Both the position numbers and the translations under genes were made by a program. 64,000 nucleotides of DNA from Lingula anatina (taxonomy: Eukaryota; Animalia; Brachiopoda): the NCBI GenBank assembly GCA_051362555.1, contig CM120640.1, forward strand, positions 29,903,967 through 29,967,966. Direction: 5' to 3'. The notes under the pieces are model-generated. The model was not told the DNA's origin. It made no database searches and was given only the letters and a program-made list of their open reading frames with translations. How positions within the stretch are numbered: the first letter of the stretch is position 1; each line of letters begins with the position of its first letter. Of the stretch, positions 1 through 64,000 are shown in pieces.

Positions 1-170
1 TTGACCTTCTTTTCTCCATGAATCACAGTTCACAAATTTGGATTTCAACTTTTACTCTACCCCATGATTTTGTTTTAAATTGTTATTTTCAATAAAAAAT
101 ATCTAGAACTCTTGTTTATTATTGCATCAAAATTGACAAAATGACCTATTTTCTGCATCTTTATTTTCTG

Positions 171-289
171 TTTTTTGTCTGTACATTTCAAAGCTTTGCT
201 GCCTAGTTCTTGGTTTTCCATACTAATGTGCTTTCTCCAGCTGGTGGTACAATATCTGGAGGTGGTATCACCTCTCTAATCCTCTAGTT
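171..289 (+). mobile_element. Two adjacent 3' ends of non-autonomous Helentron-type elements (family B end ~171-208, family A end ~228-289)
   Basis: TGTCTGTACA...GCTTTGCTGCCTAGTT, then GCTGGTGGTACA + hairpin GGAGGTGGTATCACCTCT + CTAGTT. These match the ends of fuller copies at 60640-60677 and 56400-56450. Confidence 0.7.
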
Positions 290-329
290 AAAAGAGTGTA
301 TGTGTTTGTGTGTATATGTGTGGAAAATT

Positions 330-1900
330 CCATTTTTTTACATCATGGTATTTTCAAAGTGTGACTATGAACTTCAGTGGGCCTGAAGACCTTAGCTAGT
401 ATCATTTCTAAATACCTATCATCTGCAGCGCATCATTAAAATTGGTGGTGATTATGCTGTTAAGCTTTATGTAGTGTGGCATCAAAATTGAAGAAAACCC
501 TTTTAAGTTTTTTGGGCACTGCCTCAGTAGTGGCCATTTAAGGTAAACCAAATACTTACTTATTCTCAAACCTACAGAAAGGAAACATACGGCTAAAATA
601 CAGCTTGTCACCATAAATGCAATAAAAGCAAAACAGTTACGTGTGTCTTATTTTTGAACTTATAAAAATTATACTTAGAATTGATGTGCAGCTCGAATTA
701 GAGAATCGGAGAACTTGATTGGATTATTTATCTTGAATTTATGCATTTCTTGAGAAATTTTCATTTTTGCACATTAAATGTGTGAGTCTGCACTGTCATG
801 GACCTGAAGTTGGTAATCTATTCTTAATATGTGTGTTACCTACAGTGCATAATTAAAATTTGGTGTTGGTTTTGCTGTTAAGCATTGTGTAATATTTCAT
901 CAAAACTGACAGAATGTATCACAAATTCCTTTATGTTGCAGCCATTATTTTCAATCTACTGTCAAGTTTTAAAAATGGAAATAAACTCATATCATTGCAG
1001 TTTGTCAGATTCAATCATTCACTATGTTCAGAATCTCAGAATGGAGGAAATTGGACATTTAACACTGGAATATGTCGGAGACATTTAATATTTCATAGAC
1101 GATGTCAATAATTTCAAGTCATAACTTTTATTGTATTCTCTATAATACGTTGTGTCAATTTTGAAGAGGCTGAGTAGGGCTTGTTTACCTGTCGCATTAA
1201 GAAGCCAGTGATAAGGAAGTGTATGAAGCCATTGGCTGGAGTACGTACTAAAGGTTGTAATATTGAATAGAGAGTCAGAATGTACCTGAGCAGGCAACGA
1301 GTTCACATTAAACGATTGAAACTGGTCATTTTTGTCAGTGTGGATTTCCTCTGTAGCGTTTAGATGTAACGATTTCGACCGCGAATCTGGAAGGTCATAC
1401 TAGAGCGTTACCCTAACTAAAAGTGTCCAACGGTGTCCGTATTTCGAGCCTAATTCTAAATTACGTTTGTATCTAAATTTGCGCGGTTCCGGACACGTTT
1501 TCTGTTCTATTGATATTTTTCCCATCTCATCAATTTTCTTAGTTGGTCATATAAAAATGACAGTAAACTGTTAATTTTGTTTTATGTTAAAAAATTGTTA
1601 AAAATGGAAAAAAAAACATTTCAGAACAGTGCTGTCTTGTTTACATTTTGGCATTTTCAAGGTGTGACTTTGAAGTTCCATTGGCCTGGAGACCTTTGCT
1701 AGTCACATTTTCTGAATATCCATGATACTAATATTTTATTATTAAAAATTAATGGTCATTATACTGTTAAACATTATGTAATATTGCATCAAAATTTGAA
1801 GAAACCCCTATTTTGGGCACTGCTCCCATGATGACCATTTAAGGAAAACCATCTCACTTACTGTTCTCAAACTTCAGTAAAGAAACATGGGACTATATGT
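330..1900 (+). repeat. Degenerate internal sequence of Helentron family B
   Basis: Long matches to 59890-60350 and 14200-14440, e.g. AAAAATGGAAATAAACTCATATCATTGCAGTTTGTCAGATTCAATCATTCACTATG. Confidence 0.7.
1068..1502. mobile_element. ~435-bp unclassified insertion in a family B copy
   Basis: The paralogous empty site at 14281-14315 reads GGACATTTAACACTGTTCTATTG. Here the site is interrupted after ACACTG, with a (C)TG duplication and weak terminal inverted similarity. Confidence 0.6.
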
Positions 1901-3002
1901 TGTTTGCTGTATCTGTAGAATTCACATTCCATACTTTATCAGAGCAAGAGTTTATTTTATTATCTTAGCAACGGAGGTTAGGTAAAACTGTAGTGTGAAT
2001 TATGCGATCATTTAAACCGTTCAGAATGTCTGGTGGTATTGTAAAACACCATTTGCTCTTCCCAGAAGAGCGGGGTGGATCAGGTAGTTTCTAGATAATC
2101 TTTTCAAAACTTATCCAGATTTTGTTGTTGGCCACTTAAACATATTATTGGACTTGCCACATTTTGTTAAAAACTTATCAAGCACAGTAAAATCATTCGA
2201 GTCAATTTTTGTTATCTCTCCAATGTAAGATGGTGAGGTGCATATAAGATGCATGTAACTGAGGATTAGCTTCACTGATTAATACACTAGTGCATGTATA
2301 AACATTGTTTCCCATTAGGTATGAAATGGCAGGTTGACAGGCATGACATGGAAGCCACCAGCACTTAGTATGCTGCAGCTGTCATTACTGGTATCAACCT
2401 GGAAGTTGAAAAAGAGTATTTATAAGATAAGATAAAATAGAATAATAATTTACTAAATGAATAAAATACAAATGTATAAATTTGGGACTCTTTTGCCCTG
2501 TAATAGCTCCATTATCCTGAAAATGTATGCCAAAAGTTTTACCTTCATAGTGTCATTTATGACCTTCCAGATTAGATTTCTAAATTAGACTTTATAATTG
2601 GTACATTTCAACAACCTTTGATTATTAAATATTACGCTATATTTCTGCTGTTTTCTTTCAATACAGATAAGTTACATTTGGATACCTTGTATAATGTATA
2701 ACAATGAAGTACCTTTTATTACTTTTGACTAGGACAGTAGTATTTCAGTTTTTAGATAAACAGGAATTAAGATGAACCACTATATGAAGAATTTGTAGTA
2801 TTCTAATGGGTAGATAGTGAGTTATTGCAGAGCATGAATCATGGAAACCAGTTCAGAATGTCTCAGTATTGTCTGCAGATCACCATTCTGTACTTGTCTT
2901 CCAACATATGGTATCAGTGCACGTACTATTAACTTTCTACAAAATAAAGTTTATTTAACAAGATATATTGGTTTGTCTGGTCAGTCTTCAGTTGTCCCTC
3001 GT

Positions 3003-3365
3003 CAGACATGCTGAAACTGTCGGTCCCATCGGTCATGACCGGGAAAATTTGTCTGGACCGGTAGAAAATTGGACTTGGTCGGTCCAAAGGACTGACAAGA
3101 GTTTTAAGAACCGCAATTTTGAATTTACAGTCATCTTTTGACATACTTCACTAATAAAATTATATAAAACCTAAAGTGTTTTTTCCCTTCCATTTCAAAC
3201 CTATCACATTAACAAACAAAGTAAGCTACCCTAATTGTACTGGTAGCATCTGTCTCAAAGGAATAGAGTGATTTTCAGTCCGACAAAAATCCATTCGGTC
3301 CGTCAAATTTTTCATTACTGACGGTCCAAATGTCCGGGCATTTTGAAAAGTTTTCAGCATGTCTG
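3003..3365. mobile_element. MITE (hAT-like CAG termini)
   Basis: TIR CAGACATGCTGAAA ... TTTCAGCATGTCTG. Subterminal GGTCC/GACCG motifs. Flanks CCTCGT/CCTTGT give a possible 6-bp TSD with one mismatch. Confidence 0.75.
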
Positions 3366-3924
3366 CCTTGTGGATAATTAATACTAGCTGCAAACTAATA
3401 ACTTAGAATTTCTTAAATGCCATATTAAGTAATGTTCCAAAATTGACTTACAATAGGACTACTAGTAAATTACAGCTTGAATTAGAAAATCAGCTGCATT
3501 GGATTCTTTTTCTGGAAGTACCCACTAATGTAGTTTTTTGTTGAATTTTCATTTTTCACATATTGGCATTTTCAATGTGGGACTTGGAACTCTCAGAGGC
3601 ATGAAGCTGTATGGTAGTTACACTCTCACAATGTCCAATTAGATAATTAAAAATTGTTGATGATTATGCTGTTAATCATTATGTGATATTGCAAGGAAAT
3701 TGTAAACAACAACAAGGAAAGCTGTTACTTTCTAACTTAAAGGATGATTCTTACAACTGATATACAGCTCAAATTGGAAAACCAGCTTGATTGGAATTTT
3801 TCTTGTCTGAAACTTTCATTTTTCTCATTCCGACATATTTCAGTTTGTGAATTTGCATTTTCATGGGCATTATGCCAGCTACATATTCCTAACATCTATA
3901 ACCTTTTTATGCATCATTTTCTGC

Positions 3925-4231
3925 TTTTTACGTACAGACACAGTTTTGTCTGTACATACAGCCGTCACCTGCATCTGCCGTTGCCGTCATCGCTGTTGTC
4001 GCCATGGTCGCTATCGTTGCCGTGTACTTTCAGTGATAACATGATAAGTAAAAAACAGATTTACCTTTTGGCTTTAAACTTACAGAACTGATGACTATTC
4101 ATAAAATGCAGGTCAGCATGATGAGGCCATTTTTTCAAAAGTTATGCTTTTTTTTTCAGCATATATGCAGCACTGAAAACTGTTAGGCCTTTTGTTTTGA
4201 AACTGTATATTTATCAGCTTTGCTCTGTAGT
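3925..4231 (+). mobile_element. Short internally deleted Helentron family B element
   Basis: 5' TTTTTACGTACAGACACAG..TGTCTGTACA hairpin and (GCCGTC)-like microsatellite as at 59191. Degenerate 3' end CAGCTTTGCTCTGTAGTT. Confidence 0.6.
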
Positions 4232-4641
4232 TTTAATTATTTTCTTTCAAATGACAAATGCAAGTAAGTTTTAATTGTTTTATTTCTTTGAATTTTAGTG
4301 TATGGAAAAGGATGTGTTACTGGATATATTGTTAAAAAAAGAGAAGATTGACTTAGAGAACTGATATGATACACTGTAAGATGAGCTATCCAGTAAGATT
4401 GCAGCTTCATCCAGTCACCCCATACTACAGTACTGTTATCTGATGTGCTTTAAAAAGTATGGCTGCCCAAACCAGCTCAGAGCTTTTAACCACTGTAGAA
4501 TGTGTCAAGGTTATGAGGGAGGACAGGTAAGAAAATCATTTCGGTCACTTTACCACCTTATAATACCAGATAGAACTTTGCCTCATATTGTGTTCAATTT
4601 GGTATTTCTTGTTGTTGGAAATTTATTGAGAATTTAAACAA

Positions 4642-4832
4642 CAGCAATTGCTTATGTATTATGGGAAGACATTGAACATGGTGACATCAACAATTGCTGT
4701 TGTATTATGGGAAGACATTAAGCATTGTGACATCAACAATTGTTGTTGTATTATGGGAAGACATTGAACATTGTGACATCAACAATTGCTGTTGTATTAT
4801 GGGAAGACATTGAACATTGTGACATCAACAAT
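4642..4832. repeat. 46-bp minisatellite, block 1 (~4 units)
   Basis: Unit ATTGTGACATCAACAATTGCTGTTGTATTATGGGAAGACATTGAAC; period 46 (4681, 4727, 4773). Confidence 0.97.
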
Positions 4833-4989
4833 ACAGTGTTTTCCACGGTCACGTGACTTACGCTAAATTTTCCGTGAGAACACGAGATTTTGCGGGATTT
4901 GAAGTTTCAAGGGGCAAGTGCGGAGTGTACACGACGGACGCCATATCGACGAGTGCTCGTTTTGATCTGAATTTTCAAGGATTTGTAAC

Positions 4990-5485
4990 ATGATAACACC
5001 TGAATATTTTCGAAAACACATTCATGCTAGTACTTGGAATAGAAATTTAACAGACGTACCTGATGACTTTTCCAAGAAAGAACTAAAAACGTATCTCATA
5101 GACAGCAAGGATAGGACATACGATAAGAAATTTGTGCGGGCATTCAAAAGTCTGAAAGCTTATCGGTATTTTCAAGATGGATATGTGCAGAAAATCTACA
5201 CAACAGCTTTAGTGGACCACTCTGTGTCACCAGAAAACTGTCATGTTTAAAGCTAGACGAAAACAACAGGCCCTATTTAAATCAGAAACATAGCTACTTC
5301 AATCAAGTCCAGGGTCAAATGGCTGTGAACAACATTCATGAGTATATGATTTTGTTTTGTGCACAAAGGATCTCTTCATTGAATCTGTTCTGTTTGATGC
5401 TGTTCATTGGGCATCTGTGGTTCCTAAACTGACCAGTTTTTACAAGACATTCATTTTGACAGAGTTGGTGTACGCTACTATTAAA
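4990..5485 (+). pseudogene. YqaJ/lambda-exonuclease-type accessory protein relic of ISL2EU (N- and C-termini fused by deletion)
   Basis: N-terminal AFKSLKAYRYFQDGYVQKI. C-terminal LNQKHSYFNQVQGQMAV and DLFIESVLFDAVHWASVVPKLTSFYKTFILTELV, typical of transposon YqaJ domains. Confidence 0.8.
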
Positions 5486-6256
5486 CATTTTTTTTTTTCA
5501 TTTTTTTTTTCATTCAAAAATTCAAGCTTTATTCTATACATGCATTTAATACCAAACTGAGAATATGTGCAATATTATTCTGCATTGTGATCTTGGGTTG
5601 TGAAAATCTTTAGTGTTTTATTTTCATGCTGTTATTATAATCCTTGCATGATAATAGTCCGTTTTTTTTAAAATATTTTTTCTTTTGTGTATTTAACATG
5701 GATATAGATATTAAATAACACTGTGATAAAGTAAGGTTTTAAAATATGGTTGTGTTAGATGGTGCTATTATATAGGTTTGACTGGAATACAGTAGAATGG
5801 AAATGGTTCTCAGGAGTGAACTTTTATCTTTTTAGACTAGATTTTATTTTATTGATCAGTTGATGCAGGATTCAAGTGTAATTTATATATATTTTATGTA
5901 TTGAGCAGTGCAATGGATACTTAATTACGTTGTCATATAGTAATGTTTTTAATTATAACTTGGTCTCAGATGATGGTGCTTTAAATTAACATTTCCCATG
6001 TAGGTTGGTTTTATTTTACTCAGGTGTTAATGTGCATCTTTTTTACATTTATTTTAATTGGAAGATGGCACGTTGCTAGTGCATTTACTAGTACAGTAAT
6101 TTATTTGCAAACTTGGACATGCAACAGCTCAGCAGTGAACAAATCAAATATGTCTTTGCTATAGTAAATTTTGTACGCAGTTTTACTTTTCTAAATAAAA
6201 CGATGAAAGAAAATAAATTTGCTGTGATTAGCTTCTTCAATATAATTTTCCTAGTC

Positions 6257-6577
6257 CTACTCTCCGCCGCTTCGACCCATGTCGCACTTGAAATACTGTT
6301 TAGCCGTTTTGCGTGACTTTGGTAAATCAGCTGATGGTACTGCATCAATAGACATACTATCTTTCCTGTTTGGCTTCCTGGATTGGAAGTGACAGCCACA
6401 GACTTTGAAGTTGTCAGTTATATCTTTCAATGAAATGTTCGCACGGCCAGCGGCACTAATCCATAGCAATGTCGAACGTCTGTCCTTTGGAAATACAAAA
6501 AAAAAACTACAAACATTGTCTTTTCTACCTCTCCGGTGGCTGCAGTTATACACACTGCAGTTGTCGTGACCACCCAT
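6257..6577 (-). pseudogene. THAP zinc finger, N-terminus of a truncated transposase
   Basis: CSVYNC...FPKD...W...VCGCHF (C2CH THAP signature). An AVP-box-like DAVPS follows a frameshift. No intact DDE core downstream. Confidence 0.85.
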
Positions 6578-6721
6578 TACCGATAAATACAAAGAGCGGG
6601 AGATCTACTTTACATCATGACAGCTGTCTATGAAGGCCCCTTCTACTCTTGCCCCCTGAGAAACAGTCCCGCACAAAATAGCGCGAACTGCGCATGCTCA
6701 CGATTTCGTGGAAAACACTCT

Positions 6722-7035
6722 ATTGCTGTTGTATTATGGGAAGACATTGAACATTGTGACATCAACAATTGCTGTTGTATTATGGGAAGACATTGAACAT
6801 TGTGACATCAACAATTGCTGTTGTATTATGGGAAGACATTAAACAGTGTGACATCAACAATTGCTGTTGTATTATGGAAAGACATTGAACATTGTGACAT
6901 CAATTAACAATTGCTGTTGTTTTATGGGAAGACATTGAACATTGTGACATCAACAATTGCTGTTGTATTATGGGAAGACATTGAACATTGTGACATCAAC
7001 AATTGCTGTAGTATTATGGGAAGACATTGAACATT
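6722..7035. repeat. 46-bp minisatellite, block 2 (~7 units)
   Basis: Same unit, in register with block 1 once the insertion is removed. Confidence 0.97.
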
Positions 7036-10000
7036 TAGTCTGTCCGCAGATTCCCAGCTGCGCGTGCACACTGTCTGAAGCGACGGCCATTTTCGCACTA
7101 CTTTCAGCAAAATCGAGTGAAAATGGACGACTTTTGAGCTCTTCGTATTTTCATGTGTATTTTTGTCAGCAGTTGCTGTGATTTAACGATTGATATATAA
7201 AAAGAAGTGGGAATATCTAAGGATTCGGAATTTTAAGGTTAGTTGTCATAAAAAATACATTCAGAATGGTAAAATGGAAGATTTATCCACACGGGTGATT
7301 GCAAATGGTGCCCTGTTTCAGGTGTCCGAAATTTTCTATTTAAAGATTTCTATAAGAAGTTTAATTTGTACAAAGTTTTAATAACTAAATCATGAAAGCT
7401 AGTTAAACTGGGTTTCTGGAAGTCTATATATATTGAAAATTCAGCTTTGTCTATTTTTTTTAGCGCGAGGTGAACTCGACGCCAAGCACTCGCATTTTTG
7501 AAGCGTGTGACACTAGGGTGTTTCAATTTAAACAAAATTGCTACAATCTTGATATCACCAGCGTTTTATATATATTCTAAAAGGTAAACAAGTGTGCTTT
7601 GTGTTGATATGAAACACATGTTGCGTTTGGGTCCCAACTCGTTGGCAAAGTGTTCATATTCGCGTGAAGTCGGTGTAAAAGTCGGCATAATCGATTTTTT
7701 CAAGTGCAGTAGGTTACTGTGATTATGTATCGCATGAAAGGCAAAATATTTTCAAACAATTAGATCCTGCAGAAAGATAAGATCATAAACTTTCAAATGA
7801 TATATCATAAGATATGTTTCCTATAATTTTTACCCATTTTGTGTGGGGAAATCGGTGCATCTCCAAAACGACGACAAAAATGGAACCCCATTTTCATCAT
7901 AATTTATAGCGTCACGTGACCAACCTGAAGCACTGACCCGACTTGGCAAGACTACAAGTTTTCTTAAATATTCTTAATATCAGAGCAAACAAGTTACAAT
8001 AAAATTAAAATACAAACAAATGCTGTACATCTAACATCAGAAATATTCCAAGAGTTATATGCTTCATTCTTAAAACATCAAAAATGGTACAGTCATGATC
8101 CACTGCACAAGAAATCCAGTGTGAATTTTGACCAATATGGAAAGATATTGCTAGATCTAGTTATAAATAAAACAAGATTTTTTTTAATTGGATAAATATT
8201 TACAATGAAGTACTGGCCTATTGCCAGGTTGTACTTTTTAAAGCCTGAAAGGGTTTTGATAAAAAAAAATCGTTCAACACCAGTTTATTCATTATATTAA
8301 GATCTGCACTTCTGCCTTGTTCTCTTATTTTACTGCTCAAGATTTATTTCTATGTACTAGTACTATTTTTGTCTCTTACATATTAAACTATTTAAAATAA
8401 GACAATTCCAATTGTAATTTGAAAAAATATCCCTAATCTATTTAAAATTTATATTTATCTTTTTAAAAGTGCAAAATTTTGAAATCTGTGTGCTAAACAA
8501 AACTAAGTAAACATTTAAAATTCATGTCCTTAAAGTACTGTCCCTGGGAAATGTTCATTCAGCCTCATCAATATGCACTGAACTTTTTGAAAGTTTTTTT
8601 GAAACTTTTTGCCTTTTAAATTAAAGCAGTTAACAAGGCTCCAATAAACTCGTTGGCCAACTTGATATGAGGGCAGGAGAAGCACCTGCCCCAGCAAGTT
8701 ATGAATATTACTTTAGCCAAAACTGACATACAATTAAGATCATCCCCAGCTGAAAATTCTTGAATATAATTTGTAATTAAATACATATCAAAGTGCATTA
8801 AAAATGAAAAAAAAACTTTACTACACGAGTATGTTTCAATTTTTTTATTTCCTTAGAATCTTCAATGGCCAGGTCATTTACCTGGATATGACAATCAGAA
8901 AACAAAATCAATTCTCAAGTTCAAAATTGGGCCATTTTCCCAGAGTGCCACCCTGCCACCCAGTGGTTGATAGATTCCTTGACTAAATGATCATAAAAAC
9001 TTGGCCCATATAAAACTGCTGTCAAAATTTTGTTAACTTAAGCATAATATTCCCCAAACTTGACCTCCAGTCAGATTCGATTCTTTTGAGAGCACTGTAT
9101 CCTCTCTCCACCTGAGAAGTGGACAGGCTGAACAAGGGAATTTCAATTAGCATTATTGTATGTATTCTAATCTTTGTCTGGTCTCCTACCCTTGAAACAA
9201 ATCAGTACACATAGCTTTACTTTTATTCACTGTAAACATGCCACCTATGTGCTCTTTAAAGGCAGGCCACTCTCAATGGAAGTCTTTTGGGTAAAAGCCC
9301 AACCTGTATAATACTTGAAGAAAATAATGTTCCAGAACTTGTCTGCTATGAGAAAGGTTTCTAGGGTAAACAATATCCAAGGCTCTACAAAACACCATCT
9401 CTTGTTCAGTCACACCTGCATCAACAGCACCATCACTGTTCACACAAAATCGTATTTTCCCTGGTCTTGACCAGAACACCTCTTCCCTTATTGTCAGCTG
9501 ATATGAAATTCAGGAATCTGTTAGAAATAAATATAATAAAATGATAAAATCATACATGTAGAAACAAGAAATTTATACAAAGCAGATAAAAACTGAAATT
9601 TAATGAAAAATCCATAGATTAAAAAAAAAACTCACCTCATTGTCAGTCTCACACCAGTTGTTTATCAAAGTAATTTCTTACCATGCTATATAGTAATATC
9701 CTACTACTAGTAATAGGCCAGTTATAAAAAATACAGAAGTATTGGCTTTTATATATATATATAAACACTTAATTACCTTCTGCTTTGTCTGACTGGTATC
9801 TTTTCATAATTTCATGCCATCTAGTCCATAATTCTCATGCTATAGCTTAGGCAGGGATAGGTATGCTGTCAACATTTCACTAAAATTGAAAAAGCACAAT
9901 GCATAGGTCATAAAGTGTGCATTGGTCATAAAGTGTGGCTGTGCCTTGACAAACTATTTTTTTAAAACTTGTTTAATTTGAAGACTTTTATTTTAATACC

Positions 10001-11132
10001 AACAATTTCAGATAAATTGCGAAAAATTGTTAAAAAATCACAATATTTAAACTTTTAATGTAAAACAACTTTGGAACCTGCCCAAGAAAGACCTTTAGTA
10101 CACCTGTGATTGCGCAATGCGCTAGTTAATAAGTGTGTATAGACACACACACCCTATTTTGGAAAAGGTCTAGATAAGGAAATACAATGGATGAAGGTAC
10201 GCAAGTACACACTTTATGTAAACAAAGTACAACTGTAACTTAATTTGCAACAAAATGTAACATTCACTTGTACTAAACGTCAACAAGTGCATCTGAACTA
10301 TGCGAAGGGAGGTTACTCCAAAATCATTTCTATACATTTCGGCGCTTATATGAAACATAGTGAATGAAAAAAAAAAAAGACTCACCTTTAAGTCGGCAAA
10401 CCCAAAGCTATGTAACTTGAAAGGCAGATTTTTCCATTCTAAAATCTAAAACCATAGCATTGGTTGATCTCCAGCACCGATGTCATTTTTTCACGTATAA
10501 TTTTCCATAACAACTCTCACTATGACAGTGACACATTGTATACTATAAATATACACTTGAAAAGCTGAACATTCAATTTTTTTCAACCGAAATGCAAGAT
10601 TTACCGAGAAAAACGCTCTCCAGTCACTTGCTTAGTGCAACGTGACAGTCCCAGTTTCGACTGACCTACATAGTTCGCACTAAAATAGGGATTTCACAAA
10701 AAAGGACGGTTGTACAAATTTTTTATTCTTCTTGGCTCAATTCCAGCATATATAGTTGCATAAATTGTTATAATATCATGAAAGTAAGTTTGTCCATTTT
10801 TTCTACAATCATTTCATTTTAGGGTACAAAATTACACGATCTGCTTGAGAAAAATGCGTGTGCTATTTTTAGACAACTGATACAAGGCTTTCGTCGAAAA
10901 TTGAAATGTTTATTTTACATTGTGCGTTTACATCAAGTTCTAAGTTTTATTTTTTGAAAGTTTCAAGCAGAATAATGAGTTATTCTCAGAGCTTCATGGA
11001 TTTATATAACAACTACGGATTTTTGAAAACATGGCGTGAAACACACGTCGCGGACTATTTTGTGCAAGCGCGTAGGTGTTTTTATAATGATCACCGCTTA
11101 TGCATTGATATGCAAGATCTGCGGACAGACTG
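7036..11132. mobile_element. Non-autonomous DNA transposon with 3-bp TSD, probably Academ (AcademX-type ends)
   Basis: 16-bp TIR (T/C)AGTCTGTCCGCAGAT and ATT TSD (7033-35 / 11133-35). YAG termini with a 3-4 bp TSD are typical of Academ. No Academ ORF seen. Confidence 0.75.
8940..9660 (-). pseudogene. Spliced, internally deleted hAT-family (ZNF862-like) transposase relic
   Basis: FCVNSDGAVDAGVTEQEMVFCR (first catalytic Asp region). LIEIPLFSLSTSQVERGYSALKRIESDWRSSLG at ~9050-9150 (hAT C-terminal dimerisation motif). Intron GTGAG...TTTCTAACAG at ~9636-9518. Confidence 0.75.
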
Positions 11133-11505
11133 ATTGTGACATTAACAATTGTTGTTGTTGTATTATGGGAAGACACTGAACATTGTGACATCAACAATTG
11201 CTGTTGTATTATGGGAAGACATTGAACATTGTGACATCAACAACTGTTGTTGTATTATGGGAAGACATTGAACATTGTGACATCAACAACTGTTGTTGTA
11301 TTATGGGAAGACATTGAACATTGTGACATCAACAATTGCTGTTGTATTATGGGAAGACATTGAACATTGTGACATCAACAATTGCTGTTGTATTATGGGA
11401 AGACATTGAACATTGTGACATCAACAACTGTTGTTGTATTATGGGAAGACATTGAACATTGTGACATCAACAATTGCTGTTGTATTATGGGAATTAGACA
11501 TTGAA
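11133..11505. repeat. 46-bp minisatellite, block 3 (~8 units)
   Basis: Same unit. Confidence 0.97.
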
Positions 11506-11966
11506 GGGCAGAAACCACTAAATGGAGCAATCACTGACTGTTATAGACGAATGTATACATATACATATACAGTTCAGTGAGAGAAAGTTAATTGGTGCTT
11601 TTTACCTATTTTTCCTGGCATTTCTTGTGTGTTCCTAGCAGGCTAGGGTGTTAATTACTGCCTTTTTTTTAAATTCAGAACCAGGCATAGTTGTGGTGCA
11701 GTCGTGAGACCTCTGGTGGCAGGAGCTACTGACTGTGAGCGGTGCAGTGGTTTGTTTACAAACAGAGGGGTGCACATGTTCAAGTAATGCCGATAAAAAA
11801 GTTTACTTGATGACAGTATATTTTTGTGCCATTGGGAGTTATGTCAGTGTGTCTGCTGTCCATGGGGATGTGAAATGTTTCACCCATTTATTTTGTTCAT
11901 GCAATTTTGCAGGTATTTCTTAGTATGGCCATCAATGGGAAATTATATGCCAGGTTGTTTCTGTCC
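11506..11966. repeat. KolobokP long terminal direct repeat (complete, 461 bp)
   Basis: TGAA|GGGCAGAAACCAC ... GTTGTTTCTGTCC|TGAA, i.e. its own short TIRs. Aligns with 28118-28560. Confidence 0.85.
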
Positions 11967-12370
11967 TGAAGGGGGAAAATATATAAGGGGTGGTCTGGCT
12001 AATTATCAATTTTTTGGTCAATTAAATGAAAAATTACACAGAAATTTGCATACCACACAGGAGGGATACTGTTGTTTGTGGACTGGGGGCACCAGTTGTT
12101 CCATTGGGGTCTGTTATGGGATGATGAGGGTTACATTTCCTGGGGCCGGATACTCCGTTACTGTTGGAGTGCACAGGGTGACATTTATGCTAAAGGAAAG
12201 GATTCCCAACATACCGAGAGAGACAGAAGTATCTCACCTGTGTGGAGTCGCTTTGTGCTGTAACTCCGATCATCTCACAGCAGAGCTTCACGGAAGCAAC
12301 AAAAACAGATTACATTGTCATAATCTGGGAAGGTGCATCAGACACGAATAGAGGCCAAATTGTGTACATG
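11935..12370 (+). pseudogene. His-Cys box (I-PpoI-like His-Me finger) endonuclease of KolobokP
   Basis: CLWTG..YG..VHR..EVSHLCGVALCCNSDHLTAE..NKNRLHC..CIRHE*RPNC. The TAG at 12349-51 falls before the final PxC motif, so it is probably premature. Confidence 0.9.
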
Positions 12371-13655
12371 ATAATTATAATTTTATTTTAGTTTAGTTTA
12401 TTTTTTATTTTTTATTTATTTATATTTTTTACATTTACTTAATTTCTAGATTTCTCAATTATATTTTTAAGTTTTGGGTAAAAGAAAGACCAACAAACTT
12501 GTGTATATTTCACAACCAGGTTATTACAGAGTAGTATCTTGAAATCATACATTTTCTTTTAAATACATGTTCTCTTTGAATAACTGTGATCAGAAAATAC
12601 AAGTTTTGGCATAGATATGCGTTGTCTATAGTCATAACTTTTCAATGCTTTAGATCTGTCTTACTTTATGTAGCAGTTAAGGATTCTCCTTCTAGCTCTT
12701 AACTTGAATGCAAGTGTCTTATTGTGATTCACTCTCATTGTACCACCAGCGTTAGCGCTGGCGGTACACATGGTTTTAGTCCTGTCCGGATTGTTCCGCC
12801 GGCTCCGCCGGACGGCTACCGTTACCGCTTCTCCTCCTAGACAGTAAGGGCCTCCGTACCCATCTCTTGGATTTAGGTCACCTATAATCTCAACTCGTTC
12901 CACGTAAAATTTGGGCTTTGTTGGTATTGGGGTCTAGGTGTGGCACTCATAGCAATGCACCCTTGTCTAAAAATGGTAAAATTAAATGCTAATTATCTAC
13001 CCTACGGAAGGAATTATGGGAAAAATTTCTACAGACGGCTTTCCAAAAGTCATATGTGTAGATTTCAAATATGCCCTTGGATTTGACCTTTGACCTTTAT
13101 TTCAAGGTCAAACGGGCCAAAATTTTCATAAAAACGAATTTTTTTATGAAAAAAAAAAATTATTTGCCCTGTTATTCAGACACCACACAGACTTAACCAA
13201 TAATATTATTGGAAAGTGTTACCCTTCAGGTCATCTTTCATCTCCGTGAATTTGGGGTCAATCGTTGCATTTTCACGGGAGTAGCAGCCATAAGATAACG
13301 AAACTGAAAACTGTCTCTAATTCGGGAACCGTTAATGCTAGAGACCCATTCTTTTTTGCATTTTGTAGAGCATGTAAAGCCCAACACTGGAAGTGGTCTC
13401 TGTTTTTTTGTATTCCATACGGTTTTCGAGTTACGCTGTATCAAAAAGTATATATTGGTGGTGAAAGCAAAATGTGCAGTACAGTAATGGATAATAAATT
13501 TTGAACTCCAGAAAAATAAAACATAAGGCTTGGCGAGGGCAGACAACCTGTGGTCAAAAATGACATTATTTCATCAAATTTGAACATCTGGAACTTCAGA
13601 GCACCTCCCATTTCAAGAATTTTGACCAAAATGACCTTTTCTTTATTTTAATTAA

Positions 13656-14884
13656 TTTTTATGTACAGACACAGATGTGATTGGATCATTTTTAGTGAAT
13701 TTAGGCTATTTTTTCTCTTTTTTCAGCATATATGCAGCACCGATAACACCATAAATGGAAAACCATTTTACCTTTTGGCTTGAAACTTACAGAACTGATG
13801 AATATTCATAATACGCAGGTAAAGTTCGAAAATCAGCATGATCGGGCCATTTTTAGGGAAGTTATGCTGTTTTTTCACTTCTTTCAACATATATGCAACG
13901 CTAATAACACAATATAAGAAAAACAGATAGGCCAATTGTCATTATACTCACAGGAGTAGTCAAACTAACTCAAACGCAGGTTGAGTTCCAAAATCAGCAT
14001 AATCGGGCCATTCTTTTAGAAGTTATGCTGTTTTTTCTTATTTCCTCAGATTCAGTTGTTAGGCATGTTAACAGTCTCATTATTGAACTAATAAGATACA
14101 TAAAAGTGTTTGTTTGACATTTCCTGCATCTTAATAACATTGTTAGTTGATTATGTAAAAATGATGGTAAACTTGTTATTGTGTATTATGTTATAAAGTG
14201 TCAAAAATGGAAATAAACAAATATCATTGCAGTTTGTCAGATTCAATCATCTACTATATTCATTATCTCAGAATGGAGGAAATTGGACATTTAACACTGT
14301 TCTATTGATATTTTTCCCATCTCATCAATTTTCTTAGTTGATCATATACAAATGGTAGAAAACTGTTTATTTTGTTTTATGTTAAAAAAGTGTTTTAAAA
14401 ATGGAAGTAAACCCATTGCAGAACAGTGCTGTCTTGTTTCAGCATATATGCAGCACCGATAACACGATAAGTGGAAAACCATTTTACCTTTTCCCTTGAA
14501 ACTTACAAAACTGATGAATATTCATAATACGCAGGTCAAGTTCGAAAATCAGCATGGTCGGGTCATTTTTAGGGTAGTTATGCTGTTTTTTCACTTCTTT
14601 CAGCATATATGCAGCACCAATAACACGATAAGTGGAAAACCATTTTACATTTTGGTTGCAAACTTACAGAACTGATGAATATTCATAATACGCAGGTCAA
14701 GTTTGAAAATCAGTATGATTGGGTCATTTTTAGGGAAGTTATGCTGTTTTTCACTTTTTTCAGCATATATGCAACACTGATAACATGATAAGTGGAAAAC
14801 CATTTAACCTTTTGGTTTGAAACTTGCAGAACTAATGAATATTCATAATACGCAGGTCAAGTTTGAAAATCAGCATGATCGGGT
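13656..14884 (+). mobile_element. Helentron family B copy nested in family A, with ~160-bp internal repeats
   Basis: Starts TTTTTATGTACAGACACAG at a T-run that is uninterrupted in the 52511 copy (53440-53455). Repeats at 14440, 14601, 14761. Confidence 0.75.
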
Positions 14885-14904
14885 CATTGTACCACCAGCG
14901 TTAG

Positions 14905-16300
14905 CCATAGTAACTATTGAAGTTGAATAGGAAGTCATATACTGGCAATCATAATTTGACCTTAAAATTGACCTTTGACCTACTTTTCACCATGAAATGA
15001 ACTCTGCAAATTTTGCTTCCCTTTATCTCCAAAAATGGCAGAAATAGGTCCATAGTTTCTATTGAACTTGAATAGGAAGTCATATACTGGCAATCTAAAT
15101 GTGACCTTAAAATTGACCTTTGACCTACTTTTCACCATGAACTGAACTTTGCAAATTTTGCTTCCCTTTTATCTCCAAAACTGGCAGAGATAGGTCCATA
15201 GTTGCTATTGAACTTGAATAGGAAGTCATATACTGGCAATCTAAATGTGACCTTAAAATTGACCTTTGACCTACTTTTCACCATGAATTGAACTCTGCAA
15301 ATTTTGCTTCCCTTTTATCTCCAAAACTGGCAGAGATAGGTCCATAGTTTCTATTGAACTTGAATAGGAAGTCATATACTGGCAATCTTAATGTGACCTT
15401 AAAATTGACCTTTGACCTACTTTTTACCATGAACTGAACTCTGCTAATTTCTTTCTCTTTTAACTCCAAACCTGGCAGAGATAGGTCCATAGTTACTATT
15501 GAAGTTGAATAGGAAGTCATATACTGGCAATCTATATGTGACCTTGAAATTGACCTTTGACCTACTTTTCACCATGAATTGAACTTTGCAAATTTTGGTC
15601 CTTTTTATCTCCAAAACTGGCAGAGATAGGTCCATAGTTGCTATTGAACTTGAATAGGAAGTCATATCCTGGCAATCTAAGTGTGACCTTGAAATTGACC
15701 TTTGACCTACTTATTATCATGAACTGAACTCTGCTAATTTCTTTCTCTTTTAACTCCAAACCTGGCAGAGATAGGTCCATAGTTACTATTGAAGTTAAAT
15801 ATGAAGTCATATTCTGGCAATTTACTGTGACCTTGAAATTGACCTTTGACCTTCTTTTTACCATGAACTGAACTTTGCATATTTTGCTTCCATTTTATCT
15901 TCAAAACTGGCAGAGATATGTCCATGGTTACTGTTGAACTTGAATAGGAAGTCATATACTGGCAATCTTACTGTGACCTTGAAATTGACCTTTGACCTAC
16001 TTTTCACCATGAACTGAACTTTGCAAATTTTGCTTCCCTTTTATCTCCAAAACTGGCAGAGATATGTTGATAGTTACCATTGAAGTTAAATATGAAGTCA
16101 TATTCTGGCAATTTACTGTGACCTTGAAATTGACCTTTGACCTTTTTACCATGAACTGAACTTTGCATATTTTGCTTCCCTTTTTTCTCCAAAACTGGCT
16201 GAGATAGGTCCATAATTACTATAGAACTTGAATAGGAAGTCATATACTTGCAATCTAAATGTGACCTTGAAATTGACCTTTGACCTACCTTACGATGAAT
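14905..16300. repeat. 146-bp tandem array of Helentron family A (~9.5 units)
   Basis: Recurrent GACCTTGAAATTGACCTTTGACCTACTT...CCAAAACTGGCAGAGATAGGTCCATAG. Confidence 0.95.
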
Positions 16301-17919
16301 AAACTTTGATTGTACCATTTTAAGTTATACATATTTTTTGCATATTTTGAAAATTCTTGTTGATTGCATTTTTACAGCTTGTCAAGCACAAGACTGGTGG
16401 CTGTGTCCCTTACTTTGTGTATGTGGGGGTCTATATGAATGCGCTTGCTCCAGCTGGTGGTACAATATTCGGAGGCGGTATCGCCTCTCTGATCCTCTAG
16501 TTTTTTGGGAAGTAATGCTGTTTTTTCACTTTTTTCAGCATGTATGCAACACCTTTGTGCTATATGACGGTACTGTATGGATAGCAGTCTTTAAAATTGT
16601 CCCTTGGGTGATCACTAATTAAATTAAGGTCTATAAAGTCACTTGCCTACTCATTAATTTTCAATTGGCCATTAAGTGAGATTACATAAAACACTCCTTG
16701 AGATTTCCCTGTAAAGTCCCATAGGTTTAGCTCTCTTAACAGTGTCACAAAATTAGGATTTGGTGATAATTGTGCAGATAAATGGTGTTTAACATTGCAA
16801 ATAATTTACAACAAAAAGAATGTGTTATGCCAACATGCTATAGATGCATAACAGTGCTTTATTTTTCTCAAACTTGGTGGGGTTATTAATATCAAGTTAA
16901 TACAGCTAGATTAAAAGTTTGAATAGCAGCTTTATTGGAATTTTTTACGTTTTATTTAAAATTTTTTTAAAATTATTTTTCAAACAGTAGCATCTTCAAG
17001 ATGTGATTTTATACTCTCATCCACCAGAAGTGCTGTGCATTTTCTGTATTTTTGTATATAATTGTTATTTCTTCAGATTTAATCCTTAGGCATGTTAACA
17101 GTCTCATTATGGAACTAATAAGATATGTAAAAGTGTTGTTTTGACATTTTCTGCTTCTTAACAATATTGTTTGTTGATTATATAAAAATGACGGTAAACC
17201 TGTTATAATATTGTGCATTATGTAATAAAGTATCATAAATGGAAAGGAACTCATCATTGCAGTTTGTCAGATTTAATCATTCACTATGTTCAGCATCTGC
17301 AAATGGAGCAAATTGGACATTGAAAATTGTTCTATTGATATTTTTCCTATGTCAACAATTTTCCTAGTTGAACATTTAAAAATGACAGTTTATTGATCAT
17401 TTTGTTTTAAAAAAGGTGTTGAAAATGGAAAGAAAATCATTTCAGTACAGTTATCTCTTGTTTACATTTTGGCATTTTGAAAGTGTGACTCTGAACTTCC
17501 ATGGCCTTGAAGACCTTCCCAAATCACATTTTCTGAATATTCATGATACTTTTATTTTCTTATAAAAAATTTGATGGTCATTATGCTGTTAAGTATTATG
17601 TTTTATTGCATGAAAGTTGAAGAAAACCCTATTTTGGACACTGCTGCCAGGATAGCGATTAAGGGAAAACCATGTTACTTACGATACTGAAAGTGAAAAG
17701 TTTCATAAGACAGAAGTGCGCAGCTTGTGTTTGAAAACCAGTGTGATTGTTTTCTGTTTTGGAGGCAATGCAGGTTTATAAAGTGCTATACTGGCATTTT
17801 CAAGTTGTGACTTATCACTCCCATCTGCCAGGAGCCCTGTACTCTTACTTTGTAACATTTTCTGTATTTTTTCTGTACGAAATTTATGGCACATTATTGT
17901 AACTCCAAAAATATAACAT

Positions 17920-19360
17920 TTAGTCCCTTATATCTCCAAAACTGGCAGAGATAGGTCCATAGTTACTATTGAAGTTGAATAGGAAATCATATACTGGCAA
18001 TCTAAATGTGGCCTTGAAATTGACCTTTGAACTACTTTTAACCATGAACTGAACTTTGCAACTTTTTAATGCTTTTATTTTCAAAACTGGCAGAGATACG
18101 CCCATAGTTACTATTGAATTTGAATAGAAAATCATACTAGGCAATTTACTGTGACTTTAAAATTGACCTTTGACCTACTTTTAACCCTGAAGTGAACTTT
18201 GCAAATTTTGTTCCCTTTTATCTCCAAAACTGGCAGAGATAGGTCCATAATTACTATTGAACTTGAATAGGAAGTCATATACTGGCAATCTAAATGTGAC
18301 CTTGAAATTGACCTTTGACCTACTTTACACCATAAACTGAACTTTGCAACTTTTTAATGCTTTTATTTTCAAAACTGGCAGAGATACGCCAATAGTTACT
18401 ATTGAACTTGAATAGAAATCATTAGAGGCAATCTAAGTGTGACCTTGAAATTGACCTTTGACCTACTTTTCACCATGAACTGAACTTGGCAACATTTAAG
18501 TCCCTTGTATCTCAAAAACTGGCAGAGATACCTCCATAGTTACTATTGAACTTGAATAGGAAGTCTTATACTGGCAATTTAACTGTGACCTTGAAATTGA
18601 CCTTTGACGTACTTTTCACCATTAACTGAACTTTGCAAATTTTGGTTCCCTTTTATCTCCAAAACTGGCAGAGATAAGTCTATGGTTACTATTGAACTTG
18701 AATGGGAAGTCATATACTGGCAATCTAAATGTGACCTTGAAATTGACCTTTGACCTACTTTACACCATAAACTGAACTTTGCAACTTTTTAATGCTTTTA
18801 TTTTCAAAACTGGCAGAGATACGCCCGTAGTTACTATTGAATTTGAATAGAAAGTCATACGAGGCAATTTATTGTGACCTTAAAATTGACCTTTGACCTA
18901 CTTTTAACCATGAACTGAACTTTGCAAATTTTGTTCCCTTTTATCTCCAAAACTAGGAGAGATAGGACCATAGTTACTATTGAACTGGAATGGGAAGTCA
19001 TATACTGGCAATCTTAATGTGACCTTGAAATTGACCTTGGACCTACTTTTAATCAGGAATTGAACTTTGCAAATTTCCATTCCCTTTTATCTCCAAAACT
19101 GACAAGATACGCCCATAGTTACTATTGAATTTGAATAGGAAGTCATATACTGGCAATCTAAGTGTGACCTTGAAATTGACCTTTGACCTACTTTTAATCA
19201 TGAATTGAAGTTTACAAATTTTGGTTCCCTTTTATCTCCAAAACTGGCAGAGATACGTCCATAGTTGCTATTGAACTTGAATAGGAAGTCATATACTGGA
19301 AATTTACTGTGACCTTGAAATTGACCTTTGACCTACCTTACTATGAACTGAACTTTGATT
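17920..19360. repeat. 146-bp tandem array of Helentron family A (~10 units)
   Basis: Same unit, more diverged. Confidence 0.95.
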
Positions 19361-20575
19361 GTACCATTTTTAGTTATATATATATATTTTTTTTTTTTTT
19401 GCATATTTTGAGAATTCTTGTTGATTGCATTTTTTACAGCTTGTCAAGCACAAGACTGGTGGTGGTGTCCCTTTTTTGTGTGTGTGGGGGTCTATATGAT
19501 CGCGCTTACCCCAGCTGGTGGTACAATATTCGGAGGCGGTATCGCCTCTCTGATCCTCTAGTTTTCATCTGTTTTTCATCTTTCTCCAGATATTTAATGA
19601 CTGCAGAAGTTGGCGTGATACCAGCAGAGGTCATCTTACTCAAAGTGGATTGTTTAAGTCCATTATTCCTTAAGTGGACTGCACTGTGAATCCTTCCTGC
19701 AAAGTTCCGAGAAAAGGTGACATCTTTATTATTAGTTTTCTGAAATGTCCGGGTTAAAGACTCCACTTCTTGTGTGTTGGTATTTTAATTAAAATTAAGT
19801 TTTGTTGATTCAGTTGCCCTTGGGCCCAGTCTATAATTCAGGCACTGTCTCAAGATTTGCATGTCTTCAGTGTTGCTAAAGTCTAGTTTGCCTTTCTCAG
19901 GGAAAATAGTTTCTGAGCCACCTTTACATACATAACAGTACTTTAAACAATTTTGACAATCACCCATGTAATGTAGTAGTTTGACTTTATGCATGTGTTA
20001 TATCTTATGTGTAGAGTTCACGTCATCAATTATACACTTGAGTTAGTACAGAAGTAATAAAGAGCATATGGTCTCTCAAACCACCAGCTACTCAAGTCAC
20101 TTTATTATAACCACTGTAACAACTAATTATAGAGTCAGTGACATAACTCAGTGCTCTTTTAATCAACTCTGTGTCCCCATGATTTGCTTTAAAGCAAGCA
20201 TCAAATTCAGAATAGCAGCCCATTGCTATGCACTGAGCAAAACGTTTTTGCATTTTGTCTCTAGTGTATTTTGTTTTTGCTGGAAACACTTGACCAGAAA
20301 ATGGTGCTTTTTCTATTTGTTATTTCAAAGCTTTGGTAAAGTGTCGTGTGTCCCGAAGACTTTCATCAACATTGGCACATGCAGAGTGGGCTTGGCTATC
20401 CCCATTAGTAGTTAAGGTGCCAACTGTGACCTCTCCAGAAATATCCTCAAAAATCTGTTGCATGGCATGTTTTTCATCCCCGATGCTATCCTCTTCTCAT
20501 AGAGACATCTTCCCTTCTACTTCTGAGCAGTACGGCAGAGCTTGTTACCAGAGTAAACACCAATAACATCCTTCT

Positions 20576-20757
20576 GGCTGGTCACATTCTCTGCTACAGT
20601 GTACACAGTCTGAGTGGCTGGCTGGTCACATTCTCTGCCACAGTGTACACAGTCTGAGTGGCTGGCTGGTCACATTCTCTGCTACAGTGTACACAGTCTG
20701 AGTGGCTGGCTGGTCACATTGTCTTCTACAGTGTACATAGTCTGAGTGGCTGGCTGG
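20576..20757. repeat. 44-bp tandem repeat (4 copies) inside the Kolobok transposase
   Basis: GGTCACATT at 20580, 20624, 20668, 20712. Confidence 0.9.
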
Positions 20758-21299
20758 TATGGTGTTTTGTTCCCTCCGCTGAACAGACTATTATTGTATC
20801 TCTCATCTCCTTCCACTGCTATAGGCTGTCCTCCATATATATATATATATACCCTGTGAGATCTTGAATGTGACATAAGTTTTCATGGTGTTGCTGCATG
20901 TCAGCCTTGTTCAATTCTGTTATCACTGCACTGACTTTGTTAGCTTGTGTCTGCATGGCTGATGGGCTGGGCGGGGTCACATTGCTTGCCATTAGGATCT
21001 GCCTCATTGCTGTGTTAGGGATCATGTTCTGTGACAGGCCATAACTTGCAAGCCTGCATTCACTGTTACTTATCTCCAGCCACGCTGCTTGCTTTGGACT
21101 TCATTGTATAGTTTCTACTTCCCTGTCCTGTACTGACATGTGTCACATTTTAGTCCCGTTGACCAAGTTACTCCCCACTTGTTCTCTGCCTCTTTGTCCC
21201 AAACCATTCAGCCAGCTAGTGCTCTCGGGTGTGTGCTCTGACAAGACTTTGTTGACCAGATTGACAATTTTTTCTCCTGAAACCAACTTGTATTCATCA

Positions 21300-21301
<2 letters not shown>

Positions 21302-21335
<34 letters not shown>

Positions 21336-21354
21336 GGGGGGGGGGGGGGGGGGG
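21302..21354. repeat. (TG)n plus poly-G microsatellite inside the transposase relic
   Basis: Direct inspection. Confidence 0.95.
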
Positions 21355-21411
21355 CACTGGACAAACTAAACTCTCTGGCTGGGCCCTTCTATGTCTTAGT
21401 GTCACAAGTGT

Positions 21412-21652
21412 ATCAGGATTGCTGCTGAGGGTTGTTGATGGCCCGACAGGGGGTGGAGAGGAGGCTGCCTGGTACAACTCTTAGCTGGGTCTGATGTATC
21501 TTCTCACAATGGGCTCTAGAGGGCTGTCAGACATCAGGATTGCTGCTGAGGGTTGTTGATGGCCCGACAGGGGGTGGAGAGGAGGCTGCCTGGTACAACT
21601 CTAAGCTGGGTCTGATATATCTTCTCACAATGGGCTCTGGAGGGTTGTCTGA
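21412..21652. repeat. ~121-bp tandem duplication in the transposase 5' region
   Basis: ATCAGGATTGCTGCTGAGGGTTGTTGATGGCCCGACAGG at 21412 and 21533. Confidence 0.9.
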
Positions 21653-21775
21653 CTACTGTCTTCTAAAGGCTAGCTTGTGTCCCTTCACAAATACATCTTT
21701 TCTTTGTGTTTTCCAGGTACCTTTACTGTACAGCATGGTTAGCAAGTGCCTACTGAGACAGGAGCCAGGGACAGG

Positions 21776-21785
21776 GTTTTTATAG
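21776..21785 (-). promoter_or_regulatory. Candidate TATA box of the Kolobok transposase
   Basis: CTATAAAAAC on the minus strand, ~45 bp upstream of the ATG at 21736. Confidence 0.45.
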
Positions 21786-21841
21786 TATTATCTCTCCCAG
21801 GTGTGCAGAAAAACAGGAAACTGCATGGCCCTAGTGCAAGG

Positions 21842-21879
<38 letters not shown>

Positions 21880-24172
21880 ATACCCAGCTTAGTGGTGAGT
21901 ATTGTTATGCAGAGAAAGACATTTTCCTGTGTCCTCACAACGCACACAAACAACACAACACTTGTGACAATTAGCCTTGCACTTGAGTTTAAAGTAAAAA
22001 TATTTTTAAATCTTTTTATTAATAATTTTCCACTTCTCTCACTTTATTCCTCAGCAAAGTGCACCTGAACTACACTATAGCTAATAAGTCCCCGGTCACT
22101 TTAATAGCACACGCTGTCTACATCAGACGCGCTAATGCGCACGTCCCCGACAGTGTTAATGATAGGGGGATTACGATGGACAGCGCATGTTGTCGACATT
22201 CGTATACATGTGTACAGTCACTGATTTCAACAATTGCTAATCTATATGTATATATATATATTTATTTATCTATTTATTTGTCTGTTCTATGTTCTAGCCA
22301 CTAGTATCGTATTGTAATTGATTATACCTTTATGTGAAGGTGTTTGTCAATAAAGAATCTGAATCTGTTGCTCACAGCAGTAGGCACTGCCGCTGAAGTT
22401 AAACCAGTAATTAAGTCTTTAACTTGACTAAACATGTTTTGCTTTGTAACTTGCGTCCTTCAGTCTTGCTGTTGCGGAAGCGCCGGCGGGACATATCTCC
22501 ACCTTGCCGATATTTATCCCGACTCTCGACTTTAAAAGTATTATTGGTTTTGATTTTATCAAAGTCTTATTATATCAGAAAACCTGCATATTTTCATACG
22601 TTAAGAGAATTATAGAAACTGTAGAAAAAGCTACTCGTACATCAGGGATAAAAAACAACACCTTGCAGCACTATTACCTATTATTCATCACCAGAAGTTA
22701 CTGTTTCACTTTTTTCTCCCAAATTACAAAGTCTGATGACAACTGAAAGCCTTTAGCCATACCTCAGGGCAGTGGGAGATAGTCTGGATTTGTTTAAATG
22801 TAATAAAAGTATATTTTGAAGAATTTTCCTAGCCTTCGGCAATTTCCGCAAAGCTTCGGCATGCGCGGCAATACAGAGCTGTCGATATCTGTATTCGTGA
22901 ACAATAGAATTGGTGGAACAACGGTTAACGTTGTTGAATCGCCTGCAACCTACCCGACGGGAGATCGTGTCCCTGTCGGTACTTTTGAAGATTTTGAAAT
23001 TGTCATTATTATAAATATCTATTAATATATAAAACAGTCGTGGCTAATTGTTTTTGCAACGGAAAGCACAGTAGGAAGGTTTGTTGTTATTGTTAAATTT
23101 ATTATTACTGGGGACATAAATTAGTATGCTAATCTCTTATCATGGTATAATGATTGATACGATGGGTATCAAATAGTTTTCCTTTGATATAAACAACAAA
23201 AGAGCGGCCTTCCAAATATCTTTGCTGAATGTTTATAACGTCGGTACTATTATGCGCAAAAATATTGATACATGACGCAAACGACATTTACTAATTTTGG
23301 TAATATCAATTTTAATTAAAATTAAATTTAATTGAAATTAAAATTAAAATTTGTCTAAACGTGCATATTACCATTCACTTTGTTTAAAGGGTTCGCAACA
23401 CTACATTCTAATACATTTTGCCAATTTTCATGTTTGCTAGTTTATTTTGATTTGAGAGAAAGCGAGAGAAGACCCTCTACTAGGGCCGCAAATTAATTAT
23501 GAGTATTTTTCTTCAGTGCAAGAGACTGTGTAATGAAAAATCAATCTGTAACTCTGGTATAGGGTGGCCTTGTGTGTGTAATAATATACAAGTAGGGGCA
23601 GGGGTACAGTTTTATAGTACAAATAGTCATTTTATACATCTTATTGATCTCATCGTCGGGTCATTGTTTACAATAGCGCTTTGTCGCTGTGCGTACCTTT
23701 TTGCATTTGAGTTAGACTCAGTCAGTAACAGCTGGTGATTTTGTCTTTTTTGCGTTTCATTGACAATATTTTGGCCACCTAAGTAGGGAAATGTGGCTCT
23801 TTGTTTTGAAATGACATTTCCATTGTTCCTTTGAACATGCAAAAGTCAACACACTTACGTCAACATACTTACTTTGTAATACCAACCCAGGGGAAGAAAC
23901 AAAAGCCTCATAAGGTGTCGTCATTCACACTGTAAAAGGTGTTAATATCATGCTTCTATTGTTTGCCCATGAATCATTATGACAAATTTGTAGGGTTGCC
24001 AGATCACTGGCGCTTCATTCAATTCTCTATATCTGCCCTGCAGCCTGGGATGAGTGATACTTGACTGACCTTTGTTTACATCTGGAGATTTTCTTTATAA
24101 TTCGATCAGTGTGCATAAATTATGATATTTTCCATCAGGAAAAATACGTGATAATGTTACGATTCTTATTTT

Positions 24173-25235
24173 ACAGATACATAATTACAAAAATTAATTC
24201 CTGATTTAATACCCCCTATTTCAGCGCCTATTCCTGGCTGCGTTAATTATGGGGGGTTGGAAAGTAATCCGTTAGAACGCAGGAGTGATGATTGCTACTC
24301 TTACCAACGGTGCATCACTGATCAACTAATCTCAGCCACCTGAAGCAGAATCACCAACAAAAGACAAATTGGAATACATCTGCCTTCTTGTTGAGACATC
24401 TTATGTAAAAAAGGCGATAACGGTCAAAACATACGTGCTTCGTGGTTTCTTAAATGTTCATCGTATTTTTTCGTTCGTTATTCTTATGAGTTAAGCAGCT
24501 TCACCTCCGTGACACCCTTTTTATTTATTTAAACCATTGTTAGATAAACCAAGGGTTTCACTCCAGATTTCACGATCGAGCAGCTGATCATGAGGAGAGT
24601 GTAGCATGCTATAGTAAACTACCCCAAATATATATACAACACCTCCAGGGTTTCACGATCGAGCAAGTGATCATGAGGAGAGAGTGTAGCAGAGAACTTC
24701 ATTAATGGTCGTCATAATTGGTGGTTGCCTTGGGAAAATGAGTTACATGATTACATAATACAGATACATAATAACATAAGATTAATACTAAAATTTTCCC
24801 TGATACAAAAACCCCTATTTGAGCGCTTATTCCTGACTGCGTTAATTACGGGTGATTAGAAAGTAATCTATGAGGACGCAGGAGCGATGATCGCTACTCT
24901 TACCAACGGTAAATCACCGATTTACTTGACTCCGCTACTTCGAGCAAAATCACACACCACCAAAAGACAAATTAGACCACGTTCGTCCTCTTATTAAAAC
25001 AAAGAATGTAAAAATGTGATGTCGGTCAAAGAAGAGGCCTAGACTACGTGCTTCATGGTTTATTAGATAGGCCTATTCATTGGATTTTTTTTATTTCATT
25101 ATTATAGCTTCACCTCGCGAGACCCTTTTTTATATATTTAAAACACAGCACCCCACTGGTTTCGCGATCATGAAGAAAGGGAGTGTAGCAAAGAACCTCA
25201 TTAATGGTCGTAGCCTAATAATAGGTGGTTGCATT
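24173..25235. repeat. Diverged tandem duplication (~590-bp period)
   Basis: ACAGATACATAAT..CCCCTATTT..GCGTTAATTA..GCTACTCTTACCAACGGT..CATTAATGGTCGT recur from 24173 and from 24759. Confidence 0.85.
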
Positions 25236-26514
25236 GTAGGCCTAACCGTGTTCATTTTAGTCGACAGACTAAGCTAGAAGAAAGAAAAGATCATTATCGC
25301 CTCTCTTTACTTAGGAACAATAAGGATGGCTAGTGGCAGCATTTATAAGTTCTTTTATTTAGAAACTTTCCGATCCTTTGTCTGGGACTGCGTCCGAGAA
25401 ACGGCGATAACGACAGAGATGTCCTCGAACATTTTGGACTCAGTGCAAATAAAAAAAAATCCGTTAAGAAGTAGCCTTTAAATGTCCTGGCAAATAATTT
25501 TGCGATGGCTCAGAGAGTTCTAGAATGAATGACAAGCAACGACATTAGGGTTAATAATAGACTAAAAACTATCAGAGTGTAGGCCTGTCTTACTTCATTT
25601 CTAAGGCCATCTTGTGATACGAGTCATGCTACACTACAAAAGAGGGGGTAGCAGTGGATGATTTAATACAGGGATACCATCGATAGTAAGTATATCAATA
25701 GAAAATCGCAATCCTCAAATGTTTTTTAATTCATTAAATATAAACGGTCTTTTCTCGTACAATGGGTCTGGTATAGTTGTATTGGCCTATCAGTTGGAAA
25801 CACGTGGTTCGTCTACAATTGCAAATGGCGGAGGTGCCGTGGTAGTTATTGTCGTAAAATTAGCTGGATACGGTGCACGTGAGAAAATTATTCATTAAAT
25901 TTAGTTTTCGAGCGTCAGCTTAATCTGGTAAAATGCGAGACGAAAAAAATGATAGATAGAGCCTTATGACCCACTGTAGAATGATGCCGAATAATACATC
26001 AACAACGTAGTTTATCGGCAGATAAACGTGTTTCCATTCTCGGCTGACTGAGGAAAGGTTTGAGAGAATATTTAAAGAAGAGGCGGTCGAACCAATAGTG
26101 AGTAGGAAGTGTGCTGCAATCAAGACGAACAATACCGATCATAAGTGGACAGCTAATAACCCCTAATTAACCCCGGGTTACGCGCTGCTGTGTTGACTCC
26201 TTGCTGGGAAGGGGTAGCGGCCTCCTACTGCTGTGCGTAATCAAACATTGTCTTCTAACATGCGGCTACACGACGGTTGCATTGTATTAATAAAGTAATA
26301 CCTATTCATAAGGAAGGGGGCGGATGGTAATCTTACGAGAATTAAATCAGTTATCGATCATACGCGTACCAATAGTCGTGTTTTTTTTTAGCTATACGGT
26401 AGTCCCAACCAGTTAAGATGCTTATCTCATATTTTCACACATGCCCAGAATCATGTGTCCATATTTCAAAACAATTGAAGCAAATTAAGGCAGAGAAATT
26501 TGCATTTAACTTTT

Positions 26515-27933
26515 TATTAGTACCACCAGCGTGTACGCTGGCGGTACTCATGGTTTAAGTCCCGACCCGTCTCGTCCGGCTCCGCCGGCTCCTGCGGCTC
26601 CGCCGGCTCCATTGGCTCCGTTGGCTCCGCCGGCTCCACGTACTGGCGCCGGATACAAGTCACCGTTACCGCTTCTCCTCCTAGACCGCAAGGACCCCTG
26701 TCCCCATCTCTTGGATTTAGGTCACATATAACCTCAACTTGAACCCCCAAGTTTTTTTGTCTATGTCGGTGCATTGACCTGGGCGTGACACTCGTTGAAT
26801 TGCACCCTTGTCAAAATTTTAGAAAATTCAATGCCAATTATCTACCCTACGGAAGGAATTATGGGAAAAATTTCTACAGATGGCTGACCGAAAGGCATAT
26901 GTGGAGATTTCAAATATGCCCTTGGATTTGACCTTTGACCTTTGTTTCAATTTCAAATGGGCCAAAATTTTCAAAAAAACGAATTTTTTTACGAAAAAAA
27001 AAATTTTTGCTGTTATTCAGACACTACACAGACTTAACCAATAATATTATTGGAAAGTGTTCCCCTTTGGGTCATCTTTCATCTCCGTGAATTCGGGGTC
27101 AATCAGTGCATTTTCACGGGAGTAGCGGCCATAAGATACCGAAACTGAAAACTGTCTATAATTCGGGAACCATTAATGCTAGAGACCCGTTCTTTTTTGC
27201 ATTTCGTAGAGCATGTAAAGCCCAACACTGCAAGTGGTCTCGGTTTTTTCGTATTCCATACAGTTTTCAAGTTATGCTGTATCAAAAAGTACATTGTGGT
27301 TGTGAAAATTATAACATTTAGTCCCTTATATCTCCAAAACTGGCAGAGATAGGTCCATAGTTACTATTAAAGTTGAATAGGAAGTCACATACTGGCAATT
27401 TAAATGTGACCTTGAAATTGACCTTTGACCTACTTTTTACCATGAATTGAACTTTGCAAATTTTGTTCCCTTTTATCTCCAAAACTGGCAGAGATAGGTC
27501 CATGGTTACTATTGAACTTGAGTAGAAAGTCATATACTGGCAATCTAACTGTGACCTTGAAATTGACCTTTGACCTACTTTTAAACATGAATTGAACTTT
27601 GCAAATTTTGTTCCCTTTTTTCTCCAAAACTGGCAGAGATAGGTCCATAGTTACTATTGACCTGGAATAGAAAGTCATTAGAGGCAATTTACTGTGACCC
27701 TTGACCTACTTTTTACGATGAACTGAACTTTGATTGTACCATATTTAGTTATATATATATATTTTTTTTTTTTGCATATTTTGAGAATTCTTGTTGATTG
27801 CATTTTATAGAGCTTGTCAAGCACAAGACTGGTGGTGGAGTCCCTTTTTTTGGGTGGGGGGTCCATACGAATGCGCTTACTCCAGCTGGTGGTACAATAT
27901 CCGGAGGCGGTATCGCCTCTCTGATCCTCTAGT
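26515..27933 (+). mobile_element. Complete short Helentron family A element (~2.7 units of the 146-bp repeat)
   Basis: 5' GTACCACCAGCG hairpin and (GGCTCCGCC)n; 3' subterminal inverted repeat, hairpin and CTAGT. Confidence 0.88.
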
Positions 27934-28117
27934 TAGTCATGAAATTGTGCCTTTTTCACCAGGTGTCATGTGGACTTAATGGCCCATACAGCAACCACAT
28001 TTTCAACTTGACCGTTCTCAGTCACCAAGAGACTGTTCTCAGTCATATTGGGCGGAGCAGTTGGCAGTGAATGAAGGTTTTAATTTTTGGTGTCAGAAGG
28101 GGGGGGGGGTCTATAAA

Positions 28118-28560
28118 GGGCAGAAACCACAAAATTGACCAATCACCAACTGTTATAGACGAATGTAGTTCAGTGAGAAAAAATTAGTGCTTCTTTTCCA
28201 TTTTTTCCTGGCATTTGTTGTGTGTTGCTGGGGTTAATTTTAGTGTCAACTAGCAGGCTAGGGTGTAAACTACTTTTTTTTTTTTTCAGGAGCAAGCACA
28301 GTTGTGGTGCAGTTGTGATTCCTCTGGTGGAGGGAGCTACTGACTGTGAGTGGTGCAGTGGTTTGTTTACAAACAGAGGGGTGCACATGTTCAAGTAATG
28401 CCGGTAAGAAAGTTTACTTTATGACAGTATATTTTTGTGCCATTGGGAGTTATGTCAGTGCGTCTGCTGTCCATGGGGATGTGAAATGTTTCACACATTT
28501 CTTTTGTTCATGCAGTTTTGAAGGCATTTTTTAGTATGGCCGTCAATGGGAAATTATATG
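28118..28560. repeat. KolobokP long terminal direct repeat (outer end truncated)
   Basis: Starts GGGCAGAAACCAC and aligns with 11506-11949. The last ~17 bp, including the TIR, are replaced by minisatellite at a TATG microhomology. Confidence 0.85.
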
Positions 28561-29337
28561 GGAAGGCAATGAACATTGTGACATCAACAATTGCTGTTGT
28601 ATTATGAGAAGACATTCAACATTGTGGCATCAACAGTTGTTGTTGTATTATGGGAAGACATTAAACATTGTGACATCAACAATTGCTGTTGTATTATGGC
28701 AATACATTCAACATTGTGACATCAACAATTGCTGTTGTATTATGGGAATATATTGAACATTGTGACATCAACAATTGCTGTTGTATTATGGGAATACATT
28801 CAACATTGTGACATCAGCAATTGCTGTTGTACATATGTATTATGGGAAGACATTGAACATTTTGATATCAACAATTGCTCTTGTATTATGGGAAGGCAAC
28901 GAACATTGTGACATCAACAATTGCTGTAGTATTATGGGAAGACATTGAACATTGTGACATCAACAATTGTTGTTGTATTATGGGAATATATTGAACATTG
29001 TGACATCAACAATTGCTGTTGTATTATGGGAATACATTCAACATTGTGACATCAACAATTGCTGTTGTATTATGGGAATACATTCAACATTGTGACATCA
29101 GCAATTGCTGTTGTACATATGTATTATGGGAAGACATTGAACATTTTGATATCAACAATTGCTCTTGTATTATGGGAAGGCAACGAACATTGTGACATCA
29201 ACAATTGCTGTAGTATTATGGGAAGACATTGAACATTGTGACATCAACAATTGTTGTTGTATTATGGGAAGACATTGAACATTGTGACATCAACAATTGC
29301 TGTTGTATTATGGGAAGACATTGAACACTGTGACATC
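28556..29337. repeat. 46-bp minisatellite, block 4 (~17 units, with a 284-bp internal duplication)
   Basis: Same unit. Variant units (GTACATATGT, GGCAACGAAC) repeat at 284-bp spacing (e.g. ORFs at 28729 and 29013). Confidence 0.97.
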
Positions 29338-30252
29338 AGCACACGAACGAAACGTACAGCCTCGATATGAAACCAGACAACTTTTGTGTTTTTAATCTCC
29401 AAATACTTTAAAAAATCAATTAAGTTAATAAAAACGCAAGGAACAAGAACTTCTTAGATCGTACATTTTATATTAATGATTATTAAAGATCATAATAATT
29501 AAAGAGTCGCATTTCGATTTACTCCATGCTATGGCCTTTATTGAAAAATAGCATTTTTTACGAGATTACAAATTGCATCGTATTGTTTGGTTCCATTGCC
29601 TCGCTTTCAAAAATAAGAACAGGCGCCCCAAAACCAGGAGACGAAGTTAAAAACATTATATTGGCCGAGTTCGCCCAGGAACAAGAATGTCCTCGTAGCA
29701 TTATCTGCAATTAACCTTCCTACGATTTTGAATGTATTTTGCAATATTATTTTCAATTTGGCCCATGGTGAATTTTATTAATCAAGAGGTGAGGGGGTAG
29801 GGAATTCCCTTCAGATAGTATGACCTCACATGACATACCTATAAATACTTCACCTTCAAAGGGAATCCCCGAACAAAATAGAAAAAATAAATAAAGTTTT
29901 TTCGATTGAATCATTTTAATGCCACAAAATGTTATTTTTTGGGGGGTCGCAACCATTTATTAGTTAATAAAGTGTCTACTCTTTCTTTTTTTTTGTTTAA
30001 ATATACAAGATACGATAAATCAAAAGTAGGTCAATTGGGGGTCAGGGATTCCCCCAACATGTACTACTCTATTTTTCCACAAATAAAATATCGTTTTCAG
30101 CAAAGACTGACATTTTCATCTTTTTATGCATACACTAATGAAAACACATCCAAAAAATATTTTTAAACGACAGTGCAAAGCTAATTGACTCGACCAGACG
30201 GCAAACACTGCCGCGCTTTGGTCCTGTGGCAGGCGACATACCAACCGTAGAA

Positions 30253-33200
30253 ATGGAGAAGTGTTGTTCTCGTCTGTCCTCCGATTGTTATGGACGTGTG
30301 TGTACTGTAAGAGATAATCGAACAGCAAGGCAGACAGGGATAGCGATAGGCTCTCCTTTGTGCCGTTATCATTATCGAGATGAATACATAAAGTTCTGTT
30401 GCACCGAAGGCACGGGACTTTTTGACAGCCACTCCTCAAGATTTCGCCCCTGTCCCGAGAGGCTTTGGGAAGTGTTAGATGACATTGGAAGTAATAACAA
30501 CAAGTAGAGAAAAGGCATCGGCATTTGCTGGTCCTGTTATAAGAAGATAGACACCACTGTCCAACATCATCCTTCATATATTCCATCAATTAAAAGAAAA
30601 AAATCAGAGGTATGGTATTTGTTCTGACATCTTATTTTTCTCACTTTTTTTAGACAAACCTAAGTTGTTTGTCCATAATACTTTAAATCATTTCTTTTAT
30701 TTCAGAGTTCATCCGATGCAGACACAGATGAAGTTACTCAAATGAACAGTGAACATGACTATGTGAGTTCACAAATAATAAATAAAGAGCAAATAATACA
30801 AAACTTGGTAAAACTTGAAAATTTCATCACTTAAAATTTTACATTTTGAAAATGCCTGAATCAAAATGACCATATTAGGCAAGAACTTTTCAAAATTATC
30901 CAGAGGCCTTTTTTCAAATTTGACAAAATTTTCTAAGTGAAAATAAAAATTATGTAAGCAGAGACTCATCTTCTGAAAAAATGTTCAAGACTGACTTAGT
31001 TTTCAAGTGTTTACCATAAAATAGTATGGCTCAATGAGCCTAAATGCATTAAAACTAAGAGAACACAGAAATGTGAGCAATTCTATTTAATTCCTTTATT
31101 TCCTAAACACATACATGTATACTTTACCAAAATAATTTGATAAATGCCATACACAGTTATGTAAGCTGCTTTTCATTAACATTCACAATTTTATTTCAGG
31201 CATCATCTGCAGAGAGTAATACTGCAATAAACAGTGAACAAGGCCATGTGAGTAAAGATAAATAAAAATCCAGTAGCAAGTCCTCTTGACTTTTTTCTTT
31301 CACAAATTAAAGACTCACTTCCAACAGGCTTTTAGATTTTTTGCCCTTGGTATTAAAAAGTCGTTACTTTGATTTCAGATTACATTCACTGCAAACAGAG
31401 AAATGACTACTCCCAGACCAGTAAACAATGAACATAACTATGTGAGTAAAGAGAAATAAACATAATTCTATACACAATAGTTATTTTGCAATCTATATAT
31501 TCTCTGAAATAAATATTACTACTACTAAGGGCCTATTGTACAAAACACATTAATCCTCACGTGATGCTTGTAGTATCCAGGGGTTTCTTTTGGATTTGGG
31601 GTATAGGGAGTCCAATATATGGATCTGAGATGTATCTAACCGAGCCATGTTCATCAGTCCGGTATGTTTAAAGACAAAAGGTCAAACGGTTTTCCATAGT
31701 TCAACACTCTTGTGGTTAGGATGGTGTGGTGAGCTTTCATGCCTTGCTTGTAGACATCTTTGGAGCACAGGGCTGGTCTTTTAACAATATTTACTCAAAA
31801 GCAATGGAGGCAAAGCGCTAAAAGCATTAGATGCTCTGCATTTTTGGAAAATTAAATAAGTAAATAGTCTTTCTCTTTGTCTTGGTCATTTGGCATATCC
31901 TGTAGGAAAGAACAATACGTTTTAGCATAAATATTAAAATTTTTTTCTAGATTTTATTTGCTGGAAGCCCAAACAGCAACACTCAGTTGATCTCCCAAAA
32001 AATAAAGAATCAGAAAGATTCCATGGAAGAGCTCCAAGAATCCATAGAAAAGCTCCATGAAGAACTGCAAATACTTAAAGACAAAGGTAAAATGATAATG
32101 ATTAATCAGTATCACAGTCCATACACGGACTGAATTATCCTCCTTCAAGATAACATTAAAACTCTACATTTAACTATAGTGAGTCAAAATCACTGAAAAT
32201 GTGTAGCCCTTGGCATAATTCTTTATGTCATTTTTTTTCCAGAAAATTTTGCTCAACTTCTTGAGACCTTTCAAAGGGCCTTATACACCCATTATGAGAA
32301 TGGTGGGGTAAAGTTATACCAACCAGATGTAATTCAGGCCTTTTGTGATAAGCATTCCCCTGGGCTGTGGCAAATGATCCTCGAGGCCATAGCACCTGTC
32401 CGTGGATCTAGTCAAAAAAGAATGGAGCTTCAAAAGCAAAGAGTAGCTAGCTTGCTACATACACTAAGCTATTTTAAGTAAGAAAAACACTAGTAAAAAT
32501 AATCTAGCATTAATGAAGTACACATTAATTTCAGCTCTAATAAATAGATGAGGTTAAAATACAAATGAAGTCTATGAATAAAAAAAGGAAAAAAAATGCA
32601 CAATTTAGGACATCTAAAAAAAACAAATGATTTTACCTATAAAATTAATTATTGCTTTTTTCTTCTTTATACTAATTACTCTGCAAACAATCGTTGACAT
32701 AAATGTATCCAAGAAGCTTTTTTTTCATATTCTTATTATATAGACTTGTATACTCTACTTACAGAAATCAGAAAAACAGCCACATGGTTAAAGATTCTGG
32801 ACTGTTCCTGCACCACAGAGGACTGTCAAAGTCTGGCCAAACAATGGGTTCTATCATGGGCTGCAGTGTGTCCAATAGTACACTTACAAGACATAGAGAA
32901 CATTTATCAGTACTCAACTCTAAATCAGTCACTCAATGCCTCAATAAAGTAGCTAAGGTGTGTATACCACCCTAGACTAGATAAATAAGCAGAAATTTAG
33001 ATAACACAACTTTTTATACCCACTTTCACTCCTGATAAAAAAGACTTTCTATCTTAAAAAATTGTAATAATAAATTATCTACATTGGGCATGTGACAGGC
33101 AATAATCATTATTTCTTTACAAATTAATAACTAAAATAAACTTCAACAGCACCAGTGTTGCTGTTTTAAAGTAAAACATTACTGTATTTAAGCATTGATA

Positions 33201-36200
33201 TTATTTACTTCAGAACAAGAAGCTACTACTTGGGTTCATTGATGACTTTCACAATGTGCACACAATAAGGGTTCCTACAGAACATCATGCATCATCAGCA
33301 GTGAGCATGGCCACTCTATTGGTTCAACAGGTTCCTGTTCCTGCCATTACCGCTTCTCCAGACCTCCATACCTCCGTTCTTGTGGACAAGAAGCTGTGCC
33401 GTGGGGGCATTGACATCTCTGCTGTCCAAACAGTCATCTCTAAACTTCAACAGAAAAGAGCTAGTAATTTATTTCAGTTACTGCCAGAGGAGTTACTTCA
33501 GCCAAATCAAACAATCTCAACAGCAACACTGGAAGAACTGAGGTATGTATATGTACATGACTATCATTTAATGACATTAAAATAATTGGTGTATCAAAAT
33601 GATGCCTTTACAATGAATTATACCCAAATATTGCAATAAGCAACCTGACATAACTCCCAATGGTACATAAATATGTTTTGTGTTATCAGACAAACTTTCT
33701 TACCGACAATCAATGCACTGCTCCAATTAGTAATACCCTTCGGCAGAGGTCTCACGACTGCACCACACCTGTGCCTGGCCCTTGGAAAAAAAAAAAACAG
33801 GCATTTGTTTACACTGTAGCCTACTAGTTGACACCAAAATGAACCCTTGTAACACACAAGAAATGCCAGGAAAAAATGGAAAAAAAGCACATATTTTCTC
33901 TCACTGAACTACATTCATCTATAACAGTAAGTGATTGCTCCATTTAGTGGTTTCTGCCCATAAAAAGGAAATTTTTTGGAAAAATCACATCCCTGTGTAA
34001 TCCTTTTATCTTGCACTGAAATTACAATACTTTACATTTTGTGCATTTTAGGCTTATTTCCAAAATAATCTATAAAATTCTTATTTTTCAGAGTTTACAA
34101 TGAGGTGCAACATAGGGAGCTAAACAAGCTCAACACTACCTTGCTGATTGATGAAGTTCATCAGCCTCTTCATTCCTTAGCAGATTATGAAAAGGCATTC
34201 AGGAGGTTGTTTTTAAGTGATGAGCTCGTGGACTATATCAAAAGCAATGCAGTTTTTCTTCCTGGGGATTACCCAACTTTCTACTTCATGAAAAAACTCA
34301 TAGCCCAACTGCCCATCACAGATCATCGCCTTCACGTTGTTCCACTTCAAGGTCCATTTCACGTCTTCTTAAACCTGATCGAGGATATTGTCATAACAAA
34401 TCACGCCTTCTTTGCCAATCTGTATCGTGAAGTCTTTGGAGGGATTCTCGCTAAAAAACCAAAACCCTTTCGTATCAGTCTTGTCATTGTTGCTGCATAC
34501 CTTGGCTGGCATCATATTCGCTCATCTATTCTTCATAAATTTCATCTATCTAAAGATTTGGAAGTTCTTTATATCCTCTTTCTTTTAGATACTCTCATTC
34601 CAACAGCATTTGTTTATTATTCTAAAATCTTTCGTACTGGAGACCTGATCAATTTCCGACTCATCACATCTCTCATTGCCATCATCTTCATCATACTTCG
34701 TCGCAAACATTACAACAAAGCTACTTTGGCAAGCATAAGCGACGACATTCATCATCAAGGTTTACCAGTCTATGAGCAAATCAAAAATTCTCATCTTAGC
34801 ATTTTCACCGAAAAACTTGTGGAACTCTTTCACAGTGTTCTGCGACGTCACATTCAGCCACATTCCACCCATCAGCAAATTTCACAAAGGGCTAAAGAAC
34901 TTTCGGCAGCAAACATCGATTCATTTTCAAGTAACTTCACCAACCAACCATCATCTTCATCCCACTCTAAAGACCTTACTTTGATCACACACAAAACTGC
35001 TGTATTCCTAGTCAAGTCATTTTCTGCAATAGCTGATCACATAGGCCAGGCCAACCAGGTAAATAAGGTTCAAAAGGGTTGAATAAAAGTACCTTGAGTG
35101 GTGGTAGTTTGGTATATTTTGCAATCGGCAAAAATTATCAGTTTTTCATAAACACTATTTTGGAATCAGAATATTCTATTTCAATTTTACCAACTTCGAG
35201 GACCTGTCCACTAAATTTTTCCCACTCTATGAAGATTAAGCCATTCCGGACTCTCCAAATTATCTTGCCTTTCTTTGTCCCAGTGATTATTTATAGAAAG
35301 TCTAATCTGAGCATGCATTTAGTGATATTTCTAATGCACAATTAATTTGGGGTGTTCAATAGCTCAACACCAATGCCAAATGTTATTGGAATATTTGGGA
35401 TAAAGAAAGCTAAAATATGCAGTTACTGCACTATATTTTGAGTGTACAACAAAGTCTTAAATTCTCCTACCACTCAGGGCACTTTCATTCAACTGGGTAA
35501 CTTCCCTTCGATTTTGAACATAGAATCCCACTCACAAGGTGGATTTATTTGAATCACAATATTGTAATGCTATTGTGTTCATACTAAAGGTTTTACATTA
35601 TAAGAATTGAGATTAGGTGCCAATTGCGATTCAAAATGTTGTGTGTGAACAGGGTAAACAACAATGTCATAAAACTATAGTTTCAATTTTACATCAATTT
35701 ACAGAGTGAAACGAAGCCAAAGGAACTTCCAAAGTACCATCTACCAGGGCTGCAAATTGATGTGGATGTGAGGAACATGCCTCTTGGATTTTCTTTTTAC
35801 GATTTTGGCGTTAGCATACCAAATATACATGTGAGGTACATTGACAATTAGCAATTAGCAACTTTTTTTTTAGAAAATAACATTGAATGTGGAAATGGAT
35901 AAATTTGCCATTTGAAAGTATGAGAAAAATGTCCTTTACCCCTTTTTTTTGCCAAAATGAACAGTTGTTATCCCTTTAACATTTAATAAGCTAAAATATA
36001 AATTAAAAACAAAATGTATGATGATATCATGCAATGAAATATTTCTTACCTTTTCAGATGTGAAAGCACAGAGTGTTTGGCTGATGAAAATGCAGAATTC
36101 AAAATACTCATGTGTGGGCACTCATTTCATATAGCCTGCATGCCCAACCAATGCCCTTTTTGCCTAAAAAACATAAACAAAAGACTAGCAGACCTTTCAA

Positions 36201-37173
36201 ACACTTTTAATCTGTCATTACTACAAAAAAAAATGTCCGGATATCAAAAGAGAAAGTGATTGCTCTACAGACGATCTTTCCTCATCACCATCTAAAAGCC
36301 CTTATTACCATTCACAAGACTTTCACCATGATCTACAAAAACACATCAATTCCATCAGCACCCTGCCATTTCCAGCAAAAAACAACATCAAACAAACACA
36401 ACAAGAAACCAAACAATCATACAAGCAAAACACTGTTATCACTCCCAAAATACACACAAACCCAGGCAAGCTAGCAGACAAATTAAAAAACCACACAAAC
36501 TTACCACTAAACAATCTTCACTTCACAGAACTTAAGGACATTGAAAAGCTAGCATGCCCATGGCAGGGAACAACATCTCATGGCATTAAACTCATCAACA
36601 CATGCCCCATGGATTTCATCCTCAGTTGCATAATCATATCTGCCATTAAATCACCTTCATTTCGGAACCTGCTTTTTTCGTTATCAAACCCCACTGCATT
36701 ATCCCTCCAGCAAATGTACCATATGCTACACGCCACCAAGTCCTGGTCAGACATACGCCTTCATTGGCTGAAACTTACAAACAACAGATTTTTAGCCGCA
36801 AATCTGAACAACAACACCCTCAACTGCTGGGGTGAGGAAATGGACCTTATCCTCTCCCCCATTTGGAATTCATCCCTGGGAAACATGTCTGCAAAACCCA
36901 TACACCATTGTCCAACCTGCAACCAAACCAGAGCAAGAAACCCAATTAAAACCCTTCCAGTGCACAAAATTCTAAAACAGTAAGTTATTACAATATTTTT
37001 TAAAATAAATGTTTCTTTAAAAATATTGTTTAACACATTAACTTTAATAATACTACATTTTTTGACCGAGTTAAGTTCAATTATTCTACTACATTTTACT
37101 AGGTTCAGTATCTTGATGTGTGATGAAATGAGAAATATTTGAGGCACACCCAAATAATTATATTGCACTCAGA

Positions 37174-37221
<48 letters not shown>

Positions 37222-38346
37222 TTTCCAGGCATGGAAGTGGCATCACACACCTGCAAACTGCAGTAAATGAAGTTCTAACACCAACATCTACAAAATACAC
37301 AGATTCTAAGTGCCCACAGTGCAATACGACAGAAAGGATTCATTTTGAACTCGAAAGACAGCCTCCTTTGTTGTTGTTGTGGGTGTATCCATATGCACTG
37401 TAAGTGCAATCATGTCAAAATATATTAATAATTAGCATAATATGTATAAATTAATAAAAAGATTAAATAAATAAATATTCAAGAAATAGATAACATTAAC
37501 AGTCTACCATGTTAGCTTCCGACTAAACCAGCTAAATTTTGTTTGGACCAGCATTTTTCTCCTTAAAGTTTCAAAAATAGAGATCTTTGATTAGTATTTT
37601 TCAGGAATGTACTTATGATTCTAAATTTAAAAAAAATAAAAGTAATGTTTGACAAAACCAACTGCTACAATCTTTTGCAACTATAAATATTAATGTAATA
37701 GGGTAAAATGTGTGGTTTCATTGGAAATTTCTAATTAAGGCCGTAAATCCTGATTAGTAGCTGGGGTCCTAAAGATAAGCGAGCTGAAAGTTTATGACAC
37801 ATGCTTTGCATTAAAACAGATTAACATTAACAATGTTTGTTTGTATTACATTTTTTTTTGCATATTTTTAATTTCAGGGAGCAACGTGGCATAAAGTTGA
37901 CAGATGTGCCTAAACACTTAACTCTAGGCAACACAGAAAATAGGTAAATATCAAGCTGATAATTAATGACCTTGTTATTGTTTGTAAACATAAAGCACAA
38001 TATGGGTATTATTAATTAGTTAACACCTCAAGACTGTTCAACTTGCTCTCAATCCCAATAATATAGATTATGTTACAAACCAAAAGTTTTAGAAAAATTG
38101 AAGTGATATATATTTGTTTTCAAATGTATAAAGGTTAGCACATTGAACAAGCTATACTTTACTTTCAGATATACACTGGTGGGCACTTCAGCTTACAGAG
38201 ATAGTCACTACAGTAGTCACTTTGTGCGAGATAGGGTATTTATAAAGTACGATCCACTTCATTTACCTGGTGACTGTAAGACTGCACTGGATCTTTCAGT
38301 TCATAACAGCCCACAGATGACCAACACCTTAGTGTACATTTTATGA
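30253..38346 (+). pseudogene. 14-exon, ~1,283-aa Academ-related DDE transposase fused to a RING finger and a USP-like cysteine protease (one nonsense codon, one +1 frameshift)
   Basis: Exons 30253-30609, 30706-30762, 31200-31247, 31379-31441, 31951-32086, 32243-32477, 32765-32957, 33214-33542, 34092-35058, 35705-35835, 36058-36979, 37229-37399, 37878-37943, 38169-38346; all GT-AG and phase-compatible. Motifs IDDFHN, PGDYPT, GPFH..LN, VELFHS; CGHSFHIAC..CPFC; NTCPMD..HY..YD. Lesions: TAG at 30505 and an A9 run at 36225-33. Confidence 0.85.
33645..33959 (-). mobile_element. Partial solo KolobokP terminal repeat in intron 8
   Basis: Reverse complement begins GGGCAGAAACCACTAAATGGAGCAATCAC and aligns to 11506-11847. 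Confidence 0.8.
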
Positions 38347-38599
38347 TTTGTTTCAAGTCACTTACTTATTGGTTTGCTTGAAGACTTAAGGCTTTGGGCA
38401 TGTCACTGGCTTATGTTAAAACTCCTTAAAGTAATAGCTGTATGTGATAATGTTAGAAATGGTCCAGTCATAAGCTTGAAAATTTGAAACAAGTATTTTA
38501 AAAACGTGAGATTGCACTAGTATGAAATGGATGTTTTCTGGGGTATCACATGGTGATACACATTTTTAATGCAACTGTTAAGAAAAAACTGTCCAGTGT

Positions 38600-41120
38600 A
38601 GTTTGCAGTGGTTTGGTGCCATTTCTATGTGTGGAAAACAAATAGGATTCTGAGTCAGAGTGTAAAGCAATACTTGGTGCACCTCAGACATTTCTCATCA
38701 CATTATACATCAAGATGTCAGACCTGGTAATAATGAAGTAGAATAACTGGTAATGAAGCATGTGAAAAACTACCTTGATCAGAACTCTGCAGTTCACAAT
38801 GTATTACCTGAACACATGATGACTCTTCTTTCTATTGCATCACTCTTCATTTTCTGAGCTTGATAATTTTTTCCAGGGGCAGACACTGTCATATGGCTAT
38901 TGCTTTTGTTTACTGACTGTAAAGTGAAGTTAAATTACTGGCTCTGTATCACAAAAAAGGGTTACACTGCAGCAGGACCTTTTATCATGCTGCTTATCTA
39001 TGTACACATTTTAATATCATTTTGAGATATTATCTTCATCCAAATTTTTTTATTTAAACAATTAGGATTTGCTGCTTGAAAAGCTTAGCTAGTACATCCC
39101 TTGGGATGCATGTTATTTGTCAAACACTGTGATATTGCAATTGTTGTCATTTATATAGTTAATATGTTAGATTCAAAAAAATAAATTCACAAAAAAAAAA
39201 AGTTAAGATGAGCGAAGTTATTTAGGACAGAGTAACTTCTTCAATATCTTCAATACCTTAGTCTAAAAGGATAACTAGCAACATTGTATTATACAGTAGT
39301 GGGTTAACAACAAGGACTTTATTTAAATAATTAAAACATTCTGTTGCGTGTGAGTAAAGTTATCTTACTAAACTCTGAATTTGATATATTTGTTATGATT
39401 TTTAAATCATGTCAGCACTATAAAGCTCGGAGAATTGCTGTTTAGGGGATGGGGAAGGGGGTTCATCTCAACTCAAAACATTTGGAGCATGAGTGGAATG
39501 ATCTCAAATTATCAATTTTAATCTATTACCACGGCTACTGGGTGGACTTTTGTTTTAAACATATGTCCATATAATTGCTTGAGATTCTAAAATTTTACCT
39601 CCAGCCTGAAAATAATGCATTAGCTCTACTAATAATGATTTTAAAATGTACTGTGCTAAAGCATAACACAATGGCCTCAAAAAGGGTAAAATATTGACCA
39701 GTTTTTGCCTCCAGTGTTGATACGGGTCCCAAATTTTTATCTTATCTCTGATCTCCTCCACCAGAATACTAGTAAAGCAAATCAGTTTTCCCCTTGGCAG
39801 AGCCATACATAAGCTACAAAAAGATTCATCTGATCTTCATCAATAGTAGTGCCAATGCATAAATTTTGGTCCAGCTCAGCATAAAAAAAGGCCTTACGCC
39901 CAGTGCTTAAGGGAGGAAAACCTCCCAATTGGTTCTTTAAAAGAACGAGAAATCGCTTGGCAATAAAATCAAAACTTCTTGACATTTAGTTGTTGATAGA
40001 ACTTGCAAAATTTTATGTAAACAATCGAGCAACAAAAGGGTTGACTACATACTTCTCAAGTTCACAAACACATGATGCTTCCAGATGGCATGCACAATCT
40101 TGCAGGATCCACAGTGCTGTATGATAAGGTAGAATTTTGTGATGGATCATCACTGGTGCCTCAATTATCAACCTGGTACTAATAAATGAAAATTGAAAAA
40201 AAAAAAAAGCCTGAGGAAATTACATAAGAACATCACGATTTACCAAGTATAAGGTGGATCTGATGTCTTCTGTTATTTTATTCAGATTTTTATCTTTCAC
40301 TTCCTCTCAATTCTGTCTCAAGCTAATCTTATCATCTCTACAGGTCTATGTGGATAAATAGTGCATGGCCTCACTGTTGTGAGCAGATAAAACATATTTA
40401 AATGTAATTTTTGCCTTCCAATTATGACAGCTGAGCTTACTGCCAGTGAAATTTTACTGTATTACTTACTTAGTGTTTATTTCTGATGCAAGTTTCCACT
40501 GGTTCCTCTTTATTGGACTTTTCCTCCAAAACTAACTGTTGACTTCCAATGTATTCTCATTGGTCGAAAAACTTGAAGTTTATTTAAAAAAAAAAACATT
40601 TGAAACAAGTAAGGAAATTTCCACACTAAATTATTTTAAGACATTTCTCAAAGACAACCACATAATTATTAGATAAGCATCGAAAATGAGAGTTACAGGC
40701 TTGGGGGAATACAAAAATACTTAGTTCTTCTTTACCACGTAGTTGTAAGAGATAAAAGTCCCGGAGAATTTGTGAATATTGCTGAAAAATAAAATCGAGT
40801 TAATTGTCCCTTTTCTACACTATGGTAAACTAGTATGGTGTTCTAAAGTAGCTTTCCGTAGTTTGGGGGTCTATAAACTTGGCTGATTAACCCGTCAAGT
40901 TGACAGTTTAGTGTGAACAAAAAAAAAAAAATTCTTTGATATCAACCGTGCCAACGGAAAAAATCACACTTGTAAAATTACCGTTTTTGTCTCTAGTTAA
41001 CATACGTGTTCTCGTACTTTAAATAGTCTAGACATTTTCACTCTTTCGTTGCCTACGGTATGCAGAGCGAAGAAAATGTTAGACTTTTACTTACCTACCA
41101 CGAGGCAATGAATCCGCCAT
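38600..41120 (-). pseudogene. Degraded second, convergent spliced gene of the 11.8-kb element (possibly Ulp1/C48-like)
   Basis: AAAATGGCGG start (MADSLPR) then a GT donor near the right TIR. Coding-like frameshifted blocks at 39555-39985 (IDEDQMNLFVAYV..LICFTS..KIKIWDP). Identity uncertain. Confidence 0.4.
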
Positions 41121-41180
41121 TTTGTGCTGTTAATTTCAAGTGGCGCTTTCGCACATGCGCAGTCGTTTGAAACCTGTGCT

Positions 41181-41626
41181 TGTGACATCAACAATTGCTG
41201 TTGTATTATGGGAAGACATTGAACATTGTGACATCAACAATTGTTGTATTATGGGAAGACATTGAACATTGTGACATCAACAATTGTTGTTACATTATGG
41301 GAAGACATTAAACATTGTGACATCAACAATTGCTGTTGTATTATGGGAAGACATTGAACATTGTGACATCAACAATTGTGGTTGTATTATGGGAATACAT
41401 TAAACATTGTGACATCAACAATTGCTGTTGTATTATAGAAAGACATTGAACATTGTGACATCAGCAATTGCTGTTGTATTATGGGAAGACATTGAACATT
41501 GTGACATCAACAGTTGTTGTTGTATTATGGGAAGACATTGAATATTGTGACATCATCAATTGCTGTTGTATTATGGGAAGACATTGAACATAGTGACATC
41601 AACAATTGCTGTTGTATTATGGGAAG
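41181..41626. repeat. 46-bp minisatellite, block 5 (~10 units)
   Basis: Same unit; the array ends here. Confidence 0.97.
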
Positions 41627-42192
41627 CAGTTGGCAAATACAATATTGCATAATGTCTCTGTAAGACTGATAACTCTTCACTGTTAGCTAAACATTTTTAA
41701 ATGTTAGTCTATAGAAATGAGATCTTTCCAAAAAATTGTGAAATAGTTATTCCATTTATTGATTGAGGCAGTTGATAATGATTTTAAAAAATTATATATA
41801 AATAAATTGTTGAATAATTTTCCCAAATTTATTTTATTTTTACTAATTTAAATGAAAACAATGATTAATTCAAGAATTGATATAAAATCTGTAGGTATCA
41901 TTGTGTGGATATAAAGAAGGGCTGTGTGATGATCCTCTTTAGCACAGAGTTCAGACACCTAGATAATGTCAACACTGGAAAGGTGTTTATGCAGGTGAAT
42001 TATGAGTTTGTAAAAACAATATGCACTGCCTGTTGTTTTATCACTATGAAATTAGTTTAGAAGAATTCCTGCTTTAAAATGGCAATTCCATTGCACAGCC
42101 TTTAAATTGTCTTCAGTTATAGAAAAAGATCCAAAGAATGGCTTAACTTCTGAGTTATTACCATAATTTCTAAATGATATACATTATTTCAC

Positions 42193-42276
42193 TAGATATG
42201 TCTGTCATGCCTACTGAACCTGCTAGGGGATAATTTATTATCATTTAGCAGGTTCAGTAGGTGTGTCAGACATCTA
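42193..42276. repeat. Fold-back palindrome / minimal MITE
   Basis: Arms TAGATATGTCTGTCATGCCTACTGAACCTGCTA / TAGCAGGTTCAGTAGGTGTGTCAGACATCTA. Confidence 0.8.
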
Positions 42277-45200
42277 ATTAAGCCACTTAAGCTGAAAGCA
42301 ATGAGCGAGAAACCCTTTGGAGATGGATCGATCCTGTTAGATTGATCTAAGTATATGGGAACCCAGTTTTAATATTTGCTATGTCTAAAGGTTGATTTTC
42401 TCCTATTACATGAATTAATATTATATGAATCAGTATTATATAACCTATTTGGGTTTTATGTAAATATGATGATGGTTTACTCATACACTGTACTGCCATT
42501 GTTAATGAATGGTTGTGTTCAGTTGATAGTTTAAAATATTGAAAGACTACAGACAAAGTAGTATTGATGACTGGCCAGAAACCAAAAAATAAGATTTGGA
42601 ACAATGAAAAACAAAAATTCATTTCTATTATAGACAGACCATACCTGTTGAGGTGAAAATATCTGATTTTTTTCAAAGAATTTACAATTCTTGTGTCACC
42701 TCTCTTGCCTATAGATGAATCTGCTTCATATAGTGAAGAAGATATTTGTTTGATGTGTGTATTTGTGTGTATATATTCTGATCTCTATGGGCCTCACAGA
42801 CACCATAGGTCAACTTAGAGTGATCCAACTCTGTGCCTAGACTCTCGCAAAGTGCAATCAGCTTAATTGACTGAAGCGCCTCTGCAGGCATTGAATAGAA
42901 TACAAAACAGCTGCTGATCGATTATGGAAGTATGTTGGAAACAAGAGGAGGCATGTCATTTACTTAAACTGTTTGCACTCAACATGAGTCCCTGCAAATC
43001 TACTATCAATGTTAGCTTTGTTTTTTACTTGATTTTTCATTTCAGAATTTTGGCACATTTCTTGTGGAAGTAGTGAACAAGGACAAGAAATTATGGGTGT
43101 TTACTGAGACTTTGGATGCCATCGTTGATCATCTGGACCTGTTGTCATGGAGATCAGGGTGACAGACATACTCCAGACCATATGGTACCACAGCTGACAG
43201 CTGAGGTAAAACTGCTCCCTGTGGTTTTATTTATTAATTAATTTATTTATTTATTTACCAAAACAACTAAAAACCTATATCAGCAGTAGTTCCATCATAT
43301 GTGTAGTGGACAATATAAAAAAGCGTCATGTTTTGCTTACTAAAATGATTCCTGCAGTTGGGTATTTAATATATTCTTTTACAGTGTAATAATATCTTTA
43401 TTTCAAGACATATTGATCAATTAAAGCAATGGATATCTTCTGAAAGAATATTGTGAATTTTTTCCAGATTCATGAACAGAAAAGCAGCCTGGGAGCCCAC
43501 CTTCCTATCAGTATGACAGCAAGGACAAATCTGATTCAGTTCATAAATTACAAGTCTTAACCAGTAGATTAACTTAGACCCATTCCCTTACCTAGATCAA
43601 TCTAGCAGGACCGAGCCATCTCAGAGGGAATTCTCACTAAATTTGAGTTCAGATTAAGCAGCTTAGAATATTATATTTTATACATCTGGCACACCTACTA
43701 AACTTTACATCAATCGAAATCAAGTGAAGTCCAATGCGTTTAATTCTAAAAAATAAAAGATAATATATACATATCGTAAACTTTGATGTTGTGAAAAACT
43801 CAAAAACTGGATTAGGGAAGAAAAGGAAGCCAATGTTCAGATTTACGCATCAGATATTATTTTCAGAAATGATGATAAAAAAAATCTACTAATTTCTCAG
43901 GTAAAATAATACATTTACAGAAAATCACAAAATGGAGGGCATCCATAATCCAGGGACATCGTTTTCTGAACTAAAAAATTATGCTTTGCTTGTCTTTATA
44001 TGTATTTATTTTATACAGAAGTTACACATACCACGCAATAAAGTGGCATGGTAGGTATACGGATATGTATGAATGCGTATGTTTTTGAAAAATGTGTATG
44101 TGAGAAGTGGTTTGTATTGTATTGTACATTGTAATGTTTATTTCTTCAGTCTATTTAAAGAAAAATACATAGAGTTTTTAGAGAATGTACGCATCTGATT
44201 CTATTCCGAAATGTACATCTTTAATAATCCTTACATAGAATACACTGATAATGTTACTGAACATGTCAAACTACTGTCTCTAAGTCAGTAATTAAACTCA
44301 TCACAGGCATCTGTAAGTAACAGGAGAACGAGAAGTGTAATTTAATGAATTTGCAGATTGTTACTTTTCATGAAATTTGTATTTGAAATTTATTTGAAAT
44401 AAAGGAAATGTTTGCACACACTTGTAGAAAAGTGTACAACTACCAGGGTGGTTTTATTGGGTAGTGGGTCAAAGAGGGGGGGGGGGGGGGATAGAGAGTT
44501 CGAGGCCCATCTCGGCATGCCTATAGCTTAAGTGCATGTCTCTGTGGTTTAGGGGTACAGTGGTTGCCTGCTTCACAGATTAGATTCCTGACACATTTGG
44601 AAAACATCAGACTGGCTTCTGTCTTGAGAAATGTACTATTCTTTACATCATCTACTTTCCAGGGAAGAAATTTTAAGCTTACGGCAGCTGTGGACAATAT
44701 GTCTACCAATAAATTACTGAGATCTCTAACAGTAGGGCCGTTCAATGGATTTTGTTTTGGTCATTTCCTATAAGTCCAGATTAGGGCGTTTTATGTTTAC
44801 CTTGTTTTTTTTTTTAACTAGTGAAATAGGAAAAAAATTAATTCAACCAATAAAAATATTGGAAATCTAAATATCGGATTTTTTTTCATTTGAGACAAAA
44901 CTAAATAAAGAACTGAATATTATAATATTTATTATTTTAAAAGTGGAATTAATATTAGATACTTAGAGAGAAAAAAACTACTTAAAACGTTTATCCCCTT
45001 AAAATCAGAAATCTAATATCGTCGGTGAGAAATGAAAAGAGAATTTGCTGAATGGGTTTGTGTGTGCGTGTGTTCAAATTCACAATCTATTTAAAGAGTA
45101 TTAAAATAAAAGTATTTTGTGGTAATTTTCCTTATATCTGATCTACGGTGTACAGTATAAATGGGTGATGTAAAGAATTCTAATTAGGAAAAGTGAGTAA

Positions 45201-45514
45201 AATGCAAGTAAATAGAATGCTTTTTATTTTATATTCCGGAGTCTAATATATTATTCTTTCCAACCGAAAATGCTACAAATTAATTACATTCAGAACGTTG
45301 TCTGTGCCCAGCTCTTTGAAGGATGACCTCGTGCTACTGGCATTCAAAACACACATGAGCGCCAAAGAAACAGAAATGAAAGGATACACAGTAAAAAACG
45401 CGTTCTGAGAAGGGAAGAGAAATGTGGGTGGGGGTCGATACTACAGTCTACACACCAGGACTTGACTCTTCAATGATGGCAATAGATCATTCTTGGCTGG
45501 AATACATGATTCTA

Positions 45515-45746
45515 GGACCCTCCCCCCTCCCCGGACAATTCCTCCTAGACAACCCCCTCCCCCGAAGACGACCCCCCTAAGGCAATCCTATGATTATCTG
45601 TTTACCCATAGCCTGGAGATAGCGTTTTATGAAAATCAGGCATTTATAAATTTTCTCAATATCACATTTTCATTCTCATTATTATGTTCATTATGGGGGG
45701 GGGGGGGGGGGGGGGGATTTTCCGGGGGTGTCATGCTACCCGGATA
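45515..45746. mobile_element. Degenerate MITE with C-rich/G-rich subterminal repeats
   Basis: CCCCGGACAATTCCTCC..GACAACCCCC on the left; GGGGATTTTCCGGGGG..CCGGATA on the right. Confidence 0.5.
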
Positions 45747-46698
45747 GATGTTTGAGCTCTAATATTATCTGATGACCAAGATGAATAAGAACATTTGAAG
45801 TTTTTTTCAAATAATATGTCCACGAAATTGCTCTTGGGAGACAAGGATTAAGAAATCTAAATTGACTTATCAGCTCTATTATTTATGACAGCAGTTTCAA
45901 TAAAATTTTGTTCGGGACTTCCAGGCCTTATAAACGGATTAGGAGTTTACTGACACTAGCCGCAGATCTTTCAGCACTAACGTTCATATTAACCACAAAC
46001 CCCGCGACCAACACACCACACACTTATTTAGCACCAACAAAATGATATCTATAGCACTAACATTCATCCGCTCTGGTAATACTGCAAGACTAAAGACTCC
46101 TCAGGTAAACATTTAGCATCGTGGATCACCCCATACTTCATTACCCCAGTCAGAAGGTGAAAACAACCTGCACGCACTTGACATATATCACTGCACTCAA
46201 TTCTGATGAATTGTTGACAGGCTTAGAGCTGATACACCTTTAAAATATCAATACATTCGTGACATCAGACATAACCTTGTTCGCACTGAGAGGTACATTT
46301 TTAAAGTTAAAACTGGAATTCTTCACTTTGTGAGGATTTATAACACGTAAATACTCTGCAGATGCTTTTACTACCTTTCGCAAGCTCTTCGGGTGGCGTT
46401 TTATTATTTTTGTTTTCAAAGTTTCTCGCTGGACAACACTGGACAAAACTATTTAGAATTGGCCAGAAAAATATCTGTGACGTTTTAATGAACAATTCTC
46501 TGTGTGGCCCTGGTAGGGGTTACTACTGCCCTTTCAAAAATACAAGCGAGACTCCGCTCCCGCTGATTCTGATGCTGTCTCAACCATGATTGTGACGGAT
46601 TCCACAGATATCACCCCATTGTGTTAGTGAAGACATAACGTGAGACGGGGAGGGAGGTGTATTGCAATGAGTGGAGTGTTTGAAGGGGAATGTGGTGT

Positions 46699-46730
<32 letters not shown>

Positions 46731-49700
46731 TGGATGTAGGAGAGAGGAAGGGAGACACAAAAAGATCAGTTCGTTACAACAGTCGTACTAACTCATGGGA
46801 AACAAATATTTTCAGGTTGTCCCCGACAGCATCTAAGAGACTTCTGGAAACTCGCCTCAGCATACCTGTGGCAGTGTAAGTAGTAGTACCAGTGCATGTA
46901 GTAGTAGGCATACAAGATGATTTAGTAGTAGTGGGAGTAGTAGTAGAAGGCTATGTAATTACTGGCATAGGCTGTATATGTATATAAATAATACTCACTG
47001 CACGTTCCTGTGATGACAATACAATTAAATCTAGGAAACCAATCGATTGAGCAATGAGCAGATCTGGCTTCAATCTCCCCCTTCTCCCCCCTCCCCCCCC
47101 CCCCCCCCCCCCCCACACACACACAAACGCGTGCGCGCAAACAGTTTTTGATAATAATAAAAATATGAGACTGAAATTTCTCTCAGGTGCGCCCGCAAAC
47201 ATTTCAAAATTGTACGCATAATTCCAGACCAAATATATAAAAAATTTTCCACATATCCAATCCTAGGTTTCAGCTAAGCATGCTAGTCCACAGACACTTA
47301 CAGTACAAAAATACGGAAAAATTCATTTCGATTTCATGTTACGGCGTCTGTAAAAAATGTAGCCTTGGCTGATAATGATAAGAACGCTGCTGATGCTTAT
47401 CTCTCCAGTGGTGATTTCCGACTTTAGTTCTAGATACGTGTGTGTAATTTAATATTGTCCATCAAAATGTAGTAGTAGTAGCTTGTAATTGAATTAATTT
47501 GGTTTTCGATTTTATTAATGTCTCAATTATACCTATTTTAACTGTTCTCCCCCTCTTAATCTTTCTTGCTACATGTAACTCAAAACATGTTCTCTGTCAC
47601 TGTGATTAGACATTTCAAATGAGCCATATTCCGCATTTATTATGCTGTGGATATTTTTTGCTTTTACAGTACAGAGATTAGCCATCTGTTTAACCAGAGG
47701 CGCATCTTTTAATATCTAGTGAAAAACAAATCTATGGCCCTGGTAGAGGGTAGCCAGAGGCTGTGGTGTGTTGATTTTGATGCTGTCTCAACTAACGCGA
47801 GACGGTGAGACGGCTGAAAGGTTTATAAAGAAATGACCTGATAAATCAAATGGAAATGACAACATGATATTTTAGTTTAAATTAGATGTCGACGAATCTT
47901 TAAGCAGAGAAAGCTGGATTAAAAGGAAATATGTTGAAATAAAAAGGCACTAAAATGATGGGGGGAGGGTATGATGATGGTATAAAAGGTTTGGGAGAGT
48001 CGGGGAAATTGAGTTTTGAGAGCGTTCGGGTGTTTACTGATGTCCTTTAACTTTAACACACCAGGTTATACAAACTTTTACAACTTTTGTCTCTAAAAAA
48101 CTGTACAGATTATTTTTTACTTATATAACTACCGTATGTTTCTACTATAGTAATTCACAAAGATGAACTTTAAAGATGACGTCTATTTAGAGAAAGCGCC
48201 ATTACTAAAAACGCAGCACTAGAAAATTAACTGGCAAAGCGTGAACGCTACGAAAGGAACTAAAATTAAATAAGTTACAAATGGAACATAGAGTGCTGAA
48301 AAAATGTACGTGGAGTCAAAATTTGCTTACTTTTTTCACATCAAGTATGTTTGCCGACTTGCACGAAATATTGCACATTTTCATTTAATTATGCACTTAA
48401 GTCTACGAGTAACCAGAATATACATCAGAAAACATAAAACAGAAGTGCTAATGAATGCAATTTCGTGCTTTTCCTAGGCAATGGGCTAAAAAAAGAGTAG
48501 GACAGATTGCGGTTTGAAGGACAGAATGATAATTCAATTTTTTTAAATTAAAAAATGATTTTTTACGAATTGAGATATTTGGTACTTCACAAAGAAATCT
48601 CAGCAATATTTCAAAAATGTTCTAGTGACATAAAAAGTTATGCTAACGACGTGAGTGTCAACTCTGCCTGAGGTGTGCAACAAGCCACACAACGGAGACT
48701 GAAATATCGAAGCGCAAAAAATGACTTGTTTTAATTATTGATTAAAATAGGCTGTTAGTAGGCTATGACCAAGTTGTTAAACAGCCGATGGAATTCTTAA
48801 AACATTGAATGACTCTAAATGGAATTTAATAAATTTCTTTATTGCCTATTTGATTTTTCTATATCATTTTGTAAAGTCAGAGTATTTTATTGTAGCAAAC
48901 TGCTAACAGCACAATTCTAACCGACGCGTTACTTTCCAAAGCATAAAAAAATAGTTTTTTTTTTTGTGTGTGTGTGTGTGTGTGTGTATGTGTGCGTGTG
49001 TCGGGGTGGAGGGCGTGGGTCTTGCGAGGGAATCTTCCTCTCTGGCAATTGTCAATGTTGACAGGTACGTATACGTAATGGTCCGGGAGAATCGAAGAAG
49101 TTGAGTTACAACAGGGTTAATGCTACAGTATTTGTCCTCAGAGTCTGTCTCAACATGATTGTGACGGTGTCCATGAATTTCATCATATTGTGCTAGTGAA
49201 GACAGCGATAAATGATAGAGGGCACTGATATGATAATCTTTTTCATAATTTCTACGGATTTCACAATAATTTTTTTATATCTCAGTGGCTGGACCCTGGT
49301 CATATCTGTTGCGATGCCAAACCCCCCTCCCGCCTTGCACAAGTATCTTGGTCGCAGTCCATTACAAATCCAAAGTCTCACCTCTTGCACAGCGCCATCT
49401 ACACTCAACAATGTTTATATATGGCGCGTGCAAGTGGTGACGCTGAGAAAAGTCGGAATTTTCATCAAACGTTCTGTACACTGAGTGTAATCTTCCATCA
49501 GGGCACTTTTCTTAGATGGTTTTGTTATATATTCTGTTGGCAAACATTATCGGTAAGTTCAGGATAAGACATCTGAAGGGAAGAACACATATGGCATCGA
49601 CTGTGTCAGTTGTGCACTGTTCACATCACAATGCAATGTAGCACGAAAATTCATGCGTTATCACTCCTATTGACCTTGTGTTAGCACACTGTGTGCTAGT

Positions 49701-50035
49701 ACAGCCAGTACATATCAGAATCGTCAATCGGAGTGCTAACGCATGAATTGTCGTGCTAGATGCAATGTGCTGGGCTACAGAACGTTGACGCTACAGATTA
49801 AAGACATTAAAAGTGCTTTTGAAGAACTGACAAGATTTCAAGCTGTCATCTACTTCAAACTCCCCATTCAGAGAATTGACTGGAGAACTGATGTTGTTTC
49901 TTCTATTGCAATTTATAAGAAGGCCTTCTTCCTCTTGAGTAATCTGTCGAAATAGTAATATATGAACTGAACTATGAATAACACAAACTTCCCATGGAGT
50001 GTCCACTTACGTGAACTAGCAAGGCCACCCCGCGT

Positions 50036-51700
50036 TTCAATTCAATTCAATTCAATTCAATTCAATTCAATTCAATTATTTCTCTTGTTTTCACATTGAG
50101 AACATGTAACCAATTTCCAATATTCTTTTGGAATTTTACTTCTCATGTTCTTAATTTTTTTTTTAATTGGCATCTATAATTAGTAAAAGATTTATCCATT
50201 ACAGTTTTATAATGTTTCTGAGCATCAAGAACCACTTGTTTAAATAAAGTGGATCCATATTTGTTATATTTACAATGACATTTACAGTACTCCTTACGTG
50301 CGATACGACACTCATTGCCGAACTCCTCTTTATGCTTTTTCGGGGTATATTTAGTTTTATTGTTGTTATATCTATAAGATCCAAATGTTTTCTTAGCTGA
50401 ACTCAACAATACTTCAGCAGTCTTTTCAAAAATTGAATCAATTTCCTTTTTCTCCACACTGCCAAGATCCAATCTTTTGAAACCATTTTCAATTTTTTTG
50501 TATATCAATAATACAAACTACGTCAATTTTTCTCTTATATTCGTCAGCTTTATCAGTATGCCATTGTTTAATTCTTTCTATGTGTTCACCCACATCTATA
50601 TTACCCTCTAGAGTACACCTATTAGAGTTCTGTTGGATTATACTGAGGTGGCAAACCAGCGGTAAATGAATATCTGAATAAAGACAGTTAAAATTTAAAA
50701 TCTCAAAATATGTGACAAAATTTAAGAAGTCAGCATTAAAAATAAAATAATTTACCAACTTGATCATCACTACCCACTCTTACATTCATTATATACAAGC
50801 TGTGAGTCTAAGAGACCATTCCCACAGATATTTAGATCGATCTATCCCCCTGGGGAGTCTCACTAGATTGCTGTCAGCTTAACCGGCTGAAATGTCTGTC
50901 CCGCCTACTAAAAGCTGTAAGAGGGTAAATAACTTTTGTGCGCGCTTGGCTCCTGGCAGCGGACAGCAATTAAGTGTGAACCCAATTAAGTGTGAACCCA
51001 AATGGATCGATCTAAATCTGTGGGAACCCAGTCTTACAAAAATTTAGTAAATAATTAACAAAGTTGTTAACTGTACTGTCTTTACTCATAGGTTTTACAC
51101 TGGTCCCATTTATCTCTAGTTTATGGACATCTGTTAAATGATCAAAATTTTTACCAAAAGCTATTTCAAATTCAGACAGTTCACTTTCATCATAATAGTC
51201 ATTTTTATCGCCCACCCTTGAATTAAAATCTCCGGTAATACAGACGTGGCTATAGTTAACACATAAATTAATGTATTCAAGTTCTATTTCAGCAAATGCA
51301 TCAGGTGAGCTGTACCTTGATCCCTCAGGTGGGATATAAACAATTCCGGTGTTTGGGTCAAACGGTGGATTGTCAATGTAAAGTTTGTCTACCTTCAAGA
51401 CAGCTTTCTTATCCTGGTTCTTAGCTTCCTTTAGGTGCGGAATCAGCATCTTTCTTCGTTCGTTTATTTTCTTAGGAAACTGCTCATTGACTCTGAATCA
51501 TTTATTTCCTTAGGAAATTGCTCATTGACTCTGAATCGTTTTCCCTTCAGCGCTCACAGGGCGGCTTTCCTCAGCATTACCTTGTCCGTTAATTAATGAT
51601 CCACACTTTGCGATGGTTGGCCTATGTTTCCCCAGTGTATGCTTTTCCATGCGGTGAACCCTTTTCAAATTTTATTTCGTCAATGATTCCCAGAAACTGC
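50036..51700 (-). mobile_element. Internally deleted CR1/L2-group LINE relic (ORF1 end, APE endonuclease, (TTGAA)n tail)
   Basis: ORF1-like LIPHLKEAKNQDKKAVLKVDKLYIDN fused to VYIPP..CITGDFNSRVG. SDIHLPL motif and WF-like FGNECRIARK region. (TTCAA)8 at 50036-50076. Confidence 0.85.
50814..51033. mobile_element. MITE nested in the LINE
   Basis: TIR TTCCCACAGAT(AT)TTAGATCGATC ... GATCGATCTAAATCTGTGGGAA. Related ends at ~42320-42363 and ~43578-43625. Confidence 0.7.
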
Positions 51701-51886
51701 TATAAACGCACCACTTTATTATCAGTACTGGTATAGTATATGCTTCAGCCTTGACTTACAACAACAGTTTATTTTTTAATAAATTTACTGAAATTTCATT
51801 ATTTTAATATTTTGGATCTTGAGGAAAAAGCCTGATCACTGAATTTTTTGTCTTTTCCAGTCCTGGCCATCATCTGTCCATCATCA

Positions 51887-52384
51887 TCTGCCACAATGGA
51901 ACACAATGACTCCAGACTACTACACTGTCCTAGCAGGCACAGGACTATACTGCCACAATGGAACACAATGACTCCAGACTACTACACTGTACTAGCAGGC
52001 ACAGGACTATACTGCCACAATGGAACACAATGACTCCAGACTACTACACTGTACTAGCAGGCACAGGGCTATACTGCCACAATGGAACACAATGACTCCA
52101 GACTACTACACTGTCCTAGCAGGCACAGGACTATACTGCCACAATGGAACACAATGACTCAAGACTACTACACTGTCTTAGCAGGCACAGGACTGTACTG
52201 CCACAATGGAACACAATGACTCAAGACTACTACACTGTACTAGCAGGCACAGGACTAAACTGCCACAATGGAACACAATGACTCAAGACTACTACACTGT
52301 CTTAGCAGGCACAGGACTATACTGCCACAATGGAACACAATGACTCCAGACTACTACACTGTACTAGGAGACACAGGACTACTG
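51887..52384. repeat. 62-bp minisatellite (8 copies)
   Basis: TGCCACAATGGAACACAATGACTC at 51889, 51951, 52013 and onward. Confidence 0.95.
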
Positions 52385-52510
52385 AACTTCACATGTAACA
52401 GACAAACAGGATGATGGATGCAGCAATTTTCAAGACAGTCAAATAACAATATGAGTTTCATGAATCAAATTTTCTTACCTCCCAACGTACAGACATTAGC
52501 TTTTTCCGTA

Positions 52511-55500
52511 TTATTGTACCACCAGCGTAGGCGCTGGCGGTACACATGGTTTTAGTCCCGACCCGTATGTTCCGCCGGCTCCTGCGGCTCCGCCGCCAAG
52601 TCACCGTTACCGCTTCTCCTCCTAGACGGTAATGGCCTCCATACCCATCTCTTGGATTTAGGTCACCTATAATCTCAACTCGTTCCACGTAAAATTTGGG
52701 CTTTGTCGGTATTGGGGTCTAGGTGTGGCACTCATTGCAATGCACCCTTGTCCAAAAATGGCAAAATTAAATGCTAATTATCTCCCCTACGGAAGGAATT
52801 ATGGGAAAAATTTCTACAGACAGCTTTCCAAAAGTCATATGTGTAGATTTCAAATATGCCCTTGGATTTGACCTTTGACCTTTATTTCAAGGTCAAACGG
52901 GCCAAAATTTTCAAAAAAACAAAATTTTTGCCGAAAAAAAAATTATTTGCGGTCTTATTCAGACACCACACAGACTTAACTAATAATATTAATGGAAAGC
53001 GTTACCCTTCAGGTCATCTTTCATCTCTGTGAATTTGGGGTCAATCGGTGCATTTTCACGGGAGTAGCGGCCATAAGATATAGAAACTGATACTGAAAAC
53101 TGTCTCTAAATCGGGAACCGTTAATGCTAGACACCCATTCTTTTTTGCATTTTGTAGAGCATGTAAAGCCCAACACTGGAAGTGGTCTCCGTTTTTTTGT
53201 ATTCCATACGGTTTTCGAGTTACGCTGTATCAAAAAGTACATATTGGTGGTGAAAGCAAAATGTGCAGTACGGTAATGGATAATAAATTTTGAACTCCGG
53301 AAAAATAAAACATAAGGCTTGGCAAAGCAGACAACTTGTGGTCAAAAATGACATTATTTCATCAAATTTGAACATCTGGAACTTCAGAGCACCTCCTATT
53401 TCAAGAATTTTGACCAAAATGACCTTTTCTTTATTTTAATTAATTTTTTCTGTAGGAAATTTATGGCACATTATGGTAACTCCAAAATTATAAAATTTAG
53501 TCCCTTATATCTCCAAAACTGGCAGAGATAGGTCCATAGTTACTATTGAAGTTGAATAGGAAGTCATATACTGGCAATCTACATGTGGCCTTAAAATTGA
53601 CCTTTGACCTACTTTTCACCATGAACTGAACTTTGCAAATTTTGCTTCCCTTTTATCTCCAAAACTGGCAGAGATAGGTCCATAGTTACTATTGAAGTTG
53701 AATAGGAAGTCATATACTGGCAATCTAAATGTGACCTTAAAATTGACCTTTGACCTACTTTTCACCATGAACTGAACTTTGCAAATTTTGCTTCCCTTTT
53801 ATCTCCAAAACTGGCAGAGATAGGTCCATAGTCTCTATTGAACTTGAATAGGAAGTCATATACTGGCAATCTTCATGTGACCTTAAAATTGACCTTTGAC
53901 CTACTTTTCACCATGAACTGAACTTTGCAAATTTTGCTTCCCTTTTATCTCCAAAACTGGCAGAGATAGGTCCATAGTCTCTATTGAACTTGAATAGGAA
54001 GTCATATACTGGCAATCTTCATGTGACCTTAAAATTGACCTTTGACCTACTTTTCACCATGAACTGAACTTTGCAAATTTTGCTTCCCTTTTATCTCCAA
54101 AACTGGCAGAGATAGGTCCATAGTCTCTATTGAACTTGAATAGGAAGTCATATACTGGCAATCTTCATGTGACCTTAAAATTGACCTTTGACCTACTTTT
54201 CACCATGAACTGAACTTTGCAAATTTTGCTTCCCTTTTATCTCCAAAACTGGCAGAGATAGGTCCATAGTCTCTATTGAAGTTGAATAGGAAGTCATATA
54301 CTGGCAATCTAAGTGTGACCTTGAAATTGACCTTTGACCTACTTATTATCATGAACTGAACTTTGCAAATTTTGCTTCCCTTTTATCTCCAAAACTGGCA
54401 GAGATAAGCCCATAGTTACTATTGAAGTTGAATAGGAAGTCATATACTGGCAATTTACTGTGACCTTAAAATTGACCTTTGACCTACTTTTCACCATGAA
54501 CTGAACTTTGCAAATTTTGATTCCCTTTTATCTCCAAAACTGGCAGAGATAGGTCCATAGTCTCTATTGAAGTTGAATAGGAAGTCATATACTGGCAATC
54601 TGAAAGTGACCTTAAAATTGACCTTTGACCTACTTTTCACCATGAACTGAACTTTGCATATTTTGCTTCCCCTTTATCTCCAAAACTGGCAGAGATAGGT
54701 CCATAGTTACTATTGAACGTGAATAGGAAGTCATATACTGGCAATCTAAGTGTGACCTTGAAATTGACCTTTGACCTACTTATTATCATGAACTGAACTT
54801 TGCAAATTTTGCTTCCCTTTTATCTCCAAAACTGGCAGAGATAGGCCCATAGTTACTATTGAAGTTGAATAGGAAGTCATATACTGGCAATTTACTGTGA
54901 CCTTAAAATTGTCCTTTGACCTACTTTTCACCATGAACTGAACTTTGCAAATTTTGATTCCCTTTTATCTCCAAAACTGGCAGAGATAGGTCCATAGTCT
55001 CTATTGAAGTTGAATAGGAAGTCATATACTGGCAATCTGAAAGTGACCTTAAAATTGACCTTTGACCTACTTTTCACCATGAACTGAACTTTGCATATTT
55101 TGCTTCCCCTTTATCTCCAAAACTGGCAGAGATAGGTCCATAGTTACTATTGAACGTGAATAGGAAGTCATATACTGGCAATCTAAGTGTGACCTTGAAA
55201 TTGACCTTTGGCCTACTTATTATCATGAACTGAACTTTGCAAATTTTGCTTCCCTTTTATCTCCAAAACTGGCAGAGATAGGCCCATAGTTACTATTGAA
55301 GTTGAATAGGAAGTCATATACTGGCAATTTACTGTGACCTTAAAATTGACCTTTGACCTACTTTTCACCATGAACTGAACTTTGCAAATTTTGATTCCCT
55401 TTTATCTCCAAAACTGGCAGAGATAGGTCCATAGTCTCTATTGAAGTTGAATAGGAAGTCATATACTGGCAATCTGAAAGTGACCTTAAAATTGACCTTT

Positions 55501-56450
55501 GACCTACTTTTCACCATGAACTGAACTTTGCATATTTTGCTTCCCCTTTATCTCCAAAACTGGCAGAGATAGGTCCATAGTTACTATTGAACATGAATAG
55601 GAAGTCATATACTGGCAATCTAAGTGTGACCTTGAAATTGACTTTTGACCTACTTATTATCATGAACTGAACTTTGCAAATTTTGCTTCCCTTTTATCTC
55701 CAAAACTGGCAGAGATAGGCCCATAGTTACTATTGAAGTTGAATAGGAAGTCATATACTGGCAATTTACTGTGACCTTAAAATTGACCTTTGACCTACTT
55801 TTCACCATGAACTGAACTTTGCAAATTTTGATTCCCTTTTATCTCCAAAACTGGCAGAGATAGGTCCATAGTCTCTATTGAAGTTGAATAGGAAGTCATA
55901 TACTGGCAATCTGAAAGTGACCTTAAAATTGACCTTTGACCTACTTTTCACCATGAACTGAACTTTGCATATTTTGCTTCCCCTTTATCTCCAAAACTGG
56001 CAGAGATAGGTCCATAGTTACTATTGAACGTGAATAGGAAGTCATATACTGGCAATCTAAGTGTGACCTTGAAATTGACCTTTGACCTACTTATTATCAT
56101 GAACTGAACTCTGCTAATTTCTTTCTCTTTTAACTCCAAACCTGGCAGAGATAGGCCCATAGTTACTATTGAAGTTGAATAGGAAGTCATATACTGGCAA
56201 TTTACTGTGACCTTGGAATTGACCTTTGACCTACCTTACGATGAACTTAACTTTGATTGTACCATTTTTAGTAATATATATGTTTTTTGCATATTTTGAA
56301 AATTCTTGTTGATTGCATTTTTACAGCTTGTCAAGCACAAGACTGGTGGCTGTGTTCCTTATTTTGTATATGTGGGGGTCTATACGAATGCGCTTGCTCC
56401 AGCTGGTGGTACAATATTCGGAGGCGGTATCGCCTCTCTGATCCTCTAGT
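52511..56450 (+). mobile_element. Complete Helentron family A element with ~19 x 146-bp array (53500-56250)
   Basis: Both subterminal inverted repeats, 3' hairpin GGAGGCGGTATCGCCTCT and CTAGT end, inserted in a T-run. Confidence 0.92.
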
Positions 56451-59190
56451 TTGTTTTACTTTAAGTTTATTAACTGGCTTTGCTTGGCAAAGAAGCAGGT
56501 TACTTTTGAAAATTGGCACAATCCATTTACATTTACGGTAATTATTCCTGTTTTTTTGCACTACTTATGGTGATGTTCACCCCGTAACTGCCAAACCTTA
56601 TTTTTGTTTTATATTAAGTTTACTGAGTGGATTTGTTTGGTAAAGAGGCAGGTTGCTTTCGAAAAGCGGCCTGATTGGTTAACATTTACGGTAATTATTC
56701 TGTTTTATTTTTGTTTGAATATTTCATCTTTCACACATTAGCATTTTCAGTGTCTTTTATAGCCCATGAAACTGAATTACTTGCTAGTTCTTCAATATCC
56801 ATGTTACTAAGCATATCTTAGAACTCACTCTTTGATGTTTTGAACATGTTTTCATTGCTGGAAATTGTGGATAATAGCCTCATTTATTGAGTTCAATATA
56901 GCATTGATGACACTTTCTGAGTGGTTAGATTTGCAGTGAATATGCAGTTTTACTGTATTAGGTTTTTTGTATGGTCCAAAATATCTGTCTTTTAGGTTAA
57001 AGGTCACATCTAAGAGGTTAACAGAGTTGTATGAGATGTTGGTGACCTTTGTTTATATCTATATATACCATGTTCAGCTTGTTTTTGAGAGGGGATCCTC
57101 TCAAACGTGCATTTTTATTGAATTTACATAACAATTAACGGAAATTGCTCATTAAATTTACATGTGAGTATCAGGAATTTTTAAACTTGTCTACCTATTT
57201 TGCCTCTTTAAAAATTATACTTCTCTATTTAAGATACTCAAATTCTATTTACTTTGCCCATTTCATTTATACTTGGCTTATAGCTCTATATAGCAAGCAT
57301 CACCATTAATTAGCTTGTGGTCTTCAAAACTGATTTTAATTAATTAAAATTATTTTTACACTTGATTCTTCATGTTTGGATTTAATGTCTTATAAATGAC
57401 AAGTATTTTTTTTTTAATGTGATTTGTGTCATTTATTTTTCTTTATACATGTTGCACTGGAAAGTTTTTTTCATAAAAACTTTTAACTTTTGTGTTTCTC
57501 AGCAGTTCCAGTACTATCATGTCTGGCTCCATGATCTTTGATGTGCCTTCCCAGTTTTTTCTTATTTATTTATTTTTCATTTATTTTTACTGCTTGTTAA
57601 CCTCTCATTGGTGGAAACTTTTCAGCCTCTTGCAATGTGCTGTGAAACCTATAGGTTATAAGTTATATAACTTTGCCTGGTTTTTCTGAAATGGAGAAAC
57701 AGCATATGAAGTCTTCATGTCAAAGAGAAAGGTGCATGATGTTCCTGACCCCTTCCAGTCACTTTATTCTTCAGCTCTTTCTGACCTTTTATCTTGTAGT
57801 CAAACCTAATTGTTAACTTTTAATTATCAATTCTATCATTTGAGGGCTTTAAGAGATAAAAGCTGTTGTCGAATTTAATACAGATTGGTTAGGAACTGAA
57901 CACTTGCATGCATTAATATCATACCTGCTACATGCATGTTAGGGTGATATACATGTAGATTGAACAAAAGCATGTGAATATCTTCTTTTAAAAAGTTGGT
58001 GTGTCTTGGCAAATTGACACCATGCCGGGTGTCCCTTCCCCCTGAGGGCAATTCCTCTGTCCACCACTTTAGCCTTTAAAAAGTTATTTGTCAAGATTAC
58101 TCTTACAGTGGCCTTGGTTGTTCAAAATAAAACATGGAATGTAAAGAAACCCTTGATTACCCATCTATCTTTTAAGATGGAATAAAATCTACCATGTTTC
58201 CATGTCTTTAACTAAAGTTCCACTCAGAGGTGGAGTTTTTGGGCAGGAGAATATCTGGCTGGAGAGCTGTACCCTGTGAGGAATTGATAAAGGTATAAAA
58301 ATACCTAAACATGTGGAACTTTCATTTTCTTTTTGAGTTTAAAAGCAAGTTATTTTAATCTTATATCATCATTTTCTCATTTTGATATAAAAAAAAAAGA
58401 TTATACTATTTGTGGCTTTACAAATTTTCACTCTATGGTGAAAGCTGTGGGCAGCAGCACCTCTGCCCTCAGAGAAGGGACACCCAAATTATTGTGTATT
58501 GCAAGGTTGACACCATGATGGGTGACCTTGCCTCCTAGGACAGTTCCCTTACCAAACACATCCAGCTTTCAGATTATCTGAAAATTAATTTTCATTTATT
58601 ATATCGGTATTATCATTTCTTTTTCAGACTGGTTCCTTGCAACACAATACACAATATGACTAGTAAGGTATATAATGATGGGCTTGTGTGGGACATCTTT
58701 TCTTCCAGGTATGCCTGTCTCTACAGTCCATTACTCTGCTGTTAGTAAATTCCATATGAAACAATAATGTCCCAATTACAGCGCTATTTTTTTAAATTTT
58801 CAGTGTTTATCATCAGACTTTGGAAATAATTTCTCTTTCCTTAACTGTTGCACAACTTGTGTATTGGGCTGTGTTAAAAGTTGTACAATCTTAAATCTCT
58901 GCCTTGTGGAAGGAGGGATTCCTGGGTGTCCTTAGTTTTTTTTTCACCCATTTTTTATTCTCTGATGGTTTTCTCTGAATTGTTTACCTGTTACGAATAA
59001 CAGTTAGTGTGAGGTGTTGCCTTTTGAGTAACAGATTTGTGTTCAAAATGATAAAAGTTGAAAATGGAATTGATATGTGCATTTATTAGTTAATCCGTTT
59101 TTTTCTGAATATTTTTTTCCTCTTTGAATCTTCTTTTATAAAGTTATTTTCTTTTATGTATAAAGCAAGCATGACATCGATTTAGTTACA

Positions 59191-60363
59191 TTTTTATGTA
59201 CAGACACAGACGTGTCTGTACATATTGCCATCACCTGCGTCTGTCGTCGCCGTCGTTGCCGGCACCGTGCACTTTCCTTGTAAACACGATAAGTGGAAGG
59301 CAGTTTTACTTTTTGGCTATATTTTTACAGAGTTGATGAATATTCATAAAACGCAGGTCAAGTTCGAAAATCAGCATGATCCGACCATTATTGTAGAAGT
59401 TATGCTGTTTTTTCACTTTTCAGCATATATGCAACACTGTAAACACATTTCAAGGAAAACTGATAGGCCTGTTGTCATGAAACTTACAGGAGTAATCGAT
59501 CTTATTAAAACGCAGGTCAAATTCGAAAATCGGCATGATCGGGCCACTATTTTAGTAGTTATGCTTTTTTTTCACTTTTCAGCATATATGCAACACTGTA
59601 AACACAATATAAGAAAAACAGATAGGCCAATTGTCAATAAACTCACAGGAGTGGTCAATCCTGCTAAAACACAGGTTGAGTTCAAAAAGCAGCATAATCG
59701 GGCCATTATTTTAGAAGTTAAGCTGTTTTTTCACATTTCCTCAGATTCAATTCTTAGGCATGTTAACAGTTTCATTATTTAATTAATAAGATACGTAAAA
59801 GTGTTTGTTTGACATTTCCTGCATCTTTACAACATTGTTAGTTGATTTTGTAAAAATGATGGTAAACTTGTTATGGTGTATTGTGTAATAAAGTTTCAAA
59901 AATGGAAATAAACTCATATCATTGCAGTTTGTCAGATTCAATCATTCACTATGTTCAGAATCTCAGAATGGAAGAAATTGGACATTTAACACTGCTCTAT
60001 TGATATTTTTCCCATCTCATCAATTTTCTTAGTTGATCATATAAAAATGGCAGCAAACTGTTAATTTTGTTTTATGTTACAAATTGTTAAAAATGGGAAA
60101 AAAACATTTCAGAACAGTGCTGTCTTGTTTACATTTTGGCATTTTCAAGTTGTGACTTTGAAGTTCCATGGGCCTGATGACCTTTGATAGTCACATTTTC
60201 TGAAAATCCATGATACGTATATTTTATTATTAAAAATTGATGGTCATTATGCTGCTAACCATTATGTAATATTGCATCAGAATAGAAGAAAACACAATTT
60301 TGGGTGCTGCTGCCATGATGACCATTATGGGAAAATCATGTTACTTATGATTGCCAAACTTTC

Positions 60364-60396
<33 letters not shown>

Positions 60397-60677
60397 GGAC
60401 TAAAATGCAGCCCGAGTTGGAAAAGCAGTCTAATCGGCTTCTTTTTCTGGAAGTTATACATTTTCAAAGTGTGAACTTGAACTCCCATGGGCCTGAAGCC
60501 TTATGCTTGTTACACATTTTACTTACATTGGTATTACCTGTTGAGCATAATTAAAATTTGATGTTGAATTTGCAGTTTTACATAATGCACTTTTGCATCA
60601 GAATTGACAGTAGCCTATTTTGTGCATAGTTATTTCCTGTTTTTTGTCTGTACATTTGACAGCTTTGCTGCCTTGTT
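59191..60677 (+). mobile_element. Helentron family B element
   Basis: 5' TTTTTATGTACAGACACAGACGTGTCTGTACA, ~160-bp internal repeats, 3' TGTCTGTACA..CAGCTTTGCTGCCTTGTT. Confidence 0.8.
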
Positions 60678-62091
60678 TAACGATTACACTTGTACTAGCC
60701 AGTTTACGTTGTATGAGCCTGGCATGTATGTATTCTTCTCCAAATTGTTCAGTGTGTTTAAACTTGAACATCTACAACTGTGGTCCCTAATTTACTGCAG
60801 CATTATCTTTACAAGTTAAGGTATGTATTAGCTAGTATGTGTATGTGCATGTTTCATGAGTGCATTAAAGGAGTACATAATAATAATAATGTACAGACAT
60901 TTCTGTCAGGGCTCTGTATTCAGCGCTGTTAACATCTGGCACACTTTGTAATAAAACTTCCTGCCATGACAGTAACCAAGAGTTGGGTTTGTTTTTGTTT
61001 CAGTAAAAGCAGAGAATGACATAAAGTGGTCATTTCTTTTTAAGTTGAGTGATGTAGAGGTTTTAAATTAAAACCCCATGAAGGAAATTTTCTACTTTAA
61101 GGGACAGTTCATAAAAATAAAAACATTTGAAAGTCACATATGGATATAGTTATAAATGAAAAAAAAAGTTTGGATGAAAGTCAAAGTTTTTGAACTATAA
61201 TCAAAATCCATTTATGGTGTACGGGCCAAATTATTTGTTTAGGCCCATATTTGAGGATGTGGGTTTGAAAAAATTGCCCTTTTTGCTGGAAAGGGTCCAA
61301 AACTTATCATGGTATCCCAAGTTGGATAAACTGAAGGAATAAAGAAAATTCACTTTTTCAGATAACAACAACCCCCCTTCAGCATCCCACCCTTCAACAT
61401 TGCTGGCTACATATAAATATTAAAATCACCTTTTAGCAAATTTTTCTCTTTTATTTAGAAAAGAAAGAAAGACAAAACCCATTTAATAACATATAATCAA
61501 TATTTTATTGTACCAGTAAAATAAAGGTATTTTAAGAAAATGATATTCTGAAGTGTTCAAACTGGCTGCCACAGAGCTAATAATAGATGTGCACTGACCA
61601 CCCTGAAGATGAAAATATTAAAATATAATTCAGTTAAAATGTGTTAGTTGTAAAAATATGTTGACAGTAACTCTACAACCACCAGCTCCTGGCTGCTATC
61701 ATATAATTACTCCTTTCATGTACAGTTTTACCAGCTGTCTGACTAAGTTTTCCTGTAAAACTCTTTAAGTTAACTTTGTTATGATGTCATTAAAGCAAAG
61801 AAACAAGAAAAGAACTTTCTTGTGACTGTATAATGAATCCGTTTTTTTTTTTTTTTATAAATACTGTAATTTTTTCATTTCTAAATGTCCGAAATAATTA
61901 GATTTAATAATGAATGATAATAATTATAACCATTTATGTTCTTGGCCTGCATCTGAAGCAAGATGTGAAAAGATTTAACATCCTCCTCCTCCACCTTGAT
62001 TGGCAGCAGTCCTTGGGAGCTGAAATATATGACACAGTATTACTTACTAATATGCAATAATAAATAACCTTCAATAAGCAGTAAGTGCATC

Positions 62092-62335
62092 TTATTACCT
62101 CCGCCAAGGAGGTTATGTTTTCACCCCTGTTTGTCTGTATGTTTGTTTGTTTGTCATCAACATAACTCAGAATGTTATGGACCGATTTTGATGAGATTTT
62201 CAGGAACTGTCAGAAGTGGGCCAAGGAAGAGATGATTAGTTTTTGGTGGTGATCCAGATCAATAATCAATCAATAATCAATAATAATAAAAAATTGCTGC
62301 CTTCTGCACTCTGCACTCTCAGTGCTTTTCTAGTT
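62092..62335 (+). mobile_element. Short Helentron-type element (TTATTACCTCCGCCAAGGAGG family)
   Basis: Characteristic 5' hairpin, (TTTG)n microsatellite, GCACTCTCAGTGC hairpin and CTAGTT end. Confidence 0.8.
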
Positions 62336-63147
62336 TCATGTATGAATTAAACTGCATCAAAATATTAACCATTGTTTAGAGTTAACAAATTAGCCAAGTA
62401 TCATTTTAAACTTGCAAAAAGCACAAACTGTGTTGACACAACATAAGGAATGTGTATGCACGTGTGTGTGTGTGTATGTGTGTGTGTGCATTCACAGTCA
62501 CATTCCATCAGTGTAATAAATAGATCCCTATTCTATTGCCCCTGCTGTCTTAACCTCTCTCCTTCATATGCATATGTCTGCTGTCACAGCTGTTGTGTCT
62601 TGAACATCAACTGAAGAAAAAAAAAAGAAACCATACTTGTCCACAATAAGGCTATCACATATTCAAAGATATACATGCAATAAAAACAGATAACAGTGAA
62701 TTAACTTAGTAATTGTGCAAGAGAGTCCGCTTATTGTGTTGGTAAATTTTTAGAGTGTGTTTAATGAATGCCTGTAAAATTGGTGTATACCATCTTACCT
62801 CTTTCGATCTTTAATGCTCTCAGCATCTGACATACTCTTTCTGTCTTTTATGTCGACTGAAGACAAAAATATGGAATAGAAACTATCTGTGTACAAATAG
62901 GATTTGGGCAAAAATACAGAACTGAAAACTCATTCAAAGTCTATTCATTACAAAAATTAATTATTTTCATGAAGACAAGATTTAGTATTATAAGACCAGG
63001 TTGCTTGAGCAACACTGTTCGTATGTACGTGTGCATGTTAGTGTGTGTGTATGCATGTGCATGTTTAATATGTGTATAAAATCATAATTTAATCTGGGCT
63101 CCATTCGACCAGATGCATGAGGAGGCATGTGAGAGGCGAGATATATT

Positions 63148-63473
63148 ACAAGGACCAAAACTTTCACCCTGAAAATCAACAGCTACAAGAACCAAGACTT
63201 GCACCCTGAGAGTCAACAGCTACAAGGACCAAGACTTGCACCCTGAAAATCAACAGCTACAAGGACCAAAACTTGCACCCTGAGAGACAACAGCTACAAG
63301 GACCAAGACTTGCACCCTGAGAGTCAACAGCTACAAGGACCAAAACTTGCACCCTGAGAGACAACAGCTACAAGGACCAAGACTTGCACCCTGAGAGACA
63401 ACAGCTACAAGGACCAAGACTTGCACCCTGAGAGTCAACAGCTACAAGGACCAAGATGTGACTTGCACCCTGA
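63148..63473. repeat. 37-bp minisatellite (~9 copies)
   Basis: CAACAGCTACAAGGACCAAGACTTGCACCCTGAGAGT, period 37. Confidence 0.95.
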
Positions 63474-63857
63474 CAATCCATATTTGCATTTGAATAAACT
63501 TGTTTTATTTTTGATAAGTAGATTTTGTCTGTAAACAACATATATATAAAAACTTGCACATTAAAAATAAAACAATACATTGTTTAGTTGCATATACCTC
63601 TTACACTTTAACTAACTTCATGTGGTTAAAGCCTAAAATGATTACACAAACTGCATTTCTATATACTGATAACTAATAAATATTAATATTAGCAAGAGCA
63701 CAGCTCAAGAACAAATTTTTTCATCTCTTAGAAGTATTGCAGAGGTTGTGATAGTTGTCATTGCCACACAGCATTTGGCAATGATGGGTGCTTTTGTCAT
63801 ATGATAATTGCAGGTTAAGGCATGGCAAAAGGATTAATCCTGGTCCTATACATCCTT

Positions 63858-64000
63858 CCCAGATAGCATGCAAACATTGGGCCAACGTTGCCTTGGTTGC
63901 CCATGCACATGTTGGCCCAACGTTGGGTTTCCATCTAAGTGCTCACTTTGGCCGACGGTTGGCTGAACGTATTTGGCCAACGTTGGCCCAACGTTAGTCA
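63858..64000. mobile_element. Left end of a MITE (CCCAGATAGCA, EnSpm-like), cut by the window edge
   Basis: Repeated palindromic CCAACGTTGG subterminal motifs; the other end is not visible. Confidence 0.55.

Follow-up and report, generated by a model that had tools for sequence, protein, structure and literature searches.

A 46-bp minisatellite of Lingula anatina is interrupted by four unrelated DNA transposons, and we think it fairly likely that these accumulated at a tolerant, likely multicopy locus, the array making each insert easy to see. In the window (the whole stretch of 64,000 nucleotides analysed here) the array comprises 2,095–2,121 bp, or ~46 units, in five plus-strand blocks separated by the inserts: 4638..4832 (4.2 units of 46 bp), 6722..7035 (6.7 units), 11133..11505 (~8 units, the last letters being TGAA), 28557..29337 (~17 units) and 41181..41626 (~10 units). 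This bears out the preliminary description, which had reported ~2.1 kb of minisatellite split by four insertions of unrelated transposons. The target signatures it had listed fared unevenly. In silico excision of the first, second or fourth insert (E1, E2, E4) each restores the 46-bp unit in phase, in agreement with signatures of AT, ATT and 9 bp, but TGAA as a duplication adjoining a TIR of the third (E3) is not visible in the window. The array also turns over, as seen from a 284-bp higher-order duplication within block 4. Metagenome contigs gave no match to the array, a result that is uninformative for an animal.

E1 (4833..6721) is a 1,889-bp non-autonomous element with 15-bp TIRs (14/15 matching) and a duplicated AT at A|AT|T, the insertion site reading ACA-AT-TGC; TA as its target was rejected, since it would require a non-consensus unit. 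A THAP remnant lies on the minus strand at 6260-6604 (Pfam PF05485, E = 3.9e-11). No DDE or YqaJ exonuclease domain was matched by Pfam among the E1 frames scanned, the element being internally deleted, and positions 4966-5247 presumably resemble the starts of YqaJ ORFs. A|AT|T is the standard ISL2EU target word in the available text of PMC4482050, and E1 resembles these elements of the PHIS superfamily in its AT duplication, its THAP domain and the remnant of a second ORF on the opposite strand, but differs in its internal deletion and in TIRs that begin AC/AG, the usual start being GG (PMC4482050). As the TIRs do not start with GG, we would call E1 ISL2EU-like only. E2 (7036..11132; 4,097 bp) has 16-bp TIRs (15/16 matching), a duplicated ATT and no intact gene. 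An 8-bp duplication of hAT type is absent, and a hAT-like motif at 9025-9201 is without Pfam support. Its 3-bp duplication agrees in length with that of AcademX (3-4 bp, against 9-10 bp for AcademH, in the available text of PMC10045372), a length on which alone we assign no superfamily; no Academ transposase or nuclease gene gave a relevant Pfam match among the E2 frames scanned, and E2 is not classed as AcademX. In run X1 a 290-bp contig, one of 24 listed, follows E2 to its exact right end and then continues for 119 letters that were not placed on the array.

The third insert in order, E3 (11506-28560; 17,055 bp), has two direct repeats at its edges and no TIR pair, and a reading as a single 17-kb TIR element was rejected for this reason. 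Its 3' long terminal direct repeat (11506..11966, minus strand, 461 bp) carries its own TIR (11/13 matching), starting GG and ending CC, with TGAA on both sides. The 5' repeat (28118..28560, minus strand, 443 bp) is truncated: the outer TIR and the last ~17 bp are missing, and it reaches block 4 via TATGG, continuing into a variant array unit. Because this end is lost, the TGAA at 28571 belongs to the array and is not a duplication visible beside a TIR, so that support for a TGAA duplication is indirect. In run X2 one contig joins an intact KolobokP-type TIR to TGAA and then to array; it appears to show the junction expected of an intact E3 end, and it could also be an independent second insertion. 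Since the terminal repeats are 9% apart (91% identical outside gaps, with several indels besides), E3 is probably old, and its right TIR was probably lost later by a short deletion through TATGG.

Within E3 lie a His-Me finger endonuclease remnant (11968..12348, plus strand; PF05551, E = 7.6e-9) and broken remnants of a Mutator-like (Kolobok-type) DDE transposase (19560..21100, minus strand; PF20700 on 19788-21100, E = 8.2e-7 and 5.1e-6), the nuclease thus lying downstream of the transposase in opposite orientation. Nested repeats at 12737..19563 (plus strand), with internal tandem arrays of 145 and 160 bp, are what we take to be Helentron-like; relatives occur at 26518-27937, 52513-56452 and 59191-60361, and ~7.5 kb of nested repeats is gathered inside E3. 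A third, degenerate copy of the terminal repeat (33560..33959, minus strand, low coordinate approximate) sits inside an intron of the E4 gene, outside the array, and we counted it for accumulation.

By its sequence features, E3 is a decayed KolobokP-type element. KolobokP elements are described as having long terminal direct repeats of ~450 or 660 bp, short RR..YY TIRs, a DDE transposase convergent with a His-Me nuclease, a 4-bp target and solo repeats (Kojima and Bao 2022, available text, PMC9587614). E3 shares the terminal repeats of this size class, the RR..YY ends (minus one end of the truncated repeat), the convergent gene pair and solo repeats elsewhere; of a 3-5-bp target duplication it has TGAA at the left, the right end being eroded within the window. 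Unlike them it is decayed, one TIR short and swollen to 17 kb, where autonomous oyster KolobokP measures 4.0-4.7 kb (PMC9587614). Brachiopods are outside the seven phyla given for KolobokP, and the name Lingula is absent from the text and supplements as available (PMC9587614), which would place a KolobokP-type element in a phylum not named in the describing paper; a surface survey of the open, non-subscription literature likewise gave no matching case in brachiopods.

E4 (29338..41180, plus strand, 11,843 bp) has TIRs that are perfect over 6 bp and match at 12/17 positions overall, and a 9-bp duplication, TGTGACATC. It holds a spliced gene (~32400-38300) whose product combines a DDE transposase, a RING finger and a long C-terminal part, and to which L. 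anatina LOC106159397 is nearly identical; as the protein is 99% identical to another copy, E4 is probably younger. Among aligned homologues D93 is conserved in 47/47, D252 in 61/64, H283 in 62/66 and E437 in 52/54, and this D, D, E triad together with a predicted RNase H-like fold identifies the product as a DDE transposase. The predicted structure of homologue P0012 (pLDDT 91) has P element transposase, RAG1 and Hermes as its closest neighbours (best E 3e-3, TM 0.39), while the model of P0001, at pLDDT 39.5, was unusable. E4 is like AcademH in its 9-bp TSD, its D..D..xxH..E core and a weak DUF6589 match in 1 of 68 homologues, but differs from it by its RING finger, by a C-terminal part that is unassigned, and in the helicase expected of AcademH (PMC10045372, available text): no helicase family was matched by P0001 or by the E4 frames scanned, nor is one among the 25 families listed for the 68 aligned homologues. 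E4 was therefore not classed as AcademH, and it may be affiliated with MuDR/P-like elements. Its DDE family, coral-brachiopod in distribution with 2,392 matches, is large and without a Pfam model.

The array is flanked by exon-like segments. The upstream one (4395..4528, plus strand, start approximate) ends AG|GTAAGA and is likely a pseudogene copy, with stops in all three frames over 4280-4540 and an RNA depth of 8.3 over 4296-4619 in run X12. The downstream one (41895..41982, plus strand, TAG|...|GT) would join it in frame. The preliminary description had called the array intronic; the splice signals and the in-frame join agree with this, and it is from these that the status is read. No homologue of the 40-aa downstream exon frame was found, nor a telling Pfam match; the host gene may have a death-fold/TRADD-N likeness. 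At position 4542 there are 10-11 contigs with a summed depth of 1,925-6,033, most single contigs at the joints having 30-140 (depth in these runs is not a copy number), and the left flank looks multicopy. We infer an intronic position for the array, in one copy, probably dead, of a multicopy gene. That the array might be a repeat internal to a single transposon was rejected, given these flanks and the finding of no enclosing termini.

The four targets fall at unit positions 14-35, within one 22-bp half as had been described, but not in a non-random cluster: clustering this tight is at chance level (P = 0.23 simulated, 0.28 analytic), and a preference for the half-unit was rejected. Shuffled sequences fold as well as the array strand does (z = +1.0), and hairpin formation was likewise rejected. 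Copies of the E2 and E3 families also occur outside the array, an observation we counted for accumulation and a partial answer to where other copies of the four families insert. On these grounds, with the SOX/HMG-like motifs owing their density to repetition of the unit and with insertions filling the flanks and the interior of E3 as well, the earlier proposal that the repeat attracts transposases is not supported, and its "safe haven" fits in a passive, tolerant sense but not as attraction by the repeat.

Insertion density gives a more mixed picture. It had been noted that no comparably large TIR element sits in the non-array DNA, and indeed the flanks within the window yielded none of at least 1.9 kb that had a clean duplication, but they contain five TIR elements of smaller size as well as repeats of non-TIR type that span several kb. 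TIR elements number 1.9 per kb within the array, against 0.2 per kb on either side of it (4/9 in the array, p = 0.0035, post hoc; 3/8 and p = 0.02 without E3), and all 4 elements of at least 1.9 kb are in the array (p = 4e-5, post hoc). We counted this local excess against accumulation. Over all insertion types the comparison is 4 vs 14 events (p = 0.15), the nested E3 inserts and large flank repeats being non-TIR and so an imperfect control for TIR insertion. Repeats make up at least 41% of the flanks (11,039 of 27,011 bp, from a manual list), and with manual flank counts old inserts are missed. At the flank TIR density, ~99 stretches of 2.1 kb with this many inserts are expected genome-wide; if large intact elements occur at 0.03 per kb, uniform insertion gives 0.07 such stretches per genome.

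The excess, about nine-fold with four large elements in 2.1 kb, is the main point for a real shared hotspot, in which chromatin state, bendability or frequent breakage (by slippage or unequal crossover) draws unrelated transposases; the turnover of the array and the TIR-TGAA junction in another sample (run X2) point the same way. Against it, this is one locus picked after the fact, without positional preference within the unit or special fold, target words AATT and TGAA are only 1.6-1.7 times denser than in the flanks, and the excess fades over all insertion types; we regard a hotspot as unlikely, while giving it some weight. Its extension, that the 46-bp family is a natural landing pad across the Lingula genome drawing ISL2EU-like, KolobokP and other DDE transposases far above background via chromatin or breakage, is likewise doubtful, and a surface survey of the open, non-subscription literature on minisatellite transposon hotspots gave no matching case. 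If true, unrelated transposases would be directed to a harmless site by 46 bp of sequence, with consequences for target choice and safe-harbour design. That each family is target-specific for the repeat, as Dada is for small-RNA genes, seems to us highly improbable: all four inserts are in the array and TGAA is again the site at the X2 junction, but the targets are generic 2-9-bp words, the E2 and E3 copies elsewhere do not fit a fixed site of Dada type, and KolobokP is reported to be without strong target preference (PMC9587614, available text). Dada, Pokey and R2 are target-specific elements in multicopy repeats, single families that each keep to one position within a conserved RNA gene (PMC3706591, available text). 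The array is like their hosts in being repeated, dispensable sequence, but it is a non-conserved minisatellite in which four families occupy four different sites, at least two of these families inserting elsewhere as well.

The blocks might instead come from different paralogous arrays, with one or two inserts each, brought together either by unequal recombination, for which the array or the E3 repeats would serve as substrate, or by an error of assembly. Both the flank and the array seem to be multicopy, the right junction of E3 has neither TIR nor duplication and its terminal repeats are diverged, blocks 3 and 4 have only the widespread C38T variant in common, and among the contig pieces listed none spans a full block with both neighbours, no run exceeding 0.41 of the sampled words. 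Yet the KolobokP layout between the E3 repeats is one and coherent, three private variants are common to blocks 4 and 5 across E4 and T42A to blocks 2 and 4, the outer exons would join in frame, and the X2 contig matches an intact E3 end; we consider such a mosaic improbable.

Under accumulation, the preferred reading, the four cut-and-paste transposons would have arrived one by one at ordinary short target words, AATT and TGAA being offered by the array at ~1.6 times the flank rate, with E3 inserting early and later losing its right TIR. The inserts would have persisted since they are likely tolerated at this locus: the host gene copy is probably dead and multicopy, and selection therefore would not purge large inserts. 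The array would act as a ruler by which each insertion is readily recognised, and the difference from the flanks would be inflated as a result. Where transposons nest in clusters, in tandem repeats and in regions under low constraint, they do so by sequential pile-up, nesting and terminal erosion; the present case is alike in all three, but it is housed in a minisatellite that is short and likely intronic, and not in a long satellite block. Read in this way, the locus is a clean teaching example of how nested transposons accumulate, its ruler being built in, and it adds a KolobokP-type element from an unlisted phylum and the coral-brachiopod DDE family.

Two features ascribed to the unit are present in reduced form. 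SOX/HMG-like motifs occur, but at about one per unit, and appear dense because the unit repeats. The palindrome is perfect only with C38T (10/46 scored units), and 3 of these 10 also carry T35C, which breaks it.

The 46-bp minisatellite is split by four DNA transposons (E1 to E4, in order) into five blocks, at 4638-4832, 6722-7035, 11133-11505, 28557-29337 and 41181-41626. Together these come to ~2.1 kb (46 units scored, 2-5% off consensus), and outside the array the whole window holds only one 11-12-bp match to the unit. Block 4 contains a 284-bp higher-order duplication and has three private variants in common with block 5; the only variant that links blocks 3 and 4 is a widespread one. At the array start (4616-4659) a small part of the unit stands in inverted orientation; since a contig of sequencing run X5 passes straight from 4615 into the array, other copies seem to be without it. 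Exon-like segments end upstream at 4528 (AG/GT) and begin downstream at 41895 and could be joined in frame, the region upstream of the array has stops in all frames, and RNA run X12 gave a depth of 8.3 across 4296-4619. From the splice signals and the in-frame join we infer an intronic location.

E1 (4833-6721) has terminal inverted repeats (TIRs) matching at 14/15 positions and an AT duplication, and its removal brings the unit back in phase. A THAP remnant lies on its minus strand (E 3.9e-11). ISL2EU elements use A/AT/T targets and carry a YqaJ ORF beside a THAP-DDE transposase (PMC4482050, in part); E1 agrees in target site and THAP but its ends are not GG, and Pfam detected neither DDE nor YqaJ domains in the frames scanned. 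We call it ISL2EU-like. E2 (7036-11132) has 15/16 TIRs and an ATT duplication, and its scanned frames gave no informative Pfam match. At 9025-9201 (minus strand) is a motif that we take to resemble the hAT C-terminal dimerisation stretch, although the E2 duplication is 3 bp; it had no Pfam support. This duplication length is compatible with AcademX (PMC10045372, in part), an agreement insufficient for assignment.

E3 (11506-28560) had been described as a plain TIR element marked by TGAA; comparing the sequence with itself gives instead two direct repeats (11504-11949 and 28116-28560), 91% identical outside gaps (382/420 columns). The left repeat (461 bp) has its own TIRs with TGAA at either side. 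Between the repeats lie remnants of a His-Me nuclease on the plus strand (E 7.6e-9) and of a Mutator-like transposase on the minus strand (E 8.2e-7 and 5.1e-6). The same arrangement of long repeats, transposase and nuclease is found in KolobokP (PMC9587614, in part), and E3 is, as judged from sequence, of KolobokP layout in minus orientation. It would add a KolobokP-type element from a brachiopod, a phylum outside the describing paper's list: in the portions available, Lingula and brachiopods are absent from the text and Lingula from its four supplements. The right repeat lacks its last ~17 bp, and TATGG leads into a variant unit. In a contig of run X2 (depth 228), the repeat end is followed by a 13-letter perfect TIR, TGAA and array, as would be expected from an E3 insertion at TGAA with later loss of the TIR in the window haplotype; alternatively, it could be a second insertion. 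Of the 17,055 bp of E3, ~7.5 kb are four repeat blocks, presumably Helentron-like; copies with this label at 12737-16504, 17866-19563, 26518-27937 and 52513-56452 carry between 2.6 and 19 units of an internal 145-bp satellite. A further ~4 kb inside E3 (22300-26490) holds a diverged 370-bp tandem duplication (24172-25145).

E4 (29338-41180) has a 9-bp target duplication and short imperfect TIRs. A 330-aa frame (34090-35079) is 99.4% identical to Lingula anatina LOC106159397, which marks the window as brachiopod DNA; the spliced gene (32400-38340) has coral homologues at 29-42% identity. The DDE transposase family is large (2,392 matches among cluster representatives) and has no Pfam model. D93/D94, D252, H283 and E437 are conserved in a 68-row homologue alignment, and a RING-like finger follows the DDE part. 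The closest structures to the model of one homologue (P0012, pLDDT 91) were P element transposase, RAG1 and Hermes, with no match reaching E 0.001 (best 3e-3). From its motifs, we take the C-terminal part to resemble a papain/USP-type peptidase; one homologue matches Herpes_teg_N (E 5e-4). DUF6589, presumably linked to AcademH, is matched by 1/68 aligned homologues (E 0.0016). AcademH agrees in duplication length, but E4 was not assigned to it because no helicase was found in its scanned frames, its protein or the families listed for the aligned homologues. Possibly E4 represents an undescribed lineage with 9-bp duplications. Broken frames in its right part (39500-40220, minus strand), with no Pfam match, are a possible second gene.

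We compared 3000-12700 with three DNA contig sets and one RNA run, the statements resting on the best matches (e.g. 24 loose ends, with 988 more). As all three DNA sets had depth in 30/30 bins, each contains the flanks and the repeat families of E1, E2 and E3; the E3 terminal repeat is abundant in all three. Among the matches listed, left-flank position 4542 lies in 10-11 contigs with a summed depth far above that of single contigs. The locus may thus be multicopy, contig depth not being a copy number. No listed piece spans a whole array block. Among the matches listed, an X1 contig stops matching exactly at the E2 right end and has 119 further letters that were not aligned to the array, and a third E3-type repeat sits within an E4 intron; two of the four families (E2 and E3, those examined) therefore insert outside the array.

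The preliminary description saw the array as a landing pad attracting four unrelated transposons. The clustering of targets in one half unit, on which this drew, is at chance level (a 22-bp arc fits four targets in 23% of 200,000 random draws), and the array strand folds no better than shuffles (175/200 fold as well). SOX/HMG-like motifs are indeed dense, a density reflecting one copy per unit. AATT and TGAA are 1.6-1.7 times as frequent in the array as in the flanks. Five smaller TIR elements (1068-1501, 3003-3365, 42252-43703, 49637-49760 and 50819-51026) lie in the 27,011 bp of flank, of which a manual list marks at least 41% as repeat. In post hoc tests, with flank counts that were manual and missed old inserts, TIR elements were denser in the array (4 in 2,095 bp versus 5 in 24,430 bp, p=0.0035; p=0.02 without E3; p=4e-5 for those >=1.9 kb), with p=0.15 for all recognisable insertions (4 versus 14). 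Under uniform insertion, the number of such stretches expected per genome ranges from 0.07, at 0.03 per kb, to ~99, at 0.2 per kb. Large TIR elements are thus in local excess, which is not assignable to the repeat rather than the locus. A published assembly of the species has 329.3 Mb and 31.7% repeats (PMC13121700, in part).

We favour, with some reserve, successive insertions at generic target words in a tolerant, repeat-rich, probably multicopy and pseudogenic locus. The four transposons would have arrived one by one, E3 probably early and E4 later, with slippage holding the blocks similar and the array rendering the inserts conspicuous. The local excess would also suit a true hotspot shared by several families, which, with targets clustered only at chance level, we think rather unlikely. 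A mosaic of paralogous arrays, or a misassembly, is less probable still; the private variants are shared by blocks 4 and 5 across E4. Targeting of the repeat by each family is very improbable, E2 and E3 having copies elsewhere. None of the papers listed in literature searches describes a minisatellite to which DNA transposons of several superfamilies are drawn, and RNA genes are the targets of known target-specific DNA transposons (PMC3706591, in part). The array with its four transposons is a real, tidy case of an already known phenomenon.

In the flanks, 50100-51700, 51888-52381 and 63147-63456 contain remnants that we take to be LINE-like (no Pfam match), split by a 208-bp TIR element, together with 62-bp and 37-bp minisatellites free of insertions. 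A 434-bp insert with a CTG duplication (1068-1501) interrupts a repeat found unbroken at 59891-60361; NuwaI elements target CWG (PMC4482050, in part). Finally, ~100-bp inverted repeats (42252-43703; 71% overall, core 90%) surround an exon-like segment, 43047-43206, whose frame matches TPR_SYO1 (E 2.5e-6), a possible captured exon.

Follow-up and report, generated by a model that had tools for sequence, protein, structure and literature searches.

A Lingula anatina DNA transposon flanked by 9-bp target duplications, with a probable Academ/DUF6589-like transposase, a RING-like finger and a candidate deubiquitinase tail

The 64,000 nucleotides of Lingula anatina DNA analysed here (the window) hold a DNA transposon of this brachiopod, 11,843 bp long (29338-41180) with ends AG...CT, which interrupts an array of a 46-bp satellite and carries one gene. 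Its features are as follows, in forward-strand order.

28557-29337, no strand: left-hand portion of the split 46-bp satellite array (TRF); target, outside the element
29329-29337, plus: left target-site duplication, 9 bp, TGTGACATC (sequence match, register test)
29338-29354, plus: left terminal inverted repeat, imperfect, 12/17 (end comparison)
30253-30609, plus: exon 1, Cys/His-rich N-terminal domain with an in-frame TAG at 30505-30507; similarity on both sides of the stop to proteins P0066, P0063, P0072 and P0074
30706-31441, plus: mini-exons 2-4 (30706-30762, 31200-31247, 31379-31441), ending in EHDY, EQGH and EHNY; mutual duplicates
31951-32957, plus: exons 5-7 (31951-32086, 32243-32477, 32765-32957), the coiled-coil and helical stretch ahead of the catalytic core
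33214-35058, plus: exons 8-9 (33214-33542, 34092-35058), DDE core of RNase H fold that includes a helical insertion; D373 at 33241, D532 at 34267, His563 of GPxH at 34360, E717 at 34822
35705-35835, plus: exon 10, conserved beta linker with an LPLGF-type motif
36058-36979, plus: exon 11, RING-H2-like finger (C840-C874, 36059-36163), A9 run, linker and the USP-like domain's N-terminal half, with Cys1021 at 36603
37229-38346, plus: exons 12-14 (37229-37399, 37878-37943, 38169-38346), second CxxC, QPPLLLL and USP-like His box; His1238 at 38206, Asp1253 at 38251, stop TGA at 38344-38346
38347-41163, no strand: right region of 2.8 kb, longest open frame 93 aa, no Pfam match
41164-41180, minus: right terminal inverted repeat (end comparison)
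41181-41189, plus: right target-site duplication, 9 bp, TGTGACATC (sequence match, register test)
41181-41626, no strand: right-hand portion of the split 46-bp satellite array (TRF); target, outside the element

The gene comprises 14 exons, which sum to 3,853 nt (1,283 codons), and all 13 modelled introns are of the GT-AG type; GC content is 0.41 in exons versus 0.29 in introns. The copy is disabled by the stop at codon 85 in exon 1, and it also has a frameshift, a single base too many in the A9 run of exon 11 (near 36225), which is missing from three of four DNA runs. A sequence-only reading made earlier had described this exon structure, both lesions and a series of protein motifs, all of which we recovered in the order it gave. 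The RefSeq protein XP_013391131.1 of Lingula anatina (P0001) matches exons 6-13, differs at five positions from model residues 281-1221, two of them where it leaves the frame, and joins the same exons as the model up to exon 13. The Cys/His-rich domain of exon 1 is likely to bind zinc and might bind DNA, and mini-exons 2-4 share 70-82% DNA identity with one another.

None of the 13 modelled introns appears among the joints listed for four runs, and no sense splicing is seen in RNA; one run displays antisense splicing, and antisense splice signals at 40173-40465 are employed in a diverged copy. Among the listed sequence runs containing element DNA, none is recorded as RNA. A second protein gene on the minus strand, suggested by Ulp1-like pieces picked out by eye (39985-39558), was rejected as unproven: it found no Pfam or PDB support and showed no RNA depth over 39250-40045.

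In a satellite target a matching 9-mer is by itself trivial, so we carried out a register test, excising the element together with k flanking bases (k from 0 to 15) and checking the 46-bp period. The period was restored only at k=9 (45/46 identical), the other 15 values giving 7-17/46. The duplication, exact over 9 bp, thus stands as first proposed; boundaries implying 10 or 11 bp were rejected, since the register fits 9 alone and other copies end at 41180. We see the duplication at this one site only, the contigs of relatives being too short to reveal theirs. The terminal inverted repeats are imperfect, as had also been noted: the terminal bases are inverted at 6/6 and 12/17 positions (binomial P 2.4e-4), a level reached by 65 of 200,000 random pairs, and a diverged copy in run X17 agrees with the left repeat at its first 8/8 bases. 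There is no long terminal inverted repeat: local alignment over 400 bp, with the left arm begun one base inside, scores 48 against a shuffled mean of 43 and maximum of 75. No further copy of the element ends occurs within the window.

One DNA run, X2, contains 39890-41180 with no substitutions, followed by 261 bases that do not align to the window, and this same right end in a different flank suggests recent movement. Five X7 contigs likewise show loose ends behind 41180, and in relatives, different contigs of Ptychodera, Branchiostoma and ENA assemblies carry copies that are 96-99.8% identical. Joints running from satellite to satellite past the element were left out of the empty-site count, because other satellite units yield identical reads. 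That the gene is instead a domesticated, immobile host gene flanked by chance repeats might be argued from its many introns, its annotation as a host gene and its low copy number (interior read depth is flat across DNA runs), but such a gene would have to combine an exact 9-bp duplication in satellite register, terminal repeats, nonsense and frameshift lesions and a different right flank in X2 with relatives that have terminal repeats and dispersed, near-identical copies. We consider this very improbable.

The RNase H/DDE fold expected by the sequence-only reading was borne out. In the AF2 model (core pLDDT mostly 70-90), the best solved structures by VIA-align are the P element (Z 11.0, 343 aligned, rmsd 5.5) and Hermes (Z 10.0), followed by Tn5, integrases and RAG1 (Z 6.2); Foldseek returned nothing at E<=0.001, its best match being Hermes (0.061). 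Among aligned relatives, near-identical cluster members included, D373 is conserved in 116/116, D532 in 121/128, G560 in 132/136, H563 in 130/136 and E717 in 118/124. The core shares with P element, hAT (Hermes) and RAG1/Transib an RNase H core into which a large helical segment is inserted, after the second Asp and before the Glu. However, hAT and P, like MuDR, Kolobok and Dada, have C/DxxH after the second Asp, whereas the window family has GPxH. Among predicted folds, the Atlas matches a 95% DUF6589 cluster (TM 0.68, above the Atlas naming bar), and matches to DUF6589 clusters span TM 0.68-0.77; we take DUF6589 to be the AcademH-type transposase. The Academ kinship suggested earlier is supported at the level of predicted fold; in sequence, only one of 104 relatives matches DUF6589 (E 0.0016, under the cut-off).

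We found no helicase or XPG gene in the element, in agreement with the sequence-only reading: its six frames contain no Walker A or GRAGR motif, and the one DEVH, which is not conserved, belongs to the transposase frame. The free 2.8 kb, where open frames reach at most 93 aa, shows no second gene, and the helicase expected of AcademH is lacking; a helicase from another element could act in trans on this family. A related locus, L006, has a single transposase-finger gene flanked by inverted repeats 55 bp or more in length (94.5% identity), and no protease, second gene or helicase. AcademH elements have terminal dinucleotides YR...YR, a rule that the AG...CT ends would not fit. The window element resembles AcademH in its 9-bp duplication, predicted DUF6589-like fold, presence in animals and fungi and low copy number, but differs probably in its ends, and in its missing helicase gene, its C-terminal finger and protease tail, and the rarity of DUF6589 sequence similarity among its relatives. 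With AcademX it shares a fold lead at superfamily level, but its duplication is not of 3-4 bp and it has no nuclease gene. The available part of PMC10045372 gives duplications of 9-10 bp for AcademH and 3-4 bp for AcademX and suggests that this difference follows the partner enzyme; if the present family is Academ-related, it offers a test of that suggestion, with 9 bp and no helicase on board.

A RING-like finger follows the core family-wide, including in members that end without a protease. Each of the eight C3H2C3 RING-H2 ligands is conserved, in 26-29 of the 27-30 relatives aligned there, and RING-H2 E3s come out on top in PDB for a profile built from seven relatives (Arkadia, E 7.6e-4); Pfam RING scores are under the cut-off. 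Could the finger act as a ubiquitin ligase? The typical E3 surface has a central-helix Trp between ligands 6 and 7 and an Arg after the last Cys. We found the Arg in 1/26 finger proteins and the Trp in 0/26, and the window copy has the shortest finger loop (4 residues). Some active RINGs also have neither residue, so their absence lowers the odds of E3 activity rather than excluding it. Judged by these residues, the finger appears not to present an E3 surface, which leaves the earlier idea of a transposase that adds and removes ubiquitin unsupported. That idea, an active E3 working with the protease at the insertion site, would draw on the conserved ligands, the E3 ranking and the single exon shared by the finger and the protease Cys box, but the finger is kept where no protease follows, and the RING-like finger of piggyBac binds DNA (PMC5861402, available part). 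We regard it as unlikely, and an exchangeable, protective deubiquitinase fits better than an add-and-remove pair. By analogy with the piggyBac cross-brace finger, this one would most likely be structural, multimer-forming or DNA-binding.

What follows the finger is patchy: of 26 finger-motif proteins, six have both VTD motifs, one (the window protein) is USP-like and 19 end within 190 residues, some of which may be truncated gene calls. That a combination of RING and USP defines the lineage, as the sequence-only reading suggested, is not supported: the USP-like tail occurs in 1/200 proteins examined. By motif position, this tail holds Cys1021, His1238 and Asp1253 in the order of the USP triad, and these residues and both CxxC stay in frame across four exons. 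The Atlas, the one source of the USP-like call, assigns a DRIP1/C14orf28-named cluster a feature score of 0.95 and matches PF00443 clusters at TM 0.51-0.61, all structure rows lying under its naming bar. Pfam UCH (PF00443) matched neither the separate exons nor P0001, which has no His box; word-based, weak protein searches found only P0001 as a homologue, a PDB sequence search with P0001 gave no matches, and the single-sequence fold of the tail has pLDDT 37.9. Five residues ahead of the catalytic Cys, at a position that is usually Asn in USPs, this tail has Lys. The USP-like fold is a lead, and the tail is a predicted protease that likely acts as a deubiquitinase. It resembles C14orf28/DRIP1 and USPs (C19) in having a Cys box and two CxxC fingers, in its His...Asp order and by Atlas feature and structure matches, but it has no UCH match and no sequence homologue beyond P0001. 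C14orf28 itself is a potential deubiquitinase of the papain-like kind according to PMC10318531.

The six VTD tails, deubiquitinase-like domains of the herpes-tegument type (Cys motif and Asp-x-His), occur in a hemichordate and several animal-like records and are absent from the window protein; they match Pfam Herpes_teg_N (E 5e-4) and the PDB deubiquitinase 8adb (E 0.013), under curated cut-offs. This second protease type, at the same place in relatives, had been overlooked in the earlier reading. Exchangeable ubiquitin/SUMO protease ends on DNA transposases are found in Ginger1 (OTU/Ulp1 tails) and in a Trichomonas transposase-C19 fusion (PMC2836005, available part), and also in Mutator-Ulp1. 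In all these the transposase core is unrelated to that of the window family, and what this family exchanges is a VTD-type or a USP/C14orf28-like protease. Active VTD deubiquitinases with Asp-x-His are known from Helitrons, and cnidarian VTD fusions to transposon-associated domains have been noted (PMC9741609, Erven et al. 2022). However, Helitrons are rolling-circle elements, the window tail is not VTD, and the available part of that paper does not name this DDE family among the partners.

An ordinary AcademH-type element with its helicase lost or hidden, or a known Repbase family, its protease a captured passenger without a role, would account for the 9-bp duplication (as in AcademH, PMC10045372), the DUF6589-like fold, the broken copy and a USP-like tail without a second example. 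We find this improbable: the distant L006 leaves no space for a helicase either, 103 of 104 relatives have no DUF6589 match, the tail is kept in frame, and the same slot is repeatedly occupied by unrelated proteases.

The element is probably a cut-and-paste-type transposon whose single gene combines an Academ/DUF6589-like DDE transposase, the family's RING-like finger and an exchangeable protease, likely a deubiquitinase. Under this cut-and-paste reading the transposase would bind the short AG...CT ends, and the element would be excised and joined to its target with a 9-base stagger by RNase H chemistry, needing no helicase of its own. The protease would be an optional accessory, taking ubiquitin off the transposase, or off chromatin and repair proteins at the break, and lineages may gain, lose or swap it (VTD versus USP/C14orf28-like). 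The window copy would move in trans or via a shorter product.

The family counts 2,538 clusters at E<=0.001 and 422 at 1e-30, with hosts that include a brachiopod, a hemichordate, amphioxus, cnidarians, a sponge, glomeromycete fungi and a rotosphaerid; the likeness to coral and glomeromycete proteins suggested in the earlier reading agrees with the cnidarian and glomeromycete relatives. Its nearest sister to the window protein, P0074, carries VTD (tree support 95/93). Of 83 pattern matches in viral contigs, none was confirmed as a relative. We found no description of the transposon family in the literature, judged by titles and abstract starts, with Repbase and Dfam outside the comparison, and it is apparently uncatalogued. 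A bolder proposal, which we hold doubtful, is an undescribed opisthokont-wide DDE lineage, sister to Academ, making 9-bp duplications without a helicase, with a constant active RING E3 and a slot filled independently by VTD or USP/C14orf28-like proteases, vertebrate C14orf28 possibly being of transposon origin. Two unrelated proteases in one slot, with members that have none, offer a comparison for the role of transposon-borne deubiquitinases. The family also adds a large group of transposases without a Pfam model, and among its members the compact, single-gene relatives, some 4 kb long, are candidates for assays of transposition.

The insertion is real and its borders can be read directly from the DNA around it. 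An 11,843-bp insert, which opens with AGCACA at 29338 and closes with TGTGCT at 41180, splits a 46-bp satellite recognized by TRF on both sides:

28557-29338: 46-bp satellite, left of the insert
41180-41626: 46-bp satellite, right of the insert

The target-site duplication TGTGACATC flanks the insert left and right. When the insert and k bases were removed, the satellite period was regained at k=9 only (45/46, against 7-17/46 at 15 other values of k), so the duplication is genuine and 9 bp long, as the sequence-only reading had claimed. The imperfect terminal inverted repeats of that reading were also recovered, the repeat being short (12/17 bases, P about 2-3e-4). Within the window the satellite forms at least four arrays, all of them short (4510-4947, 6585-7022, 11014-11635 and 28557-41626), and each may be borne by a mobile repeat. 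Units of 145-146 bp form further arrays at 14954-19340, 27287-27726 and 53438-56278, with flanks common to several places; they resemble Helitron-type or MITE-borne satellites.

The 14-exon gene of 3,853 nt proposed earlier, with its two lesions, held up: 13/13 introns are GT-AG, and the lesions are an in-frame TAG (codon 85) and a single surplus base within an A9 run. The L. anatina RefSeq protein XP_013391131.1 (P0001, 969 aa) matches exon 9 at a reported 100% identity over the exon's length and tracks model residues 281 to 1221 with 5 differences, reading the A run in frame; in exon 13 it departs from the model's frame. In contigs from four DNA runs (X1, X2, X5 and X7), the base at 36225 is present in X1 and missing in the other three; the frameshift thus varies between runs rather than being fixed. 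The exon-1 stop was seen in X7 (contig 25, 0 differences); the contigs covering exon 1 in X1, X2 and X5 have 1-2 differences and may or may not share the stop. Exon 1 aligns to P0066, P0063, P0072 and P0074 from a set of 200 related proteins (E 5e-12 to 4e-5), and is thus coding on either side of the stop.

These runs also suggest other copies. One X1 contig (8) extends 29 bases out of the element into satellite, an X2 contig (16) covers 39890-41180 with 0 substitutions plus 261 further, unaligned bases, and five contigs of X7 continue as loose ends beyond 41180. We infer that the right end occurs in other flanks too. X2 and X5 also contain a copy of about 88% identity whose depth is roughly halved (contigs 12, 14, 20). 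Apart from this, the DNA runs cover the interior rather evenly, and hence the family is a low-copy one. Some contigs share only 41147-41180 with the element, and depth at 29435-29760, the left subterminal region, is in the thousands in all four runs; this suggests short non-autonomous relatives or a nested high-copy repeat. A dispersed repeat within intron 8 (33645-33959), which matches 28118-28458 and 11506-11847 in opposite orientation at 71-81% identity, also has very high depth, and short intronic high-copy pieces (35943-35980 and 31647-31697) draw many partial reads. An inverted match within the element, 37078-37177 / 38651-38749 (101 bp at 73%), lies around exons 12-14.

A profile of 24 relatives retrieved 2,538 clusters at E<=0.001, 1,437 at 1e-10 and 422 at 1e-30, of which the best 150 of 2,538 were viewed. 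Named relatives among the 16 proteins looked up came from Nematostella, Acropora, Sanderia, Oscarella, Branchiostoma, Ptychodera, Gigaspora and Pompholyxophrys, so that the coral and glomeromycete kinship suggested earlier is borne out by Acropora and Gigaspora. Near-identical proteins occur on separate contigs in Ptychodera (96-98%), Branchiostoma (99.6%) and ENA assemblies (99.4-99.8%). In aligned relatives, near-identical members included, the core residues D373 (116/116), D532 (121/128), H563 (130/136) and E717 (118/124) are conserved. The AlphaFold model is confident for core and finger and without confidence for the tail. Foldseek gave no match at E<=0.001, Hermes and RAG1 topping its list; VIA-align placed the P element first (Z 11.0 over 343 residues), then Hermes (10.0), and nearly all ranks below Hermes, as far as rank 35, are DDE enzymes. 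The VIA-align ranking and the D/D/E conservation uphold the DDE/RNase H core.

The closest core neighbours in Atlas, a resource of structure (TM) and feature matches, are unnamed glomeromycete-type and mollusc clusters (TM 0.84, 0.77). A DUF6589 cluster reaches the naming bar (TM 0.68), with a feature score of only 0.77, and DUF6589 was matched by sequence in 1/104 relatives. Since we take DUF6589 to be the AcademH-type transposase, the modelled fold and the duplication make the family Academ-like, a likeness rather than a placement.

Outside the gene the element has 915 bp of left-hand and 2,834 bp of right-hand sequence. On the right, open frames reach 93 aa at most, none of the 9 right-side frames tested matched Pfam, and a six-frame helicase motif search found nothing beyond a non-conserved DEVH inside the transposase, in keeping with the absence of a helicase noted earlier. 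On the minus strand at 39985-39558, two open pieces, 67 aa and 93 aa long, lie in different frames and look by eye like a decayed Ulp1-type protease; they have no match in Pfam or PDB. L006, one of 13 metagenome loci, holds a single gene for transposase plus finger; the gene has an acidic tail at its end and is flanked by inverted repeats (596-650 and 3948-4000, 94.5%) truncated at the contig end. Two others, L009 and L011, have in common an inverted match of 48 bp at 79%. A LINE ORF1-like frame (L006 2-430, minus strand) lies beside the left end of this related element.

According to PMC10045372, AcademH makes 9-10 bp duplications and AcademX 3-4 bp; here we find 9 bp without a helicase. That this is an ordinary or already catalogued Academ, its tail a passenger, strikes us as quite unlikely. 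We did not find the lineage described in the literature searched, though Repbase, Dfam or the AcademH paper may already contain it. As far as this literature shows, the lineage is new, combining an Academ-like core, a 9-bp duplication without helicase, a constant C-terminal finger and a swap between two protease-like tails, one USP-like and one of the herpes-tegument type (VTD).

Is the finger an active ubiquitin ligase? Its motif occurs in 26/200 proteins, many of the 200 being fragments, with ligands nearly invariant where aligned, and in PDB the top matches to a profile built from 7 relatives are RING-H2 ligases (E 7.6e-4). The RING proposed by the first reading stands as a ligand pattern; its E3 role is not supported. 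Active RING E3s typically have a Trp between ligands 6 and 7 and an Arg after the last Cys; the loop here (4-11 residues) is without Trp in 26/26, and the Arg is found in 1/26. The PiggyBac finger, earlier proposed as RING or PHD, binds DNA (PMC5861402). Ubiquitin editing by an active RING is, on balance, improbable, and because of these absences and the PiggyBac analogy we favour a putative structural or DNA-binding role.

The tails vary. Six of the 26 finger proteins end in a domain bearing SNAC-type Cys and DSH motifs, P0001 alone ends in the USP-like domain, and the remaining 19 stop within 190 residues, perhaps in some cases through truncation; partial versions occur in P0059 and P0066. 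VTD-type tails match Pfam Herpes_teg_N (E 5e-4) and PDB 8adb (E 0.013), which we take to be a VTD. Asp-x-His marks VTD deubiquitinases, active in zebrafish Helitrons (PMC9741609), and together with these matches weakly suggests that the six tails are of this type. A tree was computed for 46 core sequences, without the 28 cluster members P0025-P0052 and without proteins that miss either of the core motifs. VTD falls into two distinct groups of this tree, and the sister of the Lingula protein is a VTD-bearing Ptychodera protein (95/93); the simplest reading is thus that the USP-like domain replaced VTD, a putative direction.

The USP-like tail claimed for Lingula follows the USP order (Cys1021, two CxxC, His1238, Asp1253), and Atlas relates it to a cluster named after DRIP1/C14orf28 (0.95) and to PF00443 clusters (TM 0.51-0.61). 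The USP-like fold stands as a lead; support at the sequence level did not appear in Pfam, PDB sequence or protein searches, P0001 aside. Atlas matches for P0001 700-940 show a similar fold on SAP/YqaJ proteins of cnidarians, on kinase fusions of fungi and on proteins of giant viruses. This spread suggests that the fold belongs to a mobile module of wider occurrence, with C14orf28, a predicted deubiquitinase (PMC10318531), as a relative. A separate gene for the tail seems unlikely, since finger and Cys box both lie in exon 11, in agreement with the fusion proposed at the outset.

The element thus combines insertion with a 9-bp duplication, a DDE core and no helper gene, the protease tail being optional across relatives. 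We consider it probable that the transposase would excise the element at its short ends and alone integrate it with a 9-base stagger, while the protease, where present, may shield the transposase from ubiquitin-dependent turnover or clear ubiquitin near the break. Both protease ideas are proposals for other transposon proteases (PMC2836005 and PMC9741609). The principle of such a fusion is not new, since PMC2836005 describes transposases whose OTU/Ulp1 tails are exchangeable as well as one transposase-C19 fusion.

In four RNA runs (6-25% of each run; 3-read threshold) the joints listed include none of the model's 13 introns, and X11, X14 and X15 have almost no depth over the exons. In X17, reads from a diverged copy gave four joints with minus-strand GT...AG ends, 5-9 reads each. 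They represent a spliced antisense transcript across exons 8, 9 and 11, which may, in this one run, feed silencing. Two features lie towards the right end:

41120-41089, minus strand: inward-facing ATG in AAAATGGCGG context, then a GTAAGT donor
40465-40173, minus strand: antisense splice signals used in a diverged copy

The ATG/GTAAGT site and the four X17 introns suggest an antisense promoter at the right end.

Elsewhere in the window, apparent LINE remnants (ORF1 end, endonuclease and pre-RT region) were recognized by eye at 50143-51497 on the minus strand. A THAP-like zinc-finger pattern, also seen by eye in frames at 6088-6604 (minus strand), is possibly a P or Harbinger-type remnant.
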